Source of the DNA: an uncultured bacterium | GTDB lineage: Bacteria > Omnitrophota > Omnitrophia > Omnitrophales > Abzuiibacteriaceae | Assembly (NCBI GenBank): GCA_964387845.1 | Contig: CAYLXA010000001.1 | Span: forward strand, 192,001 to 256,000 | Length of the DNA stretch: 64,000 nucleotides | Reading direction: 5' to 3' | Part shown: positions 1 to 64,000 of the stretch, piece after piece | Numbering within the stretch: the first letter of the stretch is position 1 | Layout: every line of letters starts with the position of its first letter | Made by a program: the position numbers and the translations under genes | The notes under the pieces: model-generated | What the model saw: the letters and a program-made list of their open reading frames with translations, nothing else | The model's database searches: none | Told to the model about the DNA's origin: nothing

Positions 1-320
1 ACCGCACCGTCCACAATCGCTTGTTTTAGTTCCGCAATACCGATACCGGAAAGAATGGTGATGGCCATTTTAGGCCCGATCCCCGAGACACTCATGAGAA
101 GCCGGAAAAGTTCGCGCTCTTCTTCGGTTGAAAATCCGTACAAAATTTGCGCGTCTTCACGCACAACAAAATGGATCAACAATTTCACATGCTGGCCGGT
201 GTTCGGCAACTTTTGATGTGTTGAAATCGGAACAATGAGCTCATAACCGACACCATGTGTTTCAATCACCACGTGCGCCGGTGATTTTTCAATTAATGTT
301 CCGGAAATATAGCTATACAT
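1..320 (-). CDS. ruvA: Holliday junction branch-migration protein RuvA; the N-terminal ~106 aa are present and the C-terminus lies beyond the window start
   Basis: My own translation of the reverse strand from the ATG at 320-318 gives MYSYISGTLIEKSPAHVVIETHGVGYELIVPISTH...LLMSVSGIGPKMAITILSG, i.e. the RuvA OB domain plus the GIGPK helix-hairpin-helix. The start overlaps the ruvC stop by 8 nt, the classic yebC-ruvC-ruvA order. Confidence 0.8.
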   Translation of the reverse strand, partial: MYSYISGTLIEKSPAHVVIETHGVGYELIVPISTHQKLPNTGQHVKLLIHFVVREDAQILYGFSTEEERELFRLLMSVSGIGPKMAITILSGIGIAELKQAIVDGA

Positions 321-828
321 AATTTGCTTTACCGAGCGCTATTTTTTTCTGAATGTTCCAACTGCTGGTATGAAGATGACAGTAAGCAATCGCAAGCGCA
401 TCCGCCGCATCGGGCAGCGGCAATTCTTTCATTTTGAGGACCTGCTTGACCATAAATTGAATTTGCTCTTTCGACGCCCTGCCGTTGCCGCAAATTGATT
501 CCTTGATCCGGTTCGGCATATATTCCGAAACGGGAATGTTGTGCTCCATCGCGGCCAGCATCGCGATCGCACGCGCTTCGCCGATTTTCACGGCAGCTTT
601 GAAATCCTTGCTAAAAAAGACGCTTTCAATCGCAACGGTTTCGGGCCGGTAAATGGAGAAAACTTCCTTTAAACCGCCGTAAATCATCCGCAAACGCTCG
701 GCCAACGGCTTTTTTTCGCCGGCTTCGATTGTTTCATGATGAATGGCCGTGATCATGCCGGATGCGGATTTTTCGACAATGCCAACGCCTGTTCGGATGG
801 TTCCCGGGTCGACTCCTGCGACGCGCAT
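313..828 (-). CDS. ruvC: Crossover junction endodeoxyribonuclease RuvC
   Basis: 171 aa; MRVAGVDPGTIRTGVGIVE N-terminus, the RNase H-like RuvC pattern; located between yebC and ruvA. Confidence 0.9.
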   Translation of the reverse strand: MRVAGVDPGTIRTGVGIVEKSASGMITAIHHETIEAGEKKPLAERLRMIYGGLKEVFSIYRPETVAIESVFFSKDFKAAVKIGEARAIAMLAAMEHNIPVSEYMPNRIKESICGNGRASKEQIQFMVKQVLKMKELPLPDAADALAIAYCHLHTSSWNIQKKIALGKANYV

Positions 829-1025
829 GCAAACCTTCTTTCGTTGACTAATCGTTTAATTCCGGAAGCACTAATTTGGCAATTGTCTGCTTCAACTTTT
901 CTACAATGAGAGCGACAAAAGATGTTCCGGAATTTTCCTGCCACAATTCCTGCTGAACCGAACGATTTTCGCTTTTTGCCATCTTTTGTTTTTTCTCTAA
1001 ATTACGGCTTTAAAAGAAGCTTTGA

Positions 1026-1772
1026 TTAGCCGAGTTCTTTCATGACTTCGGGCGGAATATCGCAATTGGTGTAAACGTTCTGCACATCATCATGATCTTC
1101 CAAAGCATCGACCAAATCCAGAACGGCACGCGCTTGGGCTGCATCAGCGGGCGCCATGTTCTTGGGAATCATCTGCAAAGCGGCAGATTCGTATTTAATC
1201 CCGGCATCGTCCAGCGCTTTTTTGACTTTTTCAAAATCTTGCGTCGACGTGGTAACTTCGAATTTATCATCCGACTTAACAAGATCATCCGCACCGGCGT
1301 TGACCGTTACATCCATCAACTGATCTTCGGACGCTGCACCAGCATCAAGAACAATCAAGCCTTTCTTTTCAAAAAGCCACGCCACGGATCCGGCACCGGC
1401 CATGTTGCCGTTTTTCTTGGTGAAAATACTACGGATTTCGGACGCCGTCCGGTTTTTATTGTCCGTCAGGCAATTCACCAAAATGGCGACTCCGGCTGCG
1501 CCGTAACCTTCGTAAGCCACTTCTTCGTAACTGACGCCTTCCAGTTCGCCGGTTCCCTTTTTAATGGCACGTTCGACATTGTCAGACGGCATGTTGGCCG
1601 CTTTGGCCGTTAAAATGGCCGTGCGCAGGCGCGGGTTCGTGTTGGGATCGCCGCCGCCCATTTTTGCCGCAACCGTGATTTCTCGGATAATCTTCGTAAA
1701 AATTTTACCGCGCTTGCTGTCGACCAGCGCTTTTTTATGTTTGATACTGGCCCACTTCGAATGACCGCTCAT
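1026..1772 (-). CDS. yebC: YebC/PmpR-family DNA-binding transcriptional regulator
   Basis: 248 aa; MSGHSKWASIKHKK signature N-terminus, full-length family match; conserved position upstream of ruvC. Confidence 0.9.
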   Translation of the reverse strand: MSGHSKWASIKHKKALVDSKRGKIFTKIIREITVAAKMGGGDPNTNPRLRTAILTAKAANMPSDNVERAIKKGTGELEGVSYEEVAYEGYGAAGVAILVNCLTDNKNRTASEIRSIFTKKNGNMAGAGSVAWLFEKKGLIVLDAGAASEDQLMDVTVNAGADDLVKSDDKFEVTTSTQDFEKVKKALDDAGIKYESAALQMIPKNMAPADAAQARAVLDLVDALEDHDDVQNVYTNCDIPPEVMKELG

Positions 1773-2608
1773 AACTTACCGACCTCCGTTGCGACTAAAA
1801 TAGCGTCTTTGGTTGAGGCAACATCGTGAACGCGGACAATATCAGCGCCGCGCTCCACAAGAAGCGCCGCCATCGCAGATGACGAAATATCGCGCGCTTC
1901 CGGATCTTTGCCTGTTAATTGGCCCAAAAATGATTTTCGGGATGCGCCGACCAGAATCGGGCGCGATAAATTTTTAAATTGAGAAAGCTCGCGGATAATT
2001 TCAAGATTTTGTTCGGCAGTTTTTGCAAATCCGAGCCCCGGGTCAATGGCGATTTGCTCTTCCGAAATACCGGCCGCTGAAGCAATCCGGATGCTTTGCG
2101 AAAGTTCATTCAAAATATCCTGAATTAAATTTTGGTAGTTTGTCAGTGTCTGCATTGTTTGCGGATTGCCGCGGCGGTGCATCACCACAAGCCCTGCGCC
2201 GTAGCGATTTACGCTTTCGGCCAATTTTGGGTCCTGACGAAGGCCGCTCACATCATTAATGATGTGCGCGCCCATTTTGAGCGCTTCTTCGGCGATTTCT
2301 GATTTGGTTGTATCGATCGAAACGGAAATGGCGATTTGCTTCAAAATTTCGCGCAAAACGGGAAAAAGCCGGCGCGCTTCTTCGTCTGCGGAAATCATGG
2401 GTGCATTGGGGCGTGTCGACTCTGCGCCAACGTCAAGAATGTGGGCGCCTTCGGCTTCCATGCGTTTCGCTTGCTCGAGAGCTTTTTCGATATTGAAATA
2501 CCGGCCGCCGTCTGAGAATGAATCGGGAGTGAGGTTGAGAATCCCCATGATCAGGGGTTTCTCGAAAGTCAGCTTGCCTTGTCTAATTTTCCATGTCGGA
2601 CAAGTCAC
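1769..2608 (-). CDS. folP: Dihydropteroate synthase
   Basis: GILNLTPDSFSDGGRY pterin-binding motif; 279 aa; 4-nt overlap with yebC. Confidence 0.9.
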   Translation of the reverse strand: MTCPTWKIRQGKLTFEKPLIMGILNLTPDSFSDGGRYFNIEKALEQAKRMEAEGAHILDVGAESTRPNAPMISADEEARRLFPVLREILKQIAISVSIDTTKSEIAEEALKMGAHIINDVSGLRQDPKLAESVNRYGAGLVVMHRRGNPQTMQTLTNYQNLIQDILNELSQSIRIASAAGISEEQIAIDPGLGFAKTAEQNLEIIRELSQFKNLSRPILVGASRKSFLGQLTGKDPEARDISSSAMAALLVERGADIVRVHDVASTKDAILVATEVGKL

Positions 2609-2616
2609 GGCTCGAT

Positions 2617-4575
2617 TTATGGGGTTGGATTGGCTGTTCCGTTAAAACCAATGATTTCTTTAACTTCAACGCTGTCCAAAACTTCTTTTTCGAGCAAGCG
2701 CTCGGAAAGCTTTTTCAAATTATGGATATTGTCGCCCAAAAGTTTTTTGGTCCGGACGTAGGCATCGTCCACAATCCGGCGGACTTCTTCGTCGATTGCA
2801 ACCGCTGTGCTTTCGGAATAGTCTTTATCACGCAGCATGTCGCGGCCCAAGAAAACTTCACGGTCTTTTTTACCGAAAGTCAAATTGCCGAGCCGTTTGC
2901 TCATTCCAAATTCACAAACCATCCGCTGAGCATAGCTGGTCGCGACTTCAAGATCGTTGGAAGCGCCGGTCGTAATTTCTTTAAAAACCAATTCTTCCGC
3001 CACGCGGCCGCCGAGACAAACCGCGATTTTGTCCGTGATTTGTTTCTCGGTCATCAAATAACGGTCTTCATTCGGTAAATGGAGCGTGTAACCAAGCGCT
3101 GCTTGTCCGCGCGGAATGATGGAAACTTTGTGTAATTGATCGGTATCGCCCGTCACGTAAAGCGTCATGAGGGCATGCCCGGATTCGTGGACCGCGACGA
3201 TTTCCTTTTCTTTCTTTGAAATCACGCGCGACTTCCGCTCGGGGCCCGCCATCACGCGCTCGATCGATTCCTCAAGCTCGCGCTGCTCAACCGCTTCTTT
3301 GCTGCGCCGTGCGGCTAACAGTGCGGCTTCATTCACAAGATTGGCCAAATCTGCGCCGGAAAATCCGGGTGTCTGTTTGGCGATTTTCTCCAAGTCAACA
3401 CCGGACGCTAATTTCACGCTCTTCACATGAACCTGCATGATCGCTTCACGGCCTTTGATGTCAGGGCGGTCAATAATGATTTGACGGTCAAAACGGCCCG
3501 GACGCAAAAGCGCAGGATCTAAGACATCGGGCCGATTGGTGGCGCCGATCATGATGACGCCAGCCTGTGTATCAAATCCATCCATCTCAACCAGGAGTGC
3601 ATTCAAGGTCTGCTCACGTTCATCATGTCCGCCGCCGATTCCGGCAAAACGCTGACGGCCCACCGCATCAATTTCATCGACAAAAATAATGGCGCCGCGT
3701 CCGCTGGTTTTCGCCGCGCGTTTTCCTTGTTCAAACAAATCACGCACGCGTGCCGCACCAACGCCGACAAACATTTCGACGAAATCCGAACCGCTAATCG
3801 AATAAAACGGAACATTCGCCTCGCCAGCAACCGCCTTAGCCAGCAATGTTTTTCCGGTTCCCGGAGGACCCATCAAAAGAACACCTTTCGGGATCCGTCC
3901 GCCCAGCTTTTGAAATTTCTTAGGATCTTTCAGAAATTCGATAATTTCCTGGAGCTCTTCTTTGGCTTCATCCACACCCGCCACATTTTTAAACGTAATT
4001 TGGCCTTGCTGTTCTTGGCCCATTAATTTTGCGCGGGATTTTCCAAACGAAAAAATTTTTCCGCCGCCCTGCTGGACACCGCGGTAAACGAAAAACCAAA
4101 AGAAGCCGATCAGCAACACAACCGGCAAAACAGAATAAATTAAATTTTTCCAGAAAGTCTGCGGCTGTACGACGCGGAAATCCTGAATGTTTTGCCGCAT
4201 CAAGGGAATGATTTCAACGTCATTCAGAGGAATCGTGACTTGGAAATATTTGCCGTCTCGGAGTTTGCCGCGAATCACATTATCTGCCATTTCAGCCGAA
4301 ATAATTTCGCCGCTATCCGTATTTTTTTCTACCCGGGAATAGAATTCGCTATAAGAAATCTGCTGGATTTCCATGCGCGGAAGCAGGAGCTGCAGCAAAA
4401 TAAAGAAAATAAGCGGAACTAAAAAGAAAACAGCCATTCGTTTTCTTTCCGGATCGGGCGGTTTTCCGGGCACCCCCGGACGTTTCTTATTAGAAGCCAG
4501 TCCTTCGGGATTCCCGCCGGGTTGGTAAAAATTAGGTGATTCTTTTTGGTCTGCCATAGTTGGAAATCTTATCAC
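2617..4575 (-). CDS. ftsH: ATP-dependent zinc metalloprotease FtsH
   Basis: N-terminal TM segments, AAA Walker [19 protein letters not shown], Zn-binding HESGHAL; 652 aa. Confidence 0.95.
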
Positions 4576-4626
4576 GGATAAACTGTTCCCTCAAGTGAAA
4601 TCGGAAGTATTTGAAAAATAAAGGAC

Positions 4627-6048
4627 TTACGATGATTTTAAGCTTGGATTGACACTTAATTTTAGAAAAGAGGTGGTCTGGGGAGTCACCTTGACGGATT
4701 CCGACATCGCAATACCGGGGATCCAATCCATCCGGTTTTTGGAAAAAACGAGCGGCAGCCGGTCGCGTAAACCATGTGGAATTTTGCGGCGAATCAAAAA
4801 ATCCTTCAATTTACTCGGCTGTGACTGGCCCAAAGGCTGAAATAAATCGCCCGGGCGCCGGCTCCGGATTTGAAGCGGAAATTGAACGCTGCCCGCATCC
4901 ATAATCACAAAATCTTCCCGGCGCTTCTTCAAATGCTTTGGGCGCTTCGAAAGCTTTGTAGCTTCAATGGTCATGCCTGACTCGGCAATATTGATTCTGC
5001 CGCCAAGTTTTAATGAATACCGGAATCCGTCTTCCCCGCTTTTCTTTTTTAATGTTAACGGTCGATTTGAATATCGGAGCAAAATTCTATTTTCAGATAC
5101 TGAACAAAGAAGATTCCCGGGAAACGACGTGGCGAACATTGATTTTTCCGAAAACAGAGCTTTAAAAGCAAACCAGTGTTTGGATTCAAATTCCAATTCG
5201 CCCAAATGCCGCACTGCAAGCTGCAAAAGCCGGAATTGAATTGCTTCCGGCAGCTTTGCAAATTTTAATTTTGCAAACGAAACATCATTACGGCTTAATT
5301 TGCCCAACTTTTTAAATTGCCGTTCGGATTCGGAATTCAGAAAATCAATATCGGCCGCAAGTGTTTGCGGCAGGCGCGCCAGCACTTTCTTGATTCCGGG
5401 ACTGAATTTTTTTTCAAGGAAAGGAATGAGCTCCAGCCGGATCCGGTTCCTGACAAACTGAACCGATTCGTTGCTTTTGTCTTTGCGGAACGTAAACCGG
5501 TGTTTTTTTAAGAATTTCAGAATCGCGGCTTTTTCGATATCGATAAACGGACGCGCAAATTTGATTTTGTTCCGGAAAAATACAGGCCGAGAGCCGCCGA
5601 GCCCTTGGATGCCTGACCCCGAAAGAAAACGCATGAGGACCGTTTCGGCTTGATCGTCCATCGTATGCGCCAGCAACACAGCATCAAACTTTTTCTCTTT
5701 TGCGAGCTTCACCAAATACGCATAGCGCAAATCGCGCGCGGCTTCCTCGATCGATAACCTTTTTAATTTTGCTTCGCGGCGGACGTCGACTTTTGCGGCA
5801 TAAAAAGGAATTTGGAGAGATGTGGCCAGATTTTTAACAAACTTTTCATCGCGCCCGGAATCCCGGCCGCGCAATTGGTGATTCACATGCGCAACGCTTA
5901 ATTTGATTTTGTGTGATTGCGCATAATCGGCAAAAAAATGAAGCAGCACGGTCGAGTCCGGCCCGCCGGAACACGCAACGCAGACGGAACGGGCGTTTTT
6001 CAGCATTTGGCAACGCCGGATGGTTTTTAAAACATCGTTTTCAAACAT
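4627..6048 (-). CDS. tilS: tRNA(Ile)-lysidine synthetase
   Basis: PP-loop SGGPDSTVLLH; 473 aa; conserved tilS-ftsH neighbourhood. Confidence 0.85.
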   Translation of the reverse strand: MFENDVLKTIRRCQMLKNARSVCVACSGGPDSTVLLHFFADYAQSHKIKLSVAHVNHQLRGRDSGRDEKFVKNLATSLQIPFYAAKVDVRREAKLKRLSIEEAARDLRYAYLVKLAKEKKFDAVLLAHTMDDQAETVLMRFLSGSGIQGLGGSRPVFFRNKIKFARPFIDIEKAAILKFLKKHRFTFRKDKSNESVQFVRNRIRLELIPFLEKKFSPGIKKVLARLPQTLAADIDFLNSESERQFKKLGKLSRNDVSFAKLKFAKLPEAIQFRLLQLAVRHLGELEFESKHWFAFKALFSEKSMFATSFPGNLLCSVSENRILLRYSNRPLTLKKKSGEDGFRYSLKLGGRINIAESGMTIEATKLSKRPKHLKKRREDFVIMDAGSVQFPLQIRSRRPGDLFQPLGQSQPSKLKDFLIRRKIPHGLRDRLPLVFSKNRMDWIPGIAMSESVKVTPQTTSFLKLSVNPSLKSS

Positions 6049-6056
6049 GGCAAGGT

Positions 6057-6761
6057 TTACGCCGGAACAGGCGCCAAAGCTCTGGCAAGGTCTGCGGCCG
6101 GAAACTGGCCGGGCGCCGAACTTTTTCCGATAAATCCATAACTTAAGAGCGATCCCAAAAACGGAAACACGAGGCGTGAAGCGCTGCCGATTTTACCCAT
6201 GGAAATCACGATCAGATTTTTTCCGCGGTTTTCCGCAAGAAAATCCATCATCCGTGTAAAATCTTCACGCGTCTCGGCGGCGGCTGCGATTTTGATAATA
6301 TCCGCGCCCGCTGATTTTGATTTTTTCAAAACGGAACGCAAATTTTGGTTAGACGGTGTTTTTTTAAAATCATGAAAAGACACGACAACTGCTTTGCGGT
6401 TTCTTTTCGCAAGCCGGGCCACAGACCGGCAGATCGGGCTGCCAAGCTCCACGTCGACGGCGTCAACCGATTTGATAATTTTTTCGAAAAGTTCGAGGCG
6501 GTCTTTTTCGGAACCGGAAAAGTGGCCGCCTTCTTTCTTAATGCGGATCGTTCCGATCACCGAAAATCCGGATTTTTTTAAAGCTTTCAACGCCTTCAGG
6601 ATTGATTCCGCGCGCGACGGGTTGAAGCGATCAATTCTCAATTCAACCAGCTGAATTCCGGACTTTTTGAGTATTTTGAAAGCAGACGCATTCGGCGCTT
6701 GCTGCAAAACCGCGCAGATAGTGGGTTTAACGCCTAATGTGACTTTTCCGATTTGGGGCAT
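6057..6761 (-). CDS. aroD: 3-dehydroquinate dehydratase, type I
   Basis: VELRIDRF, SFHDFKKTP (cf. E. coli SNHDFHKTP) and SAPGQ motifs; 234 aa. Confidence 0.8.
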   Translation of the reverse strand: MPQIGKVTLGVKPTICAVLQQAPNASAFKILKKSGIQLVELRIDRFNPSRAESILKALKALKKSGFSVIGTIRIKKEGGHFSGSEKDRLELFEKIIKSVDAVDVELGSPICRSVARLAKRNRKAVVVSFHDFKKTPSNQNLRSVLKKSKSAGADIIKIAAAAETREDFTRMMDFLAENRGKNLIVISMGKIGSASRLVFPFLGSLLSYGFIGKSSAPGQFPAADLARALAPVPA

Positions 6762-6797
6762 GATGATTGTCCGATCTGAAAATTGAAAATCGAAACT

Positions 6798-6870
6798 TGG
6801 CGGGGGGCGGGATCGAACCGCCGACGCGAGGCTTATGAGTCCTCTGCTCTACCAACTGAGCTACCCCGCC
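6798..6870 (-). tRNA. tRNA with CAU anticodon; elongator tRNA-Met or lysidine-modified tRNA-Ile2
   Basis: Reverse strand folds as GGCGGGG-TA-GCTC-AGTTGGTA-GAGC-A-GAGGA-CTCATAA-GCCTC-GCGTC-GGCGG-TTCGATC-CCGCC-CCCCGCC-A. It has a 7-bp acceptor stem, a G1-C72 pair (so not an initiator), and anticodon CAT; CCA is not encoded. Confidence 0.8.
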
Positions 6871-6987
6871 GGAAAAAGAGCATGCCATTATATGAAACAC
6901 TTTGACTTAATTCAATGATATTGAAAGTCTCCCGGAACCGAATGCCCGCTCTACAAATGGGGCTCAGAACATGTTAAAATTCAGCTT

Positions 6988-7761
6988 GTGATCATTCACT
7001 CACCCCTTAAAAATATCGGGATTTTAACCCTGACCGCCGCGCTTTCACTTCCGCCGGCCATACTTTACGCAGCACCGTCGTTGATCAAAACCATCCTGCG
7101 CGCCAATCAATCGACGGTTGCCATTTTGGCGGAATCCGGCGGAATGACGCCGATTGCCGCAAAGCCATTTGTGGTCCAGGAAACCGGTGAAATTTTGATC
7201 GCCATGGCGTACCGGGGCGTCAAATATAACCGGACGGGTTCCGGCATTATTTTGCACAGCTCGGGCTTTATTGCCGCAAACCATCACGTGGTCGATGAAG
7301 CCGGGCGCATCACGGTCACTTTGCCTAATGGCACTAATTATGAAGCTGAAATTGTACACAAGGCACCCGAAAGTGATATCGCGATTTTAAAAATCAAAGC
7401 GCCCGATGAACTAATTTCCGTAGAACTTGCCGATTCCGACACGATTCAGCTGGAAGACAAAGTTTACTTGATCGGTAATTCGGAATTGATTAAAAACACG
7501 CTCAGCGAAGGAAAAATCACGGGGATAGGCGAAAGCACAAATCCTTCCGAAAACGGCAGAAAACAAAACGCCATCATCGAAGTGAATTTTGAACTGCACA
7601 AAGGCGACAGCGGCTCGCCTATTCTCAATCAATACGGCGAATGTCTGGGTATCGTAACGGCCGGACGAGAAGGGCAAAGCGCGACCTACGTGATTCCTTC
7701 CAACTTAATCAAGGCGCATTTCAAGAATTATTCGAAGCAGAATCCGGTGGAAACAATGTAG
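6988..7761 (+). CDS. Secreted trypsin-like (S1/HtrA-type) serine protease
   Basis: Signal-peptide-like N-terminus; catalytic-Ser motif HKGDSGSPIL and GIVTAG; 257 aa, with no PDZ domain visible. Confidence 0.7.
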   Translation: MIIHSPLKNIGILTLTAALSLPPAILYAAPSLIKTILRANQSTVAILAESGGMTPIAAKPFVVQETGEILIAMAYRGVKYNRTGSGIILHSSGFIAANHHVVDEAGRITVTLPNGTNYEAEIVHKAPESDIAILKIKAPDELISVELADSDTIQLEDKVYLIGNSELIKNTLSEGKITGIGESTNPSENGRKQNAIIEVNFELHKGDSGSPILNQYGECLGIVTAGREGQSATYVIPSNLIKAHFKNYSKQNPVETM

Positions 7762-8107
7762 GAGCGTATTCCGCTTTCGGGATTGGAATTTCCGAAACCG
7801 GTTTTGATTTTTTAAGTAATTCTAAACACACCGATAAATCTGAAATTAATCTTTCGACATTCAAACCCATCATCGCCGGCTGATACGGCTCTAAATATGT
7901 CATCGAAGATTCCAACAAGCCTTTGGCGCCGCTCAAAGTTCCTTTGCGCAATAAATGAAGCGCGGCGGCGGCTTGAATCACGCCTTTGTAGAAATCTTTG
8001 TGAATTCCCCTTGTTTCAAGCCACAGGCCTTCGATTACTTCATGGGACTCAAAAAATTCTTCACGATTAAACAACTCCAGCCCCTTCACAAATCGATCGT
8101 CAACCAT
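7721..8107 (-). CDS. DUF309-family protein
   Basis: FNREEFFESHEVIEGLW...YKGVIQAAAALHLL resembles the DUF309 pattern; 128 aa. Confidence 0.55.
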   Translation of the reverse strand: MVDDRFVKGLELFNREEFFESHEVIEGLWLETRGIHKDFYKGVIQAAAALHLLRKGTLSGAKGLLESSMTYLEPYQPAMMGLNVERLISDLSVCLELLKKSKPVSEIPIPKAEYAPTLFPPDSASNNS

Positions 8108-8110
8108 GAA

Positions 8111-8530
8111 TCACAAATGCTTGGCAAGATATTTTAAAATATCGATTTGTGTCACAATCCCAACCAAAGCTTTATCAGATTGGACAATCGGAATAGCGCC
8201 GTATTTAAATTCAGCCATCATTTTGACTGCTTTGGAAATAGGATCGTCCGCATGCAAGGCGGCAGGATCCGGCGTCATATAATGCTTCAAGATAAATTCG
8301 TCCAGTTCATCAGGATCATAATAAGGCCCGTCATCCGTTTCCCGCGGCCGGGCGGCCCGAAGCAAGTCGCGCTGCGTAATGATGCCGATCAATTTGTTGC
8401 CCGAATCAACCACCGGCAAATGGCGGATCTTGTTCAGGCGGAGTTTTTCTTCCACATGGCTGAAAGGCTCGTCTTCTTTAATTGAAATGACTTTGGTTAT
8501 CATGATTTCTTTCACCGGAATATCGAGCAT
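8111..8530 (-). CDS. CBS-domain pair protein
   Basis: Two CBS-like segments (ITKVISIKEDEP...HLPVVD and GAIPIVQSDKALVGIVTQIDILK); 139 aa. Confidence 0.7.
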   Translation of the reverse strand: MLDIPVKEIMITKVISIKEDEPFSHVEEKLRLNKIRHLPVVDSGNKLIGIITQRDLLRAARPRETDDGPYYDPDELDEFILKHYMTPDPAALHADDPISKAVKMMAEFKYGAIPIVQSDKALVGIVTQIDILKYLAKHL

Positions 8531-8543
8531 GTGATTTCCTTTC

Positions 8544-10370
8544 CTAATTTACTTCCTGCAGCGACATGACAGGCGCATACAGCCCTTTTTGCTCCCGCGT
8601 CCACCAAGCGCCCGTCGCTTTTCGTGTTTTAAAATCCGTAAAATGGTATTCATACAAAACAGCGCGCAAATATTGAGGCGCTTTCTCCGGAAACGGATTT
8701 TTCTTCATCAATCCGAGCACTTCCTTCGAATTTTCCAGGATCTTTTTCGAAAAGGCAATCAACCAGCGGTTGTTTTGAAAACGCCCGAGCGCGGCAAACC
8801 ACATCTGCCAATCCAGGCGCGGCTGGTGCGGAATATTAAATTTCGGACGGCGCGTCACATCGCCGGGCTTATATTGAAATTCATATTCAAGCCACGTTTC
8901 ACCGTCTTCCGATCCCTCAATCATAATTTCCGGGCGTTTCGTGGTCATGACGGCAAACAAACCGTAACCATTGACGACTTGAAAAGACGACACGATTTCG
9001 GACAGAAAACGGATCGGCCGGAGGACGTAAGGGCGGCCGAAAAGCCGGTCAAGCGATTGCCCAACCGAAACCACCAACAACACGACGAGCATCATCACCG
9101 TCATTTTTTTCCGCAATGAAAGCGCCGGTGCACCATTTTGCCGAACGGATTTCTCACTTTCTTTCCGCCAGCCAAGCGTGCCGAGCACTTGGTCATCGAG
9201 CAGCATCAAGCAAAGCGCCATCGTGAGCAGATTGAAAAAGCAATAATTACCGGTTGCGAGAATGACGATCTGAAATGTGATTAATAGACTGTAAGCCCAA
9301 AGTCTTATTTTTTTCGGCGAGAAAATAAAAAACGGCACAATGAGCTCAATCGCAAACATGTACACGGCCGACACTTTTTGAAACCAGAGCGGCAGCTGGT
9401 GTATATACCACGCAACCCAGGTCGGAAGCGGCTGAGTTTCGTAATGATACAGAAGCGCCGTCAAATCGCGCCAAGTGGCATCACCGCTTGCCAGCTTCAC
9501 AAATCCGGAGAAGAACATCAAACGAAACAATAAAAATTTTAAAAGCCAAACGGCGAGCTTCGGCGGCTCGGGGCTTTCGGCTAGATGGTCAAACCGTTTG
9601 AAAGGCGATAAAAAAATGGTGAGAAATCCCGCTTCAAGCAAAAGCGCATCCCATTGGAATGATAAGAACTCGCGCCCGACATTTGCGATGGATAAATAAA
9701 ACAGCCACAACAAAAAGGAAACAGGTCCCGGATAAACGCCGGCGATTAATAGAATGGAACCGATGGTTCCGGCCGCACAAATGAAGTGGAGGGCAAAATC
9801 GTTTGCGCCGAACCAAAACAAAGTCGGCAGCAAAAAGAATTTTTCGAGCCCGATTTTTTCGGAAACCGCATTTAAAAAACTCTGGGCCGGCAAAATACCG
9901 TCTGTTCCCAAAAGCGCCGAGATCTGGGTCCACATCGAAACAAATGCAAGCAAATAAATGAAACCGATGGATTTTACGAAAATCCAGCGGACAATCGACA
10001 TTGGCGGAGCGCAAAGAGTGCAGGATTCGCCGGATTTTGAAAAAAACAGGCGGTTTTGCGCGACCAACTTGTAAACGAATTCTGAGACAGGTTTAAACAG
10101 CGGAACATGCTGATAGGCCCGCAAAAGCCACCGGTAGCGCGGCGACACCGACAAAACCCGGAAAGCGGCTTCTGCGGCGCGGTAGACGGAACCATCCGGG
10201 TCAACCAACTGAATCGCCTGACGGAATTGCGATTCGGGAATCTGCGGAAACTGAGCAGTAACTTCTTGGTAAGGCGCGTAATCAATCGCGGCGCCCGTTA
10301 TTTTCTTGGAGCGGTTAACCCAGCGAGTGCAAAAGGCACAATCGCCGTCGTAAATGAGGAGCGGTTTCAT
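8544..10370 (-). CDS. Fusion protein: N-terminal DCC-family thiol-disulfide oxidoreductase (DUF393) plus lipase-maturation-factor (LMF)-like polytopic membrane domain
   Basis: N-terminus MKPLLIYDGDCAFCTRWV (the DCC CxxC motif) followed by ~10 hydrophobic segments with LMF-like layout; 608 aa. Confidence 0.6.
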   Translation of the reverse strand: MKPLLIYDGDCAFCTRWVNRSKKITGAAIDYAPYQEVTAQFPQIPESQFRQAIQLVDPDGSVYRAAEAAFRVLSVSPRYRWLLRAYQHVPLFKPVSEFVYKLVAQNRLFFSKSGESCTLCAPPMSIVRWIFVKSIGFIYLLAFVSMWTQISALLGTDGILPAQSFLNAVSEKIGLEKFFLLPTLFWFGANDFALHFICAAGTIGSILLIAGVYPGPVSFLLWLFYLSIANVGREFLSFQWDALLLEAGFLTIFLSPFKRFDHLAESPEPPKLAVWLLKFLLFRLMFFSGFVKLASGDATWRDLTALLYHYETQPLPTWVAWYIHQLPLWFQKVSAVYMFAIELIVPFFIFSPKKIRLWAYSLLITFQIVILATGNYCFFNLLTMALCLMLLDDQVLGTLGWRKESEKSVRQNGAPALSLRKKMTVMMLVVLLVVSVGQSLDRLFGRPYVLRPIRFLSEIVSSFQVVNGYGLFAVMTTKRPEIMIEGSEDGETWLEYEFQYKPGDVTRRPKFNIPHQPRLDWQMWFAALGRFQNNRWLIAFSKKILENSKEVLGLMKKNPFPEKAPQYLRAVLYEYHFTDFKTRKATGAWWTREQKGLYAPVMSLQEVN

Positions 10371-11182
10371 TCTTTCATCTTTTTTAAAATCAACGCGGCG
10401 GTTTCTTCAATCGCGCGGTCGGAAATGTCAATCACCTGCCATTCAAATTTTCGATAAATTCCTCTCGCCCATTTGATTTCCTGATGAATGGCTTCTAAAT
10501 CAACGTAACTGCCCGGGACTTCGTCCCATTCCCTTTTACGCTTAATACGGACCTCCATCAGCTTCTCGGGCGTGATCGTAAATCCAATGACACGACGGTC
10601 GCCTTTTAGCCTTTCAAATTCGGCGGTCATATCCACTTGAGGCGCAATCGGGATATTGGCTACTTTGAAGCCTTTTGTTGCCAAATAAATGCTCGTCGGC
10701 GTTTTGGAAGTTCTTGAAGGCCCGACCAAAATGATGTCTGCTTGCTTTAAATTTCCGAATCCAGCGCCGTCATCATGATTGTTCGTAAACTCGATGGCGG
10801 CCACGCGGCGGAGATATTCATCGTCAATCGGGTGAATCGCTTTGGCATTCCAATCCGGCTTCGTTTTTAAATGCTGGATTAAAAAATCGGTCGGCGGGCC
10901 GGTAAGGTCGAAGACCGGGATTTTTTTCTTTTTTGCTTTCTTCTCAATGGAGTTTTTTAATTCTCGAGACACAACCGTATGAAATAAAACACTGTTGTGA
11001 TTGTGCATTTCGCCGAGAGCTTTGGCAACGCCGGCTTCATCTTCTACAAAATTAAACTTGGTCAGCGAAATCGGATCATTCGGAAACTGGGTGATGAGCG
11101 CATTGGTGAAACGTTCGCCCAATTCCCCCGTTGAATCGGAAATGAGATAAATATTTTTCGGCTTGGCTTCTGTTTTCGCCAT
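10367..11182 (-). CDS. PEP synthetase / pyruvate phosphate dikinase regulatory protein (PSRP, kinase/pyrophosphorylase)
   Basis: NIYLISDSTGELGERF N-terminal and ADIILVGPSRTSKTPTSIYLA C-terminal P-loop-like motifs, matching PpsR/YdiA; 271 aa. Confidence 0.85.
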   Translation of the reverse strand: MAKTEAKPKNIYLISDSTGELGERFTNALITQFPNDPISLTKFNFVEDEAGVAKALGEMHNHNSVLFHTVVSRELKNSIEKKAKKKKIPVFDLTGPPTDFLIQHLKTKPDWNAKAIHPIDDEYLRRVAAIEFTNNHDDGAGFGNLKQADIILVGPSRTSKTPTSIYLATKGFKVANIPIAPQVDMTAEFERLKGDRRVIGFTITPEKLMEVRIKRKREWDEVPGSYVDLEAIHQEIKWARGIYRKFEWQVIDISDRAIEETAALILKKMKE

Positions 11183-11191
11183 AAAGTTGAC

Positions 11192-11671
11192 TTACCCGCC
11201 GTAGTGCCACGGCGTATCGGACATAACCAAAAAATCGGCATCTTGAGGCAATTGAGCTTCCACAACTTCGGCAATGACGAGCGCATGATCGCCGAAACCT
11301 TCCGCCACCTGCTTGACCTCGCATTCCAAATAACCGATCGCATCATCCAAAATCGGCGCGCCGGTTTTCTCGGTGCGAAACGCATATTGGCCAAGCCGGT
11401 TCCCCTCGCGCGTTGCCGATTTGAAAAAGTGCTCGATAATCGCTTTGCCGTTCTTCCCCACAAAATTCACCGTGAGGACTTTACCTTCCTTAATCATTTC
11501 AAGCGATTTGGTTGCGTTCCGGACGCCAATCGCAACCGCAGGCGGGTTCATCGACACTTGTGTGAGCCAGCTCCCCGTAAATCCGTGCAATTCATTTCCG
11601 GATTTAACGCCGATCACGTAAAGCCCGTACGGGATTTTTCTGAGTAATTTCTTTTTAATATCGGGATTCAT
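11192..11671 (-). CDS. Flavin reductase-like domain protein
   Basis: IPYGLYVIGVKSGNELHGFTGSWLTQVSMNPPAVAIGV flavin-reductase fold signature; 159 aa. Confidence 0.7.
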   Translation of the reverse strand: MNPDIKKKLLRKIPYGLYVIGVKSGNELHGFTGSWLTQVSMNPPAVAIGVRNATKSLEMIKEGKVLTVNFVGKNGKAIIEHFFKSATREGNRLGQYAFRTEKTGAPILDDAIGYLECEVKQVAEGFGDHALVIAEVVEAQLPQDADFLVMSDTPWHYGG

Positions 11672-12009
11672 TAGATTTCCTTTTTTGCAAGCAATGCAAT
11701 TGCCTTATCCAAAATAGCCGGGAGATCTTTTTCTTCGACATACTTAAACCAAAGATTATCGGGCATCAGCAAAACATTGGCGCCTTCACTGCAAACGTCT
11801 AAGCATCCGGTGCGGCTGACGCGGATTTTGTGATTAAGGCCGCGCGCTTTTACCATTTCTTTTAAAGTTTCCCGGAGTTTGACGCCGTTTCGATGCGCGC
11901 AGCAAGCACCTTCTGTCTTTTCATTTTCACAAACTAGAATATATTTTCCGAAACGCGATTCCGAAATTTCCATGTCGATAATTGTAGCCGATGGAAAATC
12001 ATGGCTCAA
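11671..12009 (-). CDS. Thioredoxin-like (2Fe-2S) ferredoxin
   Basis: Four Cys in a CC...C...C pattern (EGACCAHRNG ... TGCLDVCSEG) typical of NuoE-like 2Fe-2S ferredoxins; 112 aa. Confidence 0.55.
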   Translation of the reverse strand: MSHDFPSATIIDMEISESRFGKYILVCENEKTEGACCAHRNGVKLRETLKEMVKARGLNHKIRVSRTGCLDVCSEGANVLLMPDNLWFKYVEEKDLPAILDKAIALLAKKEI

Positions 12010-12057
12010 CCATTAAATCCTGTTCACGGATCGTCAACTTTTTGATAAATTAGCGTT

Positions 12058-13017
12058 ATGCATCGCGCACTGAGGCTTCTCTTTTTATCCGCTTTGATCG
12101 CCATCTTCGCCGCTTCAAACCCAACCCGTGCAGAAGAATCCGATCAAAATCCGGAGGCAATTCAGAAAAGTTTTCAGATCGCGCTCGCTAACTCTATCGC
12201 ACAACTGCGTAAAATCGAGGCCGGAAAAAAATACAAACTCCGGTCCATCAATGACTCCATCCGTTCAACTATCCGGGCTGCTGATGCACTCATGCAATAC
12301 GGCAGTTACCAGCAATCAGAACGGCTCCTTAAAGAAGCTCTCGACGCTTATCCTGAAAATATTATCGCTGCACTGATCCTGGCCGATGTTTTTGAATCTC
12401 AAGGAAAGCAGCAGGAAGCCAACCGGGCTTACGAGCAATTTTTGAAAGAAGGCGAAAAAGCCAGCCAGCTGACGAATGACGTAACCAGCTTCGAAGCACG
12501 GGCGGCTTTCGCGGCGTATGTGCGCGAAAAATTGGCCGCTCAGCAAATTTTCCCGCCCAAACCGCGCGGCTACAGTTTTCTGCCGCTTTCGCTCCGGCTT
12601 CAGACCGGTGAAAAATCATGGCTCCTGAGTTTTGTCGCGGGCGGCCTTCCGATGCTGATGGTTGTAACCTCCATTATTTTCATTCTCAGAAAAATATTTA
12701 ACCTTTATGAACCGAACGTGGCGTTAATCGACAAAATCGTTTTTGGATTGTTCATGACTTTTCTTTCCGCTTATATTTTGTGGTCCCTTCATCTTTTTTT
12801 GAATTTGCCGCCGCTTATCAAACCGGTTGAGTATGAAATTTTGGCACTGGTATGCATCGGTATTTCACTTTCCATTTTCAATGTGATTATGGAAAACCGC
12901 AGGAAAGAAGAGCGGTTCAAAAGCGACCCAACCCTTCAGAAATGCCCGCACTGCAAACGTTATATCGAGAAATTGATGGTGATCTGTCCGGTTTGCAACC
13001 GGGAAATTAAGGATTAG
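12058..13017 (+). CDS. Hypothetical secreted/membrane protein with TPR-like helical region, three TM helices and a C-terminal CxxC...CxxC zinc ribbon
   Basis: Signal peptide, hydrophobic segments at ~190-270, CPHCKRYIEKLMVICPVCNREI at the C-terminus. Confidence 0.45.
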   Translation: MHRALRLLFLSALIAIFAASNPTRAEESDQNPEAIQKSFQIALANSIAQLRKIEAGKKYKLRSINDSIRSTIRAADALMQYGSYQQSERLLKEALDAYPENIIAALILADVFESQGKQQEANRAYEQFLKEGEKASQLTNDVTSFEARAAFAAYVREKLAAQQIFPPKPRGYSFLPLSLRLQTGEKSWLLSFVAGGLPMLMVVTSIIFILRKIFNLYEPNVALIDKIVFGLFMTFLSAYILWSLHLFLNLPPLIKPVEYEILALVCIGISLSIFNVIMENRRKEERFKSDPTLQKCPHCKRYIEKLMVICPVCNREIKD

Positions 13018-14482
13018 CCTGCTGAGACACAGGCTCTTCGGAAGATTTTTTGGGTTTTAAAAGTTGAGCGAGGCCCTGCTCAAGCAGCTCCGCCCCAACC
13101 GTTTGAATCGTGCGAGCCGCCAAATTTCCGAAATCGGGCTGCGGGACTGCGCCCGGAACTCGGCCGCGATAAATAAACGGGATTGTTAGCTGGCCTTCGG
13201 GGCCTAGAATCAGCGACAGCTCTTTTACTTTTTTCAACATCGCTTCGCTAAGCACTTGGCCGATTACCAATGAACCTTTCAGATCAATAAAGCCATCCAG
13301 CCCGGCCGAACCTTTGAGGCCCATCGCATAGTCTTGATGCGTCAGTTCAATCGACTGAAGCGTCACGGCCTGATTCGAAATTTTATAGTTGGTTTTAAAT
13401 TGATCGAATTGCGTATCGTTACTTTTTAAAAGCACATCAAACCGCGGGCCCAGATCAAATTCAAAAAGAGCACCGATGCCCGGGATTTGCGTGATGCGCT
13501 CCAAATTTTCCCGAAGCAAATTTTTGTTCTTGAGCGCGCCCGAATCAATCGTCACGTAACCGGCGCTGCTCAACGTTCTTTGTAAATCCTCCGCCTGACT
13601 GCCGCGTGCGCTTGCCGTTAATTCCGCAGACAAAATTCCCGTAAAATACTCGCCGCGCTTCTGCTCTGCCGTTAAAAATGTGGAAAGATCCAAACGATCG
13701 ATTTTGATTTTGAAAGTTCCGGAAGGAATTTCGAATAAATGATCCAGCGACCCCGAAATCTGGATTGATTGATCGAGGCGCGCGTCAAATTCTAAACTGC
13801 TTTCCGGATAGGAGAACCGGCCTTCAGCTGAAAAATATTTCCGCTCACCGAGCAGCAATTCCCCGCTCGTTTTGAACGCAACCGGCGATTTAAACGAAAT
13901 GTTGCGCAGTTCCAAGTTCAGTTTTTCAACCGAAATCACAAGCGGCGGATGCGCTGTTATGTCCCGGTAAACCAAACTTCCGTTTGAAATGAGCACTTTA
14001 GAGATTTTGAAATCGGAAATCTCGGGAGGAAGCGCGGCCGAAGCGGTGCTGGGAGACGGTTGAGACGCTCCGGTTTGAAGCGAAAGCGCCGGCGCAGAAT
14101 TGCCCGTATTTTCGATAAAGATTTTTGGAGATTCGAGCAGGCATTCCGAAATTTCGATCTCTTTGCGAAAAAGCGGGGCAACTTCCAGATTCAGAAAAAA
14201 ACGATCCGCTTCAAATGAAATTTTCGGCGAGTCCGTTGCGCGGGGCTCTCCGAGCGTGAATTGGTCAACTTGAAGCGCAAGGCCGTTCCTGAATTTCAGC
14301 GACAGAGAACCGATTTCGGCAGGACGGCCGATTGTCTGCGAAATTTGTTTTTCGATGGTAGATTTGTAGCGATTCGCATCAAATGTTGCCACAAAAATCG
14401 CAAGTGTAATGGCAACCATTAAAATAATAATGAAAAACGCGATCAATATTTTTTTCATAAAGTTATCAATGCGCAGTGTCAC
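13007..14482 (-). CDS. AsmA-family outer-membrane assembly protein
   Basis: N-terminal TM anchor MKKILIAFFIIILMVAITLAIFV, then a long beta-rich periplasmic region with AsmA-like N-terminus; 491 aa. Confidence 0.6.
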   Translation of the reverse strand: MTLRIDNFMKKILIAFFIIILMVAITLAIFVATFDANRYKSTIEKQISQTIGRPAEIGSLSLKFRNGLALQVDQFTLGEPRATDSPKISFEADRFFLNLEVAPLFRKEIEISECLLESPKIFIENTGNSAPALSLQTGASQPSPSTASAALPPEISDFKISKVLISNGSLVYRDITAHPPLVISVEKLNLELRNISFKSPVAFKTSGELLLGERKYFSAEGRFSYPESSLEFDARLDQSIQISGSLDHLFEIPSGTFKIKIDRLDLSTFLTAEQKRGEYFTGILSAELTASARGSQAEDLQRTLSSAGYVTIDSGALKNKNLLRENLERITQIPGIGALFEFDLGPRFDVLLKSNDTQFDQFKTNYKISNQAVTLQSIELTHQDYAMGLKGSAGLDGFIDLKGSLVIGQVLSEAMLKKVKELSLILGPEGQLTIPFIYRGRVPGAVPQPDFGNLAARTIQTVGAELLEQGLAQLLKPKKSSEEPVSQQANP

Positions 14483-14748
14483 TCATCATGAACAACATCA
14501 TCGTCGTCTTTATGCTTTAAATCATTCATGCGATCAGGGTCGCTTTTTATTTTCAAGAGCGCCCTTTCAATCCTCTGCAAGTCCTGCGGAGACGGCTGAA
14601 TCACCCGTTCTTCAATTTGATTCAAATAACTTTCGGGCATTCCGGTCAATGCCGCAAGTTCCAGCAGTTCGACTTTGAGCTCATTCCGTAAAATTTTTAA
14701 TTCGTGCAAATTCATGAATGCCTCGCCCTGTGTTCTTTTAGTATACAT
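14479..14748 (-). CDS. Small hypothetical protein; real start is probably the internal MNLHELK
   Basis: ORF only; helical, possible HTH; 4-nt coupling with the downstream gene. Confidence 0.3.
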   Translation of the reverse strand: MYTKRTQGEAFMNLHELKILRNELKVELLELAALTGMPESYLNQIEERVIQPSPQDLQRIERALLKIKSDPDRMNDLKHKDDDDVVHDE

Positions 14749-15146
14749 TTATTCATCACAACATGAAGCCCCGCCGCGCGGGCTTTTTCAGCGGATTCAT
14801 TATGCACAATGCCTTCTTGCATCCAAATCACGCGGGCTTTCAGCCGGATGGCCGCATCCACGATTTCCGGTATCGCTTCCGGCTTTCTGAAAATATCCAC
14901 AATATCAATTTTTTCTTTAATTTCGTCTAAACTATGATAGCTCTTCTCGTTGAATATCTCGTCGACGTTGGGATTAACGGGAATAATACGGTAGCCCTGA
15001 AATTTCAAATATTGCGCGACCCGGTAGCTGGGCCGGTCGGGCTTTTCGGATAAGCCAACGACTGCGATTGTTTTGGAAGTTTCTAAAATTCCGTCAATTT
15101 CGGCGGATTTTGCATTGGTTTTGGGGAATTCACATTCTCCAGCCAT
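14712..15146 (-). CDS. CoA-binding domain protein (YccU-like)
   Basis: KTIAVVGLSEKPDRPSYRVAQYLKFQGYRIIPVNP Rossmann-like CoA-binding signature; 144 aa. Confidence 0.75.
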   Translation of the reverse strand: MAGECEFPKTNAKSAEIDGILETSKTIAVVGLSEKPDRPSYRVAQYLKFQGYRIIPVNPNVDEIFNEKSYHSLDEIKEKIDIVDIFRKPEAIPEIVDAAIRLKARVIWMQEGIVHNESAEKARAAGLHVVMNKCILKEHRARHS

Positions 15147-15280
15147 TAAAACTCCTTATCAAATTGCGGCTCTTTTAACCGATATATAGTATCAAAATGA
15201 TTGTTTAAATCAAAATTCATATTTATACTCTTATCGTTTCTCAGTTTATAAAATCGGCTAACTAGAAAAGAACAACCTTT

Positions 15281-16744
15281 ATGAATCCTGTTCTGTTTTC
15301 CATCATTGTGATCGCGGCTTGCTTCGGCATTTTCTATCTTTTCATGAAGAAGCAGGAAGACCTCCAGCGGCGAGAAAATATGCCGCAACCGAGCGGCGAT
15401 ACACCTCAAGGCGAAGTCACGGACACCATTTATCAGGAAATCAGCAAACTAAACGTTCCGACTTTTGCGAAGTCTCAAGTTTCACAAACCCTCGCCAAAA
15501 TTGTCGATCAGGAAATCCACAAAACCAAAGCCTACGTTTCCCAGCAAGTCGAGAAAAAATACACGAAAGTCCTGGAAGAAAAAACAAAAGAAGTTAAGGT
15601 CATTACGCAAAAGTATGAGGCAAGCGAGAAAAAATACGAAGGCGTGGTAAAAGAGAAAAAACAAACCGAGGCCGTGATGAAATCTATCGCGGAAGGGTTG
15701 GTTGTTGTGAATGAAAAAGGCGAAACGCTGCTCATGAATCCGGCCGCCGAGAAAATTCTCGGGGTCAGCAAGGAAAATTTGGTCGGTAAAAACGTTTCCA
15801 CCGCGCAAAAGGAAGGCAAGGTGATTTCACTTGCCCAGCAAACACCCGGTAAAGAAGAAAGCGAAATCACGGTCGTCAGCGAAGACGACAACACAAAGCG
15901 TGTCATCCGTTCCAGCACGGCCGTCATTCAAAATGAATCCGGGCAAACCGTCGGCATGGTGTCGGTTTTAACGGACGTTACCAAGCAAAAAGAGCTTGAT
16001 GAATTAAAAAATAAGTTTGTCTCGAACGTTTCGCACGAACTTCGCGCGCCGATGAATTGCATCAAAGAGTCGATTAATTTATTGCTTGAGCGCTTTGCAG
16101 GCGAAGTGAACCCCGAGCAACAGAAAATTCTGGAGCTTGCCAAACGCAATATCATCCGGCTTTCCGATTTGATTAATGACCTTCTGGATTTGGCCAAATT
16201 GGAATCCAAAGAATACAAATTGAAATATTCCACGTTCCGCCTGGAGGGGTTATTGCATCAAGTCGTTGCAACCTTTGATGCCTGGGCAAAAAGCAAGAAA
16301 GTTACTCTGGAATTCAAAAGCAATCCCGCTTCAATCGAAATTGAAGCCGATCATGACAAAATCATTCAGATTTTGACCAACCTGGTCAGCAACGCGCTTA
16401 AGTTTACGCCTGAGAACGGTAAAATTACGCTGGATGCCAAGTTGCTGCTTGGTGATACGCCGGGAGCACAAGGTTACGTGCAGGTCACCGTACAAGATTC
16501 GGGTGTCGGCATGACACAGGAAGACATTAAAAAACTGTTCCAAAAATTCGTGCAAGTGAGCTCCGCAACCAAAACAACCGCGACCGGCACAGGGCTTGGC
16601 CTTGCGATCGTCAAGGAAATCTGCGATATGCACGGCGGCCGCGTATGGGTTGAAAGCGAAGTCGAAAAAGGCAGCCGTTTTATGTTCGTGCTTCCCCAGC
16701 GCAATCCAAAACCTGAAGCTGCGCCGGCGGCTCAGGCCGCTTAA
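15281..16744 (+). CDS. Membrane-anchored PAS-domain sensor histidine kinase
   Basis: N-terminal TM, PAS region, HisKA H-box SHELRAPMN, HATPase_c G-boxes (DSGVGM, GTGLGLAIV); 487 aa. Confidence 0.85.
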   Translation: MNPVLFSIIVIAACFGIFYLFMKKQEDLQRRENMPQPSGDTPQGEVTDTIYQEISKLNVPTFAKSQVSQTLAKIVDQEIHKTKAYVSQQVEKKYTKVLEEKTKEVKVITQKYEASEKKYEGVVKEKKQTEAVMKSIAEGLVVVNEKGETLLMNPAAEKILGVSKENLVGKNVSTAQKEGKVISLAQQTPGKEESEITVVSEDDNTKRVIRSSTAVIQNESGQTVGMVSVLTDVTKQKELDELKNKFVSNVSHELRAPMNCIKESINLLLERFAGEVNPEQQKILELAKRNIIRLSDLINDLLDLAKLESKEYKLKYSTFRLEGLLHQVVATFDAWAKSKKVTLEFKSNPASIEIEADHDKIIQILTNLVSNALKFTPENGKITLDAKLLLGDTPGAQGYVQVTVQDSGVGMTQEDIKKLFQKFVQVSSATKTTATGTGLGLAIVKEICDMHGGRVWVESEVEKGSRFMFVLPQRNPKPEAAPAAQAA

Positions 16745-16760
16745 TCCATAGGTTTATCGG

Positions 16761-18575
16761 ATGACAACCGCCGCAACGGACGATAATTTTTTGGCGAAAG
16801 GCGTCACATGGAATTTGGCCGACTTGTACGCTTCCCCGAATGATCCAAAGATTGAAAAAGATTTGAAGCTTGCCGAATCAAAATCGATTGATTTCGAAAA
16901 GAAATATAAACCGCTGTTCAAAAAAATTGCCGCTGATTTTCCGATTTCAGAACTTCTTTCCGATTACAAAGAAATTGTGACCCTGATGACTAAGCTCGGG
17001 GTTTACTCGCATCTGGCGTTTGCCGAACAAACCAACGCGCCCGGCATCGGCTCATTTCTGCAAAAAATCCGTGTCGCGCTCACCGACATCCAGTCTCACT
17101 TGCTTTTTTTTGACGTTTGTTGGAACCAGCTCGATCAAAAAACTGCGGAAATGCTCATGCAGAATCCGAAAGTAAAAGCCGACGTCCATTATCTTGAAAG
17201 AATGCGGGCTTTTGCACCTTACACACTAAGTGAAAACGAAGAAAAAATCATGGCCGTGAAATCCAATACCAGCGGCTCGGCTTTCTCGCGGTTGTTTGAT
17301 GAAATTATGAACAACATTCCGTTTTATATTGAAGAAAACGGAAAAAAGGTCAAAAAAAGCGAAGCCGAAGTGCTTTCGCTTTTTCATTCCAAGAACCGAG
17401 AAGAACGAAAACGCGCATCCGACAGTTTGGCGGAAGGCCTGAATGCCAACACGCACATCCTGACGTACATTTACAACATGATTTTGGCCGATCACCGCTC
17501 AAGCCTCAAAATCCGAAATTATAAACACCCGATGGATTCCATGAATTTGTCGAATGAAATCAGCTTTGAGATGGTTTCCAATTTAATCAAAACGGTCAAA
17601 AGCGCTTATCCGATTGCGCATCGTTATTACAATTTGAAAAGAAAATTGATCGGCCTGAGCGAACTTTACGATTATGACCGCTACGCGCCGATTGACACCG
17701 CCGAAGAAAAAATTGGCTTCGACAACTGCCAGAAAATCGTACTTTCGGGATATTATGAATTTTCTGAAGAAGTCGGAAAAATCGCAGAAGAATTCTTCAC
17801 AAAGCGCTGGATTGACGCCGAAATCCGGCAAGGCAAGCAAGGCGGCGGATTTTGCGCGCAAACAACACCCGACCTTCATCCCTATATTTTGGTCAATTAC
17901 ACCGGCAGCGCACGCGATGTGATGACCGTCGCGCACGAGCTCGGACACGGGCTTCATCAGTATTTGGCCGGAAAGCGTGTCGGAATCCTGCAGTCGGACG
18001 CGCCGCTTACGATGGCCGAAACGGCGTCTGTTTTTGGCGAAATGCTGATTTTTGAGAAAATCCTAAGTGCTGAAAAGGATCCTAAAAAGCGGCTTGCGCT
18101 CCTTTGCGGCAAAATCGACGATAACTTTGCGACGGTTTACCGACAGATTTGCATGACCGATTTTGAACTCATGAGCCACGAAACCGGTTTGAAACAAGGC
18201 GAGCTTTCAAGCGATCAGTTGAGTGACTTTTGGATCAAAGCTAACGCAGAATTTTACGGAAAAAGCGTCATTTTAACGGACAACTACCGCCACGGCTGGA
18301 AATACATTCCTCACTTCGTTCATTCGCCGTTTTACTGCTACGCTTATTCTTTCGCGCAGCTTTTCGTGCTGACTTTGTTCCAAAAATACAAACAAGATCA
18401 AAAGTCATTCATCCCGAAATATTTGGAAATGCTCTCACTCGGCGGGTCAAAAAAACCGGAAGAAATCGCGGACATTGCGGGATTAAATCTGAGCGATCCC
18501 AACTTTTTTAAAGCCGGCATTCAACTCTTGGACAAGCTGGTCAGCCAGGCCGAAGCGCTTGCCTCAGCGAATTGA
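16761..18575 (+). CDS. pepF: M3-family oligoendopeptidase F
   Basis: HELGHGLH zinc-binding motif and overall M3B length (604 aa). Confidence 0.85.
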   Translation: MTTAATDDNFLAKGVTWNLADLYASPNDPKIEKDLKLAESKSIDFEKKYKPLFKKIAADFPISELLSDYKEIVTLMTKLGVYSHLAFAEQTNAPGIGSFLQKIRVALTDIQSHLLFFDVCWNQLDQKTAEMLMQNPKVKADVHYLERMRAFAPYTLSENEEKIMAVKSNTSGSAFSRLFDEIMNNIPFYIEENGKKVKKSEAEVLSLFHSKNREERKRASDSLAEGLNANTHILTYIYNMILADHRSSLKIRNYKHPMDSMNLSNEISFEMVSNLIKTVKSAYPIAHRYYNLKRKLIGLSELYDYDRYAPIDTAEEKIGFDNCQKIVLSGYYEFSEEVGKIAEEFFTKRWIDAEIRQGKQGGGFCAQTTPDLHPYILVNYTGSARDVMTVAHELGHGLHQYLAGKRVGILQSDAPLTMAETASVFGEMLIFEKILSAEKDPKKRLALLCGKIDDNFATVYRQICMTDFELMSHETGLKQGELSSDQLSDFWIKANAEFYGKSVILTDNYRHGWKYIPHFVHSPFYCYAYSFAQLFVLTLFQKYKQDQKSFIPKYLEMLSLGGSKKPEEIADIAGLNLSDPNFFKAGIQLLDKLVSQAEALASAN

Positions 18576-19025
18576 AGCAGAAACATTCTGTCCGATTATC
18601 ATCCGGTCGTCTTCGATATCCAAATCAAACTCTGCAAAATCGATAAACGCGTTTTCAATCGGAATCCCGACGGCCCTCTCATCATCTTCGGTCCATTCGC
18701 CGAGCGCTTTTAAAACCTCAACATCCGCTTCGATTTGAGATTCCAACGAAATGGTTTTCTGTAAAACTAACTTTTCGCTGGATGCCGGTGCTTGTGTCAA
18801 ATTCGGCCATTGCCAAATCAACAAGCCGGCTGCTAATACCAAAGCAACGCTGAACACAACAGCGCCGGTGCCGAATGCCGGCATTCCTCCTTTTGATTTC
18901 AGAATCTCCTTCTCAACGGAATCTGAAAAATGATGCAGCGTACTTTCGGGAACTTTCTGATCCCGAAACTGCTTCAGGTTTTTCATCCACGATTCGTCCA
19001 TCTGGTTAAATGAATCTTCTTTCAT
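18564..19025 (-). CDS. Putative anti-sigma factor (single-pass membrane protein)
   Basis: Immediately downstream of and overlapping the ECF sigma gene; cytoplasmic N-terminus, one TM (AVVFSVALVLAAGLLIW), periplasmic C-terminus. Confidence 0.5.
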   Translation of the reverse strand: MKEDSFNQMDESWMKNLKQFRDQKVPESTLHHFSDSVEKEILKSKGGMPAFGTGAVVFSVALVLAAGLLIWQWPNLTQAPASSEKLVLQKTISLESQIEADVEVLKALGEWTEDDERAVGIPIENAFIDFAEFDLDIEDDRMIIGQNVSASIR

Positions 19026-19669
19026 AACCGCCCCCCTTCCATTTCCAATATTCCCGCCAACTTTTCACGCATTTTCTGTCCCGCCTGCCACAAATGCGCT
19101 TTCACGGCACCTTCACTCAATTCCATGCTTTCGGCAATTTCCAAAAGACTCAAACCTTCCAAATACCGGAGTGCAAATGCGCTGCGCTGTTGAAAAGGCA
19201 GGGTTTCAAGCGCCGCAAAGATCGCCGACTGAATTTCCTGATTCATGACTGTTCTTAATGCGCTTGGAGCCGAAGACGGCGCCTGATCAAGCGGGTTTGC
19301 CACTTCACCCTTCTCATTCGTGAAACTTGCCGCAATTGGCGGCTGTTTTTGTGCTCTCCGTTTCCGGAGAAAATCTTTGCAGCTATTCATCAAAATCCGG
19401 TACAGCCATGTCGAAAACTTGCTGCTGCCTTTAAACTGCGGAAGATTTTGGTACACTTTCACGAATGATTCTTGCGCCACATCGCGCGCATCTTCAAGAT
19501 TGCCCAGAAACGAAAATGCCGCGTGAACGGCGCGTTCTTGATGAGCCTTCACCAGCTCACCGAACGCTTTAACATCTCCGCCGCGTGCTTTTTCGATTAA
19601 TTCCTTTTCAATCGAAGCCTGCGTTTTAAGTTCTGGCATTCTTCTCTCTCCGGGCCTTCTTTTTTTCAA
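19022..19669 (-). CDS. ECF-type RNA polymerase sigma-70 factor; start is probably the internal MPELK at ~19639
   Basis: Region 2 (FSTWLYRILMNSCKDFLR) and region 4 (LSLLEIAESMELSEGAVKAHL) motifs. Confidence 0.85.
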   Translation of the reverse strand: MKKRRPGERRMPELKTQASIEKELIEKARGGDVKAFGELVKAHQERAVHAAFSFLGNLEDARDVAQESFVKVYQNLPQFKGSSKFSTWLYRILMNSCKDFLRKRRAQKQPPIAASFTNEKGEVANPLDQAPSSAPSALRTVMNQEIQSAIFAALETLPFQQRSAFALRYLEGLSLLEIAESMELSEGAVKAHLWQAGQKMREKLAGILEMEGGRL

Positions 19670-20285
19670 AATGGTTATTCAAACGCGGATGATTTTCCTT
19701 AAATTGCCTGACCCGGTCAGGATTGTTTTGTTTCCATTCTGCGAACTGTTGCCGTTTTTCCCGTTTCATTTGTTCAAACTTTTCGGGATTTTCTTCCTTC
19801 ATCCTCTTCCACTCTTCGCGCTTTTGCTGCCATTTCTGCTGTTTCTCCGCAAATTTCGGATGTTCCTGTAAAAATTTCTGATAGCGTTCCGGATTTTCTG
19901 ATTTCCAGTGCTCGAACTTCGCGCGGCGCTCCTTCATCATTCCGCGGAATTTTTCCGGATTCTCCTCTTTTAATTGCTGGAGTTTTTCTTTCCGCTCGGA
20001 AATAAACTTTTCCTTCATTTGTTCGTATTTTTCAGGATCGCTCTGCTTCAAGTTTTCCATCCGCTGACGAATCCCGTCTTTACGCTCCAGCGCAAGCCGC
20101 TTGAATTCCTCCGGATTTTCTTCCCGGAGCTGTTTCCATTTTTGAATCCTGGCCTGGATTTCTTCCTGACTTAACTCAGATTGAGAACCAGTTTCGGCCG
20201 ACACGGGCGGCGCAAATAACCCGGCGGTAAAACCAATCAACATCACGAGCGGTATTGCAGCTTGTGTAAAATGTTTGCGATTCAT
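19626..20285 (-). CDS. Secreted, highly charged repetitive protein with iterated (E/Q)NPE(K/R)(F/Y) motifs
   Basis: Signal peptide, then at least seven ENPEEF/DPEKY/ENPEKF/ENPERY/EHPKF/ENPEKF/NNPDRV units spaced ~20-25 aa apart; first gene of the sigma/anti-sigma operon. Confidence 0.5.
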   Translation of the reverse strand: MNRKHFTQAAIPLVMLIGFTAGLFAPPVSAETGSQSELSQEEIQARIQKWKQLREENPEEFKRLALERKDGIRQRMENLKQSDPEKYEQMKEKFISERKEKLQQLKEENPEKFRGMMKERRAKFEHWKSENPERYQKFLQEHPKFAEKQQKWQQKREEWKRMKEENPEKFEQMKREKRQQFAEWKQNNPDRVRQFKENHPRLNNHFEKKKARREKNART

Positions 20286-20426
20286 GGGTATCTCCTGTTT
20301 GCATTTTCTGATAAAAGTAAGCCTTTTTCAATCCTGCTAACTTAGACGCCAAACCGCTTAAAAGGTTTAACTGCAAATATTAGGTGTTTTGTGATAAGCT
20401 AGCCCCATATCAACAAGGAGAAAACA

Positions 20427-20939
20427 ATGGAACGTAAAGGTGAAATTACATTTAAAGGAAACCCACTAACCCTTTTAGGCAATACGCCCAAAGTCGGCGA
20501 TACGGCTCCGGATTTTACGGCCGTCAACGGTGCTTTGCAGCCTGCGAAATTGTCTGATTTTAAAGGCCAAACGGTCGTGATCAGTGCAGTCCCTTCGCTG
20601 GATACTCCAGTTTGTGAAATTCAAACCAAGAAATTCAATCAGGAAGCCGCGGGCCTCAACGCCAAAATCCTAACAGTCAGCATGGATTTGCCGTTTGCAC
20701 AAAAGCGGTTTTGCGATGCGCACAGCATTCAAAATGTTACGGTCGTTTCTGATTACAAAGACCACGATTTTGCGAATAAATACGGTCTCTTAATCAAGGA
20801 ACTCGGGCTCATTGCAAGAGCCGTTTTGGTTGTGAATTCCAAAGGCAAAATCACGCACGCGGAAATCGTTAAAGAAGTCACGCAGGAACCGAATTACGGA
20901 GCAGCGCTCGGCAAAGTTAAAGAAGCAGTCGCCGCTTAA
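20427..20939 (+). CDS. tpx: Thiol peroxidase
   Basis: Full-length Tpx family match; peroxidatic Cys in SAVPSLDTPVCEIQ. Confidence 0.9.
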   Translation: MERKGEITFKGNPLTLLGNTPKVGDTAPDFTAVNGALQPAKLSDFKGQTVVISAVPSLDTPVCEIQTKKFNQEAAGLNAKILTVSMDLPFAQKRFCDAHSIQNVTVVSDYKDHDFANKYGLLIKELGLIARAVLVVNSKGKITHAEIVKEVTQEPNYGAALGKVKEAVAA

Positions 20940-20953
20940 GCTTTCAAAGCAAA

Positions 20954-20986
20954 AAACCCTTTCTCAAATCGAGAAAGGGTTTTTTG
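20954..20986. terminator. Bidirectional rho-independent terminator between convergent tpx and orn
   Basis: aaaaaACCCTTTCTCaaatcGAGAAAGGGTttttt: a 10-bp perfect stem flanked by an A-run and a T-run. Confidence 0.8.
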
Positions 20987-20989
20987 TTT

Positions 20990-21538
20990 CTACTTAAAAT
21001 AAGTCTTTCGGTAAAATATCAACTCTTCAATCGATTCCCGGATATCGGTTAAAGAACGGTGAGATTCCTGCTTTTTGGGTAGGTCTTTATTCTTCGGATA
21101 CCAGCGTTTCACAAGTGTTTTGATGGTGCTCACATCAATATTTCTGTAATGAAAATAATCCGCAAGCTTCGGCATATACTTCATCAAAAATCGGCGATCA
21201 TGGTCGATTGAATTTCCGCACAGCGGCGATTTTTTCGGCAGACAGTATTTTTTGACAAATTTCAGAATAAGCGCTTCGGCTTTCTTGGTGCTGATTTTTG
21301 AAGCTTTCACGGCATCAATCAACCCCGATTGGCCGTGATGTTTTTGATTCCACGCGTCCATCTGCTTCAAAATCTTGGCCGGCTGATGAATCGCCAGATT
21401 TGGCCCCTCTTCGATGATATTTAAATCGGAATCCGTCACTATTGCGGCAATTTCGATAATCCTCTCTTTTTCAACATCAAGACCGGTCATCTCAAGGTCA
21501 ATCCACACAAAATGATCTGCGTTCTGTTTTTTCGTCAT
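20990..21538 (-). CDS. orn: Oligoribonuclease
   Basis: HFVWIDLEMTGLDVEKERIIEIAAIV DEDDh exonuclease motif I; 182 aa. Confidence 0.9.
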   Translation of the reverse strand: MTKKQNADHFVWIDLEMTGLDVEKERIIEIAAIVTDSDLNIIEEGPNLAIHQPAKILKQMDAWNQKHHGQSGLIDAVKASKISTKKAEALILKFVKKYCLPKKSPLCGNSIDHDRRFLMKYMPKLADYFHYRNIDVSTIKTLVKRWYPKNKDLPKKQESHRSLTDIRESIEELIFYRKTYFK

Positions 21539-22122
21539 GACAATGCTTTCTGAATCAAAGCTTCCTCTCTGGGTTGATACGACAATGTTAATGCAATTTT
21601 CTGTGCTTCGGGCGTCATCTTTTTCCAGGTTTTGCGTAAAATGTCGACCATTTTAACGGGTTCTGTTTTTTCGGCAAGCTCCGAAAATTGAAATTCCAGG
21701 AACATAAGGCTCAGGGCATCTTCCAAAACCCGGCCTTCCGGATCTTTCGGAAAATTCTTTTTTAAAATTAAAGTTTTGACACGCTGGACAAAATCTTCCG
21801 GAAATCCGATTTCTTGAAGAACGGTTCCAACTTTCTCGGCATGAAACTTTTTCAAATCTTCACGCCATTTCAAATATCCGACGCGCGTCATTGGGTATGT
21901 ATTTCTCGGAATCGACCAACGTGCAATATGCTGGCCACGCGCCGCGATTAAAAGCGCTTCCGTCGCGTCAGGTTTTAATTTTTTGACCCAATCGGTCAAA
22001 CGCTCGGAATAAATAAGTTCCCGTGCTATTTTTTTCCCGTCTGCCAAATCCTGATTAGGATCTTTTGCGTTTTCCGCATCAATCAGCCGGATAGCTTTTT
22101 CAAATTTTGGATCACCTGTCAT
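21535..22122 (-). CDS. Conserved hypothetical protein (possibly DUF4202 family)
   Basis: ORF translationally coupled to cyaY and orn; family assignment from memory only. Confidence 0.45.
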   Translation of the reverse strand: MTGDPKFEKAIRLIDAENAKDPNQDLADGKKIARELIYSERLTDWVKKLKPDATEALLIAARGQHIARWSIPRNTYPMTRVGYLKWREDLKKFHAEKVGTVLQEIGFPEDFVQRVKTLILKKNFPKDPEGRVLEDALSLMFLEFQFSELAEKTEPVKMVDILRKTWKKMTPEAQKIALTLSYQPREEALIQKALS

Positions 22123-22436
22123 GACAAACGAACGGGGTTGCCAATTTGACTGCTGATCAAACGCTCTAAATCCTGAAACAATTCGACGCCGCGCTTATCA
22201 CAAACCCATTTGCCGTCTTTCAGCACAAAATGCCATCCGCCGCCGGGCTCGGCAAGCCAAAGCTGATGAACCGGCGTTTGACGACTCACAATCAAAGGCG
22301 CGCCGTCCTCAATTTGAATCACGAGCTTTCCGTCTGAGAGCTCGGCCTCAACACGATCAAGCTCGAGTTTGTCCAAGATCGAAACAAGACAATGTAAAGT
22401 CTCGTCGACAATTTTTAAATATGCTTTGGTTTCCAT
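22119..22436 (-). CDS. cyaY: Frataxin-like iron donor protein CyaY
   Basis: IVSRQTPVHQLWLAEPGGGWHFVLKDGKWVCDKRGVELFQDL aligns with E. coli CyaY [40 protein letters not shown]. Confidence 0.8.
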   Translation of the reverse strand: METKAYLKIVDETLHCLVSILDKLELDRVEAELSDGKLVIQIEDGAPLIVSRQTPVHQLWLAEPGGGWHFVLKDGKWVCDKRGVELFQDLERLISSQIGNPVRLS

Positions 22437-22443
22437 TCAACCG

Positions 22444-22791
22444 TTACAGCCGTTTTTCTATTTCTTTGATATTGTTAAGACAATTCTGCAACGCCGCATA
22501 CGAACCCTCCACATCCTTCGGGCTTGCATAAGACGGCCCGAGCGCGGAATAAATTTTGTAAGATTCTTCAAACATCTGCCCTGCCTTCATATAAAGCTGG
22601 ATTGCAAGTTCTAAACTGGCTCGATCTGGTGTCCCCGCCAGCGTTTTTTCGGCTTGCCGCACAAGCTCCTGCGCAGCCGTTGCGGTGCTGTTGGCATCAC
22701 TTAAGTACTGCGTCGGAGAATCTGCGAAAAGCAAAGTCGAAGACCACAAAACCGCACTGAACAACAATCCTATGCAAAATTTTTTTGTCAT
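22444..22791 (-). CDS. Hypothetical secreted protein
   Basis: Signal peptide MTKKFCIGLLFSAVLWSSTLLFA; 115 aa; no recognisable domain. Confidence 0.45.
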   Translation of the reverse strand: MTKKFCIGLLFSAVLWSSTLLFADSPTQYLSDANSTATAAQELVRQAEKTLAGTPDRASLELAIQLYMKAGQMFEESYKIYSALGPSYASPKDVEGSYAALQNCLNNIKEIEKRL

Positions 22792-23023
22792 GAAAGTCTC
22801 CTATTTTATCTGCAAAAGTAAGCCGGTCATGGTATCGGGCCGATCAAAAATATTGGGCGAATATCGCATGAATTCGCAGGGCTTTCAACTGCTTTCCCGC
22901 GCCGCTAATTTTTTGAAAACTTCTCGTGCATGAATGCTCAAGATAGTGCTATAATGCCCCATATTAAAGTTTGCTGGTTTTAAACTAAGAATAATAACAA
23001 AACGAACTAAGGAGTATGTGCCA

Positions 23024-23278
23024 ATGGCAAAAGCAAATTCAGCGTTCATGAAACCTTTGACGGTTAGTTCTGAGCTCGCAACGGTTGTCGGAAAAGGTCC
23101 GATGGCCCGCAGTGAAGTAGTTAAGAAGCTCTGGGCATACATTAAGAAGAACAACCTTCAAGATGCAAAAAACAAACGGAATATTAATGCGGATGCCAAT
23201 TTGAAAGCAGTGTTCGGCGGCAAATCAGTCGTCAACATGTTTGAAATGACAAAGCTCGTTTCAAAGCATTTGTCATAA
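23024..23278 (+). CDS. SWIB/MDM2-domain protein
   Basis: LTVSSELATVVGKGPMARSEVVKKLWAYIKKNNLQDAKNKRNINADANLKAVFG...MFEMTKLVSKHL is a canonical standalone SWIB signature. The ATG at 23024 follows an AAGGAG RBS; the track start at 23018 is GTG. Confidence 0.8.
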   Translation: MAKANSAFMKPLTVSSELATVVGKGPMARSEVVKKLWAYIKKNNLQDAKNKRNINADANLKAVFGGKSVVNMFEMTKLVSKHLS

Positions 23279-23296
23279 ATTCGCCTTCTAAACGCA

Positions 23297-23348
23297 AAAC
23301 CGCACTCACCGGTACACATGCATTTCTACCAGTGAGTGCGGTTTTTTT
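23297..23348 (+). terminator. Rho-independent terminator after the SWIB gene
   Basis: aaaaCCGCACTCACcggtacacatgcatttctaccaGTGAGTGCGGttttttt. Confidence 0.75.
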
Positions 23349-23448
23349 CTCTCACCCAGACTCATTTTCATTAAATAACCAATTTGATTGATAAAAAATG
23401 AGTCTGACCCCAATGCGTTGTTGGCAGCATTGGGGCTACCATTCAAAA

Positions 23449-23646
23449 TTAGCGAGCGCGCGGCGCTTTCCCTGCTAACTCAAATCCCTTGCGCTTCACA
23501 GCCTTTGCCATTCTTGCCAAGGCCTCGCCGGGCGAACGGCCTTCGGTTAGATTATTCATGCAAATTGCGGCAAACCCGCGCCGGTTCTTGATTTTAAAAA
23601 TGGATACACGGCCGGTTGAAAGCTTCTTTAAAATTTTCTTTGCCAT
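23449..23646 (-). CDS. Small basic hypothetical protein (65 aa)
   Basis: Excellent RBS (AAAGGAGttttt-ATG); sequence MAKKILKKLSTGRVSIF...EALARMAKAVKRKGF. Two hairpins (23354-23431) follow its stop. Confidence 0.5.
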   Translation of the reverse strand: MAKKILKKLSTGRVSIFKIKNRRGFAAICMNNLTEGRSPGEALARMAKAVKRKGFELAGKAPRAR

Positions 23647-23741
23647 AAAAACTCCTTTCTTTGAAAAGTAAGCCGGATTAACGTACTTAACTTAACGGAC
23701 TTTTGATTCAAAGTATTGAGAAAATTAAATCTGGAAAGGTG

Positions 23742-24212
23742 CTAGGAGAAAACTTTCGGAAAACCGACGCGTAAGTAGTAAATGAAATGGCATTCACAAA
23801 TCGAATCGGAATCGACGGTTTTGATAACCACGGATACCGGTAAATCAGCTTTTTTTGATTCCTTAAGCTGCGTCAAAGTTTTTTCAATGAGCAAAGGATC
23901 TGCCTTTGCTTCCGCGATTAATTCTTTCGAAGTTGCTTTCAAAAATGAGATATCGCCTTTTTTGGTGATCAGCAGATTTTCGGAAAGATTCAGGAAGGTT
24001 CCGCACAATGTTCCACCGGCAACTTCAGCCAGCGTAAAAAGCGAGCCGGCCTGATAAGTTTTAAAATGATTGAGAAGTCCTTGGGCCGGATTCATGGCGA
24101 GAGAAACAGAACCGTATTCAGCATGCTTTACACGGATTCCAAGCGGCCGGACAAACGGAATCCGGTCAATATAAGCTTGCAGTGATTCAAGTGTTAAGGA
24201 TGCGGGCTGCAT
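23742..24212 (-). CDS. Hotdog-fold thioesterase-like protein (PaaI/DUF4442-like)
   Basis: 156 aa; pattern and length of the hotdog fold; weak call. Confidence 0.45.
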   Translation of the reverse strand: MQPASLTLESLQAYIDRIPFVRPLGIRVKHAEYGSVSLAMNPAQGLLNHFKTYQAGSLFTLAEVAGGTLCGTFLNLSENLLITKKGDISFLKATSKELIAEAKADPLLIEKTLTQLKESKKADLPVSVVIKTVDSDSICECHFIYYLRVGFPKVFS

Positions 24213-24259
24213 GCGGCATTATTGCGCAAATTCGCTGTCTGTTGCAAGGGCAGAAATGA

Positions 24260-27200
24260 TCAATCGTACCAGTTCATGTTGAATTTCTGCTTGCAGTGTT
24301 CGCACATCCAAAACTGGCGCTTGCGCATTTTCAAGCTTGAACCATACAGCATCAGCGGAACGCCGATTAAGACGGGAAGCAAAATGCATCCTATGATGAT
24401 TAACATGCGAGCAGTCGTTGAACGTATGTTTTCGGTATGCAAAAGGTCGATTTGCCTGGTTGCCTTGTTACAGCTCGGACAGCGGATCATATCCGGAAGC
24501 CCCTCGCCTTTTGTATCTCCCAAAATTCCAAGCGATTCAACGGCGTTGGCGCGTACCGTCGCATCGGGATCTGCGAGCAATTGGATCAAACCGAATGCCG
24601 CACGCTTAACACCGATCCGGCCGAGTGCTTGTGAACATTTAGCACGTACACTGGGTGCGGTATGCGTCAAAAGTTCCATTAATGGATCAACCGCTCTTTG
24701 ATCACCAATTCTTCCAAGCGCCTCAGCCGCATTGGCTTGGATCGTAGAATCCGTTTCTGACAGAGCTTGAATGAGCGAATCGGCCGCGCGCTGGTCGCGG
24801 ATTCTGCCCAATGCTTCGGCTGATTTTGCGCGAACTTCGGAATCATAATCCTTAAGCGATTGGATCAACGGAAAGCAGGCTGCCGGATCGCCGATTTTTC
24901 CCAAAATTTCAGCTGCTTTTGCCCTTAACGTATAATCCGGCTCTTTCAAAGAAGGGATCAAATACGGCACAACCGCATCCCCGAGCAGCGCCAAGTAATG
25001 CGCAACTTTGTTTCGGACATTCGGATCCGGATCTCTCATGGCATCTACCAAGCAAATAATGGCTTTTTTGCCTCCGATTTTCCAGACTACTTCGAAAATT
25101 TTGATCCGCATATTGTTATCCGCATCTTTGGACGATTCAATAAGCCCGTCCAACGCCGAACCTCCGATAGCGCCCAAAGCCCATGCCGCTTTTGCCTGCA
25201 CCGTAAAATCCGGATCTTTTCGGAGAATTTTAATTAAAGGATCGACTGCATGCTTATCTTTAATTTCGCCCAGCACTTCCACAACTTTCCCGCGAACTGC
25301 TGCTTCCGAATCCTTCAATGCCTCAAGCAAGTACTGAACAGCAGAACTACCTAAGGCACCGACCGCTTCTCCGGCCTTCGCGCGGACCAAATGGTTTTCG
25401 TCTTTCATGGCAACCACGAGCGAGCGGATGGCTCTCTTGTCTTTTATTTTCCCCAGAACTTCGGCTGATTTAGCTCGGACACTGGCAGATTTATCGTCCA
25501 ATGTCTTAATTAGAGGCTCAACCGCACGCTTATCGGCAATCTTGCCAAGCGCATCCGCAACTCTTGTCCGGACCGTTTCCAATTCGCTTTCCAGCGTATC
25601 TACCAGCGGATGAACGGCACGTTTATCGCCAATTTCACCCAAGCCCTCAATCGCTCTCGACTGCACATTTTCATCGCCTGTTTTCAAAACATCAATCAGC
25701 GCGAATGTGGCGCGTTTATCGCCGATTTTGCCTAAGATTTGCGCTGCCTGAGCGCGCAGACGAAGATTTTCATGTGAAAGTGCTTTAATGAGCGGTTCGA
25801 CGGCACGCGGGCCAATGAGGGCCAACACCCAGCTTGCTTGATTACGGACGTGATGATTGGTATCTTTCAGTGCGTTAATGAGCGGCTCGATAGCCTTCGG
25901 ATCGCCAATTTGGCCCAAGTGCTCCGTTGCTTTGAGCCGTACTTTTGGATCACTGTCCTTGAGGGCCTGGATCAGAAGCGGGACCACATCTTTTTCGCCG
26001 ATTTTGCCAAGCGTTTCGGCTGCTTTCGCGCGCACTTCCTGATCCGGATCGCCCAAAATTTGGATCACGGGATAAATCGCTTCTTTATTGCCTATGCGCC
26101 CGAGCGCTTCGGCTGATTTTGCCCGGACAATCGCATCTTTATCTTGAAGTATTTTAATAAGCGGCAGCACGGCCTTCTGGGTATTAATTTTTCCGAGTGC
26201 TTCGGCCGATTTTCCGCGTACGTAACGGTTTTCATCCTTAAGCGATACGATCAAAATCTCTACCGTCGGCTCACCGATACTCACCAAAGCCGTAACGGCC
26301 GAATTCCGGACACGTTCATTTTTGTCTTTAAGCGCTTGTATGAGCGCGGGAATCGCAGGAACGCCGATTTCGGCAAGCGCCCAGGCTATTTCCTCCCGCA
26401 CGTTGTCGTTTTTATCGTTTAATGCCTGGATGAGCGGTTCGATTGCTTTCGCATCGCCAATGCGCCCCAAAAATTCAGCTGCTTTATAGCGCACGGTTGA
26501 GTGGCCGTCGTGCAATGCTTGCGCAAGCGGCATTTCGGCTTTTCGATCCGCGATTTTGCCGAGCGCTTCAACTGCTTTGGTGCGTACGTTTTCATTAGAA
26601 TCCCTGATCGCCCGAATCAAAAGTTCGACGGGACTGATTTCCTGCAGCTTTTTAAGCGCCTCCTCGGCTTTTGATTTCACCTCACCGCTTGAGCGCTTAA
26701 CTAATTGCGAAATGGGATCGATGGCCTGCTGATCGCAAATCTTACCGAGCGCTTCCACTGCCGCTGCTTGGACATTTGGATCCGAATCATTCAAAGACTG
26801 AATAAGTTGTGGAACTGATTTTTGATCGGCGATTTGGCCCAAAGCCTCGGCGGCTCTGGCACGCACAATCCCGTCGGCATCTTTTATTAACAGCTGCGTA
26901 AGCGGAAAGCTGACTTTGCGGTCGCCGATTTTTCCTAAAATTTCGGCGATTTTGGCACGGACAATCGGATCTTTGTCTTTGATGGATGCAACCAAAAGCC
27001 CCATCGCGCTTCTCCCGATATTCTGAAGAACGACCATCGACTCATGCCGCACCCAATCATTTTCATCATTTAAAACACGAATCAGCGAGCCGACTGCCGG
27101 CCCTTCAATCAGGCTGAGCGCCCAGGCAGCTTCTTTACGGACATTCTCATTAGTGTCCCGTAGAATTTCAATCAGGGGCGGTACGGCCAAAGCACCCATG

Positions 27201-27583
27201 TTGCCGAGCATCTTGGCAGTTTTAGAACGCACGGTTTCATCTTTCTCGCGGCGCAAAAGGTGAATGAGCGGAAGAACGCATTCGGGGTCTTCGATAACGC
27301 CAAGCGCTTCAGCGGCTGCATCTCTCACTTTCGAATCAGTATCTTTCAGGCATTTAATCAAAGGTTCGACAGCCTGCCGGTCTTTTAGATGGCCTAAGAG
27401 TTCGGCAGCTTTTGTCCGGACATGTGTATCTTCATCTTTGAGCGCAGCGATAAAAACGGACACTTCACGCCGGTCGCCGATCGAAGCAAGCTGTTCCAAC
27501 GACTCCCTGCGCAGAGGCCACTCTTTGGCATGCTGAATACTATCAATCAGCTCATCAGCTGCTGTCCGTTGTGCGTTGGCCAC
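24260..27583 (-). CDS. Giant HEAT-repeat (PBS-lyase type) protein with C-terminal TM helix and split CxxC zinc ribbon
   Basis: About 30+ tandem ~31-aa units of the form VRxxAAEALGxIGDxRAVEPLIxxLKDxDxxV fill residues 1-1030. Then CPSCNKATRQ...TM (LIIIGCILLPVLIGVPLMLYG)...CEHCKQKF. Confidence 0.85.
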   Translation of the reverse strand: MANAQRTAADELIDSIQHAKEWPLRRESLEQLASIGDRREVSVFIAALKDEDTHVRTKAAELLGHLKDRQAVEPLIKCLKDTDSKVRDAAAEALGVIEDPECVLPLIHLLRREKDETVRSKTAKMLGNMGALAVPPLIEILRDTNENVRKEAAWALSLIEGPAVGSLIRVLNDENDWVRHESMVVLQNIGRSAMGLLVASIKDKDPIVRAKIAEILGKIGDRKVSFPLTQLLIKDADGIVRARAAEALGQIADQKSVPQLIQSLNDSDPNVQAAAVEALGKICDQQAIDPISQLVKRSSGEVKSKAEEALKKLQEISPVELLIRAIRDSNENVRTKAVEALGKIADRKAEMPLAQALHDGHSTVRYKAAEFLGRIGDAKAIEPLIQALNDKNDNVREEIAWALAEIGVPAIPALIQALKDKNERVRNSAVTALVSIGEPTVEILIVSLKDENRYVRGKSAEALGKINTQKAVLPLIKILQDKDAIVRAKSAEALGRIGNKEAIYPVIQILGDPDQEVRAKAAETLGKIGEKDVVPLLIQALKDSDPKVRLKATEHLGQIGDPKAIEPLINALKDTNHHVRNQASWVLALIGPRAVEPLIKALSHENLRLRAQAAQILGKIGDKRATFALIDVLKTGDENVQSRAIEGLGEIGDKRAVHPLVDTLESELETVRTRVADALGKIADKRAVEPLIKTLDDKSASVRAKSAEVLGKIKDKRAIRSLVVAMKDENHLVRAKAGEAVGALGSSAVQYLLEALKDSEAAVRGKVVEVLGEIKDKHAVDPLIKILRKDPDFTVQAKAAWALGAIGGSALDGLIESSKDADNNMRIKIFEVVWKIGGKKAIICLVDAMRDPDPNVRNKVAHYLALLGDAVVPYLIPSLKEPDYTLRAKAAEILGKIGDPAACFPLIQSLKDYDSEVRAKSAEALGRIRDQRAADSLIQALSETDSTIQANAAEALGRIGDQRAVDPLMELLTHTAPSVRAKCSQALGRIGVKRAAFGLIQLLADPDATVRANAVESLGILGDTKGEGLPDMIRCPSCNKATRQIDLLHTENIRSTTARMLIIIGCILLPVLIGVPLMLYGSSLKMRKRQFWMCEHCKQKFNMNWYD

Positions 27584-27841
27584 AATGAATAAACTCCTTC
27601 CTGACGCGGATACACTTTTCTTGTGCGTCGAGAGATTTAAAGCCGGTATGGCTTAAAAATTGCAGCTAAAACGATCTACATAAAGTGTCCCATATTTTTT
27701 AAAACTTACAAAATAGGCACGGTAAGCATGATGCACGGTTTTGAGAATTGCCGGAACGGACAGGTAAAATGACTTCCTAAATGGTCAAAGGAAGTCTCGG
27801 GGCTAGAATTTCAAACGCGGGATAAAGCATTCGAGAAGAGC

Positions 27842-28204
27842 TTATCGAGCGGCTTGGATTTTGCGGATTTGGCTGATCAACTTACTACTGTCGAACGGTT
27901 TTTTAAGAAACCCTTGCGCACCTTCCAAACGAAAAACGTCTTCCATGAGCGAAGCGGTTCCTGTCATGATAATGACCGGGATTTTCTTGGCTGTTACTGA
28001 ATTGATTTTCTTGAGCGCCGTGAGACCGTCCATCTCGGGCATGATCACATCCATCACAATCAAATCCGGCGGATTAGATTCGATGACTTTCAGGCCGCCC
28101 GAAATACCGGAGGCATCTTCCACCTGGAAGCCTTCCGATGCCAGGCGCATGCTAAGCGCCATTCGCAAATCATCGTCATCGTCGATTATTAAAATACGGT
28201 TCAC
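27842..28204 (-). CDS. Stand-alone response-regulator receiver (CheY-like)
   Basis: ILIIDDDDDLR...DLIVMDVIMPEMDG...KIPVIIMTG with the conserved Asp; 120 aa. Confidence 0.8.
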   Translation of the reverse strand: MNRILIIDDDDDLRMALSMRLASEGFQVEDASGISGGLKVIESNPPDLIVMDVIMPEMDGLTALKKINSVTAKKIPVIIMTGTASLMEDVFRLEGAQGFLKKPFDSSKLISQIRKIQAAR

Positions 28205-28247
28205 AATGCCCTCGTTTGAAATGATTTACGACAAATCCGAGAAAAAA

Positions 28248-28847
28248 TTAACCCGTTGATTTTGCGCTCTCTGCTTGTGTCTTTACTTTTTCTAATTGCT
28301 TCCTGACTAATTCCAAGTTGTGTTTGGCGCGTTCGTAATCGGGATTTAGCTTAGTTGCCTTCAAAAAATGCTTTTCGGCTTCCTTAAACTTCTCCTGCTG
28401 AGCAAGGATGGTGCCGTAACTGTTCTGAATTTGTGCAGATTTCGGAAACCGCTTTACAGCTTCATCATAAATTTTCAACGCATCTTCATAAAGTTCGATA
28501 CTGCCTAACGCGATACCTAAATTGTTATAGGCCTCGATATAATCGGGATTCAGTTCGATTGCTTTGCGGTAATGTTTGATCGCGTCTTGAACTTTTCCGA
28601 TTGCCACAAAAGTATTCGCTAAATTGTTGTGTGCATTCACATGATTGGGATCTTTGCGGACCGTTTCTTGATAATATTTGATCGCATCATCCATTTTACC
28701 CTGCTTAATGGCTTCGTTACCCCGGTGGTAGGATTGTTCGGCACCCCTTGGTCCGCTTGAATTGACAAGGTAAATAGTCGTGGCAAGAGCAGCAATAACC
28801 ACAATCGCGACTATAAACTTTAGAGTTGGGCTAGGCAATAATTTCAT
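28248..28847 (-). CDS. Membrane-anchored TPR-repeat protein
   Basis: N-terminal TM, then 4-5 TPR units (AIKYYQETVRKDPNHVNAHNNLANTF...); 199 aa. Confidence 0.8.
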   Translation of the reverse strand: MKLLPSPTLKFIVAIVVIAALATTIYLVNSSGPRGAEQSYHRGNEAIKQGKMDDAIKYYQETVRKDPNHVNAHNNLANTFVAIGKVQDAIKHYRKAIELNPDYIEAYNNLGIALGSIELYEDALKIYDEAVKRFPKSAQIQNSYGTILAQQEKFKEAEKHFLKATKLNPDYERAKHNLELVRKQLEKVKTQAESAKSTG

Positions 28848-28917
28848 ACGATAGATTTAAAAATGTCTGCATACAATAAATCGGAATAATTGGAAATGCA
28901 AGCAGAAGATGAACGGT

Positions 28918-29463
28918 TCATTTGACGCGAGCCATCAAGCTTTCTACAATCCGAATCGACGGAAGCAGCCGCAAATTACTTTTTTGCTTAATAGCTTTGA
29001 GATACCGGCTCGTTTTTCGTACGGTTTTTGGCAATTGATTGGACGCAGCGGTAGAGACATCAAGTAAATTATCATGAATGTCGGCGAGCTTGATTAATTT
29101 GACTTCATCCGGCGCGTCCCGCAGCTGCTTGGCGTATGCCGCTTCGCACTCTTCTTCCGGCAAGCGCTTGTCCTTTGACATGAGCGCCGCCCACCGGGCA
29201 ACATCGCGCCCGAAACGCTCTTCAATATCGTCAAAATCTTTGTCGGTATCTTCGATCACGTCATGCAATACCGCGGCAGCCAAAATCTTTTCATCTTTAA
29301 CACCGAATACATGCCGTAAAGTCATGCAGACGCGGAACACATGCGCCGCATAAGGTGTTTTGTTGTCTTTGCGGTATTGCCCTTCATGAGCACGTGCCGC
29401 AAGCGAAATGGCCCGCGCTAAAAGTTCAAAATTACTTTTCGCTGATTTTGATTTACGCTTCAT
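28918..29463 (-). CDS. HD-domain small (p)ppGpp hydrolase-like protein (SpoT/RelA-type HD domain only)
   Basis: [20 protein letters not shown]...[13 protein letters not shown]...[12 protein letters not shown]...KLADIHDNL matches the alarmone-hydrolase HD signature; 181 aa with no synthetase domain. Confidence 0.65.
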
Positions 29464-32400
29464 ACGCTAAATTGGGCGAAAGCCATTTTTCAATTTCCTT
29501 TAAATTCATCTGCTTGCGTTTCGCATAGTCAGAGGTTTGATCTTTGTCAATCCGTCCGACGGCAAAATACTTGGCCTGCGGATGTGCGAAATAAAGCCCG
29601 CTCACGGATGCGGCCGGCCACATCGCGCAGCTTTCGGTCAATTTAATGCCCGCATTTTTTTCGGCTTGCAAAAATTGAAACAGAGTGCGCTTCTCCGTGT
29701 GATCAGGGCAAGCCGGATAACCCGGCGCCGGGCGGATGCCGCGGTATTTTTCTTTGATTAAATCTTCATTTGAGAATTTTTCGTCTTTGGCATAACCCCA
29801 ATATTCTTGCCGGACCCGTTCGTGCAGCCGCTCGGCAAAAGCTTCCGCCAGCCGGTCCGCAAGCGCTTTGGTCATGATTGAATGATAATCGTCATTTTCT
29901 GACTCAAACTTTTTTACCAATGAATCTATTTTAATACCGGCCGTGACCGCAAAAACGCCAAGATAATCTTTCGCGCCGGAATTTTTTGGCGCAATAAAAT
30001 CAGAAAGCGCAAAATAAGGATCATTTTCCGATTTAAGAACCTGCGATTGCTGCCTTAAAGTATGAAAAATGGCCGCCACTTTATTCCGCTTCTCATCCTC
30101 ATAAACTTCAATATCGTCGCCCACGCTGTTGGCCGGATAAAGCGCAAATACCGCATTCGCTGCAAGCGACTTTTGTGCGATCATTTTTTGCAGGAGCCGC
30201 CCAGCATCTTCAAAAAGCTTTTTGGCTTCTTTGCCGATTACTTTGTCTTCTAAGATCTGCGGATATTTCCCTTTCAGTTCCCACGTTTGGAAAAACGGCG
30301 TCCAGTCGATGTAATTTGCGAGTTCATCCAGCGGATAATTTTTGAGAATTTTCAAACCCGGAAACGCAGGCTTCACGATTTTTGTTTTTGCCCAATCGGT
30401 TTTGAATGCACGCTCCCTGGCTTGTGAAATCGGGAGATACTTCACATCTTCTTTTTTCCCAAGGTGCTCCTTCCGGATTTTTTCGTAATCCTCTTTCTTT
30501 TCTGCCGCAAATTTCTCTTTGATCTGCGGAGCCAAAATATTCGATGCCATATTGACGCTTCGTGAAGCATCCAGCACATGGACGGTCGGGCCGCTATATT
30601 GCGGCGCAATCTTAACGGCAGTATGCGTAATCGAGGTCGTTGCACCGCCGATAAAAAGCGGCACCTTAAAGCCCTGGCGTTCCATTTCCTTGGCCACGTG
30701 CACCATTTCATCCAAACTCGGCGTAATCAGGCCGCTCAAGCCAATCACGCTCACGTTTTTTTCTTTGGCGGTTTCCAATATTTTTTCGCAAGGCGTCATG
30801 ACACCGAGATCAATGATTTCATAGTTGTTGCACGCGAGCACAACACCCACAATATTTTTTCCGATATCATGCACATCGCCCTTCACGGTTGCGAGCAGAA
30901 TTCTCCCGGCTGTTTTCGCGCCGGTTTTTTCTTTTTCTTTCTCAATGTAAGGCGTGAGAATGGAAACGGCCTTTTTCATAACACGAGCTGATTTAACCAC
31001 TTGCGGCAAAAACATCTTCCCCGATCCAAAAAGATCCCCCACAATGTTCATGCCGCTCATGAGCGGGCCTTCAATTACATCGAGAGGCTTAGGATATTTC
31101 TGACGTGCTTCCTCAACGTCTTGATCAATGTAATCCGTGATGCCGTGCACAAGCGCATGCGCAAGACGTTCTTCAACCGGCGCCTTCCGCCATTTTTCAT
31201 CCTTAACGGTAACTTTCCCCTGCTTTTTCGCAGTTTCGGCAAACTTCAAAAGCCGCTCGGTTGCATCCGGCTTTCGGTTGAGGACAACATCTTCGACAAG
31301 CCCCAAAAGATCTTTTGGAATTTCATCGTAAACGGTAATCAAACCGGCGTTCACAATTCCCATGTCCATACCGGCTTTGATTGCGTGAAATAAAAATGCC
31401 GAGTGCATGGCTTCGCGAATGCTGTTGATGCCGCGAAATGAAAACGAGAGATTGCTGATGCCGCCTGAAATATGGACAAGCGGAAAACACCTTTTAATTT
31501 CGCGTGCGGCTTCGATAAATTCCACGGCATAATTGTTGTGCTCTTCCATTCCCGTGGCAACCGTCAAAATATTCGGGTCAAAAATAATATCCTGCGGCGG
31601 AAAATGAATTTTCTCAGTCAGTAATTTGTAAGCACGCGAGCAAATTTCGATTTTACGCTTGGCCGTATCGGCCTGCCCTTTTTCATCAAATGCCATCACA
31701 ATGGCTGCGGCGCCATATTGGCGGATCTTGCGCGCTTGCTCCAAAAATTTCTCCTCACCTTCTTTGAGCGAAATTGAATTCACAACGCCTTTGCCTTGAA
31801 TACATTTCAGGCCGGCTTCGATGACAGTCCATTTGGAAGAATCGATCATGATCGGCACGCGCGCGATATCGGGTTCAGACGCTATCAGATTCAAAAATTT
31901 CGTCATCGCCGCTTCGGAATCAAGCAAACCTTCGTCAAAATTGATATCAATGATCTGCGCACCGGCCTCCACTTGCTGCCTAGCAACTTTCAAGGCTGAG
32001 TCATAGTCATTACTTTTGATAAGTTCCGCAAACTTGGGCGATCCCGTCACGTTAGTCCGTTCGCCGACATTCACAAAATTGGTTTCGGGCGTAATCACAA
32101 GCGGCTCAAGCCCCGAGAGGCGGGTGTACGGTTTCAATTTCGGCGGAACACGCGGCGGATATTTCGCGGCAAGCTCGGCGATTTTCTGAATGTGCGCAGG
32201 CGTTGTGCCGCAGCAGCCGCCGATAATGTTGAGAAATCCGTTTTTCAGGAATTCCTCAATCACTTTGCCCATGATTTCCGGAGAATCGTCGTAGCCGCCG
32301 AATTGATTCGGAAGCCCGGCATTCGGATGTGCGCTGGTATAAAACTCCGAAAAATTGGAGAGTTCCTCAACGTACGGACGAAGCTCTTTGGCGCCGAGCG

Positions 32401-33130
32401 CGCAATTAAATCCGAGTGATAACAAATTGGCGTGTGACATTGAAATTGCAAACGCTTGCGCCGTTTGGCCCGACAGCGTGCGGCCGCTGGCATCTGTAAT
32501 GGTCCCCGAAACCATAATCGGAAAGTGTTTCTTTACTTTTTTGGAATATTCCTCAATCGCAAAAAGTGCGGCTTTGGCGTTCAGCGTATCAAAAACGGTT
32601 TCGACCAATAAAATATCGGCACCGCCGTCAATCAATCCCCGGATTTGTTCCGTATAAGCATCCACCAATTCATCAAACGAGACCGCACGAAAACCGGGAT
32701 TGTTCACATCGGGCGACAGCGATGCCGTCCGGTTGGTCGGGCCGATGGACCCTGCAACAAAACGGGGCTTTTTTGGGTTTTTGTCCGTAAATTCGAGCGT
32801 GAGCTTTTTGGCAAGCTGCGCACCTTGAACATTCAAATCGTAAACCAGATTCTCCATTTTGTAATCTGCCATGGAAATCCGCTGTGAATTAAACGTGCTG
32901 GTTTCCAAAATATCGGCGCCGGCTTCAAGATAAGCCCGATGGATATCGGAGATAATTTTAGGCTGCGTCAGGACAAGGAGGTCGTTATTGCCCTTCACGC
33001 TCACGGGGTGGTTGGCAAACTGCTTTCCGCGATAACCGGCCTCATCAAGCCCATAAGTCTGGACCATGGTGCCCATGGCACCGTCAAGAATCAAAATCCG
33101 CTTTTTAAGTTCCTGGGTAATATCGGTCAT
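29453..33130 (-). CDS. metH: Cobalamin-dependent methionine synthase
   Basis: 1225 aa with Hcy-binding, pterin-binding, B12-binding ([10 protein letters not shown]) and AdoMet activation regions in order. Confidence 0.95.
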
Positions 33131-33193
33131 AAGTGGGATATTTTAGCAGACTTAGGGCAAAAACGCTTTAGAACTTTAAGAATACAAAGGGGG

Positions 33194-34438
33194 CTAAATA
33201 ATAAAGGCAAACGGCAAATGCAGAAGCGCCCAAAAAGCATATTTGAAGATGGTTTCCTTCCGGGCTTTCTTAGCCAAAACAGCGAAATAAATACCTTTCA
33301 TGATGGTATTACTCATCATGGTGAGCAAAATAGCAGACACAACAATACTCTGAATATCGGCAGTCCGGTGAATCATAGACAAAACAAACGGATCGACATC
33401 CACAACGCCGACAATGATCGACAAAAGATAAAGTCCGGCATCGCCAAAAAATTGTTTACAGAGCTCTATAATAATTGAGATTCCGACAAATAAGGCAGCG
33501 AAAATCAAAGCCGGACGGACTTCAAACGGATTCTTAAATGATTTAACAGCGCTCTTCGTGACAGAGCGCTCGTCCTGGGCAGTCGATAACGCAAGCCCTG
33601 CGCCGATAGCTGCCAGCACGAGCAGTTTCGGCCATAGATAAGCGATAAAATTTGAGTTCACAAACGAAACCAGCACCAGAATCCGAAGATACATAACACT
33701 GCTTGCTAAAAGAGTTGCTCGAAGCGCGTTCTTCGATTGTGCAGGCGACTGCTGGGCAATGCGGCCAGCGGCAATGCTGACAGCAGTTGACGAAACAATG
33801 CCGCCCATGATTCCCGAAAGCCAAAGGCCGACATTATTGCCGAAACGTTTGATCAAAAAATAGCCGCCGAAACTGATGCTTGAAACCATGATTACAATCA
33901 TCCAAATGGCTGCCGGATTGAGATTAAATTGCGTATAATTCCGGTTTGGCAGGACCGGGAAAATAATGACTGTCACCACAAGAAACCTGAGTGCGGCCAG
34001 AAATTCTGATTTTTCCAGGTTGGCAACTTGGTCTTCTATTTTTGCCTTCTCAGAAAGTAAAAGTGTGCTGATAATGCCGATCGTGATTGGAATCGTCACG
34101 TTCGCCATCAAGCAAAGCGCTCCGATTACAAATGTCAGAAGCGACATGACTTGGCTGGTCCATCCGAAATGTTCTTCCTGAATTTTAGCAAGATAAGTCA
34201 CAACCACGAGCGCCGTCATTGAAATCAATCCGACGGCGAATGCGAATCCAACGTTATAGTAACTTAGAATTGCGCAGCCGAATCCATAAAGTGAAATAAG
34301 GGTATAAGTTCTGACCCCTGCGCGATAGCGGTCGTCTTGGCGGGAGCTTTCGCGTTCAAGCCCGATCAAAATTCCGAGTGTAAACGCAAGAAAAAACCTG
34401 AATAAAAAAGTCCATTCAAACAAATTTAAATCGACCAT
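33194..34438 (-). CDS. MgtC/SapB-family membrane protein with C-terminal DUF4010-like extension
   Basis: N-terminus LFEWTFLFRFFLAFTLGILIGLERESSRQ (MgtC signature); 414 aa and polytopic. Confidence 0.65.
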   Translation of the reverse strand: MVDLNLFEWTFLFRFFLAFTLGILIGLERESSRQDDRYRAGVRTYTLISLYGFGCAILSYYNVGFAFAVGLISMTALVVVTYLAKIQEEHFGWTSQVMSLLTFVIGALCLMANVTIPITIGIISTLLLSEKAKIEDQVANLEKSEFLAALRFLVVTVIIFPVLPNRNYTQFNLNPAAIWMIVIMVSSISFGGYFLIKRFGNNVGLWLSGIMGGIVSSTAVSIAAGRIAQQSPAQSKNALRATLLASSVMYLRILVLVSFVNSNFIAYLWPKLLVLAAIGAGLALSTAQDERSVTKSAVKSFKNPFEVRPALIFAALFVGISIIIELCKQFFGDAGLYLLSIIVGVVDVDPFVLSMIHRTADIQSIVVSAILLTMMSNTIMKGIYFAVLAKKARKETIFKYAFWALLHLPFAFII

Positions 34439-34532
34439 GCCGGCTTAGCCCTTTGCTTTTTGATTCAAACTGTCTCCACTTGTTAACGAACGGAAACACT
34501 AGAATCTTTAACCGTTTCAAATTCCGTTTTCG

Positions 34533-35180
34533 TCAAGATTTGCTCCGCTTTTTCTCCATCGCTCTGATATAACCCGCGCGGCCAGAGCCTTCTTTGTACA
34601 TTTCGTAGTGCACTTTATTTTTTTTGTAATATTGCTGATGATAATCTTCGGCCGGGAAAAAATCACCGGCAGGTTCAATGGAAGTGACGATCGGACGGTC
34701 GTACCAGCCGGAATTCACAATTTTTTCTTTGGAGGCCTGCGCAAGCTTCTTCTGCTCATCATCCAAATAGAAAATTGCGGTCCGGTATTGGGACCCTCGG
34801 TCGGCAAACTGCTGATCAACCGTTGTTGGATCGATGTTTTTCCAAAACACATCGAGCAATTTTTCATAGTCTACTTTTGACGGATCGTAGGCAACTTCAA
34901 TCACCTCTGCATGGCCACTTGCGCCCGATGAAACTTCTTCATAAGACGGATTGCTCGTTTTTCCGCCGGCGTACCCGACGCGGGTTTTAACAACACCTTC
35001 CGTTTGATCGAACGGCGGCTGCATGCACCAAAAACATCCCCCTGCAAAAATTGCGGTTTTCAAATTCATATCGGATTCCTCTTTCGCTTGAAGATTGATG
35101 TTAAACAAAACTGAAAATATTAAAAGGAGTGCAATCTTTTTCATTCTTTTGCGATTAAATGCTGAATCACGGTTTCGCAC
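34533..35180 (-). CDS. msrA: Peptide methionine sulfoxide reductase MsrA (secreted form)
   Basis: Signal peptide, then the GGCFWC active site. Confidence 0.9.
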   Translation of the reverse strand: MRNRDSAFNRKRMKKIALLLIFSVLFNINLQAKEESDMNLKTAIFAGGCFWCMQPPFDQTEGVVKTRVGYAGGKTSNPSYEEVSSGASGHAEVIEVAYDPSKVDYEKLLDVFWKNIDPTTVDQQFADRGSQYRTAIFYLDDEQKKLAQASKEKIVNSGWYDRPIVTSIEPAGDFFPAEDYHQQYYKKNKVHYEMYKEGSGRAGYIRAMEKKRSKS

Positions 35181-36265
35181 AGAAACCGGCCGCGGGCCGT
35201 TAAGGCAACTCGATGCCCGGTTTTTGACAAAAGATTATTTTCAACTAAAAAGTCCAGCCGGTTTGATATGCGCGGCTTACTTAAAAGGAAATCGCCCATA
35301 TCAACACCCTGCCTGAGCCGGAGGCCGGTCATGAGATTTTCAATTTCACGTTCCTCGGCTGAAATTACGTCTTCGGTGTCATTCGCAAAATTTCCCGCTT
35401 CACACTTTTTGAAATAACGTGCCACATCGAGCGCGAATTGATAGCGGACGCCGTGCATATAAGAAAATGCGCCCGGCCCAAGTCCTAAATATTCCTGATT
35501 GTGCCAATAAATTAGATTATGCTTTGATTCGAATCCGGGCTTTGCGAAATTAGAAACCTCATACGGTAAAAATCCGGCTTCGGATAAAATTGATTCGGCG
35601 CTTGCGAACATTTGCTCGTGTGTATCGCTTGCAGGCAAACTCAATTTTCCCTGCTTCTGCATCCGGCCATAAACCGTTTTTTCGTGAACGTCTAAATCAT
35701 AAAGCGATACTTGCTGGGCACCCAACTCGAATGCGCGCCTAATTGAATCCTCGACATCCCGTATGGTTTGGTTCGGCAATTTGAGAATAAAATCCACGCT
35801 GATATTCTGAAAACCGGTTTCCCGCAAAAGCTCCATGGTGCGCATAATATCCGCAGCCGAATGAGTTCGGCCCATGGCTTTCAAGAGTTCGTCATTGAAT
35901 GATTGCGCGCCTACACTCATCCTATTTATTCCTAGATCCTTGTAGAATAATAATTTATGACGATCCGCGTCGCCGGGATTGATTTCGCAGGTGAACTCGT
36001 AACCGTTTTCAAATTCAAACTTGGCACGCAGCATCGCCAAAAGCTTTGACATTTCCTGCGACGATAAAAGCGAAGGCGTTCCGCCGCCCAAATAGAGCGT
36101 ATCGAAACGGAGCGTGCCGTATTTTTCCGCTGCAAAATCAATTTCTTTCCCAAGATTTTTGAAAAAACGCTTCCGTACTTCCGCAGAGTGATTCACTGTA
36201 ATCACAAAATCGCAGTAGAAACATTTCTTCGAACAAAATGGGATATGGACGTAAAGGCCGCGCAT
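35141..36265 (-). CDS. hemW: Radical-SAM heme chaperone HemW (HemN-like); start taken at the internal ATG (MRGLYVHIPFC)
   Basis: CxxxCxxC radical-SAM motif PFCSKKCFYCDF; HemN_C-like C-terminus. The track ORF extends 19 aa upstream through the uppP 3' end. Confidence 0.85.
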   Translation of the reverse strand: MRGLYVHIPFCSKKCFYCDFVITVNHSAEVRKRFFKNLGKEIDFAAEKYGTLRFDTLYLGGGTPSLLSSQEMSKLLAMLRAKFEFENGYEFTCEINPGDADRHKLLFYKDLGINRMSVGAQSFNDELLKAMGRTHSAADIMRTMELLRETGFQNISVDFILKLPNQTIRDVEDSIRRAFELGAQQVSLYDLDVHEKTVYGRMQKQGKLSLPASDTHEQMFASAESILSEAGFLPYEVSNFAKPGFESKHNLIYWHNQEYLGLGPGAFSYMHGVRYQFALDVARYFKKCEAGNFANDTEDVISAEEREIENLMTGLRLRQGVDMGDFLLSKPRISNRLDFLVENNLLSKTGHRVALTARGRFLCETVIQHLIAKE

Positions 36266-36269
36266 GAAA

Positions 36270-37040
36270 CTATCGGATGATGAACCAGAATGAGAGTGCG
36301 ATAAAAATCCGGTAAAGGCCAAACAGGATAAACGTATGGTTTTTCACAAATTCAAGCAGCCATTTGATGCAAAAAATCGCAACCACAAAAGAAGTTAGAA
36401 ACCCTACAGCCAAGAAAATAAACTGATCGGATGAGAAAGTATAGGCGCTCTTCATTAAATCAAGGCCGGTTGCAGCCAGCATCGTCGGGACCGCCAATAA
36501 AAATGAAAACTCGACGATTAACTTCCGGTCAAGCCCGAGCATTAACCCGCCCACGATCGTTGCGGCAGATCTCGAAACGCCCGGAATCATGGCGAGCGAC
36601 TGAAAGACACCGATCAGCACCGCACTTTTAAACGGCATATCAGAAATCGAATTGACCGGCGTTTCTTTGTCCTTAAACCATAATTCAAATAAAATCAGGA
36701 AAATACCGCCGGCAAACAAGGACCACAAAACGACTTCCGTGCTTTCCAGCAGGACTTCCTTGATAACCTTGTACAAAAACAATCCGAGAACGGCGGTGGG
36801 AATAAAAGCGGCGATGACACGCGTGAGCGCTTTGAAATCGATTAAGAGCGATCTCCAATATAAAACTACCACGGCCAAAATGGCCCCGAGCTGAATCGCT
36901 ATTTCAAAACTTTTCAAAAAATCTGTTTGCTTAAGCCCAAGCAGTTTTGCGGTTAGAATCAGGTGGCCCGTAGATGAAATGGGGAGAAACTCCGAAGCGC
37001 CCTCAACAATTCCGAAGATAACTGCATGAAATAAATCCAT
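36270..37040 (-). CDS. uppP: Undecaprenyl-diphosphatase
   Basis: GASEFLPISSTGHLIL signature; eight TM segments; 256 aa. Confidence 0.9.
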   Translation of the reverse strand: MDLFHAVIFGIVEGASEFLPISSTGHLILTAKLLGLKQTDFLKSFEIAIQLGAILAVVVLYWRSLLIDFKALTRVIAAFIPTAVLGLFLYKVIKEVLLESTEVVLWSLFAGGIFLILFELWFKDKETPVNSISDMPFKSAVLIGVFQSLAMIPGVSRSAATIVGGLMLGLDRKLIVEFSFLLAVPTMLAATGLDLMKSAYTFSSDQFIFLAVGFLTSFVVAIFCIKWLLEFVKNHTFILFGLYRIFIALSFWFIIR

Positions 37041-37084
37041 AGGCAGACATTATAGAATGAAACAAAAATTTGATAAATGAAGTT

Positions 37085-37510
37085 TTAGGAGGTCTTGCGC
37101 CAGATATGTTTTATCGCTTCAAGTCGCCCCGAACACTCGTCGCGGACTAATTGAAAGGACAACTGATTGCCCCGAAGTTCCGGTATGTAGACACCATCGC
37201 GGCCGCATTCGGGAATAATCAATCCGCCTTTGTCATTAAAAATCATTTGCCCATTGACGAGCTGGTAATAGCCCAAAATGTCCGGATTCTTGTCGCCCTC
37301 TGAATCAATTTTAAACTCACGGCTCCCTAAAAACTCGACGGTTTTATAAGCACCGGGTCCGCCGTTCACTTTCCAGGTACCAATGAGCGATTCGGGCGTA
37401 ACGCTTTGGATAGAGGGCTCTTTTTGACAACTCGAGAAGAGCATTACCGGCAGTAATCCTAGAACGATAAAAATGAGGGCGGATGATCGTTTGCGGCTCA
37501 TTGGCGTCAT
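37085..37510 (-). CDS. Hypothetical lipoprotein
   Basis: Signal peptide with lipobox LFSSC; 141 aa; start lies 10 nt from the att fragment. Confidence 0.5.
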   Translation of the reverse strand: MTPMSRKRSSALIFIVLGLLPVMLFSSCQKEPSIQSVTPESLIGTWKVNGGPGAYKTVEFLGSREFKIDSEGDKNPDILGYYQLVNGQMIFNDKGGLIIPECGRDGVYIPELRGNQLSFQLVRDECSGRLEAIKHIWRKTS

Positions 37511-37520
37511 TTAAAAGCGA

Positions 37521-37565
37521 TGGTAGCGGGGGCCGGATTTGAACCGACGACCTTCAGGTTATGAG
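37521..37565 (-). other. 45-nt 3' fragment of an initiator-like tRNA-Met (anticodon loop through CCA) lacking any 5' half; putative att site (displaced tRNA end) of the integrated element
   Basis: Reverse strand reads CTCATAACCTGAAGGTCGTCGGTTCAAATCCGGCCCCCGCTACCA, near-identical to the 3' half of E. coli tRNA-fMet (..CTCATAACCCGAAGGTCGTCGGTTCAAATCCGGCCCCCGCAACCA). The upstream 30 nt do not form a D-arm or acceptor 5' strand. Confidence 0.7.
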
Positions 37566-37647
37566 TGCCCCACTCGTTCTTGTTACTTTTGTTTAATTTT
37601 GCTTAACTCTTGTTGTTATTATGAGTTAATTGAAATGGTTTTTGTTG

Positions 37648-38856
37648 CTAGTTCTTACAATTGTTTCTTATTTGTGCTGGTTTTGTTAGCACCATGTTAG
37701 CACGGCTTCCAAAAACTTCTTCATCCAATCTCTTCCCTACACCTTCATAAACAACCGGTAGCAAGTGTCCATATCGGTCAAGTGTTGTCTGAATAGAAGC
37801 ATGCCCTAATTGCGACTGAATAAGCTTAATATTTTCCCCCTGTGAAATCAAGAGGGTCGTGTAAGTATGTCTAAGGTCGTGAAACCGCACCCTTCTTAAT
37901 CCAGCCTTTTTGAGAGCACTAGAAAAATCCCGTTTCACCAAATTATCGGGATCCAGCGGATCGCCGTTTACATTGCAAAATATCAGATCGTGAAGTTTGG
38001 GAGGGAACAACTCACGGTATAAATTCAGTCCTTTCTCTAGAACTTTCGACATAACGATTGTTCTTATAGACCTTCTTGATTTTGGTGTAATAAATTTCCA
38101 ACGGTTACAATTCGTTTCTTTAATTTCGCGCCAACAGCGCCAATATAAACTCCTTCTCACGAAAATTATCTTCCGATTCCAGTCGATGTCTTTCCACTGG
38201 AGACCAAGCAACTCCCCTCTTCTCATCCCCGTCAGCACAGCTGTTAAAATGATGGTTCTTAGAGGTTCATCAGAGTTCTTTAAGAGAAGTCTGATATCTT
38301 GCGGTGTAAGAAAATCCATTTCTCTTTGCTCTTCTCGAATTCTGTCAATATCTGCCGCTGGATTTTCAAAGATATATTTCCATTTTCGAGCATGATTAAA
38401 CATGGTTTTTAAAAGGGACAGGTGGTGATTTACCGTCTTGGCGCTTCTTTTATCGTTTAACTCTGAAATGAATTTCTGAATATCATGCGGACGGATACCT
38501 AAAATAGCTCGGTCTCCCAACGCCGGAACAATGGTTGAATTAATCATTGACTCATAATTTCGGAATGTTGAGTCTTTAATAGAAACTCGAGCATAACTGT
38601 CTAGCCATTTCTTTGAAAATTCGGAAAACAAAATCTTGGGTGGCGCAAAGAAAGTTCCTTTATTAACGGATGAGAGTATTTCACTCAGCCTAGCCTCTGC
38701 GTCCTTTTTCTTCGGGCCAATGCGTTCCCACTTTTGCAAACGGCCTGACCTGAATATGATATAGTAGGCTGCTGATTGATGGCTGCATTTGCCGACACCG
38801 TCAGTCGCGTTTTTCCTGCATTTTCCACACCGCCATACGATACTACCTCTTGCCAT
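37648..38856 (-). CDS. int: Tyrosine-type site-specific integrase
   Basis: C-terminal catalytic box VRFHDLRHTYTTLLISQG...LGHASIQTTLDRYGHL (R..H-R-H..Y). Start taken at MARGSIVW; the track start at 38877 is further upstream. Confidence 0.9.
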   Translation of the reverse strand: MARGSIVWRCGKCRKNATDGVGKCSHQSAAYYIIFRSGRLQKWERIGPKKKDAEARLSEILSSVNKGTFFAPPKILFSEFSKKWLDSYARVSIKDSTFRNYESMINSTIVPALGDRAILGIRPHDIQKFISELNDKRSAKTVNHHLSLLKTMFNHARKWKYIFENPAADIDRIREEQREMDFLTPQDIRLLLKNSDEPLRTIILTAVLTGMRRGELLGLQWKDIDWNRKIIFVRRSLYWRCWREIKETNCNRWKFITPKSRRSIRTIVMSKVLEKGLNLYRELFPPKLHDLIFCNVNGDPLDPDNLVKRDFSSALKKAGLRRVRFHDLRHTYTTLLISQGENIKLIQSQLGHASIQTTLDRYGHLLPVVYEGVGKRLDEEVFGSRANMVLTKPAQIRNNCKN

Positions 38857-38907
38857 GACTGCCTCCAGGATTAGCAAGATTTATTGTACCGTATTTCGGT
38901 CTATTTA

Positions 38908-39117
38908 TCAACGCTTTCTTACAGGACGGCCGGCTTTTCTCCGTGTTTGAAGGTAATATCTGATGGAAGGCTCTTCTATAAGCCAGATTTTCGCGGTGTT
39001 CGTTATTTGCGCTTCCCTGCCCCTGATTAATCGCTTTCGAAGTAGGCGACGCAGATAACCCGGTGTCAATTTGTACTTCTTTGATGCTTCGAGTGTCGTT
39101 AGCATGACGTTTGCCAA
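38908..39117 (-). CDS. Small HTH DNA-binding protein (excisionase/MerR-like HTH_17)
   Basis: LEASKKYKLTPGYLRRLLRKRLIRG HTH; basic C-terminal tail; 69 aa. Preferred over the overlapping 99-aa ORF in another frame. Confidence 0.5.
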   Translation of the reverse strand: MANVMLTTLEASKKYKLTPGYLRRLLRKRLIRGREAQITNTAKIWLIEEPSIRYYLQTRRKAGRPVRKR

Positions 39118-39131
39118 AAGAAATATTTGCC

Positions 39132-39329
39132 TTATGATACATTATTTCTGCTCGTTTGGAAGAACCTTATTACCTCATCCTGATTGAAGCGAACGTACTT
39201 TCCCATCTTGATATGCGGAATTGCCTTTTGGCCCAAGCGTGTACGCTGATAAATCCACGTTTTAGGAACTCGCAATACTTTTGAAAGTTCACTAACTGTG
39301 ACCAAATTCTCAGACTGATTTCGTATCAT
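39132..39329 (-). CDS. AlpA-like phage transcriptional regulator/excisionase HTH protein
   Basis: LVTVSELSKVLRVPKTWIYQRTRLGQKAIPHIKMGKYVRFNQDEV is the AlpA-family pattern; 65 aa. Confidence 0.6.
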   Translation of the reverse strand: MIRNQSENLVTVSELSKVLRVPKTWIYQRTRLGQKAIPHIKMGKYVRFNQDEVIRFFQTSRNNVS

Positions 39330-40076
39330 TTAGGATTGCCCCGGCAAACGCGCATTTAACTCGCTATATGTCTGCATATCACCGATATCCTTCCAAATGC
39401 CTTCAATGCGCATTGCCACAGTCGGAACCATTCTATAAAGCCATGTAATGAAATCGCCGATCCTGTCGGGCTCATGCTTGTAGATTTTTAGATACTTATA
39501 AATCATGAAAGGAATTTCTTTCGGCAACAAGTAGACTCCAGCGCTCACTAAAGTCGATTTTGGCGCGCGGGGCTTTTCATCAAAACTTGTAATAATATGG
39601 TCTTCGTTCATTTCAATGACGCCGTACTTCTTGGCTTGTTCAATATTCTTAATGTCATAGCAAGCCAACACCGGTTTTGGCAGATGATGAAGCGCCTGCA
39701 GGATGAAATGATTCAGGGGGTAATCAAAATAATTGTCACTCGCCAAGACCAAATACTCCGAACCTCTCACTCGGGAGTCGCAGACTGCATAATAAAGGTC
39801 TAAAACAGCGCCGTTTCTTTCGTCATTGGAATTTATCCCATTATTCAATATATGAATTGGAAACACGTATTTTTGAAATGACTTCCAATACACAAATTGC
39901 TCATAAAACCGGTTGTTCGTCACAATCAAAACAGAATCTGGTTTAGTCTTGGCGACATTTTCCATCAAATGCTCCAACAGGTATTTACCACCAATATCAA
40001 GCAGCGCTTTAGGCTTACCGAGAGTTAATGGATAAAGCCTTGTCCCAAATCCTCCCGCGAGAATGATCGTGTTCAA
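39330..40076 (-). CDS. Sugar-1-phosphate nucleotidyltransferase (NDP-sugar pyrophosphorylase)
   Basis: ILAGGFGTRLYPLTLGKPKALL matches the LAGGxGTRLxPLT motif of G1P nucleotidyltransferases; 248 aa. Confidence 0.75.
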   Translation of the reverse strand: MNTIILAGGFGTRLYPLTLGKPKALLDIGGKYLLEHLMENVAKTKPDSVLIVTNNRFYEQFVYWKSFQKYVFPIHILNNGINSNDERNGAVLDLYYAVCDSRVRGSEYLVLASDNYFDYPLNHFILQALHHLPKPVLACYDIKNIEQAKKYGVIEMNEDHIITSFDEKPRAPKSTLVSAGVYLLPKEIPFMIYKYLKIYKHEPDRIGDFITWLYRMVPTVAMRIEGIWKDIGDMQTYSELNARLPGQS

Positions 40077-41023
40077 TTCCGCACCTCTACATTCGGAATT
40101 TTCAGCACAAAGTCTGATTTGATTTGAACAAATCCGCGTAAACCCGGCACAAGACCCATCGGCGGATTGGTAAGCCGGACAAGAATTCGTGAGACATATT
40201 TTGTCCGGTAGATTTTCACGATTGTTTCTTCAACCTTAGCGTCTTTTTCGGAGATTTCGCCGTCGAAATTCCCCCGCACTGAATTAAACGTTACTCTAGC
40301 CCTGTCACCTACTTTTACATGGTTCAACTTCTCTTCTGTGATAAATGCCTCAAAATAGAACTCCTTGGGATTGAACAAAATACCAAGTTTTTCTCCTTGT
40401 TTGAAATAGCTCCCGATCCTCGGCTCAAGTTCACCTAGAAATATCCCGTCAAACGGCGCTTTAATTAGGAGCGATTCTTTGCGAAGTTGAAGCAGGTTTA
40501 AATACAGTGTTGATTGTTCAACGGCCTTAGCTTTCGCATTAAGTTTATCCTTAGCGGTATTTGCTTTGAATTCTTCATTATCAAGGTCAAGTTTTGAAAT
40601 AACTCCGTTTTCATACAAGACTCGCGCACTTTCTACGCGTTGACCCGCCAAGGCACTTTCCTTCTCCATTAGTTTTAACTCGTTTTCTTCAATTTCCTTC
40701 TTTTGAAGCAAATTCACAATTTCCAATTCAAGGTCTGGATTTTCGAATTCAAAAAGGATGTCATTGATATGGACCTCCTGCGCATTTCGAATATAGGCCT
40801 TCTTCAAAACACCTTCAGTCATGAGCTGAATATCGAGTTCCTGAGCGGATTTAGCCTTTCCTTCAATTGGGGACAGCATGGCGGGAACAATCTGAAATGC
40901 GAAATGCGCTGATAAAAGCAAGGCGAAAACCATTAATATTATTTTTATTTTTTTAAAAAGGTTCACCTTCTTTAATGGTTTATTTTTTTCTGATTCATCC
41001 AAAAGATTAGGTTCTTGTGTCAT
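40073..41023 (-). CDS. HlyD-family membrane-fusion/periplasmic adaptor protein
   Basis: N-terminal TM, lipoyl-like hairpin, coiled coil, and the LIKAPFDGIF signature. The ATG at 41023 sits behind an AAGGAT RBS; the track start at 41152 is upstream inside the GT2 gene. Confidence 0.65.
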   Translation of the reverse strand: MTQEPNLLDESEKNKPLKKVNLFKKIKIILMVFALLLSAHFAFQIVPAMLSPIEGKAKSAQELDIQLMTEGVLKKAYIRNAQEVHINDILFEFENPDLELEIVNLLQKKEIEENELKLMEKESALAGQRVESARVLYENGVISKLDLDNEEFKANTAKDKLNAKAKAVEQSTLYLNLLQLRKESLLIKAPFDGIFLGELEPRIGSYFKQGEKLGILFNPKEFYFEAFITEEKLNHVKVGDRARVTFNSVRGNFDGEISEKDAKVEETIVKIYRTKYVSRILVRLTNPPMGLVPGLRGFVQIKSDFVLKIPNVEVRN

Positions 41024-42570
41024 ATAGTATTTATCCTTTTTCTGTGCATAGTTTTTGCTGAGTAATAAACAAGCGGAATAGAGAACAAAAGTGATGTGAA
41101 AATGGGGACTGCTGCCATATGGGGAAACGGTGTTCCTTGTGCTAGGTACCAAATACCCGTCAGTCCAATCACGGTCCCGGGCAACAACGCATCAATAGTT
41201 TCTGTCCACGTGATTTGCTCAAACGGATTTTTCTTCATGGGCTGCCAAATAAGCTTTTTAAGGGGGAGCGTCAGTATGTCAAATGCGGTGTAAACAAAAT
41301 TGCCCGCATAGATGAGCGTTGCAACAGTAATCTCATAGAGGAAGCGCTTAATATCATCAAATGTACGGATAAGGACTGCCTTGTGAAAGTAATTCACGAA
41401 AAGACTAAAGATCAAGATTCCGCAAAGCATCTCATTGGCCGGTTGCCCCAGGCATACGGTATTAACTTTAAATGAAATCAATTCACCGAATAGATAACTT
41501 TGCGATAAGAGGCCCAAGAGAAGCCAAAAGAGAAAAACCGGCTGCATGACGTAGCAGTAAATACCGTAAAAAGTCAAAAAACGGATAATAGGGCTGATGG
41601 ACTTCCTATATATAAGCGGAATCCCCTGCAAAGTGCCCTGCGCCCACCTAGATTCCCTGCGTCTTGATTCCAAATAATTAGAAGGCGTTTCATCATATGT
41701 CGTCACATCTGAAATAAACGCCACCCTTAATCCCAACTCATCGAGCAAGGCGGTGTCCCAGTTGTCATGTGAGAGCAGTCCTTTTGGCAGTTGAATTCTC
41801 TTAAACTGCTTTGCTCGTACGAGATGCTGATGGCCGAAAGAGATGGACTTCCTAAAGAGCGAAAAAAGAGTCGTGAAGTAAAGTCTCTGGCTTGATTCCG
41901 ACGCCAATCCTTCAAATTTGGCATAGTAAGTCTTAGCGTGCGCGGTTTTAATCAGCGTTTGAAATATGGCGATGTCCTCATTCTCCGGGTGTTGAGCCTT
42001 CCTCAGTAACTTGAGTACCGTTCTTGGAGGCACCATTGAATCGGCATCGCAGACATACAAATATTCATACACCGGATGACTGGATAGAAATTCGCTTAAA
42101 TTGCCTTGTTTCCGCTCAAAAGGTTCAGGCCGCCTTCTGTAAAACACTTTACGCCCAAGCGTTGCTTCGAGTTTTACTTGAAGTTGAAATTCTGATGGTT
42201 CATAGGCCGCGTCTGAATCACTCAGTATCCAAAAATCAACCCCGGGAAGCTGATTGTTCCTAAATGAATAAAGCATTCTTTCAAAGAGGCCGTCTTTCTC
42301 ATTTCGAATAAAATAGCAAAGCGCCGTTTTCGGAAAACGATTCACATACACTTCTTTCAGATGATGAGGCGGCGCAAACAAAAACATCAAAGCTAGGAGA
42401 AAAAGATAGATGACGTTAAGGAACAGGAAACCGAATCCGGCGATCCATCCGATTAAAATCAGACTCGACTGATATGCCGTAATCTGGTCCAAGACTAAAA
42501 ATACCGCGAGAGCATCCAGCCCGGCCAGCAACGCGATAAACCAATATTCCCGCAACCGCTTTTGTGTCAT
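41020..42570 (-). CDS. Polytopic family-2 glycosyltransferase, OpgH/MdoH-like processive beta-glycan synthase
   Basis: DSD and CDADS (DxD) motifs, RRRESRWAQG (Q/RxxRW processivity motif), and TM bundles at both ends; 516 aa. Confidence 0.7.
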   Translation of the reverse strand: MTQKRLREYWFIALLAGLDALAVFLVLDQITAYQSSLILIGWIAGFGFLFLNVIYLFLLALMFLFAPPHHLKEVYVNRFPKTALCYFIRNEKDGLFERMLYSFRNNQLPGVDFWILSDSDAAYEPSEFQLQVKLEATLGRKVFYRRRPEPFERKQGNLSEFLSSHPVYEYLYVCDADSMVPPRTVLKLLRKAQHPENEDIAIFQTLIKTAHAKTYYAKFEGLASESSQRLYFTTLFSLFRKSISFGHQHLVRAKQFKRIQLPKGLLSHDNWDTALLDELGLRVAFISDVTTYDETPSNYLESRRRESRWAQGTLQGIPLIYRKSISPIIRFLTFYGIYCYVMQPVFLFWLLLGLLSQSYLFGELISFKVNTVCLGQPANEMLCGILIFSLFVNYFHKAVLIRTFDDIKRFLYEITVATLIYAGNFVYTAFDILTLPLKKLIWQPMKKNPFEQITWTETIDALLPGTVIGLTGIWYLAQGTPFPHMAAVPIFTSLLFSIPLVYYSAKTMHRKRINTI

Positions 42571-43814
42571 GAAAGCATACCTCGCTTGAGCGCTTCCAGT
42601 TTCGCCTCGAGAATGCGGAAATTCGCAACACCTTGAATGAAATAAATCCGCGACTTTAAATAATCCTGATAAGCTTCAAAAACCTGAAGACGAGAGGCTT
42701 CGTTAACAATCATTTTCGTTTTTTCATTCTCATAGACCTCTTTCTTTTCCCGTTCAGCGGCTTTGTCTGCCTGAATCTTCTTCCTCGCAACTTCTAATTG
42801 AACCGACATGGCCTTGATCTGCCGTTCAAACTGTTTTATCTCAATCTCACCCTGCAGTTCCGCTTCCTCAACTTCCAGTCTTTTAGCTTGCACGAGATCC
42901 CGTGTCCGTCCAAAGTCCCAAATGTTCCACACGCCTTCAACGCCGAATTCGTAACGGTTCTGGTCCAGAAAGGAATCCTTGGCAACCTTGTACCGGTTTA
43001 GAACTGAAATCTGTGGATAAAGCGAAGAGCGCTCCCTCTTTTCTTCCAATCGCTTTTCTTGGGCGCGCAGCTTCACTTCCTGATAAATGGGATTTTCAGA
43101 ATATTGACTCAAGTCCGGTTTGAACCGTTTAAGATCTTGGAGGGGTTCAAGATCAATGCGAAAATCATCGGGCAGTTTCAAGAGATCTCGCAATAGGTCA
43201 ACCCCGTAATCCATCGTTTTCTTATGACTGACGAGCTCATACTGCGCAGATTTGTATAACGCTTCTGCGCGGTAAACTTCACGTTTTGTAATGAGCTCTT
43301 TTTCATGAAGCGCTTTAAAAGAGCGGTAAATCCTCTCTGACTCTTTCAGCCATTCTTGAGCAAGCAGAGTCATTTCCTTTTCCGTTATTGTTTGAATGAA
43401 AAGCGTCCTGACCTCAAACTGAACGCGCTCACGCTCATTTGAAATCTCGAGCTTCACCTGCTCTTTCTTAACAGAATGAATTTGCGCTTCGCTCCGTGCT
43501 TTCCATCCGTCAAATACCGGAAACACGATTTCGTTGGTCCAAAATAAAACGCCGGAATCCTTCTGCGTGACGGCTGCGCCGTAAGCGCTCGTTCTTACAT
43601 AAGGCCAGCAGAACTTCTTGGCATGTTTCAGCAGCGCTTGTTCCTTTTCAAGGCGGATTTGAAGCAGACGGATGCCCTCGTTGTCATTGAGCACCCGTTC
43701 AAAAGCTTCGTCCAACGTTAAGAGCTTTCCCGCTGGAAGGCCTTCTTCCGGAAACGCGGATGCCGCGTTTCCAAGAAGAAGCATGATGAGTAAACCTGCC
43801 CGCAACAATCTCAT
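42567..43814 (-). CDS. TolC-like outer-membrane factor
   Basis: Signal peptide, then two halves of long helical/coiled-coil repeats typical of the outer-membrane-efflux-protein (OEP) family; 415 aa. Confidence 0.55.
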   Translation of the reverse strand: MRLLRAGLLIMLLLGNAASAFPEEGLPAGKLLTLDEAFERVLNDNEGIRLLQIRLEKEQALLKHAKKFCWPYVRTSAYGAAVTQKDSGVLFWTNEIVFPVFDGWKARSEAQIHSVKKEQVKLEISNERERVQFEVRTLFIQTITEKEMTLLAQEWLKESERIYRSFKALHEKELITKREVYRAEALYKSAQYELVSHKKTMDYGVDLLRDLLKLPDDFRIDLEPLQDLKRFKPDLSQYSENPIYQEVKLRAQEKRLEEKRERSSLYPQISVLNRYKVAKDSFLDQNRYEFGVEGVWNIWDFGRTRDLVQAKRLEVEEAELQGEIEIKQFERQIKAMSVQLEVARKKIQADKAAEREKKEVYENEKTKMIVNEASRLQVFEAYQDYLKSRIYFIQGVANFRILEAKLEALKRGMLS

Positions 43815-43819
43815 CCTGT

Positions 43820-44065
43820 TTAGTCCGCCTTCCCGCTGCCCGTCTCGTCCATCAGCCGCTCAATGCCCTGCTTGAATTCGGCCAGCTTCGTCACGGCGAT
43901 AAACAATCCCTTTCCCGTGGCTTCTTTTGAGCCGTCTTCATGTATGTGATAGACCTGAATGTCCGCATAGGGCTTTCCCTTGTAATCCTTCACCGCAAAC
44001 TGCACTTCTTCGTATTTTGATTTTTCGAAGCTGTGCACCTTTCTCTTGTCGTAATATCTGCTCAT
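43820..44065 (-). CDS. PC4/YdbC-like ssDNA-binding protein (paralog 1)
   Basis: 81 aa; ...QVYHIHEDGSKEATGKGLFIAVTKLAEFKQGIERL parallels the 55142-55369 paralog (..RVFFADAVTGEARPTKKGVTINCALIGELIEGLRRA). Confidence 0.45.
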   Translation of the reverse strand: MSRYYDKRKVHSFEKSKYEEVQFAVKDYKGKPYADIQVYHIHEDGSKEATGKGLFIAVTKLAEFKQGIERLMDETGSGKAD

Positions 44066-44083
44066 GCTTGTTCTCCTTTTTCA

Positions 44084-44980
44084 TTAAATCCCGTCCAGCA
44101 AAATCACCTGAATCGGGGTAAACCCGTCAACCGTGACGGATGTCTCGACTTTTACGTTCCGTAAATCCTGCCGGGCCTGGCCCGTTAAATTCTGGGCAAG
44201 GTTCATTCTGAGATTATCTTCCAATGAATAGGGGTCTCTGCTCACACCGCCTGCAAACAGACTCACCCCCGCAAGCGCTGTTTCGCCCACCGCTTTCAGA
44301 ATCCTCATGTCCGTCTGCTTGCTTACGCGCCCTTTGATGCCCGCTGAACCGTCCTCTGAAAGGGCAATCGCTCGAATCCGCCTTTCACTGCCGTCAGGCA
44401 TAATCAAAAGTTCAAAACGTACGTTGATGCGGTTGAGACTTTTTAAGACACCCGCTTCACCTAGAAACTTGGAATCCTTGGGGATAACAACTTTTCCTTC
44501 TGCTTCAAAATCTTTTGTAATAACCGCGGTTACAGGCGCCGCGACATTGAATGAAAAGATCGTATCCTTCACGAAGGCGGGAATCTTCGTGCCGGATGGA
44601 ATATTAAATTTCTGAAGCGTGGTTGATTGCGTGCCGTAAACGCTTTGGCTTCTTTTTTCCTCTTCCTTAAAAAGAAAGACATCGATATCCGTGTTGTAGT
44701 TTCTTGCTTTCCTGACCGGCCTTGCGCCGGAGAGTGCGGATGGTTTACCGTTTGATGCCTTAGGCGGCCCCGCAAAATCCGATTGGCCAAATATCTTCCT
44801 GCCGGCAGTCTCAGAATTCTTCGTGGGTTCCCCCTTATCCGTGCGCCTTTTCTGCTTGGCGCTTTGAGAATAGAAGAGAACAAGAATCATGAGCACAAGC
44901 AGTAAGACCAGCAAGACCCTGTGCTTCTTCGCCGCGCGCAACAATGTTAAGAGAGATGTCGATTTTCTAAATTCAGTCAT
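44084..44980 (-). CDS. trbI: T4SS VirB10/TrbI-family protein
   Basis: N-terminal TM, Pro/Ser-rich linker, and C-terminal IPSGTKIPAFV...VTAVITKDFEAEGKVVIPKDSKFLGEAG...RINVRFELLIMPDGSERRIRAIALSEDGSAGIKGRV matching the TrbI beta-barrel pattern. Confidence 0.65.
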   Translation of the reverse strand: MTEFRKSTSLLTLLRAAKKHRVLLVLLLVLMILVLFYSQSAKQKRRTDKGEPTKNSETAGRKIFGQSDFAGPPKASNGKPSALSGARPVRKARNYNTDIDVFLFKEEEKRSQSVYGTQSTTLQKFNIPSGTKIPAFVKDTIFSFNVAAPVTAVITKDFEAEGKVVIPKDSKFLGEAGVLKSLNRINVRFELLIMPDGSERRIRAIALSEDGSAGIKGRVSKQTDMRILKAVGETALAGVSLFAGGVSRDPYSLEDNLRMNLAQNLTGQARQDLRNVKVETSVTVDGFTPIQVILLDGI

Positions 44981-44990
44981 AATTATTTCC

Positions 44991-46007
44991 TCAATCTAGC
45001 CAGCGAAAGCCTTCGATCCGTAAGTTGCGCTCTCCCTCATCTTCAAACAGGAGGACTACCGGCTTTTCGCCTTTCTTCAAGGATCGTCTGTCAAATTGAA
45101 TGATGCCGTACTGATAAGAATCCGGAGCTACGCTTTTTTCACTCTTAAGATCAGACGGCAGTTCGACCAAGCCTTCTTTGACTTTGCGCAGACCCAAAGA
45201 TTTTTTCTCATAAGTCTGAAGCCCTACGACCATTTCCCTGATTTTGTAATCTGTTTTCGATAAATTACGAATACTGAACCTAAGATACGCTTTCTCGCCA
45301 ATCGTGGAGATGGTTAATAGGTTGAGCCTCACACCGCCCTCCTCTGCGTAATCTTTCAGCTGAACCGCTTCATTTCCTTTTTTGATTTCCTCTTTCAATT
45401 TTTCTTCGGACAAGTCCTCGGCTTTCGCATCAAGCGCTTCTTCCTTCTGTTTAAACTTTTCTTTTATAGCCGTTTCGGTTTCGTTAACCCGCTTTTCAAA
45501 TGCGTTGTCTACGATCATGTCCTCATCCGGATACCTGAAATCAATTACGAAATCAGCTGTTTCGGGTTTCCCGACCGTAACATCAAAAGTAAGCCGCGAG
45601 GATTGCGTCATGATAGTCAGATTTGTCCGCGCATCAGGATCATCCGTGACCGGTTTTATAATGACTTCCTTCTCAAAAACGCCGACTTTGAAGAGTTCCT
45701 GATCTCCGATAAACACCTTGAGCGCGGGCTCTGGCAGATCGATTGTGGAAGCATAACCGAGAGCTGTTTGGAGTTTGTAAACCACGTTCGGCCTCATGCT
45801 TGCGGAGTAAATCCTCTTCTCGCTAACGGAATTCCTATTGATCCGTTTTCTTTCGGCTACAGCGTCCTGCGGCACCTGGTCTGGGTTGGCGACGCTAAGC
45901 TCTGCTTGCTCTACGCTATTTAAATCCTTCCCAAATTCCTCTGCGCAATAGCCATCGTGCGCAAGTGCAATTAAAATTACTGCGATTAAAGTAAAGCATT
46001 TCATCAT
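44991..46007 (-). CDS. T4SS VirB9/TrbG-like secreted protein
   Basis: Signal peptide; 338 aa and beta-rich; position between the VirB8-like and VirB10-like genes. Confidence 0.5.
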   Translation of the reverse strand: MMKCFTLIAVILIALAHDGYCAEEFGKDLNSVEQAELSVANPDQVPQDAVAERKRINRNSVSEKRIYSASMRPNVVYKLQTALGYASTIDLPEPALKVFIGDQELFKVGVFEKEVIIKPVTDDPDARTNLTIMTQSSRLTFDVTVGKPETADFVIDFRYPDEDMIVDNAFEKRVNETETAIKEKFKQKEEALDAKAEDLSEEKLKEEIKKGNEAVQLKDYAEEGGVRLNLLTISTIGEKAYLRFSIRNLSKTDYKIREMVVGLQTYEKKSLGLRKVKEGLVELPSDLKSEKSVAPDSYQYGIIQFDRRSLKKGEKPVVLLFEDEGERNLRIEGFRWLD

Positions 46008-46663
46008 GATTTCTGTTCATCCTTTCTTGACAAATCATTGAGAATCAACTCTTTGTAACCATCCACAAGAAGACCTTCGGGCGTGTTTGAACTTCGGGAG
46101 ACTTTCTTTAAAACGATATCTGCGCGGAATAAGATTTCCTCCCGGAAGGACGGTTCGTCATATCTCGAGATTCGCCTGACACCAAGGAGCGAAACAACCG
46201 CGGCATCGGGTGCATCACGCTCGATTTTCGTTTCTTTAAATTCAAGTTGGGTGTCAATTTGAGCGGTCTTCAGTTTTTCAACCAAGCCCGAATCAATAAG
46301 TGATTTTCTAGCCTCATGTTGAAGCCTCGTGGTCATTAAATTGAAGGCTTCCGCGAGGTCTTTTGTGACTGTGTACGAATTAAAGCCCGTATATCTGAGC
46401 GTAAACCGTTTTGATAGGGCAATGATTTCATGGTGCGTGGGCTCGTTATGTTTTGGCAGGTCTCGAATTACTTGTGCGCCCTCAACTTCTGAAACTCTGA
46501 TGACTACCGGAGGTTTCATGCCTAATATGACGGAACCCGCAAAGGCAAGCAGCACGATGAAGGCAAGTATAAGGTTGGCTTTCCTTAAGAATTGAATTTC
46601 CATTTCGAGGTCGCCAAAAGCTTCAAAGTAGCGGCGTTTGACCTTTGCAATGATTTCGCTCAT
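46004..46663 (-). CDS. T4SS VirB8/TrbF-like bitopic protein
   Basis: Cytoplasmic N-terminus, single TM (ILAFIVLLAFAGSVILG), and a ~150-aa periplasmic domain; synteny. Confidence 0.5.
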   Translation of the reverse strand: MSEIIAKVKRRYFEAFGDLEMEIQFLRKANLILAFIVLLAFAGSVILGMKPPVVIRVSEVEGAQVIRDLPKHNEPTHHEIIALSKRFTLRYTGFNSYTVTKDLAEAFNLMTTRLQHEARKSLIDSGLVEKLKTAQIDTQLEFKETKIERDAPDAAVVSLLGVRRISRYDEPSFREEILFRADIVLKKVSRSSNTPEGLLVDGYKELILNDLSRKDEQKS

Positions 46664-47505
46664 GAATTTCCTCCTGAGTAATTCGTCTGCCCTCTGCGGC
46701 TAGGAGTGAACCGGACAGCCGGAATGTGCCGCACGATTCTTTCCATGATTCTTCCGCCGATGCCGAACACTCGTCCGCCCGCCTGCGTGAAACCTTCTGC
46801 GCCCCGGATCATCATCAAAGAAATCATGGGCACAAAGAAAAGTATGATCAAAATGATGATGACGTTCATCGCAAACAAATCAAGATTGAGCGTTTGGGTA
46901 TTGGTGTAAAACTCGAAGAAATTAAGTTCGAAGAGAATACGGACAAAAAGAGACAACACGACGTTCCAATTCAACACTTCAAAGAGCCAGCGTACCCATA
47001 TCCGTGCCATGCCGGGCTGGAAAATACCGACACCCAAGAAGACAGGCCCTGAGATATAAAGCGCTGAAAGGAAAACGATCCTCACCCATCCAAATCCCCG
47101 AAGAATTGCGTAGGATATGTTGTAAGTTCCCTGCATCATCAAATCGAGAAAAGTCATCTTAAGAAGCGCAAGCATTCCCAGGTCATGATTTTGACGATAA
47201 GCCGTGAAAATCTTCTGTATCTGGTCTTTAAATTCTTCAGCCGGCATGAAGAAATTGGCAAGCAAATCCATTCCTCTTGAAACTTCTTCAAAGAAGGGCG
47301 TATAAATTGAATAAAGGCCGGTGATGAGCAGGACTCGGACGAAAAGTCCCGCGTAGTCGCTCCGCCCCTCCATTCCGTGCAAAAATTCTTTAATCAAGGC
47401 GAGTGTTAGAAACACGAAGATAAAACTGTAGCCGACTTCCCGAACCTCATGATAGAAGGCCGCGAAAATAGTGATGATTTCTTGGGTGGTGGGAAGTGAA
47501 CTCAT
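46660..47505 (-). CDS. T4SS VirB6/TrbL-like polytopic membrane protein
   Basis: 281 aa with at least five TM helices; synteny between the VirB5-like and VirB8-like genes. Confidence 0.5.
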   Translation of the reverse strand: MSSLPTTQEIITIFAAFYHEVREVGYSFIFVFLTLALIKEFLHGMEGRSDYAGLFVRVLLITGLYSIYTPFFEEVSRGMDLLANFFMPAEEFKDQIQKIFTAYRQNHDLGMLALLKMTFLDLMMQGTYNISYAILRGFGWVRIVFLSALYISGPVFLGVGIFQPGMARIWVRWLFEVLNWNVVLSLFVRILFELNFFEFYTNTQTLNLDLFAMNVIIILIILFFVPMISLMMIRGAEGFTQAGGRVFGIGGRIMERIVRHIPAVRFTPSRRGQTNYSGGNS

Positions 47506-48296
47506 CAGCCCGGCCTTCCCAAACTTTCAATACCAAGCTGCATCTCGCGCATATATTTAAGACGCTCCCGCTCGAAGCGCTTTTCATCGCGCGACACTTG
47601 CTCTAATTTGGTTGCTTCAACCTCAAGCAACTTGGCGAATATTTCCTGATTCTCTTGCGTAACGACAATCAATTTTCCGGAGGCATCCGCTGAAAGTCTT
47701 GCCGCCCCTTTTGGACTTGCCGTCTGCGATAATTCTTGAATGGTCTCGCCCGCTTGCTTTGTTTCATCTGAGCGCTTTCTAATTTCATGCGCCATTAAGT
47801 AAGCTTCGCCCACCTGCGATTCATCAAATGTGATATAGGGACGCTCCACAGATTGAGGGTCCATTCCATGAATGGTTTCAATATAGGACTTGATGCCTGA
47901 CGGGTCGCCGTAACCTTCAAGTATGGTCCCCAAATTTCGGATGGCGTCTTGTTCAACGGACGGTTCGAATCCAGCAAGGAATCCATCCCGAAATGTCGAC
48001 TGTGAATCTCTGAAGGCCCGCGCCGCATCCTGGACAAAACTTCTCACGAATTCTTCGATGCCAGCGTTAAAGCGCATCATTTCCTGATACGTGTTTTCAA
48101 GTTCCGTAAGCTGATCGAATAATACGATAATTTCCTGTGCAAACTGATTTTCCATCAAGGAATTGCGAAGTTCATTCAGCGCGGCATTGACAAAATCAAT
48201 CACAGGCAGATCCGCCTTCGCTGTGCCGGGGCAGACGGCTAGGCTTGCTGCTAAGTAAAGCGAGATGACCGTCAACCTTAATTTTGGTGATTTCAT
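47505..48296 (-). CDS. T4SS VirB5/TrbJ-like secreted coiled-coil protein
   Basis: Signal peptide, helical region; 263 aa; synteny after VirB4. Confidence 0.45.
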   Translation of the reverse strand: MKSPKLRLTVISLYLAASLAVCPGTAKADLPVIDFVNAALNELRNSLMENQFAQEIIVLFDQLTELENTYQEMMRFNAGIEEFVRSFVQDAARAFRDSQSTFRDGFLAGFEPSVEQDAIRNLGTILEGYGDPSGIKSYIETIHGMDPQSVERPYITFDESQVGEAYLMAHEIRKRSDETKQAGETIQELSQTASPKGAARLSADASGKLIVVTQENQEIFAKLLEVEATKLEQVSRDEKRFERERLKYMREMQLGIESLGRPG

Positions 48297-50773
48297 ATGG
48301 CAGGAGCCTCCTTACGCCACGTGATTCCTCGCGGATATTTACCCGCGAGTATTCTCAGCCGTTCCAACTCACTCAAACTTGGCTCCATTGCGCGGAGCCT
48401 TTCCTCCTCGATTTGGTCGTTGGGCTCTGTTGTTGCAATCCAGTAGTCAAGGGGCGAGGGCTCAAGCTTAGCCGTGACAGCTTTGTTAAAAAACTTGATG
48501 AAGATTTCGGAGAAAACACCGGGCCTTATTTCCAATTCTTCGCAAGCGCTGACCTCATTCGGATTCAGGTCAAACTTAGACAGCAATTCATGCCCCTTTT
48601 GAAGCTTTAAAATGTATTTCACGTAGGAATTGGAAAGAATGGCGGGTGCCGCCTTTGATTGAAGAAAATCCACAGGGCTTTGGCTGATTGAAAGAACGAG
48701 ACCGTTTGTCTTTCTGGCTGTTCTGTAAAGCTCTTCAATCAGCTTTGAGCCGACATCGTCATTAAAAAAGCGCCATCCTTCGTCAATGACAATGATTTTG
48801 CGGAGCGAAATGTCACCCAGTTTTCTAGCAATGGCGGATCGGATCACAAAAAAAAGAATGGATTGCAGTTCAGGGTGCTGTGAAAGCTTGCCCAAGTCAA
48901 AAACAATGAATCGGTTATCAAAAGTCAGGCTGCTTTGCCGGTTCAAGAGCCTGCCAAAGCGACCTTCGGTCCACATGCTTAAATTCTTTGAGAATTGATA
49001 CGCTTTCCGCTTGTCCTCGTCATCACCCGCCGCATAATTTCGAAGAATCATTTGCACATCGCCCAAAAGAGGTCGGTGTGTATCCTGAATGCTTTCGTAG
49101 ACTTTCAGAATTGATTGTTCAAGAATTCGAAGCTCTGAACTTTTCACTCTCTCCCTCTCAGAGACCATCTTTTCAAGCAGGGTGCTCAGAAAACCTAAAA
49201 GATCGGCGTTCACTTCGCCGGGCTTTGGGAATAATTGACGTTTCTCAGGAAATAGGTTAAGCGCATATTCTTCCGTGCAGTCGATTTGCAAGTAATGACC
49301 GTCAAATAAACGCGCAAGTTTTTTATAACTGCCGCCCATATCGATTACGATAACGTGATTCCGATCTCCTGCGATGAGAAAACTGCTCAGCAAATGATTC
49401 GCAGTGAATGACTTCCCGGAACCCGTGCTCCCAATCATGACTGCATGCTTCGCCGGAAGCGACGGATCAAAAAGATTAAGCGCAAACCCTTCGTCTTCGT
49501 GAGTTTTGAGCAAAATATCGAAGTCATCCGTTCCCTTCCATTCTTCCCCGAGCGGCAATAGATGGCTCAATGCGCCTGTTAAGACAGGAAACACGGATTG
49601 ATTTTGATCGGCCTGCAGGGGTAAATGTGACAGAAACAACGTGTCATGCTCCAAATGATCGAAGATTCCGACTGAGCCGCCCAGTTTCGGGAAAGCTTTC
49701 AAAACAGCTTCCTTCTTACGAGCAAGCGCCGCTTCGTCCTTTGCCTTAATGAGCACAGAAAGCGAGATATCAAAGACGCTTTCGCCTTGCTCGGCCATTT
49801 GATGAAGAAATGATTCGTATTGGGACGCCTTTTGCCTTGCAAAGTGATCCTCTGAAATCCGGAAGAAGGCGTTTGCGTGCGCGAAATTGGCTCTGATTCG
49901 AAGCTTGCCAATTTCTTTGTCCTGGTCTTTCTTCCTAAGAGTAATCATCCATTCTGAATCATCCGGCATAAGGCGATCAAATGACTTAATCATTTTCAAG
50001 CCGACATGGCCGGGCAGCGTCCTTAAATTAGCAGCCGAATGAAAATAACCGTCCATATAAAGCGAATTTCTGTAAATTTTGGGCGGATGAAGCAAGAGCC
50101 GCGACCTCAGCGTTTCAAACTTGGGATTGGTTAATGGATTCTCCTGAAACGCGTCTTCGTATCGGACAATCTGAGATAGTGAAGGATTAAGTTTCCTGTA
50201 GTACTCGCGGATAACGTCCATTGCGGAAAGTCTCTCGACCGTGACACCCAAGGCCTTCAACGCCGTGATGATCAACGACTCAGCTTGAAGCAGATAAGCC
50301 TTGCCTTCTTCATGATTTGAGCGATGAAATGATCTTGACCGCTTCCGTTTTTTCTCAGGGCTTAAATGGCTTAAAAACAAAAAAATTTCCTTTTTTACCA
50401 AACGCGAATTTGTTAGTACATTTACTTTCTCCCGCACGATCACGTTGACCAATGGGTCTTGGCGTGAGGTGTTCGCTTGACACCTCCCGAGCATCTCATC
50501 GTCGCCCCGGCTTGAGCGTTTAACGAATGACAATAAAATCCCTGAGGGCAGCCGATTCAGCAGTTTCTGAAGTTCATGCATGAACGCGACTATTTCGGCG
50601 TCATCATAAAGAAGGTAATCAACACCTGAAACTTTATAGACAAGCGCCATTCGCCCTGAAACCCCGACGGCTAAGCCATCTTCTTCAACAGCCATGAGAT
50701 CAAGTGCCGGGAAAAATGGAACGCGTTGCAGTGAGTCGCTCAATTCTTTAATCGTCAGCAATGTTTCCATCAA
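48293..50773 (-). CDS. T4SS VirB4/TrbE ATPase
   Basis: 826 aa; Walker A MIGSTGSGKSF, Walker B IVIDEGW; CagE/TrbE/VirB4 organisation. Confidence 0.9.
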   Translation of the reverse strand: MMETLLTIKELSDSLQRVPFFPALDLMAVEEDGLAVGVSGRMALVYKVSGVDYLLYDDAEIVAFMHELQKLLNRLPSGILLSFVKRSSRGDDEMLGRCQANTSRQDPLVNVIVREKVNVLTNSRLVKKEIFLFLSHLSPEKKRKRSRSFHRSNHEEGKAYLLQAESLIITALKALGVTVERLSAMDVIREYYRKLNPSLSQIVRYEDAFQENPLTNPKFETLRSRLLLHPPKIYRNSLYMDGYFHSAANLRTLPGHVGLKMIKSFDRLMPDDSEWMITLRKKDQDKEIGKLRIRANFAHANAFFRISEDHFARQKASQYESFLHQMAEQGESVFDISLSVLIKAKDEAALARKKEAVLKAFPKLGGSVGIFDHLEHDTLFLSHLPLQADQNQSVFPVLTGALSHLLPLGEEWKGTDDFDILLKTHEDEGFALNLFDPSLPAKHAVMIGSTGSGKSFTANHLLSSFLIAGDRNHVIVIDMGGSYKKLARLFDGHYLQIDCTEEYALNLFPEKRQLFPKPGEVNADLLGFLSTLLEKMVSERERVKSSELRILEQSILKVYESIQDTHRPLLGDVQMILRNYAAGDDEDKRKAYQFSKNLSMWTEGRFGRLLNRQSSLTFDNRFIVFDLGKLSQHPELQSILFFVIRSAIARKLGDISLRKIIVIDEGWRFFNDDVGSKLIEELYRTARKTNGLVLSISQSPVDFLQSKAAPAILSNSYVKYILKLQKGHELLSKFDLNPNEVSACEELEIRPGVFSEIFIKFFNKAVTAKLEPSPLDYWIATTEPNDQIEEERLRAMEPSLSELERLRILAGKYPRGITWRKEAPAI

Positions 50774-51033
50774 ATTTCCTCCCGTGTCTGTGTGAAATAG
50801 GCGGGCATGAAAAAATAACGAATCAAATTCTTAGTAAACCTGTCTGCCTTATTCCTTTTGTAATATCTGAGAAATAAATAGACCGCGAAGACAAATGAAA
50901 GATTGACCATGAGATTCTTTGAGCCGAGAAAGACCATAAGATAGACCGCTAACAAACCAAGCAAGTCCATCCATTCAAGACCGAAGAATTTGTTTTTTTG
51001 TGTAATCATTGGATACATCGTTATTGGCTTCAT
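50770..51033 (-). CDS. T4SS VirB3/TrbD-like small membrane protein
   Basis: 87 aa with two TM helices; translationally coupled between the VirB2-like and VirB4-like genes. Confidence 0.55.
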   Translation of the reverse strand: MKPITMYPMITQKNKFFGLEWMDLLGLLAVYLMVFLGSKNLMVNLSFVFAVYLFLRYYKRNKADRFTKNLIRYFFMPAYFTQTREEI

Positions 51034-51034
51034 G

Positions 51035-51337
51035 CTAAAACCCCGTCACATTCTTTATTAAGTCAAGCACTGCTCGGGCAAGCATAATGAGCGCTCCGCC
51101 CCCTGCTGCCAGGGCACCGCGCCTCATGCCTTGTTCATTTCCAAGCGCCATTGAAATACCAGATACCGCAATTCCGATCACAAGTATTCCAGGACCTACG
51201 CTCTGTATTAGAAAAGTCCCAACAGCATCCAGGAAATAGCCCAACTCTTCTTGATTCTGCGCCTCCGCATACGCAATGCCCGCGTGAAGATAAATAGCCG
51301 TCAGTATCACAAGATATTTCGCAATCATTTTCCGCAT
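51035..51337 (-). CDS. T4SS pilin VirB2/TrbC-like; start taken at the internal ATG (MRKMIAKYL)
   Basis: Long signal peptide ending AYA, then two hydrophobic helices (GILVIGIAVSGISMALG / ALAAGGGALIMLARAV) typical of conjugative pilins. The track start at 51430 is a TTG. Confidence 0.6.
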   Translation of the reverse strand: MRKMIAKYLVILTAIYLHAGIAYAEAQNQEELGYFLDAVGTFLIQSVGPGILVIGIAVSGISMALGNEQGMRRGALAAGGGALIMLARAVLDLIKNVTGF

Positions 51338-51412
51338 ATATTCACCTTGGGGGATAGCGGGGTCAATTTTGACCCCGCCCTTTGGAACAGCCGCATGCGC
51401 TGTAAAAGTCCC

Positions 51413-51456
51413 CTCATAGATGTTGTGCAAAAACGGGCATTTCGTAACAAGAAATT
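51413..51456. promoter_or_regulatory. Conserved ~45-nt element (copy 1), ~75 nt upstream of the pilin gene; candidate promoter/operator
   Basis: ctcatagatgttgtgcaaaaacGGGcatttcgtaacaagAaaatt is about 90% identical to 58630-58674. Confidence 0.5.
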
Positions 51457-51468
51457 TAAAATCCCATC

Positions 51469-51837
51469 TTAAAATTTATTTTTCAGTATCTGGATTCCCA
51501 CATATTTCTTGAGTTTGGTCGCAGCCCTGCGTATATGCATCCGTACGATCGCGCTATCTGAAATATTCAACTCTTCTGCTATTTCCAGATTGCTCAATCC
51601 TTGCAATGTTAATCTGACGCACTCACGCTCTCTCTTAGACAGCCCGGCACGACTTATGGCTCGTCTTGCCATTTCTTTCTGTTCATTTTCAATCAGCACC
51701 TCGACCGGCGAGGGCTGAGTGGCCACCTTCTTCAGAATTTCTTGATGCAAATCGGTTTTTGGGTCATTTTCGATCTTCTGAAAATCGACACCGATACGCA
51801 CCGTTCTCTTTGTTTTCCATTGAGTGTTGTTTTCCAT
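51469..51837 (-). CDS. LuxR/GerE-type HTH transcriptional regulator
   Basis: C-terminal LSKRERECVRLTLQGLSNLEIAEELNISDSAIVRMHIRRAATKL; 122 aa. Confidence 0.7.
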   Translation of the reverse strand: MENNTQWKTKRTVRIGVDFQKIENDPKTDLHQEILKKVATQPSPVEVLIENEQKEMARRAISRAGLSKRERECVRLTLQGLSNLEIAEELNISDSAIVRMHIRRAATKLKKYVGIQILKNKF

Positions 51838-51997
51838 TTTCCACCTCCATATGGTGGAAAATGGGCGAATACCTCCTTCTATAACTCTTTAACTAATAAA
51901 TACTTACGATAATTTTATAGGCGAATATACGGATAGACACAAAAAAAGACACCTGTAAGCGGACGAGGGCGGAAGGAATTCCGCCCTCGTTTCACAC

Positions 51998-52312
51998 TTA
52001 ATTCCTAATCCTCCGGATTGTTGAGATCCAAGCTTGAAGATCGCGATTCAAGAATCGCAACCGTTCAGCAATGTTTGCCATTGGAGGCTTCTGCTCGATG
52101 ACCTCAATACTCTTTGCGCCTGCCGAATTCGGCTGTCTGGCTTGGAGCCATCCCGCAAACGATTGGGCAAAGAAGCAAATTGCTAAGACCACCGGAGCGA
52201 TGAGAAACATTAAATTGATAAAGGCAGCCAGCATGCACTTCAGCAAGAAAATGGTGAAATTCCGCAGCCTGCCTAATGCCTTTTTTATTTCGGTTAGAAT
52301 GAATTGTTTCAT
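51998..52312 (-). CDS. Hypothetical membrane protein
   Basis: 104 aa with one or two TM helices; no recognisable domain. Confidence 0.35.
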   Translation of the reverse strand: MKQFILTEIKKALGRLRNFTIFLLKCMLAAFINLMFLIAPVVLAICFFAQSFAGWLQARQPNSAGAKSIEVIEQKPPMANIAERLRFLNRDLQAWISTIRRIRN

Positions 52313-52324
52313 TTTGAATTATCC

Positions 52325-53362
52325 TTATACGAGTTGATATTGCCGGTTTTGAATTTCCAAGTTACTTTCCTCCTTTTCGTACTCCGTTAGATAATCAAAG
52401 CTGCAATCTTCACAGAATGAGCCGCCGGTTGCTTCGTCATAAAAGAGTTTGCCGGCTTCCACTTGGTCTTTACACAGTGAACATAGAAGCTTTGATTTTT
52501 CAGTGATGTTTGAATCTTCGAGAAATCCCATATACCGAAGCTCATCAAAGCTGTAGAGATAGGGATTCCCCGGCACTTTGAAGTCATCCTCTGTGAGCGA
52601 CTTGCGCATCGGGTTCTCCATCTCGCAAGGTATTTTTCGCATGGGACATTTTTCAGAAAGTTCTTCAACGTTAATTTTGTAAAGCACGTTGGATTGAATC
52701 TCGAGAAAATTGCCTTTCATGAAGTTTCTTGCAAGAGCGTATTGCAAGTGGATTTTCTCGCTCGACCAAAGCAAGGTTTTGAACTTAGGGACATAAACAG
52801 CGTAAAGCGTCCGTTCAACATTTCGGATGAGATAAAGCGTTTTCCTGTCATCCGTTTGCATGAATGCCAACGCAAAATCCCCAAACATCATCGAAAGCCG
52901 TTCAGCGACTTCTCTGTCGGAGGAGGCGCCATCCAAAACACGGAATACCGCCTCGCTATCGACGTCAGTTTTTTGCTCCGTGTTAAATCGTTTGAGAAGT
53001 TCAGTTCGATTTAGAAAATGCCCATTGTGCACACCGGCAAAATTCTCCGAGACAAACGGATGACAATTCCGGGATGAGATTGCTCCTACTGTGGCAAGCC
53101 GCGTATGGCCCAGAACAATGAGCGTATCCGCACCGATTTTCTTGATGACGTTACGCATCCGGACGGTGCGCAAAAGCTCGCTCGCTGGTCTGGCTTCCTT
53201 GAAAACGGTCATGCTCTCTTCTGCTGCTGTGAGCAATCCAGTTCCGTCTTGACCTCTTGTTTCATTGAGAAAAGCCAAATCCATCACTACGCCTTGAAGC
53301 CTCAGTTTCTCTGCTCCGCTTAAGGGCAGGGCCTCTCTCACAAATCCGAATATTCCACACAT
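52325..53362 (-). CDS. Class-II (Ntn) glutamine amidotransferase domain protein with C-terminal Cys-rich zinc ribbon
   Basis: N-terminal MCGIFGF, the Cys-2 nucleophile hallmark of GAT-II/Ntn hydrolases; ...HTRLATVG...NCHPF; C-terminus CSLCKD...CEDCSFDY. Confidence 0.65.
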   Translation of the reverse strand: MCGIFGFVREALPLSGAEKLRLQGVVMDLAFLNETRGQDGTGLLTAAEESMTVFKEARPASELLRTVRMRNVIKKIGADTLIVLGHTRLATVGAISSRNCHPFVSENFAGVHNGHFLNRTELLKRFNTEQKTDVDSEAVFRVLDGASSDREVAERLSMMFGDFALAFMQTDDRKTLYLIRNVERTLYAVYVPKFKTLLWSSEKIHLQYALARNFMKGNFLEIQSNVLYKINVEELSEKCPMRKIPCEMENPMRKSLTEDDFKVPGNPYLYSFDELRYMGFLEDSNITEKSKLLCSLCKDQVEAGKLFYDEATGGSFCEDCSFDYLTEYEKEESNLEIQNRQYQLV

Positions 53363-53410
53363 GGTAAGTCTCCTTAGGTTTAATTGGGATTGAACTACTG
53401 AAGTGATAAA

Positions 53411-54685
53411 TTACTTTTGAACAGCTGCCAGAGTGGGAGCTGTTTCGAAGAACTTCTCGGGATGAAACTTTAAGATCCTTTGCTCGATGTAATTCCGAAT
53501 CTTCGTCCGGAATTTCAGCAGCACGCAGAATGCCTCAAACTGTTCTTTGAATGAAGCAAACTCCGAAAACCTGAAGTCTCTTTGACGCTTTGACTCGTCT
53601 ACGATCGCTTGGCAGATCACAATGAAATTTGTAATCTTAAGCGGGTTCGTTGTTCCCGAGTGATAGCGAAACTCCACTGAACGCCTGAAGAACCAAGAGT
53701 GAATGTTGACACCGAAGTATCTTGAGTTGTCAAACTTAGACTTCGTATCCACTCGCGCATTCCTTCTGCCGTACCAGAGCCGCTTTAAATCCATCTCATC
53801 TTTGACTTTGAACCGGAACCGTGATTTGGGAAATCGATTGAGCGGCACGGAGTAAGAACCGGAAAACCTTGATTCCGGAAGCATGGCATAAATCACCGGC
53901 TCAAACGCCACCGCAATCTTCAGCAATTTCTTGATGTTCTGAAAATCAAGATCCCGCCCATCAATGTGGACATGAAGACCGCAGCGCTTGTCCACGAAGT
54001 AATTCCAGTCAAGCAGCTTTTGAGTGAAAATGGCGATTTCGTTAAAGCCGTCATCGCCTTGAAGAATCGGGCTCGCAAATTCCATGCCCCAATCTCCCAG
54101 AGAGCCGTCATGCTGTTTGCTCCAAGCGCCCACTTCATCAACCGGAAGATGCATTTCCTCATCCCGAAGTATGGCTTCAATTTCCACGCCGTATTTTCTT
54201 TTTGATTTGCACAGTTTGAATTTAGCCGACGAAAATTCATGGTGCTGAATCAGCTCGCCGTTCTCCACCATGCGGTCGTAACAGTCTTCACAGTAAGTTG
54301 ACTCCCCTCTTCTAAAGCAGCGGGTAGAGTCAACCTCAGAACCGCAATCCTCGCAGAAGATTATGTTTTCAGATTCACAGGCGGAGCAGTAATAGACGTC
54401 CTGCAAATCTGAATAACGAGCGTCCTCTGACGCCGCATATTCCCCGCAGGCATTGCATTCCCTGTAATTGGCGTGAAAGCAGCTTTCACAAAGCCTCAAC
54501 CCTGCAACTGCAAAGGATTCGTCAAGCCACATGGGACGTTCGCATTTCCCGCACGGCTTCACACGTTTTTCAAAACACGCCGGGCAAAGATACCGGTCTT
54601 GATAGGTTTTAAACAAATCGACGTTTACGACAACACTGCAGGACGGGCATTTCTTTTCTTCTGCCCGTATTTCCAAAAGTTCCAT
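53411..54685 (-). CDS. Putative amidoligase (glutamine-synthetase/GCS2-like, Amidoligase_2-type) with N-terminal array of six CxxC zinc ribbons
   Basis: N-terminal 150 aa contain CPSC, CPAC, CGKC, CESC, CNAC, CSAC, CEDC, CEDC pairs. The C-terminus has YGVEIE, GLHVHIDG and VEFRYHSGT motifs reminiscent of the amidoligase family. Confidence 0.5.
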   Translation of the reverse strand: MELLEIRAEEKKCPSCSVVVNVDLFKTYQDRYLCPACFEKRVKPCGKCERPMWLDESFAVAGLRLCESCFHANYRECNACGEYAASEDARYSDLQDVYYCSACESENIIFCEDCGSEVDSTRCFRRGESTYCEDCYDRMVENGELIQHHEFSSAKFKLCKSKRKYGVEIEAILRDEEMHLPVDEVGAWSKQHDGSLGDWGMEFASPILQGDDGFNEIAIFTQKLLDWNYFVDKRCGLHVHIDGRDLDFQNIKKLLKIAVAFEPVIYAMLPESRFSGSYSVPLNRFPKSRFRFKVKDEMDLKRLWYGRRNARVDTKSKFDNSRYFGVNIHSWFFRRSVEFRYHSGTTNPLKITNFIVICQAIVDESKRQRDFRFSEFASFKEQFEAFCVLLKFRTKIRNYIEQRILKFHPEKFFETAPTLAAVQK

Positions 54686-54709
54686 GGCTCATCTCCTTTT
54701 CTATTGTTT

Positions 54710-54898
54710 TCAAACTGTCTGGTGATCTTGGCTTTGGTTTTTAACTGACATGCGATCTCTGCGCTTTCGCTCATAGAGACGCTTTAATATCCACAAGGGA
54801 ACGAACGTCCAATACCCTCTTGGCCTTCCTGTCCACTCCGAAAGCTGGTCCGCATAAACTGATTTGTCTTCTGAGTCAAAAATGATGTAGGGATTCAT
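54710..54898 (-). CDS. Small hypothetical protein (62 aa)
   Basis: AAGGAG RBS directly after a hairpin; sequence MNPYIIFDSEDK... Confidence 0.35.
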   Translation of the reverse strand: MNPYIIFDSEDKSVYADQLSEWTGRPRGYWTFVPLWILKRLYERKRRDRMSVKNQSQDHQTV

Positions 54899-54965
54899 GG
54901 CAAGCTCCTTAAGTGAGAGGGCGGAAACTTTTTATTTCCGCCCTCTTTGTGTGACATGGCTTTGA

Positions 54966-55061
54966 TCAGCGCAGGACAATGGCCCAGCCGAACCGAACAA
55001 AATCTGTAATAAGATCCGGCATCAGCATTGCTTTGGCGCGTGAAACAATCAGCGTCTTCAT
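54966..55061 (-). CDS. Candidate 31-aa peptide MKTLIVSRAKAMLMPDLITDFVRFGWAIVLR
   Basis: Hand-translated; strong RBS AAAGGAGGT 8 nt upstream; flanked by two related GC-rich hairpins. Confidence 0.3.
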   Translation of the reverse strand: MKTLIVSRAKAMLMPDLITDFVRFGWAIVLR

Positions 55062-55141
55062 GGAATAAACCTCCTTTGAAAAGACAAAGGGCGAAGAATC
55101 GCTTCTCCGCCCTTTGCTTAATAGTTTGATCGAAGTTCTTA

Positions 55142-55369
55142 CTAGCTGACTTGGACTTGCTGTTCAGCTCTGCGCAAACCTTCAATCAGTTCGCCGATGA
55201 GCGCACAGTTAATTGTGACGCCTTTCTTCGTCGGCCGCGCTTCGCCCGTTACGGCATCAGCGAAAAAGACCCTGACATCAACGTAATCACGGTCTTTGTA
55301 CTTGCCGACTGAGATTTTAACTTCTTCGTTTTCATTACGTTTAAAACTGTAAATTTCCTGCTTTTCCAT
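55142..55369 (-). CDS. PC4/YdbC-like ssDNA-binding protein (paralog 2)
   Basis: 75 aa; ...VGKYKDRDYVDVRVFF...KKGVTINCALIGELIEGL is the PC4-like pattern; AAGGAGA RBS. Confidence 0.5.
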   Translation of the reverse strand: MEKQEIYSFKRNENEEVKISVGKYKDRDYVDVRVFFADAVTGEARPTKKGVTINCALIGELIEGLRRAEQQVQVS

Positions 55370-55454
55370 TTGAATTCTCCTTTTTTTGATTTAATGTTGG
55401 TTTATTTGAGCTTTAGTGTTTGGTCTCTTTCGCTTGAACCTCCTTTCTAAGAAC

Positions 55455-55499
55455 AAAAAAGGGGAAGAAGCCTGCTGAACAGACCTCTTCCCCTCTTTT
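55455..55499 (-). terminator. Rho-independent terminator downstream of the coupling-protein gene
   Basis: aaaaaaGGGGAAGAAGcctgctgaacagaCCTCTTCCCCtctttt; flanked by a 15-nt direct repeat ttttgatttaatgtt (55384-55398 and 55496-55510). Confidence 0.65.
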
Positions 55500-55536
55500 G
55501 ATTTAATGTTAAATTAGGACTTAATTAGCGATTAAC

Positions 55537-57360
55537 TCATCGTTTGGCTCCTCTTATCTTTTCAAATTTATGCGCAGTATCACTGAGCGTTTGAAACTGA
55601 TCGCTTTCGTCTTGAACGATTTCAGGCTTTGCGCTTTCACGTTTCCAATGCTCTGTTGCCCGCTCACGTTCATCTTTAATCTTCATGTGTATCCATGTTA
55701 AATTAATGTCTGTTTCAGAGGACAGCCGCAGATAATCAATTTTAAAACTTGGATATTTCATGACAACAATCGCTTCGCCGCGTCCAAGTGAACGAACCAA
55801 GTCAGGGTCGATGCGAAACGTCTGCGCTTCTCTGACAGATCCTCGCCCTGTCATGTCTGTGCCGAGCATGCCGGATTCAGTCTGATACGTGGAAACAAAA
55901 GTTCTTCGGGAGCCTCCAATTTTTGAATATTTGTCAATCGAGAATGGGTCATCCTGACGCATGATGATTTTTACGTTTGTGTTCTCGAGGATTTGCTGCT
56001 GAAAGGTCATGCGCTTCGCCGCGAGGTCAGCCAGGCTTTGGTGAAGAAGCGTTACAGCAAGTTTGGCGCCGCGCGCTTTATTCATGAAATCGATGAAGTT
56101 CTCGTAGACAAAGCTTGAAAATTCATCCACGTACACAGGAAAAAAGTGCCGCTCACCCTCTTCCATCTGCGTTTGAATGTAGTTGGAAACTGTTTTAATG
56201 TCCTGCAGGATGAGACGCCCGAATCTTTTCGCCGTTTCTTCGTAGCCCTGCGTATTGAGTGCGAAATAGACAATTTTATTCTTCTGATAAACCTCTAGGA
56301 GGTCAATTTTTGATTCCTGAGAATCCGTCAGTCTTGAAAACTCTGATTTAGTTACGAGGCCTAAATCCGCGATGAATCCAGAGAGAAACTTGGTATTATC
56401 ATGAAACATGTCTTTCATGACTTCCAAGTCCTTCGACATCCGGATATCGTCAAGCTGCGCTATCAGCGCTCGTAATTGATTCTTGTCCGTTAAAAGCTCA
56501 TACAAATCCCGGAACCTGACTTTTCTGTTCAAACTCACCAAAGCTCTGAGCAATGTCAATGCGGCTTCTTCCGCCTTTTTTCTGTAAAATTCCTCGCGCC
56601 ATTCAGTAGAGCCGATCAGTTTGTCCTTAATCTCTGATGCGTTTCCGCGCAAGAGTGGGTTGTATGTGTCCGATATTTCCGGATGTGATAGCGAGAAGAA
56701 TAGAAAGTCATCTTTCCTGCCGTTAATTTGAACAAAGTAACGAATCTTCGCCAATAATTCCAAATCGCCCTTGGCGTCCACGACTATCGCCCCGCGGCCT
56801 CGCTCGATATCCCTTTTAAGCAGCGGAAGCATGACTGATTCTGTTTTACCAACGCCCGTTGAACCTACAACATGCGTATGCATGAGCCTCATGTCATCCG
56901 TTAAGTAACAGCCCTTGCCCGACCAATAACTCGTACCCAGATAAGCTTGATTCGCCTCAACCGCCGTTTTTTGCTTCGTGATTTCTCTCGAAGAAATTCT
57001 CTTCAATCTGCGTTTCTTATCGTCAGAGGATGTATCTTTCGAATTCTTCATTGCATATCCCGTCAACATGAAAAACGGCAATGTAATCAACAAATAGGCG
57101 CTGTAGAGGCACGTAGCCGCGACTCCCGCTTTCGTCCAAGGTCTCGCCTCAAACCTTTCAACAAACCCATTTAAATATTTAATTGACCAAATGGTCGTAA
57201 GCGCTGCAAGCAAGGTGCTCAAATAAGCTATTATCTTGACCCAAGAACTAGATTGATTCTTGACCCATCCGTCAAGCTTCTTGCCCAACCATACCGGAAC
57301 GGATACGAAAAGGAATTCAAACGTTGACCCCGTAAGGCCCTTTGACGGCTTCTCATTCAT
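55537..57360 (-). CDS. Type IV coupling protein (VirD4/TraG/TraD family)
   Basis: Two N-terminal TM helices; Walker A VVGSTGVGKTES, Walker B-like IVVDAKGDLE, and the TraG/VirD4-like C-terminal all-alpha region; 607 aa. Confidence 0.8.
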   Translation of the reverse strand: MNEKPSKGLTGSTFEFLFVSVPVWLGKKLDGWVKNQSSSWVKIIAYLSTLLAALTTIWSIKYLNGFVERFEARPWTKAGVAATCLYSAYLLITLPFFMLTGYAMKNSKDTSSDDKKRRLKRISSREITKQKTAVEANQAYLGTSYWSGKGCYLTDDMRLMHTHVVGSTGVGKTESVMLPLLKRDIERGRGAIVVDAKGDLELLAKIRYFVQINGRKDDFLFFSLSHPEISDTYNPLLRGNASEIKDKLIGSTEWREEFYRKKAEEAALTLLRALVSLNRKVRFRDLYELLTDKNQLRALIAQLDDIRMSKDLEVMKDMFHDNTKFLSGFIADLGLVTKSEFSRLTDSQESKIDLLEVYQKNKIVYFALNTQGYEETAKRFGRLILQDIKTVSNYIQTQMEEGERHFFPVYVDEFSSFVYENFIDFMNKARGAKLAVTLLHQSLADLAAKRMTFQQQILENTNVKIIMRQDDPFSIDKYSKIGGSRRTFVSTYQTESGMLGTDMTGRGSVREAQTFRIDPDLVRSLGRGEAIVVMKYPSFKIDYLRLSSETDINLTWIHMKIKDERERATEHWKRESAKPEIVQDESDQFQTLSDTAHKFEKIRGAKR

Positions 57361-58088
57361 CCCAAGATGGAGCGTAGAGGAATTCTGGATGCCTTATTCA
57401 TCAGCTCCGCATCTTTCTTTTTCAGTAAGAGCTCATCATAGAGCACAAAGCAAAGCTTATTCTGAGGAACTTCAATGTCCAATAGCCAGCTCTTCACCAT
57501 GTGCCAAGACAGGATATAAATCACCAGGGTGAAATCATTTAGACGGCTGTATTTCGCAAACCTTGTCTCATACCTTTCCCGTTCCCTGAAGGAATTTTCA
57601 AGTTCAATCGCAATTCTCTGCCCGCTTACTTCGATGACCGCGTCAGGAAAAAATTCCCGGTCGTGCTCTTCTTTTCTGACAACCCGTTCGCTCAGCCATT
57701 TAACACCCTTAAAGTCCCGAAACAGGCACCGCAACGTCGCCAACTTGAGCGTATGCTCTATCGTATATTGGTTGATATCCCCGATTTCTCCAAAGCCACG
57801 GTCCAGCCCTTTCTCTTTCAAGACATCTATCCCCTCAGCCGTCAGCAGAAAAAGTCTCACTTTTTCTGATTTCGCCTTCTGGACATCCAAAGTCCTAATA
57901 AATCCTGCATCAACAAGCTTGCTCAAACGCTGCCTTGCAGTTCCTGACCTCACTTCGCTGTCAGGCCAAAATGCCGAGTAAATTTGATTCGCCATCATGT
58001 ACTTTTGTTCATTCAAGTACGTGAATATCTCGATATCACGCTCTGTAATGACGACACGCCGCAATTTATCCAATAAGTTTTCAGCCAC
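57357..58088 (-). CDS. Replication-relaxation family protein (winged-helix N-terminus); candidate non-canonical relaxase/accessory factor
   Basis: N-terminal wHTH ERDIEIFTYLNEQKYMMANQIYSAF...RQRLSKLVDAGFI; 243 aa; translationally coupled to the coupling-protein gene. Confidence 0.4.
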   Translation of the reverse strand: MAENLLDKLRRVVITERDIEIFTYLNEQKYMMANQIYSAFWPDSEVRSGTARQRLSKLVDAGFIRTLDVQKAKSEKVRLFLLTAEGIDVLKEKGLDRGFGEIGDINQYTIEHTLKLATLRCLFRDFKGVKWLSERVVRKEEHDREFFPDAVIEVSGQRIAIELENSFRERERYETRFAKYSRLNDFTLVIYILSWHMVKSWLLDIEVPQNKLCFVLYDELLLKKKDAELMNKASRIPLRSILG

Positions 58089-58141
58089 AGATTCACTCCC
58101 TCGCCATGGAAAGCCGGTTGGGCCCTTCCATGGCTTGCGAA

Positions 58142-58549
58142 TTACCGAATGGCCAGATCGGCCATTTTCCTCGCTAGATTTCTTGTTTCACTGACCGTAT
58201 TGCCAATGCTCCTTAAGTCATCCCTCAAGTTCAGCTGCCTATCCTTAAACCGATTTGGCGTCTTTGGCGCTTGAACAGGCTTCATCTGATAAACTTTTGG
58301 GGCTACCGTCAAACGAGCCTCCCTTGCCGCTGGTTCAATCTTACTCACACCCGCCTCAGCGTCTTTTGTCCATTGCAATTTCATGACCTGTTTTACGAGA
58401 TAAGCAGGCAGAGTCAGCCCTATTGCCGTTGACCCGATGATCATCCAGCAAGAAATACTGATACTTACAAGCTTAACTCCTAGTTTTCTCAGCTTGAGAT
58501 CCGTACGATCAACCGTTTCACTGACTTGCTTTTCAATTTCTTTCAACAT
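58142..58549 (-). CDS. Hypothetical membrane protein
   Basis: 135 aa with one TM helix; preceded by the conserved 45-nt element. Confidence 0.35.
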   Translation of the reverse strand: MLKEIEKQVSETVDRTDLKLRKLGVKLVSISISCWMIIGSTAIGLTLPAYLVKQVMKLQWTKDAEAGVSKIEPAAREARLTVAPKVYQMKPVQAPKTPNRFKDRQLNLRDDLRSIGNTVSETRNLARKMADLAIR

Positions 58550-58629
58550 TGTGGAACTCCTTATGTGGAAGCTTTATCGCTTCAAGTCTTTCATCCAAGT
58601 TTATGCTTGGCGGTTTCTGTTTATTTTTC

Positions 58630-58674
58630 GAAATGTTCTCTCATAGATGTTGTGCAAAAACAGCCATTTCGTAA
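58630..58674. promoter_or_regulatory. Conserved ~45-nt element (copy 2), ~80 nt upstream of the 58142-58549 gene
   Basis: ctcatagatgttgtgcaaaaacAGCcatttcgtaacaagCaaatt; see copy 1. Confidence 0.5.
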
Positions 58675-58761
58675 CAAGCAAATTCAATTAACAGATGGAA
58701 AATATTTTTTTATGTCTATTAATGAACTCAATTCATTCAACTCACCACTTCCTCACGAGCA

Positions 58762-58852
58762 CCTGTCCAAAAACCCTATCTCTCTACACACACCACACCC
58801 ACTGACAAGTACCCCTCGATTACGGATGGGAGAGATAGGGTTTTTGGACGGG
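58762..58852. repeat. Long perfect inverted repeat (20-bp arms, extendable to 23 bp with one G-U pair, 45-nt loop); candidate oriT or structured RNA
   Basis: 58765-58784 gtccaaaaaccctatctctc and 58830-58849 gagagatagggtttttggac; lies in the 455-nt non-coding gap between the STAND gene and the relaxation/T4CP block. Confidence 0.6.
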
Positions 58853-59004
58853 GACTCTCCCCGACGCTTGTGCGAAGTGAGGAAGTTACGTAGAATGCTT
58901 CAGTTACGAAGGAAGCGATGAATTCAAGTTCCCCTAAGTTACAATTTTTTGCGGGGATGAATGCGGAAATTTAAAATTAAACAAACATGTTCTTACGGTA
59001 ATGC

Positions 59005-62000
59005 TTATATAGTAGCCTCTGCGTCTTGGGTAAGCTCTTGTTTCATTTGTTCATCGCCGTAATTTCCAACATCTAAATAAAATTGATGCGCAGGGTGTTC
59101 TACACTAAAAAGCTTTGCGGTTTCCTTACCGCGAGTTGCTAGATTTTGGCTCTTTGCTGAGACTTCTCCAAATGACCTTGATGATCCCCCGCTAATTGCT
59201 ATTCCAAATAGATTGGATTTTACACGTTTAAGGCATTCAGCAGATTTATTTGAAGCCAATAGAATCAACTCTCCAACAAAAGCGTGCTCGTTAAATATAA
59301 AATTATCCTCCGCGTCTCTGACTAAAAGAGATATGCCCACAAGTTTATTTACAGTAGGATTTTTAAACCACTCTTTTAATATAGCTAAAGATTTAGCCGA
59401 ATACCCATCTGAAACTGCCCGAAAAAGCTTTTCAAGCCAAAAACGATCCGCTGTTTTTGCTAAAGACAGATTTCGAACTACTCTTACGTGCTTCTCATAT
59501 CCCATCATCGTGGAAATACCTTTATAAGCAGTGTCAAATCCTAAATACGGAAGGGGCGTATAATTTTCTCTTCTTGTAAGTTTTTTGACGGGCTTAGTTG
59601 ATTGACTATATAAATAGCGTGCAACTAAAAACTCAACGGCTGCCTGCGGATATTTTCTACAAACAAAAGAAAGGAATTCCTCAACATGGAAATCCTGCCG
59701 TTCAAAGATGTTAAATTTAACCAATTTGCTTAATAAGGATTTTAATTCGGTTTCATTCAGCTTAGAAAATGGAATGCCATAGTTCTCATTATAAATTTCA
59801 AAAAATTGGTCGAGCACTATTCCTCTTTCTTTCAAATCAATGCCCACAGCAAGTTTCTTAGCAGCTTCCGCATCAACCTGCCCTAGTTTTTGAAGTGCCT
59901 GAAGCGCCGTGCCAAAAATATTGTCGTTGCTATGTTTGAGTAAATACCCTACATTCTGGATATCCTCTTTAAAGGGTTTTTCTAAAAGGCCGCCCCAAGC
60001 GTAGGCATGAGCAATGTTGTGGTAGACGATTTGCCTTTTTGTTTTTAGTCCTTGTTTAATTAACGCCCTACTGATTTCTCGATAACTTTCCAATCCATTC
60101 AAGGGCCATAAAATTGATGAGCAAAATTTTTCCACTTCACCATTCTTTCTAGCGAGGCAAAGCTTAAATAATTTTACGGCGAAATCGGGATTGAGTTTTG
60201 TAATTTGAGAAAGAAGGTAATTGGGGTTAGCTGATCTTTTGTAGTGATTTAAATCGCGTAATCTTTTTTCTAAAACCATTAACAACTGACGAGGATTCTT
60301 AGCCTGTTTCAATAAGATTTCAGCTACCCCGCTCACCTCTTTTGCCGTTATTTCAGTTTGTTTACTAAAATCATGCTTTTTATTAACAAATTCTTCGAAA
60401 TCGTGAGCTATCGCACGGACAAGACGATATTCGAAATTCTCCGGTATAAGCTCATAAATACTTTTGATTTTTTTCTTTAATTCGTCGTGCCTTCCAAACA
60501 AACTAAACCAACGAAGTTGCGATCTTACGGCAAGTCGGAAACAGGACGACTTAATGATCTTTAATTTTCTTTTAACCAATTCGAGAATTGATAACTGTTC
60601 TGGCAAATAAACATCTTGCTCTGACTTTCCAGCGCGACGACCGTATAGTCCATGAGAATAGCTCAATGCTTTTAAGAGAGTATAAAGAGCTTCCATTAAC
60701 ATCTTTGGCGGGGCATCCGGTTGGATGAAGGAGCCAAGTAATTCTATAGTGCTATTACGCAAGTTTTTCACGGCTTCGTAATTTAAAGGCAAAGACCTGA
60801 AGGACATGCTTCCTTCATCGTACGAAGACTCTTCAATCTCTTTCGCGAGGAATTCTTCCAAAATATTCAAAGGTGTATAACGGTAAATAAAGTTATTTTT
60901 CTTGGCCACGGTTTCTTTAAGGAAGGCAAAAACTTTCTTATTGTAAACAAGGGGCTTTCCGACTTGATATTCAGCCAACTCTTTTAAGATTCTAACGGAA
61001 TGCTGCGGATGAGGATTTAATTCTCTTTCGTCAGTTTTTGCAATTTCCCAGAGAATTTTACAGGCAGGAGTGACATATTCTAAATTAAAGGCTATCTTTT
61101 TTAATATAGATGGAATTTTTTCCAATACATGACGATGCTTCCAGAAATCTCCATATAATTGCTTCTTAGGATTAGGGCGTGCGGGCGCTTTAATGGCGTG
61201 GTTTACTAGCTCTAATGCTTTATCAGGTTGATAATACGCCGACTCTTCGATTTCTTCCAAGATTTTAGTTCGCTCATAATGATCAGCTTTTCTAAAATCT
61301 TCGTGGATTTTTTTCCAAACGGAACTTAAAAGATCTACATTCAAGGCATTTTTTCTTGCTCGCCACTCTACTTCAGAAATATTTTTAAGAATGTTTTTTG
61401 CTAGAGTTGATTTAAATTTCTCATACACATGATCAGCAAATTTAGTGCTTGAGCCATCTTTGGCAATACAGGCTGAGTGAAGAATATGATCACTCAATAA
61501 ATCAGGAGCAAGCCTTGCCAACGCTCCGCGTCTTATCAAAACCCCTTTTTCTTCCATCGCATCAAATGCTTTGACAATATCAAAAACAGGACACGCAAGA
61601 AGTTCGGACAATTGTTTCCGTAACTCCTCGTTATTCAATCTCACTGGGGCAAGCACAGAAAGATATTGAAGAAGCTTATCTGCTAATCCCGGATTGGAGT
61701 AATTTTCTCCTTTAAGTTCATCTATAAATTTATCTAAAACGGTTCTTTGAAATTCATCGCTTTTGCTTATTTTGTATGGATGCAGCTTTTTATCGCGAAT
61801 TAATTTGCTGGCAATTACCGCTGCCAGGGGGCAGTCTCTGGTCATAGCCACGATATATTTAATCAGGCCAGAATCATGTCCGACAATGCTTTCAACGATT
61901 TCTTCTAAATCAACCTTTTTCAAATCACTTAACTCCGGAGGCCGTTCGATTTCGTTTAACAAAAGATTTGTATGCGCCAATACACTATCGACAAATTCTT

Positions 62001-62919
62001 TTCCGCGAGGGCGAATAGACAAAATGATTTTGATTTCGTCTTTCCGTGGAGAGTTGAAAATTGATAAAAGGTTGGGAAGACTCGTATATCTATGAGCATC
62101 ATCAATAACCAAAATGCTGCGGCCAGCCGGAAGAAGAGAAATTGTTTCAGTAGTTAGAACAAAGTTTTCACGAACAAATAAGACCCTAGCCCACTCACTC
62201 ACACCCACTTCTTGTTTTTTAGAAAATTCTAATAATAATTTACTTTTACCAATGCCGCCTCTTCCCGTAAGAACGATTACCTTCTTATCCGAGTTTGCAA
62301 AAGCTTCTAGACTAGACAATTCTGAGCTACGACCGACAAGATTAATCTCATGAGAAAATAAAACATCGCGCCGTAAGAGCGTACGAAAAAAATCTTGATA
62401 CGAAACAAGCGGCCCCTTTTTTCTATCTTCAAACTCCTTATAGGCGCTTATTGCGTTTAAAAATTCCTCACGAAGCTGATCAGACTCTGAAAATCTCTTA
62501 AATGTTCGCTCTTGTGCAACCTTATCAAAAAAAGCTTGGTGTTTCTTTTTTACTTCCAGGTCTTCGTCTTTAGGCTGCCATTCTTTTCCATTCGGAGTTT
62601 TTAAAAAAACAAAAACTTTTAAGCCTAAGCGGGTAGCTCGCTCATATTCTATTTGAGTATAAGAAATGCCAGCTTTGGGATTTACGGTTCCATACAGAGG
62701 CCCGATTAACAAGACAACGCAATCAGATCCCTCTAGATGCCGAAGACACGTTTCTTCAGGCGTATCAGGACTTGAAGGAAACCATTCCATTGCAGAAAAT
62801 TCTGTACCTTGTGCCGGAGTTAAACCTAAGAGGTTATTCCGTTCATCATTTAGACCAGCTTGTGGTGAACTTAAGAAGATTTTGAACTTTTTGAGGTCAG
62901 CCATTGAAAACTCTTCCAA
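59005..62919 (-). CDS. STAND-class P-loop NTPase with DUF4062-like N-terminal domain and ~900-aa C-terminal helical-repeat domain (Avs-like candidate antiphage protein)
   Basis: N-terminus KIFLSSPQAGLNDERNNL...CLRHLEGSDCVVLLIGPLYGT...ISYTQIEYERATRLGLKVFVF (FLSS motif); Walker A VIVLTGRGGIGKSKLL, Walker B SILVIDDAHRY; the remainder is all-alpha and repetitive; 1304 aa. Confidence 0.7.
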   Translation of the reverse strand: MEEFSMADLKKFKIFLSSPQAGLNDERNNLLGLTPAQGTEFSAMEWFPSSPDTPEETCLRHLEGSDCVVLLIGPLYGTVNPKAGISYTQIEYERATRLGLKVFVFLKTPNGKEWQPKDEDLEVKKKHQAFFDKVAQERTFKRFSESDQLREEFLNAISAYKEFEDRKKGPLVSYQDFFRTLLRRDVLFSHEINLVGRSSELSSLEAFANSDKKVIVLTGRGGIGKSKLLLEFSKKQEVGVSEWARVLFVRENFVLTTETISLLPAGRSILVIDDAHRYTSLPNLLSIFNSPRKDEIKIILSIRPRGKEFVDSVLAHTNLLLNEIERPPELSDLKKVDLEEIVESIVGHDSGLIKYIVAMTRDCPLAAVIASKLIRDKKLHPYKISKSDEFQRTVLDKFIDELKGENYSNPGLADKLLQYLSVLAPVRLNNEELRKQLSELLACPVFDIVKAFDAMEEKGVLIRRGALARLAPDLLSDHILHSACIAKDGSSTKFADHVYEKFKSTLAKNILKNISEVEWRARKNALNVDLLSSVWKKIHEDFRKADHYERTKILEEIEESAYYQPDKALELVNHAIKAPARPNPKKQLYGDFWKHRHVLEKIPSILKKIAFNLEYVTPACKILWEIAKTDERELNPHPQHSVRILKELAEYQVGKPLVYNKKVFAFLKETVAKKNNFIYRYTPLNILEEFLAKEIEESSYDEGSMSFRSLPLNYEAVKNLRNSTIELLGSFIQPDAPPKMLMEALYTLLKALSYSHGLYGRRAGKSEQDVYLPEQLSILELVKRKLKIIKSSCFRLAVRSQLRWFSLFGRHDELKKKIKSIYELIPENFEYRLVRAIAHDFEEFVNKKHDFSKQTEITAKEVSGVAEILLKQAKNPRQLLMVLEKRLRDLNHYKRSANPNYLLSQITKLNPDFAVKLFKLCLARKNGEVEKFCSSILWPLNGLESYREISRALIKQGLKTKRQIVYHNIAHAYAWGGLLEKPFKEDIQNVGYLLKHSNDNIFGTALQALQKLGQVDAEAAKKLAVGIDLKERGIVLDQFFEIYNENYGIPFSKLNETELKSLLSKLVKFNIFERQDFHVEEFLSFVCRKYPQAAVEFLVARYLYSQSTKPVKKLTRRENYTPLPYLGFDTAYKGISTMMGYEKHVRVVRNLSLAKTADRFWLEKLFRAVSDGYSAKSLAILKEWFKNPTVNKLVGISLLVRDAEDNFIFNEHAFVGELILLASNKSAECLKRVKSNLFGIAISGGSSRSFGEVSAKSQNLATRGKETAKLFSVEHPAHQFYLDVGNYGDEQMKQELTQDAEATI

Positions 62920-63071
62920 TATTACTCTGGTGATTTGCGCTCTTTCTTATACATGATTCCATGACAAGAAATTATATCCTAATTTAGAGTTCCCCCATAA
63001 AACTAATTGGGGGGCAATTAGACTTAAACGAGGATCCTCACACTGCCCCAATCTCACTAGCGCGCAAAAAC

Positions 63072-63428
63072 TCACGCTGAGGAATTATCAAGTGAAATCG
63101 ATAAGAGCCAATGGCCATTGTGCTGATTTTTGATTTTTTTAAGATTTTCATACCGTTTAAACAAATCATCCGGCAAACGTTCAAGGGCGTTTTCGATATG
63201 CTTATTGACAGTCTTTGGCTTAATTTTCATGGCTTGAGCGATTTCCTTCCGCTTCATGAAAAGCGAGAGAATAAAAGACGCCTTCTGGCTTGCCGTCAGC
63301 GAACGGAATAAGACCGGAGAACGGGGATTAATCTTTTCAGAGAACACGCGAGAGTTTGATTGGTCTCGCTCCTGCTCTCTGACAAGTTGTTCTAATTCCG
63401 GTGAAAACTTTTTAAATTGTTTTGGCAT
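63072..63428 (-). CDS. Small sigma-70 region-4-like HTH regulator
   Basis: LTASQKASFILSLFMKRKEIAQAMKIKPKTVNKHIENALERL; 118 aa. Confidence 0.5.
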   Translation of the reverse strand: MPKQFKKFSPELEQLVREQERDQSNSRVFSEKINPRSPVLFRSLTASQKASFILSLFMKRKEIAQAMKIKPKTVNKHIENALERLPDDLFKRYENLKKIKNQHNGHWLLSISLDNSSA

Positions 63429-63576
63429 AAGTTCTGAGAAATAAAACCGATTTCCTCAGAAGTCTCTTATGCCTGGCCGGCTTGCTGGAACGCGCTTCCT
63501 TTTGATCAAAATCAAAAGGCCAGCAGCGCTCCTGCCTCCAGCGTTAAGCCGACTTTCTGAAAACTTAGTTGGACTT

Positions 63577-63766
63577 TTACACGATAAGCCTGATTGGACT
63601 GTCCACGATTATTTCAGCGCGGACACCGAAACGGCCGGGTCGATCTATTCGTTGCTTGGGGACAATGGCGAGCTTGCCATTAATAATCTTAAGCCTGACT
63701 TCGCCAAATTCTACTTCCCCAAGAAAGTCTTCCATCTTTATTTCGGGGTGATCCATTTCTCTTGGC
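63577..63766 (-). CDS. Small hypothetical protein (start taken at MDHPEIK)
   Basis: Strong RBS AAAGGAGGTG 9 nt upstream of the ATG at 63766; about 62 aa. Confidence 0.35.
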
Positions 63767-64000
63767 ACCTCCTTTTCTGTTGAAAGCTGTTATAAAAATC
63801 CAGTTTGAGCATTTTGAATATGACTCAACTTTAATCGGCGATGATGCACTGGTCAAGAAAATCGGTGCACATTTTGAGAGTTATCTACTCACAGTAGATG
63901 AATATCCATCCACACTAGATATTTTTTAGACAAAGATTTGCAAAAGCTTTTTATAAAGTCGGGTGATTTATCTGTAACGATGACTAACCTAACCTACGCA

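What the first reader, a model, noticed from the sequence alone, without database searches (positions are those of the whole stretch)
18564..20285. ECF sigma/anti-sigma operon led by a secreted, highly charged ENPEKF-repeat protein
The first gene of the three-gene operon encodes a signal-peptide protein made of (E/Q)NPE(K/R)(F/Y)-containing ~22-aa helical repeats rich in K/E/R/Q/W. Its stop overlaps the ECF sigma gene. Periplasmic repeat proteins co-transcribed with an ECF sigma and a single-pass anti-sigma are candidates for an envelope-stress sensor/chaperone component (Spy/CpxP-like logic) but the repeat itself is not one I recognise.
Basis: partly seen in the sequence, partly recalled or inferred. 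Interest (0 to 1): 0.5.

Follow-up and report, generated by a model that had tools for sequence, protein, structure and literature searches.

The report
Basic repeat protein heading ECF operon
A three-gene stress-signalling operon (secreted repeat protein, alternative sigma factor, membrane anti-sigma factor) is real and conserved across the uncultured phylum Omnitrophota, and its first gene belongs to an unnamed protein family that probably acts in the periplasm as a partner of the anti-sigma factor.

Summary
On the minus strand, 20285..18564 holds three translationally coupled genes. The first encodes a Sec-secreted, all-helical, very basic protein (mature net +14, 48% charged) built from Pro-punctuated 22/11-residue units. 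The second is an RpoE-like ECF sigma factor. The third is a single-pass membrane protein with a short cytoplasmic head and an acidic outer tail (net -12).

The repeat protein matches no Pfam or NCBIfam family above threshold, has no PDB relative by sequence or fold, and carries no name in any source. It is not a Spy/CpxP homologue. It does define a family of 373 clusters at 50% identity, almost all from Omnitrophota and PVC-group MAGs. In 50 of 52 evaluable loci the family gene sits directly upstream of an ECF sigma gene. In 46 of 58 loci it is preceded by an RpoE-type promoter (TAAACCTTTT-N12/13-CGTCTAAT).

Related modules that lack this family carry other basic secreted helical proteins (DUF3106, or Metal_resist/LTXXQ-like) just after an acidic-tailed anti-sigma.

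Best reading: a new accessory periplasmic component that binds the anti-sigma tail and feeds back on sigma release, with RseB/CpxP/CnrX-like logic. Binding and stress responsiveness are inferred, not shown. I rate it a new variant of a known kind, of moderate interest.

The parts
20360..20370 (-). -35-like element TTAAACCTTTT of an RpoE-type (ECF) promoter
   Evidence: Conserved upstream of the family gene in 46 of 58 loci and identical in close relatives L068 and L070. Resembles the E. coli sigmaE -35 element GGAACTTTT (PMC1312014).
20342..20349 (-). -10-like element GCGTCTAA of the same promoter; there are 15 nt between AAACC and CGTCTA
   Evidence: It is the only exact AAACC-N15-18-CGTCTA site in the 64-kb window (0.06 expected). 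Compare the sigmaE -10 element (T/C)GGTCAAAA. Promoter activity was not tested.
20292..20295 (-). GGAG ribosome-binding site, 6 nt before the ATG of the repeat gene
   Evidence: Read directly from the sequence. It is conserved in L068 and L070.
20196..20285 (-). Sec-type signal peptide (residues 1-30, predicted cleavage VSA|ET)
   Evidence: Sequence features. The A30-E31 pair is invariant or nearly invariant in family alignments. AF2 pLDDT is below 50 for residues 1-36.
19626..20195 (-). Mature NPEKF-repeat protein: 189 aa, net +14, pI 9.8, nine helices broken at each [N/D/H]-P. The end coordinate includes the stop codon.
   Evidence: The family has 373 representatives at 50% identity. No named family and no known fold.
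19022..19639 (-). ECF (group IV) sigma factor, 205 aa, RpoE/AlgU/SigW-like. The mechanical ORF extends to TTG 19669.
   Evidence: Pfam and NCBIfam. Best PDB matches are 8z6g (an RNA polymerase sigma factor), AlgU 6in7, RpoE 1or7 and SigW 5wuq. Orthologues share 33-53% identity. The start is supported by L068 and L070.
18564..19025 (-). Putative anti-sigma factor, 153 aa. It has a cytoplasmic head of about 50 aa (two predicted helices, no zf-HC2), one TM segment (roughly residues 50-75) and an acidic extracytoplasmic tail (net -12, pI 4.05) carrying the conserved E[IV]xxLKxLGxWTE[ED]DE motif.
   Evidence: Counterparts in other clades carry zf-HC2 PF13490 above threshold. A 100% identical protein, P0160, exists in NCBI/Logan.

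Best explanation
The locus is an autoregulated RpoE-like ECF sigma/anti-sigma switch with a third, previously unnamed component. An ECF-type promoter drives one transcript that encodes three proteins: (1) a Sec-exported, strongly basic, all-helical repeat protein, (2) the sigma factor, and (3) a single-pass anti-sigma factor whose short outer tail is an acidic amphipathic segment.

Proposed mechanism:
- The basic repeat protein docks in the periplasm onto the acidic tail of the anti-sigma factor and sets the tail's stability or conformation. RseB does this for RseA, CpxP for CpxA and CnrX for CnrY.
- An envelope signal titrates the repeat protein away or alters it. Candidates are polyanionic or amphipathic envelope material, or misfolded proteins.
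- The anti-sigma factor then releases sigma.
- Sigma re-transcribes the operon, and newly made repeat protein closes a feedback loop.

Shown: gene structure, secretion signal, repeat architecture, family-wide synteny, the conserved promoter, and the opposite charges of the two extracytoplasmic parts.

Inferred: physical binding, the direction of regulation, the nature of the signal, and the anti-sigma activity of gene 3.
For: 1. **Obligate linkage.** 50 of 52 evaluable family loci have an ECF sigma gene immediately downstream on the same strand, despite unrelated flanking genes.
2. **Conserved promoter.** An RpoE-type promoter precedes the repeat gene, not the sigma gene, in 46 of 58 loci. Across 949 kb of loci (both strands) the motif has only 66 matches in total.
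3. **Translational coupling.** A 14-nt overlap and a 4-nt overlap are conserved in relatives. This is typical of subunits made in a fixed ratio.
4. **Opposite charges.** The mature protein is net +14, and most homologues are positive. The third-gene tail is negative (-1 to -30) in every locus where a single-pass third gene could be called, and -4 or below in all but one truncated case.
5. **Third gene as anti-sigma.** It carries zf-HC2 (PF13490, above the gathering score) in other clades of the same module.
6. **Same architecture with other protein families.** Rep-less modules with the same promoter and acidic-tailed anti-sigma factors are followed by secreted basic helical proteins. These are DUF3106 (E 4e-26 and 3e-17; net +20 and +18) or Metal_resist/LTXXQ-like proteins. 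ECF281 and ECF290 have a PF13801 protein at +2 (PMC7826278).
7. **Precedent.** RseB is encoded in the rpoE operon and binds the periplasmic domain of RseA (PMC8103513).
8. **Helix surface pattern.** Each helix has a narrow hydrophobic stripe flanked by K/R, with D/E on the opposite face. This suits binding of an acidic amphipathic helix.
Against: - No interaction was tested.
- Acidic tails also occur on anti-sigma factors of modules that lack this family, so the tail did not evolve specifically for this protein.
- A few homologues are net neutral or negative. Many carry long, variable low-complexity tails, which suggests a bulk physicochemical role rather than a specific docking role.
- Two family members (L056, L059) have no adjacent sigma gene.
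- The window's third gene matches no anti-sigma family, and its AF2 model is poor (pLDDT 49).
- Being first in the operon and probably abundant fits an effector equally well.
Confidence: 0.45

Rival explanations
1. The repeat protein is an output of the system, not a regulator. In this reading it is an abundant periplasmic protectant or holdase induced by the sigma factor (Spy-like or Skp-like in role), and it sits first in the operon only so that it is expressed strongly.
For: - It is first in the operon, directly behind the ECF promoter.
- It has extreme charge (48% charged residues).
- The family has highly variable C-terminal low-complexity tails, (D/E)RRED(V/I)RD and G-rich.
- Two paralogues stand alone without a sigma gene.
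- Spy and CpxP are themselves stress-induced periplasmic helical proteins (established knowledge).
Against: - Linkage to sigma/anti-sigma is near-obligate (50/52) with overlapping start and stop codons. Pure effectors are usually scattered around the regulon.
- There is no similarity to any chaperone family or fold.
- The hydrophobic surface is very small for a holdase.
Confidence: 0.3
2. The repeat protein is a lipid or polyanion sensor built from apolipoprotein-like, Pro-punctuated 11/22-mer amphipathic helices. In this reading it binds LPS or phospholipid that has gone astray in the periplasm and thereby releases the anti-sigma tail. This is a specific version of the best explanation, modelled on LPS sensing by RseB.
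For: - The 22/11-residue periodicity is punctuated by Pro.
- K/R residues flank the hydrophobic stripe and D/E lie opposite, a class-A-like arrangement.
- 2 of 24 family members hit Pfam Apolipoprotein PF01442 (best E 1.2e-6), 1 hits ApoLp-III and 2 hit Gp-FAR-1.
- RseB is proposed to be displaced from RseA by LPS (PMC8103513).
Against: - Hydrophobic moments are not above shuffled controls, and the nonpolar faces are narrow.
- The window protein itself does not hit the apolipoprotein model.
- The Pfam hits may reflect composition and periodicity only.
- No lipid-binding test was possible.
Confidence: 0.15
3. The system is a CnrX-like metal sensor. In this reading the repeat protein binds a metal ion in the periplasm and signals allosterically through a short CnrY-like anti-sigma factor.
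For: - The anti-sigma head is short (about 50 aa, two predicted helices), like class II anti-sigma domains (class definition from PMC8103513).
- Sister modules carry Metal_resist PF13801-like proteins.
- One His (H142 of the HPK motif) is invariant in the family.
Against: - Only one His is invariant, there is no Cys, and no recognisable metal site is present.
- There is no PF13801 or LTXXQ hit.
- There is no similarity to the CnrH/CnrY entry beyond the sigma factor itself.
- No metal efflux genes are nearby.
Confidence: 0.06

Closest known systems
RpoE-RseA-RseB (E. coli) / AlgU-MucA-MucB
   Same: - The sigma factor's best solved relatives include AlgU and RpoE.
- The inferred promoter, TAAACCTTTT...CGTCTAA, closely resembles the sigmaE consensus GGAACTTTT-16-TCAAA.
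- The operon is autoregulated.
- A soluble periplasmic protein is encoded in the same operon as a single-pass anti-sigma factor.
   Different: - No RseA, RseB or RseC homology was found.
- The sigma factor scores below the RpoE equivalog cutoff (122.5 against 236).
- The accessory gene comes first in the operon rather than after the anti-sigma gene.
- The accessory protein is an all-helical basic repeat protein, which RseB is not known to be.
CnrY-CnrX-CnrH (Cupriavidus metallidurans), and ECF281/ECF290-type modules with a PF13801 'heavy-metal resistance' protein at +2
   Same: - A short anti-sigma factor with a minimal cytoplasmic head and a short outer tail.
- A helical periplasmic partner encoded in the same ECF operon.
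   Different: - The window protein has no LTXXQ motif and no PF13801/PF07813 match.
- It has no fold match.
- It is soluble after signal-peptide cleavage.
- No metal site is evident.
DUF3106 (PF11304) proteins: secreted, basic, W-x-x-L-x-P-E-E-K/R repeat proteins
   Same: - Found right after acidic-tailed anti-sigma factors in modules with the same promoter type (L143, L108).
- Same composition, signal peptide and helix-Pro-helix repeat style.
- hhalign probability is 84% and 55%, aligning LKKWKEMSPEE with LKKLKEENPEE.
   Different: - None of 24 family members hits PF11304 at E<=0.01.
- The motif register differs (E-E-N-P-E-K-F against L-x-P-E-E-K).
- The gene lies upstream of sigma instead of downstream of the anti-sigma gene.
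- DUF3106 itself has no known function.
Spy / CpxP (LTXXQ family)
   Same: Small, basic, helical periplasmic proteins tied to an envelope-stress circuit and induced by that same circuit. CpxP binds an acidic sensor domain (established knowledge).
   Different: No sequence or fold relationship was detected. Spy and CpxP belong to two-component (Cpx/Bae) systems, not to an ECF operon.

Membership tests
ECF (group IV) sigma-70 factors | Only sigma-2 and sigma-4 domains, about 200 aa | tested here: met
   Pfam Sigma70_r2 1.5e-18, Sigma70_r4_2 7.7e-14, Sigma70_ECF 1.3e-8. TIGR02937 scores 115.4 bits against a cutoff of 42.9.
ECF (group IV) sigma-70 factors | Autoregulatory promoter with AAC in the -35 element and CGT in the -10 element upstream of its own operon | tested here: met
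   At sequence level only. TAAACCTTTT-N12/13-CGTCTAAT is conserved in 46 of 58 loci. Transcription from it was not tested.
RpoE / ECF02 (RpoE-RseABC) | Equivalog-level similarity to RpoE | tested here: not met
   TIGR02939 scores 122.5 bits against a cutoff of 236.15.
RpoE / ECF02 (RpoE-RseABC) | RseA, RseB and RseC encoded downstream | tested here: not met
   Neither flanking protein hits any Rse/Muc family in Pfam or NCBIfam at E<=1.
Class I anti-sigma factors (zf-HC2 / ASD-I) | N-terminal anti-sigma domain of about 80-90 aa, often with H-x3-C-x2-C | tested here: not met
   The window protein has a cytoplasmic head of about 50 aa, no Cys/His motif and no Pfam hit. Counterparts in other clades (L021, L024, L032, L046, L055) do carry PF13490 above threshold.
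Class II anti-sigma factors (CnrY/NepR-like) | Minimal two-helix cytoplasmic sigma-binding segment | tested here: inconclusive
   AF2 predicts helices at 6-21 and 27-43, but at pLDDT of about 50. A profile search of the PDB finds no anti-sigma chain.
Spy/CpxP (LTXXQ, PF07813) and Metal_resist (PF13801) | LTXXQ motifs, a Pfam match and a hooked-hairpin helical fold | tested here: not met
RseB/MucB | Sequence match to the MucB_RseB domains | tested here: not met
   No Pfam or NCBIfam hit. The AF2 model is entirely helical.
DUF3106 (PF11304) | Pfam match above the gathering score | tested here: inconclusive
   No HMMER hit in 24 members. However, hhalign against two bona fide DUF3106 proteins gives probability 84% (E 7e-6) and 55% over one or two repeat units. 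Compositional bias is possible.
DUF3135 (PF11333) | Pfam match above the gathering score | tested here: not met
   The window protein scores 20.5 bits against a cutoff of 22.7, covering only profile positions 6-32 of 81. Weak hits occur in 13 of 24 members.
Exchangeable apolipoproteins (PF01442) | Pfam match; Pro-punctuated 11/22-mer class A amphipathic helices | tested here: not met
   The window protein does not hit, and only 2 of 24 members do. The 22/11 periodicity and charge arrangement resemble this class, but hydrophobic moments are not above shuffled controls.
Sec-exported proteins | N-terminal n-h-c signal peptide with a small-x-small cleavage site and no lipobox | tested here: met
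   By inspection and alignment only; no predictor was available. Evidence: R3/K4, a hydrophobic core at residues 9-25, VSA|E, and the A-E pair conserved family-wide.

The most novel reading that the evidence does not exclude
The NPEKF-repeat family is a new class of periplasmic co-regulator with a fold not seen in solved structures, characteristic of the PVC-group phylum Omnitrophota. Together with DUF3106 and the LTXXQ/Metal_resist proteins it reveals a general, unrecognised design rule for ECF switches: a basic, helical, secreted 'clamp' protein pairs electrostatically with a short acidic amphipathic tail on the anti-sigma factor. This pairing replaces the large sensor domains and the RseB-type partners of the textbook systems.
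Probability: 0.25. Interest if true: 0.65.

Novelty: new variant of a known kind. Interest (0 to 1): 0.45.

Why it matters
[quoted passage not shown] How minimal anti-sigma factors with very short outer tails sense anything is poorly understood.
- This locus defines a sizeable, unnamed protein family (373 clusters at 50% identity). The family is tied almost obligately to one such switch in a phylum without cultured model organisms.
- The family points to a recurring pairing of a basic helical periplasmic protein with an acidic anti-sigma tail. DUF3106 and LTXXQ-type proteins show the same pairing.
- If the pairing is a real binding interface, it gives uncharacterised families a testable function. 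It would also provide a compact, orthogonal three-part switch for synthetic biology.
- If the protein is only a stress-induced periplasmic protectant, the finding is a routine family annotation.

Tried and rejected
1. **Spy/CpxP/LTXXQ, RseB, Skp or any named family.** Rejected by Pfam and NCBIfam scans of the window protein and of 24 relatives.
3. **PDB sequence and profile searches.** For the repeat family and for the third gene these gave only chance-level hits.
AF2 of the anti-sigma factor alone gave a poor model (pLDDT 49).
5. **Regulon inference.**
   - Only one promoter site exists in the 64-kb window.
   - The metagenome-wide motif scan showed that the motif is a generic RpoE-like promoter, also found before ECF sigma genes and small secreted proteins of other lineages. 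It says nothing about this sigma's regulon, but it did uncover the sister architectures.
6. **The search for related loci with the 24-sequence alignment.** It failed for lack of a conserved stretch. The 8-sequence alignment worked.
7. **Source genome.** The window's own anti-sigma factor (P0160) is in NCBI on a 409-kb contig, but no gene record could be retrieved. The window's organism is therefore inferred from relatives only.
8. **DNA tandem repeats.** None found.
9. **Literature.** Nothing on Omnitrophota ECF systems, DUF3135 or DUF3106 function. The supplement of the ECF classification paper is not held.
10. **Acidic tail as specific to repeat-protein modules.** Rejected, because rep-less modules also have acidic tails.


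Full report
**1. What is there**

*Gene 1 (20285..19626, 219 aa).*
- It starts with a typical Sec signal peptide: MNRKHFTQAAIPLVMLIGFTAGLFAPPVSA|ET.
- The mature chain has 189 residues, 48% of them charged, with net charge +14 and pI 9.8.
- All eight prolines of the mature chain lie in [N/D/H]-P motifs: ENPEEF, SDPEKY, ENPEKF, ENPERY, EHPKF, ENPEKF, NNPDRV, NHPRL. They are spaced 26, 26, 22, 11, 24, 22 and 11 residues apart.
- The strict motif occurs six times against 0.011 expected from shuffles.
- Residues ~97-146 and ~153-201 are an internal duplication (43% identity, E 3e-14).
- There is no repeat at DNA level.
- AF2 gives a confident all-helical model (mean pLDDT 83; 144 residues at 90 or above; pTM 0.52). 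The helices break at every NP.

*Gene 2.*
- It is an ECF sigma factor.
- Its likely start is ATG 19639, which overlaps the end of gene 1 by 14 nt. Syntenic relatives show the same overlap and a length of 203-205 aa.

*Gene 3 (19025..18564, 153 aa).*
- It overlaps gene 2 by ATGA.
- It has one TM segment.
- It has a cytoplasmic head of about 50 residues.
- Its outer tail has net charge -12 and pI 4.05.

**2. It is a conserved module, not a chance arrangement**

*Family size.* The word-indexed search found only seven relatives at 28-46% identity. An exhaustive HMMER profile search found 373 cluster representatives at E<=1e-3 and 262 at E<=1e-10. None carries a name in any source.

*Taxonomy.* A scan of one genome per species returned 58 loci:
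- 32 labelled Omnitrophota/Omnitrophica
- 14 labelled 'uncultured Planctomycetia/Planctomycetales' MAGs
- 7 unclassified
- 1 PVC-group
- a few others

*Synteny.* I searched all loci with local HMMs. Of 60 distinct family loci, 52 have enough downstream DNA to evaluate. In 50 of those 52 an ECF sigma gene follows immediately on the same strand, although the flanking genes differ.

*Third gene.* It is almost always a single-pass protein whose extracytoplasmic tail is acidic, net -1 to -30 and -4 or below in all but one truncated case. In several clades it carries the zf-HC2 anti-sigma hallmark above Pfam's threshold. In the window's clade the head is short and lacks that motif. The tail motif E[IV]xxLKxLGxWTEEDE is nonetheless conserved.

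*Close relatives.* L068 and L070 (repeat protein 60-62% identical, same neighbours) conserve every NP motif and the aromatic positions.

**3. Promoter**

Aligning the upstream regions revealed TTAAACCTTT-N13/14-GCGTCTAA.
- A relaxed pattern finds it upstream of the repeat gene in 46 of 58 loci. There are only 66 matches in all 949 kb of loci, counting both strands.
- It is the only such site in the window.
- It is identical in L068 and L070.
- It closely resembles the E. coli sigmaE consensus, GGAACTTTT and (T/C)GGTCAAAA with a 16-nt spacer (PMC1312014). This fits the sigma factor's best solved relatives, which include AlgU, RpoE and SigW.
- I conclude that the repeat gene is the first cistron of an autoregulated ECF operon. 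This is a sequence-level inference; no transcription data exist.

**4. What the repeat protein is not**

- No Pfam or NCBIfam family passes threshold. DUF3135 scores 20.5 bits against 22.7, over 27 residues only. Among 24 relatives, 13 show that same weak DUF3135 hit and 2 hit the apolipoprotein model.
- No LTXXQ, Metal_resist, RseB or OmpH signal appears.
- PDB sequence and profile searches give nothing.
- The protein is therefore not a Spy/CpxP homologue. On the present model, its fold has no solved counterpart.

**5. Context from sister systems**

A metagenome scan for the strict promoter motif showed that the motif is a generic RpoE-like promoter. Of 121 sites, 11 precede a repeat-family gene, about 17 precede ECF sigma genes of other lineages, and many precede other small secreted proteins. 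This gives no regulon information.

The scan did expose modules that lack the repeat family:
- L143 and L108/L166 have sigma, then a zf-HC2 anti-sigma factor with a short acidic tail, then a secreted DUF3106 protein. The DUF3106 matches are E 4e-26 and 3e-17, and the proteins are net +20 and +18.
- L179, L163 and L092 have Metal_resist/LTXXQ-like secreted basic proteins in that same position.

The ECF classification paper records a conserved PF13801 protein at +2 in groups ECF281 and ECF290 (PMC7826278). The combination 'ECF sigma + acidic-tailed single-pass anti-sigma + basic secreted helical repeat protein' therefore recurs with at least three different protein families. The window's family is the unnamed one, and it is unusual in being placed first.

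hhalign gives a motif-level similarity to DUF3106 (probability 84% and 55%). This is suggestive but inconclusive.

**6. Mechanism**

The best-supported model is an accessory periplasmic regulator that binds the acidic tail of the anti-sigma factor.

Support:
- the near-obligate linkage and translational coupling
- the shared autoregulated promoter
- the family-wide opposite charges
- a helix surface pattern with a narrow hydrophobic stripe flanked by K/R
- precedent from RseB-RseA and the class II CnrY system (PMC8103513)

Against:
- acidic tails also occur without this family
- some homologues are not basic
- many carry long low-complexity tails
- two paralogues stand alone
- no interaction could be computed

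The main rival is a stress-induced periplasmic protectant or chaperone. A lipid- or polyanion-sensing variant and a metal-sensing variant cannot be excluded.

**7. Verdict**

The logic is plausible, but there is no homology to Spy/CpxP, and stress responsiveness is untested.
- Novelty: a new variant of a known kind, namely an ECF sigma/anti-sigma switch with a new, phylum-characteristic accessory family.
- Interest is moderate.

Noticed in passing
L010-L034 and others (for example L019 3743-5167, L016 3968-4990); sequences printed: Many family members end in long low-complexity tails. These are made of (D/E)RRED(V/I)RD units repeated up to dozens of times, followed by GVRDHGxGxGxG and Gly/Arg-rich stretches. 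The window protein lacks such a tail. A separate secreted protein made almost only of similar DNR(E/D)IRHD units follows an ECF-type promoter in L110.
   Followed up: no
P0021 (294 aa): One database protein looks like a repeat protein fused at its C-terminus to a sigma region-4-like segment (…LPKMQKLCFVLKHQNGLSNAEISQTLSRSISTVKVHLFRAVNNL…). It is probably a frameshift or gene-calling artefact across the overlapping stop and start codons. It was not checked.
   Followed up: no
L056 3794-5008 (CP070807.1, complete Omnitrophota chromosome) and L059 2667-3644: These two family members have no adjacent sigma gene. L056 is a 404-aa variant with extra hydrophobic V-F-E-(T/S)-L-(P/S)-E-E-E inserts and is followed by a secreted 428-aa protein. 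L059 is followed by a DEAD-box helicase-like gene.
   Followed up: partly
L143 7034-7285: In a DUF3106-type sister module, a small secreted and strongly acidic protein (83 aa, net -15) sits between the anti-sigma gene and the DUF3106 gene. It resembles the anti-sigma tail (…ENLDILESIEMLQDINMYEDY…). It may be a free decoy of the tail.
   Followed up: no
L088, L089, L135, L164, L178, L171: Another recurrent small secreted basic helical protein directly follows the same promoter motif in several metagenomic contigs (…RQAEQQARINQGVRSGELTPEEARGLRTEQKLVRITKRAMKADG…RERRVLNRQLNRTSRDIAREKH…). Its family was not identified.
   Followed up: no
window 18564-18575: The 3' ends of the anti-sigma gene (minus strand) and the convergent M3-family oligoendopeptidase gene (16761..18575, plus strand) overlap by 12 nt. 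No intrinsic terminator lies between them. The same convergent neighbour is present in L068 and L070.
   Followed up: partly
window 20286-20426: The ECF-type promoter lies in a 141-nt divergent intergenic region shared with a thiol peroxidase (Tpx/Redoxin) gene at 20427..20939. The arrangement is conserved in the close relatives L068 and L070 but not in more distant family loci.
   Followed up: partly
window 618-641 (minus strand): A second, weaker match to the relaxed promoter pattern (GAAACCGTTGCGATTGAAAGCGTCTTTTTT) lies near the window edge. It ends in a T-run and has no evaluable downstream gene. It is probably a chance match or a terminator.
   Followed up: no
window 19626-20285 versus the protein collection: The window's anti-sigma protein is in the collection at 100% identity (P0160, on a 409-kb NCBI contig). 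The exact 219-aa repeat protein is not, and the word-indexed search missed the 60-62% identical relatives in L068 and L070. This suggests a different start call in the source annotation and shows the limits of word-based search on low-complexity sequence.
   Followed up: partly

Follow-up and report, generated by a model that had tools for sequence, protein, structure and literature searches.

An integrative conjugative element (ICE) of about 47.9 kb has very probably inserted itself, by means of its own tyrosine integrase, into an initiator-type tRNA-Met gene of a Candidatus Omnitrophota chromosome, part of which we analysed as one stretch of 64,000 nucleotides (the window). A tRNA-targeting ICE had also been proposed in the first-pass annotation, and this reading is supported by both junction sequences, the gene content, an empty site in a related genome (L083) and an equivalent layout next to the closest homolog of the integrase (in L104). 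As an ICE it is an ordinary one of the textbook kind; what is new is the phylum of its host and the very divergent transfer machinery. The element has a GC content of 42.4%, compared with 46.8% in the host part.

The two junctions and the tRNA gene

The junction inside the window (attR) is marked by a 45-nt string, CTCATAACCTGAAGGTCGTCGGTTCAAATCCGGCCCCCGCTACCA, that occurs there only once (37521..37565, minus strand) and corresponds to an initiator-type tRNA-Met in its 3′ half, beginning with the anticodon loop and ending with an encoded CCA. The CCA lies at 37521..37523, and 37524..37565 form the 42-nt direct repeat common to attR and attL. Over 42 of the 45 nt, there is 100% identity with an intact tRNA-Met of a syntenic relative in its 3′ part, and two of the 45 positions differ from the 3′ half of Escherichia coli tRNA-fMet. 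None of 100 shuffles produced a match to the string, even with three mismatches tolerated. ARAGORN called no tRNA at 37521..37565, its only tRNA in the window being an elongator-type tRNA-Met at 6798..6870, and no tRNA 5′ half precedes the fragment, the bases on its 5′ side being ...GAGTGGGGCA. A 3′ half with CCA that lacks its 5′ half, as described in the first-pass annotation, is indeed what is present, and the same holds for the start of a lipoprotein gene that had been placed 10 nt from the junction. This host gene (37085..37510, minus strand, recognized as an open reading frame and by its translation) encodes a protein of 141 aa with the lipobox LFSSC, and its ATG (37510) is situated 10 nt 3′ of the CCA end. 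The protein matches no Pfam or NCBIfam domain, and its residues 15-141 are 55% identical to the UppP-adjacent lipoprotein of relative L083. Neither a sigma-70-like promoter nor a terminator was detected on the minus strand between the integrase stop codon and the lipoprotein ATG. It is reasonable to infer that expression of the lipoprotein gene now depends on sequence at the end of the element, and transcription probably reaches it by read-through out of the integrase gene. Further into the host flank, domain annotation identified housekeeping or ordinary host genes at 24263..37040, including those for MetH, MsrA, HemW and UppP, and down to about 20.8 kb the window is collinear with the chromosome of a relative, in agreement with the earlier assignment of the region before 37.5 kb to housekeeping functions.

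The far end was pieced together from contigs of the same sample (SRR15237813). Contig 66336 is 100% identical to window positions 58838..64000, extends 21.4 kb further and has as its first bases AGGTCGTCGGTTCAAATCCGGCCCCCGCTA, i.e., the last 30 nt of the tRNA 3′ half, directly followed by GTTTCG... and a hairpin with a T run that is terminator-like by eye. A host contig starts with the identical 30-mer, continues with CCATCGC and then enters the lipoprotein gene, while the end of a third contig (L087) reads enolase, DivIC, 65 nt and CGCGGGGTAGAGCAGCCCGGTAGCTCGTCA, the latter being the tRNA 5′ half. Thus, the second att copy and the remainder of the tRNA, both expected beyond position 64000 in the first-pass annotation, were recovered, the former as the 30-mer on contig 66336 and the latter next to DivIC on a different contig. 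Since contigs from one sample provide both ends, the 42-nt repeat can be placed on either side of an element of about 47.9 kb, and the sequences support an element that is bounded by this direct repeat, with the intact tRNA predicted about 21.4 kb past the end of the window. Identity of the repeats was observed in full for attR and over the last 30 nt for attL, the first 12 nt of which were not directly seen; the 14-nt link between the tRNA 5′ half and the 30-mer (GG plus CTCATAACCTGA) is deduced from relatives and occurs in none of the retrieved same-sample contigs. The composite attL folds as a tRNA-Met(CAT) with a C1.U72 mismatch.

The same arrangement could in principle stem from an assembly artefact, in which a plasmid bearing an attP-like copy of the tRNA 3′ half was joined to the chromosome across the 42-nt repeat. 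An independent assembly with k = 31 breaks exactly at this repeat, so that the joins are not confirmable from that assembly. However, the repeat is shorter than ordinary sequencing reads and is therefore resolved by larger k-mers, and the NCBI contig (409,037 nt, taken as one and the same), for which DivIC, enolase and proteins from the far end as well as from the window are recorded, appears to contain the entire element, together with the host flank on either side, in a single piece of 409 kb. The closest integrase homolog is, moreover, integrated in the same manner in JGI contigs from two samples, and we regard an artefact as very improbable.

For an ICE, the following course of events would apply. 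Prior to insertion, the locus would have consisted of enolase, DivIC, a tRNA-fMet with encoded CCA, a 10-nt spacer, lipoprotein, UppP and HemW, attB being the tRNA followed by CCATCGCTTTTAAATG, and attP would have read GAGTGGGGCA, the repeat and then GTTTCG. Recombination would have occurred within the 42-nt identity block that stretches from the anticodon loop (CTCATAA) to the discriminator base, with an inferred crossover position. The tRNA 5′ half of the host and a 3′ half supplied by the element would then form an intact tRNA at attL (DivIC, 65 nt, CGCGGGGTAGAGCAGCCCGGTAGCTCGTCAGGCTCATAACCTGAAGGTCGTCGGTTCAAATCCGGCCCCCGCTAGTTTCGTAAATAAAATAGCC...), the DivIC-tRNA junction being followed by GTTTCGTAAATAAAATAGCC... 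and the FG-GAP/RHS region. The element-supplied 3′ half comes without an encoded CCA and is succeeded by the terminator-like hairpin and T run, and the original 3′ half with its CCA would stay behind at attR, beside the xis-int module. The region between these ends encodes a divergent type IV secretion system (T4SS), a coupling protein, a MOB_C-like relaxase candidate, regulators and cargo.

The empty site and the integration module

A related genome without the element, which the first-pass annotation had suggested as a comparison, is available in L083 (about 76% DNA identity). Here, DivIC and the lipoprotein gene are about 435 nt apart (DivIC ends at 5211, the lipoprotein gene starts at 5647) and only a tRNA-Met (5422..5495) is found between them. 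This tRNA has the opposite orientation and is accompanied by a 19-nt scar, so L083 documents the same locus and not an identical attB. In a second relative, L088, DivIC and the tRNA are oriented as in the window genome, and the contig stops within the anticodon loop. An inversion in the window genome, as the orientation of the L083 tRNA might suggest, was considered and rejected because L087 and L088 fit the orientation expected for an ICE; L083 itself appears to be the rearranged genome or at least the odd one out. A search of genome contigs with UppP retrieved 80 loci with 58-70% identity, none of which had the same neighbours or a tRNA-Met upstream of UppP.

The tyrosine integrase (37648..38856, minus strand; 402 aa from the ATG at 38856, the form already present in the protein record) is transcribed towards attR, from which it is separated by 82 nt, and scores 97.8 bits for Phage_integrase and 53.2 bits for Phage_int_SAM_3. 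A promoter-like site is present at its gene (38911..38883, minus strand). Upstream, an excisionase-like HTH_17 protein of 65 aa is encoded (39132..39329, minus strand; 32.1 bits against a cut-off of 27), and a small open reading frame for 69 aa (38908..39117, minus strand), with an HTH_17 match under the cut-off (E = 0.013), possibly specifies a second DNA-binding accessory protein. According to the window open reading frames and the annotation of the far-end contig, the element contains just one integrase.

Integrase homologs with 50-57% identity are numerous, and 2,463 proteins were retrieved at E <= 1e-30; among metagenome contigs, full-length relatives reached at most 31% identity and two 41-residue fragments 56%. 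The closest homolog (57% identity) resides in an unrelated small element, L104, with the order HTH_17, integrase, 44 nt and a tRNA-fMet 3′ half without 5′ half. Like the window fragment, this 3′ half starts at the anticodon-loop CTCATAA, and layouts of the L104 type occur in the JGI contigs of two samples. With 82 nt between integrase and attR and the same layout around its closest homolog, the earlier placement of the integrase at the displaced-fragment end proved correct. Williams reportedly described, in Nucleic Acids Research in 2002, the tRNA sublocation preferences of integrase subfamilies; the 42-nt identity block, which runs from the 7-nt anticodon loop to the tRNA 3′ end and has the same start in L104, resembles the anticodon-loop class of tRNA sites. 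A tyrosine integrase and an excisionase at a tRNA are also the pattern of phages, and the small element around the closest homolog has a primase/helicase-like AAA_25 gene. A prophage or phage-like satellite at the tRNA is nevertheless exceedingly improbable: the element encodes a T4SS, a coupling protein and a pilin in place of virion proteins, and capsid, terminase, portal and tail families had no Pfam match in the 27 window open reading frames, further open reading frames and the annotation of the far-end contig.

Conjugation genes, regulators and cargo

Pfam gathering scores served as cut-offs, and NCBIfam was used for names. The operon for type IV secretion (mating-pair formation) covers 44084..51430 on the minus strand and comprises genes for a VirB10/TrbI-like protein (44084..44980, TrbI above cut-off), a VirB9/CagX-like protein (44991..46007, CagX above cut-off, also matching DUF2381, presumably a myxobacterial Pfam family), three unknown open reading frames (46004..48296), a VirB4/TraC-like ATPase (48293..50773; P-loop_TraG 112 bits, TraC-F-type E = 1.6e-75), a borderline TraL-like protein (50770..51033; 24.1 bits against a cut-off of 24.4) and a TrbC/VirB2 pilin (51035..51430, above the Pfam cut-off). 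The best tblastn matches of the ATPase are TraC/VirB4 proteins of Myxococcus and Thermus plasmids (21-27% identity), the nearest plasmid homolog being only 25.7% identical. A type IV coupling protein of the TraD/VirD4 type follows at 55537..57360 (minus strand; T4SS-DNA_transf 39.9 bits against 20.1, further matches to TraG-D_C and TrwB_AAD_bind, SXT_TraD E = 1.1e-34). The gene for a relaxase candidate of the MOB_C or replication-relaxation type (57357..58088, minus strand, 243 aa) shares the 4 nt at its 3′ end with the beginning of the coupling-protein gene. This candidate scores 30.4 bits for Replic_Relax (Pfam cut-off 25.3) and 56.6 bits for NCBIfam MobC_subf, well under the cut-off of 200. 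About 670 nt upstream of it, with a 135-aa open reading frame in between, a 28-nt inverted repeat with 89% complementarity and a 45-nt spacer (58757..58857) may represent the oriT. The break in the independent short-read contig falls on this inverted repeat.

These genes bear on whether the element is still mobile. It might be a decayed or non-autonomous ICE, that is, a derived genomic island that is fixed and has lost self-excision and transfer: the open reading frames scanned against Pfam and NCBIfam contained no canonical relaxase, just the weak MOB_C-like match, and the profile searches recognized no equivalents of VirB6, VirB8 and VirB11. On the other hand, the two 42-nt repeats show no difference in the available sequence, which covers all of attR and the last 30 nt of attL. 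The reading frames for integrase, excisionase-like protein, VirB4 and coupling protein are of full length, and the genes follow one another closely in a single orientation. In addition, proteins at least 90% identical to the outer-membrane efflux protein (OEP) and the TrbI protein exist in other samples, which suggests that the element circulates. We consider decay unlikely and an ICE that presumably still excises and transfers the better reading of these genes.

The first-pass annotation had called every gene from the tRNA fragment to the window end mobile-element-like. This applies to the integrase, the excisionase-like, T4SS, coupling and relaxase-like genes and is only loosely true overall because a good share of 37648..64000 is cargo. 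Pfam matches on the minus strand identify a cargo block for a sugar nucleotidyltransferase, an HlyD-type membrane-fusion protein, a family-2 glycosyltransferase and the OEP (39330..43814), a LuxR/GerE-type regulator (51469..51837), a gene pair for a class-II glutamine amidotransferase (GATase) and an Amidoligase_2 protein (52325..54685) and a STAND NTPase of about 1300 aa with an N-terminal DUF4062 (59005..62919). A small LuxR-like regulator is encoded at 63072..63428 (minus strand), and the element runs about 21.4 kb past position 64000. There, the closest gene to attL specifies a fusion of an excisionase-type HTH_17 domain with a receiver domain. The element furthermore has its own 7TM histidine kinase, several further receiver proteins, an RHS/Tc-type toxin and FG-GAP surface proteins. 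PADLOC returned no match for the STAND NTPase, the amidoligase, the GATase or the RHS protein.

This distribution of genes raises the question of tandem islands at one tRNA, with a non-conjugative island beside the tRNA and the ICE proper behind it, the internal att site having been lost. The two-component systems, the RHS toxin and the STAND NTPase would then be assigned to the tRNA-proximal island. The 21-26 kb nearest attL are indeed devoid of conjugation genes, and the GC content is 38-41% around 58-64 kb versus 44-48% in the T4SS region. Yet no internal copy of the 42-nt att sequence was found within the element at up to 16 mismatches, a single integrase is present, and ICEs commonly carry large cargo regions; two islands are improbable compared with one ICE.

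Comparison with known elements and meaning for the Omnitrophota

Well-studied tyrosine-integrase ICEs that target tRNA genes include ICEclc (tRNA-Gly), ICEMlSym R7A (tRNA-Phe) and ICEHin1056 (tRNA-Leu). The Omnitrophota element shares with these three a tyrosine integrase with an excisionase-like partner, a T4SS with a coupling protein and large cargo, as well as the targeting of the tRNA 3′ part, such that the tRNA is rebuilt at one end and the displaced 3′ fragment comes to lie at the other. It differs from them in its initiator tRNA-Met target, its uncultured Omnitrophota host and T4SS proteins with no more than a remote similarity to plasmid-borne systems (25.7% for VirB4), and none of the three is known to use a MOB_C-like relaxase such as the candidate found here. 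In ICEclc and ICEMlSym R7A, the integrase adjoins the intact tRNA, whereas it is located at the displaced-fragment end here. MOB_C relaxases are exemplified by MobC of CloDF13 and TraX of pAD1, and in CloDF13 mobC adjoins mobB; similarly, the protein of about 240 aa that matches Replic_Relax and the "MobC family replication-relaxation protein" is encoded beside the coupling-protein gene, at low scores (30.4 and 56.6 bits).

The Omnitrophota are known almost solely through metagenome-assembled genomes, and in the literature searched their mobile elements are plasmids, phages or non-canonical integrative elements, none being described as a T4SS-bearing ICE. Tentatively, and with rather low probability, the element might represent a lineage of conjugation systems that belongs to this phylum and has not been described before, with excision or transfer under two-component control. 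The first part of this idea is based on the VirB4 protein, whose identity to plasmid-borne homologs is only about 25%, and on the MOB_C-like relaxase candidate, the second on the HTH_17-receiver fusion nearest attL, the 7TM histidine kinase and the further receiver proteins. If true, the element, equipped with an RHS/Tc-type toxin and FG-GAP proteins, might have a role in the interactions between cells that have been proposed for these very small bacteria.

The understanding of ICEs as such is unchanged. The use of the finding lies in annotation, in surveys of the host range of conjugation and in the att site of a large integrase clade, and it provides a fully delimited ICE in the Omnitrophota, for which the two junctions, the size and an empty site for comparison are available. 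For the host, integration would exchange the CCA-encoding 3′ end of the initiator tRNA gene for one without CCA, add a terminator-like hairpin with a T run and part the lipoprotein-UppP gene string from the tRNA promoter. Small as they are, these changes would be tangible instances of a host locus being rewired by integration.

The displaced tRNA fragment and the far junction

The first-pass annotation had described the 3′ half of a tRNA-Met without its 5′ half as one end of an integrated element, and this description holds. The 45-nt string occurs only once in the window (37521..37565, minus strand; attR), chance matches to it are not expected even when three mismatches are tolerated, and ARAGORN does not call a tRNA at this position; its single tRNA call for the whole window, at 6798..6870, is a tRNA-Met of the elongator type. 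On the minus strand, the fragment extends from the anticodon loop (CTCATAA) to the encoded CCA, and the bases located 5′ of it (...AACGAGTGGGGCA) do not provide a tRNA 5′ half. The gene for a 141-aa lipoprotein indeed starts 10 nt past the CCA (ATG at 37510) and is followed by host genes for UppP, HemW, MsrA, an MgtC-like protein and MetH. Elsewhere in the host part, a 1107-aa protein (24260..27583) that is conserved in relatives consists almost entirely of HEAT/PBS-lyase-like repeats, with many partial matches to CpcE, NblB and CpcF models.

A second copy of the fragment and an intact tRNA had been predicted past position 64000, and both are supported by an independent short-read assembly of sample SRR15237813, in which this genome is split over several contigs. 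One of these, contig 66336 (26,617 nt), matches window positions 58838..64000 with 100% identity, extends 21.4 kb past the window end and opens with AGGTCGTCGGTTCAAATCCGGCCCCCGCTA, which corresponds to the final 30 nt of the tRNA 3′ half and stops at the discriminator base. The contig continues with GTTTCGTAAATAAAATAGCCATCGATAGTTACATCGATGGCTATTTTTTT, that is, without CCA and with a hairpin and a T run that by eye resemble an intrinsic terminator. The identical 30-mer, here followed by CCATCGCTTTTAAATG, also opens the host contig on which UppP and the lipoprotein gene lie. At the end of a third contig, the genes for enolase and DivIC are followed by 65 nt, in which TTGCAA-17-TATAAT can be read by eye, and then by CGCGGGGTAGAGCAGCCCGGTAGCTCGTCA, the tRNA 5′ half. 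In a k=31 graph, a repeat longer than 30 nt results in two entries and two exits around one common sequence. Since the window follows the path from the integrase end through the repeat to the lipoprotein gene, the other path leads from DivIC and the tRNA 5′ half through the repeat into the far end of the element. DivIC, enolase, an RHS protein and other far-end proteins are on record on a 409,037-nt NCBI contig, which is taken as the window's own. When folded, the composite attL gives a 74-nt tRNA-Met(CAT) whose acceptor stem has a C1.U72 mismatch at its top, a feature characteristic of initiator tRNAs; 69 of its 74 positions are identical to Escherichia coli tRNA-fMet. For the 14 nt joining both contigs at attL (GG plus CTCATAACCTGA), we infer the sequence from relatives and not from contigs of this sample.

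With the 42-nt repeat common to attL and attR counted once, the element has a size of ~47.9 kb and a GC content of 42.4%, compared with 46.8% in the host part of the window. Inside the element, there are no further copies of the repeat when up to 16 mismatches are allowed, and a single integrase gene is present.

Empty site and related integrases

A scan of representative genomes for UppP returned only distant relatives, none of which shares the gene order. Through the MetH cluster, we reached L083, a locus from a JGI metagenome with ~76% DNA identity and collinear genes. Here, DivIC ends at 5211 and the lipoprotein ORF begins at 5647, with an intact tRNA-Met at 5422..5495, such that the flanks are ~435 nt apart with the tRNA alone between them, as opposed to 47.9 kb in the window genome. 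Comparison with a relative lacking the insertion thus agrees with the proposal, with the tRNA inverted in L083: its orientation is opposite to that in the window genome (L087, the same-sample contig with DivIC and the tRNA 5′ half) and in a second relative (L088), in both of which the tRNA points the same way as DivIC, a condition of the ICE model. A 19-nt partial copy of the tRNA 3′ end (L083 5293..5312), 110 nt from that end and in the same orientation, looks like a scar of earlier integration or excision at the site, possibly with integrase-mediated inversion. The lipoproteins of L083 and the window are 55% identical from the signal-peptide core onwards; the gene therefore belongs to the host, N-terminal part included.

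Relatives of the integrase at ~50-57% identity number in the thousands, and P0148 (57%) is the closest. The element that encodes P0148 is unrelated to the one in the window and contains, in this order, many small ORFs and genes for an AAA_25 protein, a 60-aa HTH_17 protein and the integrase. At a distance of 44 nt from the integrase gene comes CTCATAACCTGAAGGTCTCGGGTTCAAATCCCGACCCCGCAACCA, which represents the 3′ half of another initiator-type tRNA-Met. Like the window fragment, it begins at the anticodon loop and has no 5′ half; it follows the integrase gene in the same orientation. The layout independently supports the view that the att site of this clade is the tRNA-fMet block from the anticodon loop to the 3′ end and that the clade keeps its integrase at the displaced-fragment end, the position originally proposed and found both in the window and at P0148. 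The P0148 element itself (L104 1..9130) is small, and its primase/helicase-like AAA_25 gene and numerous tiny ORFs make it look like a satellite or phage-like element; its tRNA-fMet att position is the same as that of the window element. A 13-nt string, GCAACCAGATTAA, is repeated ~50 nt downstream of its tRNA fragment.

Gene content and predicted transfer functions

All element genes from 37648 to ~63400 lie on the minus strand, and a search among them for phage structural families gave no match. The tyrosine integrase (402 aa, ATG at 38856; Phage_integrase, 97.8 bits) is preceded just upstream by the gene for a 65-aa HTH_17 excisionase-like protein (39132..39329), after which a cargo block encodes a sugar nucleotidyltransferase, HlyD, a GT2 glycosyltransferase and an outer-membrane efflux protein. 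The type IV secretion operon comprises genes for VirB10/TrbI-like and VirB9/CagX-like proteins, three unknowns, a VirB4/TraC-like ATPase, a TraL-like protein and a TrbC/VirB2 pilin. A LuxR-type regulator gene separates it from adjacent genes for a class-II glutamine amidotransferase and an Amidoligase_2 protein (52325..54685), a pairing that has reportedly been noted in conjugative elements. Then follow genes for a TraD/VirD4-like coupling protein, a 243-aa Replic_Relax/MobC-like protein (a weak relaxase call) overlapping the start of the coupling-protein gene, a STAND NTPase of ~1300 aa and, last, a second LuxR-like protein.

Among plasmid-encoded proteins, the VirB4-like ATPase (48293..50773) reaches at best 25.7% identity (Myxococcus stipitatus plasmid) and ~22% with Thermus plasmids; the transfer system is therefore very divergent. 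The VirB9-like protein (44991..46007) also matches DUF2381, presumably a myxobacterial Pfam family, and weakly Bacteroidetes TraN. These distant relationships hint at an uncharacterised lineage of type IV secretion systems. An inverted repeat (58757..58857; 28 nt, 89% complementary, 45-nt spacer) is a candidate oriT. It lies in the 455-nt gap that separates the STAND NTPase gene from a 135-aa ORF located upstream of the gene for the relaxase-like protein, and the independent short-read contig breaks exactly at this repeat.

Beyond the window, the element gene closest to attL codes for a 204-aa protein (L091 311..925, at the start of contig 66336) in which an excisionase-type HTH_17 domain (residues 17-63) is fused to a response-regulator receiver domain (78-192). 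Together with a 7TM histidine kinase and at least four further receiver proteins, it may place the element under signal-controlled regulation. Surface proteins of the FG-GAP and Glucodextran_B types, an acyl-carrier-like protein, a methyltransferase and an HTH_3/cupin regulator are also encoded there. A 2070-aa RHS/Tc-type toxin (SpvB, TcdB_toxin_midN, RHS repeats; far-end region L090, 8488..16213) may form a toxin-delivery module with its neighbours, a 503-aa Glucodextran_B/Big-domain protein before it and a TPR protein after it.

The element has the defining features of an ICE except for three points: the relaxase call is weak, the oriT is a candidate and mobility is predicted. Names given to relatives of its enolase and UppP place the host in Candidatus Omnitrophota. 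The literature searched describes plasmids, phages and non-canonical integrative elements in Omnitrophota; those texts contain no description of a type IV secretion system-bearing, tRNA-integrated ICE, an absence that is no proof of non-existence.

Integration and its probable effect on the host locus

The junctions (apart from the 14 nt at attL), the repeat, the gene content, the empty site and the homolog layout were observed directly; general knowledge of tyrosine-recombinase ICEs suggests how they would work together. A circular form would carry attP with the 42-nt block, which the integrase would recombine with the tRNA gene, and excision would be directed by the HTH_17 protein. The MOB_C-like protein would nick the candidate oriT, and the coupling protein would hand the DNA to the secretion system.

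Because the displaced fragment retains host downstream DNA, the ancestral tRNA gene probably had an encoded CCA with the lipoprotein gene 10 nt further on, so that both were likely co-transcribed. The 3′ end of the working tRNA now consists of element DNA without CCA (GCTA/GTT; L091 1..110) and with the terminator-like hairpin, whereas the displaced host copy keeps its CCA and leads directly into the lipoprotein gene (window 37511..37523). Integration therefore alters the transcription unit as well as the 3′ end of the tRNA. The integrase gene, with a promoter-like site (TTGATA-17-TACAAT) upstream of its start, precedes the lipoprotein gene, and neither a promoter-like nor a terminator-like site is found on the same strand from the integrase stop codon to the ATG of the lipoprotein gene. 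It is therefore plausible, as the first-pass annotation proposed, that expression of this host lipoprotein now depends on element sequence.

What the first reader, a model, noticed from the sequence alone, without database searches (positions are those of the whole stretch)
39330..43814. Glycan synthesis/export-like cargo operon (TolC-like, GT2 synthase, HlyD-like, NDP-sugar pyrophosphorylase) fused in-line to the T4SS operon
Stop/start codons overlap by 4 nt at 40073/40076, 41020/41023 and 42567/42570, and only 5-18 nt separate trbI, the PC4-like gene and the TolC-like gene. The T4SS genes and this module therefore look like one ~12-kb transcription unit. A processive GT2 (QxxRW), a membrane-fusion protein, an outer-membrane factor and a sugar-nucleotide synthase resemble a synthase-dependent exopolysaccharide/glucan secretion system with no ABC transporter. 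On an ICE it could make a mating-aggregate polysaccharide or a surface glycan altering phage receptors. Alternatively the HlyD/TolC-like pair substitutes for the missing VirB7/VirB9 outer-membrane components.
Basis: partly seen in the sequence, partly recalled or inferred. Interest (0 to 1): 0.65.

Follow-up and report, generated by a model that had tools for sequence, protein, structure and literature searches.

The report
Glucan-export module built into conjugation operon
A mobile element of an uncultured Omnitrophota bacterium carries, inside its DNA-transfer (type IV secretion) operon, a complete four-gene machine that probably makes a sugar polymer and pushes it out through both membranes. 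The same machine has travelled with that transfer apparatus across dozens of distantly related elements, so it looks like part of the element's own equipment rather than casual cargo.

Summary
Four minus-strand genes at 39330-43814 encode a TolC-like outer-membrane factor, an OpgH-like GT2 synthase, a HlyD-type adaptor and a sugar-1-phosphate nucleotidyltransferase. They overlap by 4 nt and follow trbI and a PC4-like gene after gaps of 18 and 5 nt. They resemble the proposed synthase-adaptor-TolC "tripartite" glucan exporters (BgsAB-TolC, XcsAB-TolC), but all parts sit in one operon and the synthase is OpgH/Cgs-like. Three indirect lines point to a beta-1,2-glucan.

The new result is the context. 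In Omnitrophota genomes and metagenomes, every close GT2 homologue with enough flanking DNA lies downstream of the same Trb-type T4SS (23/23). About 35 of 43 TrbI-anchored loci carry the module. GT2 divergence tracks VirB4 divergence (r = 0.98). More distant homologues are stand-alone chromosomal GT2-adaptor cassettes.

So this is an anciently recruited, co-inherited accessory of an ICE family, not variable cargo. A few apparently intact elements lack it, and VirB9 and VirB10 are present, so it does not replace the T4SS outer-membrane core. A role in mating contact is inferred, not shown. I rate it a new variant of known kinds, of moderately high interest.

The parts
39330..40076 (-). Sugar-1-phosphate nucleotidyltransferase (NDP-hexose supply); TTG start overlapping the MFP stop
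   Evidence: PF00483 2.6e-38. The GxGTRL N-terminus is invariant in 29 orthologues. Closest solved relatives are Man-1-P guanylyltransferase (6.7e-16) and G1P thymidylyltransferase (8e-14), so sugar specificity is unresolved.
40073..41023 (-). Membrane-fusion (periplasmic adaptor) protein, HlyD/EmrA type, with an N-terminal TM anchor
   Evidence: HlyD_D23 1.8e-8 and HlyD_3 9e-7. TIGR01730 RND_mfp 1e-17. EmrA 4tko 1.3e-5. One hydrophobic anchor lies at residues 28-46. The cytoplasmic N-terminus is conserved.
41020..42570 (-). Membrane-embedded processive GT2 synthase/translocase, OpgH/Cgs-like (516 aa, no regulatory domain)
   Evidence: Glyco_trans_2_3 4e-11. NCBIfam MdoH 4.8e-45, below cutoff. 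27% identity, E = 9e-32, to a true OpgH encoded next to MdoG. AF2 model pLDDT 89.6. Foldseek: Cgs TMq 0.75, BcsA 0.67, hyaluronan synthase. Catalytic D118, D175xD177, H268-D269 and R305xxR308W309 are invariant.
42567..43814 (-). TolC-family outer-membrane factor with signal peptide
   Evidence: Pfam OEP x2, 6.8e-30. The AF2 model has a 2 x (beta-hairpin plus two long helices) layout. Foldseek: TolC, CusC and OprM at TMq 0.78-0.80.
43820..44065 (-). PC4/Sub1-family small ssDNA-binding-fold protein, conserved between trbI and the OMF
   Evidence: A profile of 14 orthologues hits human PC4 4usg at 4.7e-8 and BPSL1147 at 3e-6. 9 of 14 hit Pfam PC4. Present at this position in most loci.
44084..44980 (-). 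TrbI/VirB10
   Evidence: PF03743 2.1e-14. The profile aligns to Xanthomonas VirB10 6gyb.
44991..46007 (-). TrbG/VirB9-like
   Evidence: CagX 1.1e-10. TIGR02781 VirB9 1.9e-13.
46004..48296 (-). Three T4SS genes assigned mainly by position: TrbF/VirB8-like (46004-46663), TrbL/VirB6-like (46660-47505), TrbJ/VirB5-position protein (47505-48296)
   Evidence: No Pfam hit in the window. The order is conserved in all related loci. The L065 orthologue has a weak VirB8 hit.
48293..51430 (-). TrbE/VirB4 ATPase (48293-50773), TrbD/VirB3-position protein (50770-51033), TrbC/VirB2-type pilin (51035-51430)
   Evidence: P-loop_TraG 3e-32 and TraC_F_IV. Orthologues of the pilin gene hit PF04956 TrbC.
51469..51837 (-). 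LuxR/GerE-type regulator just upstream of the T4SS genes
   Evidence: GerE 2.4e-11. Conserved upstream of trbC in many loci.
37648..39329 (-). Recombination module: excisionase (39132-39329), second small basic ORF (38908-39117), tyrosine integrase (37648-38856)
   Evidence: HTH_17 1.4e-7 and TIGR01764 for xis; Phage_integrase 7.9e-28.
55537..58088 (-). T4 coupling protein (55537-57360) and Replic_Relax protein (57357-58088)
   Evidence: T4SS-DNA_transf 3e-10 and TraG-D_C; Replic_Relax 5e-7.
37110..37125 (.). Candidate attL: 16-bp exact direct repeat TTTATCGCTTCAAGTC (partner at 58573-58588)
   Evidence: The repeat does not extend beyond 16 bp. Naive chance expectation is about 0.002.
58573..58588 (.). 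Candidate attR: second copy of the 16-bp repeat, giving an element of about 21.5 kb

Best explanation
The four genes encode a self-contained envelope-spanning polysaccharide synthesis and secretion system. The nucleotidyltransferase makes an NDP-hexose. The OpgH-like GT2 polymerises it at the inner membrane and threads the chain through its own transmembrane channel. The HlyD-type adaptor bridges the periplasm. The TolC-like trimer releases the polymer outside the cell. The GT2 synthase takes the place of the ABC, RND or MFS pump of an ordinary tripartite exporter. The product is most likely a linear beta-1,2-glucan.

The module is not casual cargo. It was recruited once or very few times from chromosomal GT2-adaptor(-OMF) cassettes into the distal end of a Trb-type T4SS operon. 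Since then it has been inherited together with that T4SS throughout a family of Omnitrophota ICEs. It has no regulatory domain of its own and is packed with overlapping or near-abutting genes behind trbI, so it is probably expressed only when the mating apparatus is expressed. The most likely role is therefore in the element's own transfer, namely an extracellular glucan that promotes or stabilises donor-recipient contact.

What is shown: gene content, folds, catalytic motifs, synteny and co-divergence. What is inferred: the polymer identity, the physical GT2-MFP-OMF complex, co-transcription and the mating role.
For: Component identities and folds. GT2 catalytic residues are invariant across 22 homologues at 35-73% identity.

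No other transporter is encoded anywhere in the element. Stand-alone relatives also pair the GT2 with an MFP, with or without an OMF, and have no pump.

Evidence for beta-1,2-glucan:
- The nearest characterised relatives are OpgH and cyclic beta-1,2-glucan synthase.
- In Planctomycetia homologues the cassette OMF is fused to a GH144-type domain that hits endo-beta-1,2-glucanase 5gzh at 1.4e-30.
- The Rudaea homologue lies next to MdoG.

Linkage with the T4SS:
- TrbI is upstream in 23/23 loci with a close GT2 homologue and enough upstream DNA.
- The OMF is immediately upstream in 26/27, the MFP downstream in 31/31, and the NTP-transferase in 26/29.
- 35 of 43 TrbI-anchored metagenome loci carry OMF plus GT2.
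- Pairwise identity of GT2 against VirB4 gives r = 0.98 (n = 32). GT2 against TrbI gives r = 0.93 (n = 44). Both had 0/2000 permutations as high, and this is as tight as VirB4 against TrbI.
- T4SS-linked GT2s cluster apart from stand-alone ones in a neighbour-joining tree.
- The recombinase differs between elements (tyrosine or serine) while the module stays.
- The OMF/GT2 4-nt overlap is conserved.

Precedent for synthase-MFP-TolC export: BgsA/BgsB/TolC (PMC13438883) and XcsA/XcsB/TolC (PMC12430437).
Against: - There are no experimental data and the organism is uncultured.
- The nucleotidyltransferase's closest solved relatives include mannose-1-P guanylyltransferases. In Rudaea the neighbouring genes look like a heptose-type pathway. 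The sugar is therefore not certain.
- The GT2 is below every MdoH equivalog cutoff.
- The module is dispensable. L115 and L117 have the same T4SS with other genes in the slot. L094/L096/L101/L110 keep only the NTP-transferase, and L113 keeps only an MFP.
- Long retention could equally reflect a benefit to the host.
- Even for BgsAB-TolC and XcsAB-TolC, direct passage of the glucan through TolC has not been proven.
- Promoter and terminator scans were uninformative: counts did not exceed the shuffled controls.
- The surveyed loci are not fully de-replicated outside the co-divergence test.
Confidence: 0.55

Rival explanations
1. The biochemistry is the same (a secreted glycan), but the module is host-benefit cargo. 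It would serve as a biofilm matrix, an adhesin for attachment of these ultra-small and possibly epibiotic cells to partner cells, or a surface coat that masks phage or conjugation receptors (surface exclusion). On this view it is retained because it makes carrying the ICE advantageous, not because it aids transfer.
For: - The module sits in the slot between trbI and the recombinase, where module-less relatives carry typical cargo such as SRAP, a LexA-like protein and HipA.
- It is lost in a minority of otherwise intact elements.
- Conjugative elements carrying EPS loci for biofilm formation are known, for example pMMCAT (10.1101/2024.04.29.590671).
Against: - Ordinary cargo turns over quickly. 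Here the module co-diverges with VirB4 at r = 0.98, down to roughly 30-40% TrbI identity.
- It is essentially the only non-core content of a 21.5-kb element.
- It is joined by overlapping or near-abutting genes to the mating-pair genes, with no regulator or c-di-GMP domain of its own.
Confidence: 0.27
2. The adaptor and the TolC-like protein form an ordinary efflux or type I secretion duct that works with an unlinked inner-membrane pump. The GT2 and the nucleotidyltransferase separately make a periplasmic OPG-like glucan. On this view the four genes are two functions that merely sit side by side.
For: - OpgH itself delivers glucan only to the periplasm (established knowledge).
- Housekeeping TolC proteins are promiscuous.
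- The best named hits of the MFP are drug-efflux adaptors.
Against: - The OMF and GT2 overlap by 4 nt in 22/34 loci.
- The GT2 and MFP are adjacent in every T4SS-linked locus with sequence available (31/31) and in most stand-alone loci.
- No pump gene is seen in any locus.
- A Planctomycetia OMF is fused to a beta-1,2-glucan-active domain, which ties the OMF to the glycan.
- No OpgG/OpgD is present in the ICE.
Confidence: 0.1
3. The HlyD/TolC-like pair is a structural part of the T4SS and provides the outer-membrane conduit in place of missing VirB7/VirB9 components.
For: - No VirB7-like lipoprotein or VirB11 was identified.
- The pair is encoded directly after trbI.
Against: - VirB9/CagX and TrbI/VirB10 homologues are present.
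- The TrbI profile aligns to VirB10 6gyb into the stretch I take, from memory of VirB10 structures, to be the first helix of the outer-membrane antenna.
- L117 has a complete T4SS, T4CP and relaxase-like gene without any OMF or MFP in 20 kb.
- Homologous GT2-MFP-OMF cassettes exist with no T4SS at all.
Confidence: 0.04

Closest known systems
BgsA/BgsB/TolC mixed-linkage beta-glucan system of Sinorhizobium meliloti (PMC13438883)
   Same: A membrane GT2 synthase, a HlyD-type adaptor encoded next to it, and a TolC-type channel required for production. No ABC or Wzx/Wzy step. A tripartite complex has been proposed.
   Different: BgsA is BcsA-like with a C-terminal c-di-GMP-binding domain. TolC there is the unlinked housekeeping protein. 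The system is chromosomal and unrelated to conjugation. Here the synthase is OpgH/Cgs-like with no regulatory domain, the OMF and an NDP-sugar enzyme are in the same operon, and the whole unit sits inside a T4SS operon.
XcsA/XcsB/TolC extracellular cellulose system of cyanobacteria (Maeda et al. 2018, as summarised in PMC12430437)
   Same: The proposed synthase-HlyD-like-TolC architecture. The synthase and adaptor are often in one operon.
   Different: [quoted passage not shown] It has no link to a mobile element.
OpgH (MdoH)/OpgG osmoregulated periplasmic glucan synthesis
   Same: The closest characterised sequence family: 27% identity and shared ILSDSD, DADS, LSHD and RxxRWxQGxxQ motifs. The product is a beta-1,2-glucan backbone made from UDP-glucose.
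   Different: All MdoH equivalog cutoffs are missed. The protein is 516 aa, against 716 aa for the OpgH compared here (P0098), and lacks the N- and C-terminal extensions. No opgG partner is present. It is paired with an MFP and an OMF, which implies export beyond the periplasm.
Cyclic beta-1,2-glucan synthase Cgs/ChvB/NdvB (PDB 8rf0, 8rf9) with the ChvA/NdvA ABC exporter
   Same: The best structural match of the GT2 model (TMq 0.72-0.75) and the only PDB sequence hit. From my own knowledge, chvA and chvB are needed for Agrobacterium attachment before T4SS-mediated T-DNA transfer. That is a loose functional parallel.
   Different: Cgs is a giant protein (chains of about 2,800 residues in 8rf0/8rf9) with cyclisation and phosphorylase domains. 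Its export uses an ABC transporter, and it is not encoded within the T4SS operon.
Trb-type (Ti-plasmid-like, MPF-T) conjugative T4SS on integrative conjugative elements
   Same: The gene order trbC-D-E-J-L-F-G-I, a T4CP, and an integrase/excisionase module.
   Different: No TrbB/VirB11 was found. A Replic_Relax protein stands in for a classical relaxase. A PC4-like gene and a four-gene glycan secretion module are appended after trbI as conserved parts of the operon.
EPS loci carried as cargo on conjugative elements, e.g. Bacteroidales plasmid pMMCAT (10.1101/2024.04.29.590671)
   Same: A conjugative element encodes an extracellular polysaccharide that affects cell-cell association.
   Different: pMMCAT has a 24-kb locus with nine glycosyltransferase genes, which I read as a Wzx/Wzy-type locus (my inference). 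It has its own phase-variable promoters and is separate from the tra genes. Here there is a single-synthase tripartite system inside the T4SS operon that co-diverges with it.

Membership tests
Processive membrane GT2 synthases (BcsA/HAS/OpgH/Cgs type) | GT-A catalytic motifs: D, DxD, catalytic base motif (TED-like), Q/RxxRW | tested here: met
   D118 (LSDSD), D175-A-D177, S267-H268-D269 and R305-x-x-R308-W309 are invariant in 22 homologues and align with OpgH.
Processive membrane GT2 synthases (BcsA/HAS/OpgH/Cgs type) | Cytosolic GT domain fused to a transmembrane helix bundle that forms the polymer channel | tested here: met
   AF2 pLDDT 89.6, pTM 0.89. Full-length Foldseek matches to Cgs (TMq 0.75), BcsA (0.67) and hyaluronan synthase (0.57). 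Hydrophobic segments lie N- and C-terminal of the GT domain.
OpgH/MdoH (NCBIfam PRK05454 equivalogs) | Score above the curated equivalog cutoff | tested here: not met
   The best score is 153.9 bits against a cutoff of 419. All nine models fall below cutoff.
OpgH/MdoH (NCBIfam PRK05454 equivalogs) | Genomic partnership with opgG/opgD | tested here: not met
   There is no MdoG in the window element or in any T4SS-linked locus. MdoG is adjacent only for the distant homologues P0098 and Rudaea L054.
Outer-membrane factor (TolC) family | Two OEP repeats; protomer fold of 2 x (beta-hairpin plus long helical hairpin); signal peptide | tested here: met
   Pfam OEP 104.7 bits (cutoff 22), two stretches. 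AF2 secondary-structure layout. Foldseek TolC/CusC/OprM TMq 0.78-0.80, E about 1e-16. TIGR01844 is below cutoff.
Membrane-fusion / periplasmic adaptor proteins (HlyD/EmrA type) | N-terminal membrane anchor, barrel-sandwich and beta-barrel domains, coiled-coil hairpin | tested here: met
   HlyD_D23 34.4 bits (cutoff 30) and HlyD_3 30 bits (cutoff 22.2). EmrA 4tko 1.3e-5. TM segment at residues 28-46. TIGR01730 scores 64 against a cutoff of 94.9, so that test is not met. The hairpin itself was not modelled.
Sugar-1-phosphate nucleotidyltransferases (PF00483) | Family score above cutoff and the G-x-G-T-R-L nucleotide-binding motif | tested here: met
   132.5 bits against a cutoff of 21.2. GGFGTRLYPLT is invariant. 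No substrate-specific equivalog cutoff is reached.
Tripartite synthase-adaptor-TolC glycan secretion (BgsAB-TolC / XcsAB-TolC type) | Co-occurrence of a GT2 synthase, an HlyD-like adaptor and a TolC-like OMF, with no other inner-membrane transporter | tested here: met
   All three are adjacent with 4-nt overlaps. The arrangement is conserved in 26/27 and 31/31 loci. No transporter is present in the element.
Tripartite synthase-adaptor-TolC glycan secretion (BgsAB-TolC / XcsAB-TolC type) | Physical complex, and dependence of polymer production on the adaptor and the OMF | not testable with these tools
   This requires genetics, biochemistry or multimer modelling.
Integrative conjugative element | Integrase/excisionase, T4SS, coupling protein, relaxase, flanking att repeats | tested here: inconclusive
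   Int, Xis, the T4SS and the T4CP are clear. The relaxase is only a Replic_Relax hit at 5e-7. The att sites rest on one 16-bp exact repeat. No empty site was examined.
Core (obligatory) T4SS component | Present in all members of the T4SS family | tested here: not met
   8 of 43 TrbI-anchored loci lack OMF plus GT2. They include L117, which has a complete T4SS.

The most novel reading that the evidence does not exclude
The glucan exporter is a functional part of the conjugation machinery of this ICE family. A T4SS-co-expressed, polysaccharide-based mating adhesin or matrix would take over the mating-pair stabilisation role that protein adhesins or specialised pili play in known systems. That would make it the first conjugation system with its own dedicated exopolysaccharide secretion apparatus. 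It would also be the first natural operon encoding all parts of a synthase-adaptor-TolC glycan exporter.
Probability: 0.3. Interest if true: 0.8.

Novelty: new variant of a known kind. Interest (0 to 1): 0.62.

Why it matters
For conjugation biology, it would add a new class of accessory function to T4SS operons. This would be an element-encoded secreted glycan that has been co-inherited with the mating apparatus over deep divergence in a poorly known, ultra-small-celled phylum.

For polysaccharide secretion, the direct role of TolC in the tripartite synthase-adaptor-TolC model is still unproven in rhizobia and cyanobacteria. This locus gives that model strong comparative genomic support: a dedicated OMF that overlaps the synthase gene, and in relatives an OMF fused to a beta-1,2-glucan-active domain.

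It also defines a compact four-gene cassette of about 4.5 kb that could be expressed heterologously. That would test both the export route and the production of beta-1,2-glucan.

Tried and rejected
- Sigma-70 promoter and intrinsic-terminator scans over 37-52.5 kb were uninformative. Counts were at or below the shuffled expectation, nothing fell in the trbI-OMF junctions, and Omnitrophota promoters are unknown.
I used a profile-to-PDB alignment instead.
- A tblastn of the GT2 against 72,556 plasmids found only canonical mdoH at under 30% identity. The one unannotated hit, on a Leptospira plasmid, sits after a gene annotated 'glucan biosynthesis protein', so I read it as ordinary opgGH.
- Looking up the exact GT2 protein did not return the NCBI source record. 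The assignment to Omnitrophota therefore rests on homologue names.
- Literature searches found no description of this module or of a T4SS-linked OMF/GT2. I searched for Omnitrophota with T4SS, for ICE with glucan/MFP/TolC, and for conjugation with exopolysaccharide.
- A search for PF10091/GH144 papers gave nothing usable. I tested that link directly against PDB sequences instead.
- I considered and rejected three readings: the OMF/MFP as a VirB7/VirB9 substitute, the GT2 as a true OpgH orthologue, and the module as recent variable cargo.

Full report
**1. The observation**

The region 39330-43814 holds four minus-strand ORFs.
- ATGA at 42570-42567 joins the TolC-like gene to the GT2.
- ATGA at 41023-41020 joins the GT2 to the HlyD-like gene.
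- TTGA at 40076-40073 joins the HlyD-like gene to the nucleotidyltransferase, which uses a TTG start.
- An 18-nt gap with an AAGGAG site separates trbI from the 81-aa gene.
- A 5-nt gap separates that gene from the TolC-like gene.
- The nucleotidyltransferase stop abuts the ATG of an excisionase gene with no gap.

The short MFP start (41023) and the TTG start (40076) are the true ones, because the N-termini are conserved in 42 and 29 orthologues respectively. The upstream T4SS genes from 51430 to 44084 are packed just as tightly. Consensus promoter and terminator scans found nothing above shuffled expectation and nothing in these junctions. This is consistent with one long transcription unit but does not prove it.

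**2. What the genes are**

Pfam and NCBIfam give the following.
- OEP x2 (6.8e-30) for 42567-43814.
- Glyco_trans_2_3 and nine MdoH models (best 4.8e-45, all below their equivalog cutoffs) for 41020-42570.
- HlyD_D23/HlyD_3 and RND_mfp (1e-17) for 40073-41023.
- NTP_transferase (2.6e-38) for 39330-40076.

*The GT2.* An AlphaFold model built on 22 homologues is confident (pLDDT 89.6, pTM 0.89). Over its full length it matches cyclic beta-1,2-glucan synthase (TMq 0.72-0.75), cellulose synthase BcsA (0.63-0.67) and hyaluronan synthases. It is therefore a membrane-embedded processive synthase with a translocation channel. It aligns at 27% identity (E = 9e-32) with a bona fide OpgH encoded next to MdoG. 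The two share the ILSDSD, DADS, LSHD and R-x-x-R-W-x-Q-G-x-x-Q motifs. These residues are invariant across homologues down to 35% identity.

*The OMF.* The model shows the twofold beta-hairpin plus long-helix repeat of a TolC protomer. It matches TolC, CusC and OprM at TMq 0.78-0.80.

*The adaptor.* It has one N-terminal anchor, and its closest solved relative is EmrA.

*The nucleotidyltransferase.* It keeps the GxGTRL motif. Its closest solved relatives are both mannose-1-P guanylyltransferases and glucose-1-P thymidylyltransferases, so the sugar is not fixed by this gene.

*The 81-aa gene.* It is a genuine PC4/Sub1-fold protein. The orthologue profile hits human PC4 at 4.7e-8.

**3. The surrounding element**

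All genes from 37648 to 58549 lie on one strand. In order along the transcribed (minus) strand, from 58549 down to 37648, they are:
- a 135-aa ORF, a Replic_Relax protein and a T4 coupling protein;
- an Amidoligase_2/GATase pair and a LuxR-type regulator;
- a Trb-ordered T4SS: pilin, VirB3-position, VirB4, VirB5-position, VirB6-like, VirB8-like, VirB9, VirB10;
- the PC4-like gene and the four-gene module;
- two small HTH genes and a tyrosine integrase.

To the left of the integrase lies ordinary chromosome (BacA, HemN-like, MsrA, MetH). A 16-bp exact direct repeat at 37110 and 58573 brackets this block, which gives an element of about 21.5 kb. It is a candidate att pair. The module is therefore about a fifth of a compact ICE and essentially its only non-core content. 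No VirB11-sized ORF exists in the element.

**4. Related loci: the decisive evidence**

The GT2 has about 100 close relatives. Almost all that carry a name are from Candidatus Omnitrophota. The first three contexts inspected, at 49-74% identity, showed the same string: trbC ... virB4 ... CagX-trbI-small ORF-OEP-GT2-MFP-NTP_transferase. The recombinase differed among them: none nearby, or a serine recombinase rather than a tyrosine integrase.

*GT2-anchored scan of species-representative genomes.* This gave 57 loci. Among non-redundant loci with GT2 at 44% identity or more:
- TrbI lies upstream in 23/23 with enough DNA;
- the OMF lies immediately upstream in 26/27, and the exception has a frameshifted GT2;
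- the MFP lies downstream in 31/31;
- the nucleotidyltransferase is present in 26/29.

*TrbI-anchored scan of metagenomes.* This reciprocal scan gave 43 loci with at least 2.5 kb downstream. Of these, 35 carry OMF plus GT2. The exceptions are:
- a variant keeping only PC4 and the NTP-transferase (L094, L096; the shorter contigs L101 and L110 show the same arrangement);
- one keeping only an MFP (L113);
- two with other genes in the slot, namely SRAP plus a LexA-like protein in L117 and HipA in L115;
- three with very distant TrbI.

These loci are not fully de-replicated.

*Co-divergence.* After de-replication at 97%, pairwise identities of GT2 and VirB4 correlate at r = 0.98 (n = 32). GT2 and TrbI correlate at r = 0.93 (n = 44). 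In both cases 0 of 2000 permutations were as high, and this is as tight as VirB4 against TrbI. The OMF-to-GT2 distance is exactly -4 in 22 of 34 loci. The module has therefore been inherited with the T4SS rather than swapped in and out.

**5. Origin**

GT2 homologues at 29-42% identity are mostly not T4SS-linked. Examples:
- Omnitrophota and Planctomycetia loci with GT2-MFP, with or without an OMF;
- L063, flanked by enolase, DivIC and LeuRS;
- Rudaea sp. 3F27F6, a cultured gammaproteobacterium, with MFP-like, GT2 and NTP_transferase genes next to MdoG.

In a neighbour-joining tree rooted on the true OpgH, the stand-alone forms are basal and the T4SS-linked forms cluster together. Deep nodes of that tree are not reliable. 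The simplest reading is that a chromosomal synthase-adaptor(-OMF) cassette was captured once or very few times by an ancestral ICE.

**6. Which polymer**

Three indirect lines point to beta-1,2-glucan.
- The nearest characterised relatives, by sequence and by fold, are OpgH and Cgs.
- In Planctomycetia cassettes the OMF is a 1189-aa fusion. Its extra domain (Pfam "Glycoamylase") hits endo-beta-1,2-glucanase 5gzh at 1.4e-30, along with related entries.
- The Rudaea homologue is adjacent to MdoG.

Against certainty: the nucleotidyltransferase's specificity is ambiguous, and a GHMP-kinase/SIS gene lies next to the Rudaea cassette.

**7. Mechanism**

The best-supported model is a tripartite exporter in which the GT2 synthase takes the place of the pump. 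NDP-hexose is polymerised and threaded through the synthase channel, handed to the adaptor, and released through the TolC-like channel. This is the architecture proposed for BgsA/BgsB/TolC in S. meliloti, where tolC disruption abolishes glucan production (PMC13438883). It is also proposed for XcsA/XcsB/TolC in cyanobacteria (PMC12430437). In both cases TolC is unlinked and its direct role is unproven. Here the OMF is dedicated and its gene overlaps the synthase gene.

The synthase has no PilZ or other regulatory domain and sits behind trbI. Its expression is therefore presumably governed by whatever controls the transfer genes. This point, the co-inheritance and the compactness of the element lead me to favour a role in transfer itself, that is, cell-cell contact or mating-pair stabilisation. 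That step is inference.

The main rival is host-benefit cargo: a matrix, an adhesin for an epibiotic lifestyle, or receptor masking. It is favoured by the module's dispensability and its position in the cargo slot. For the latter, VirB9 and VirB10 are present and L117 has a full T4SS without the module.

**8. Novelty**

I found no description of this module or of a T4SS-linked OMF/GT2 in the searchable literature. No member of this GT2 family appears among 72,556 plasmids from cultured bacteria. Each part belongs to a known family, and EPS on conjugative elements has precedent. The new elements are the OpgH-like synthase in a fully operon-encoded tripartite exporter and its ancient, conserved integration into a T4SS operon. 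I rate it a new variant of known kinds, with interest 0.62.

Noticed in passing
window 43820-44065 (-): An 81-aa PC4/Sub1-family (ssDNA-binding fold) protein is conserved between trbI and the OMF in most related T4SS operons. It is absent in the L049/L060/L065 clade. It could bind the transferred single strand.
   Followed up: partly
window 37110-37125 and 58573-58588: A 16-bp exact direct repeat, TTTATCGCTTCAAGTC, brackets the integrase-to-Replic_Relax block. It is a candidate attL/attR pair. The left copy lies in the 3' end of a 141-aa lipoprotein-like ORF (37085-37510).
   Followed up: partly
window 52325-54685 (-): An Amidoligase_2 plus class-II glutamine amidotransferase gene pair lies upstream of the T4SS. 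GATase homologues recur upstream of the T4SS in several related loci (L001, L067, L073, L108, L109), and the amidoligase was seen again in L067. Its function in the element is unknown.
   Followed up: no
window 59005-62919 (-): A 1304-aa DUF4062 plus STAND-NTPase protein sits in a low-GC (37-39%) stretch just outside the right end of the element. It is probably a defence island.
   Followed up: no
L039-L041, about 12380-16071: In Planctomycetia stand-alone cassettes the OMF is a roughly 1190-aa fusion of a TolC-like domain, a GH144-type beta-1,2-glucanase-like domain and TPR repeats. This is an outer-membrane channel with a built-in glycan-processing domain.
   Followed up: partly
L094, L096, L101, L110: These are deletion variants of the ICE in which the OMF, GT2 and MFP are gone but the PC4-like gene and the nucleotidyltransferase remain directly after trbI.
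   Followed up: partly
window 40979-41023 (MFP residues 1-15): The short cytoplasmic N-terminus of the adaptor (MTQEPNLLDESEK) is among its most conserved stretches across 42 orthologues. It may be a contact site for the synthase.
   Followed up: no
Genome-contig loci L021, L030, L032, L037 (MAG JAZDJU) and L017, L024, L031, L055 (MAG CAISGE): Some single Omnitrophota MAGs hold four or five separate contigs that each carry this T4SS-plus-module element. This suggests several co-resident copies or strain mixtures.
   Followed up: no
window 38908-39117 (-): A second small, basic ORF (69 aa, no Pfam hit) lies between xis and int. It may be a second DNA-binding recombination directionality factor.
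   Followed up: no
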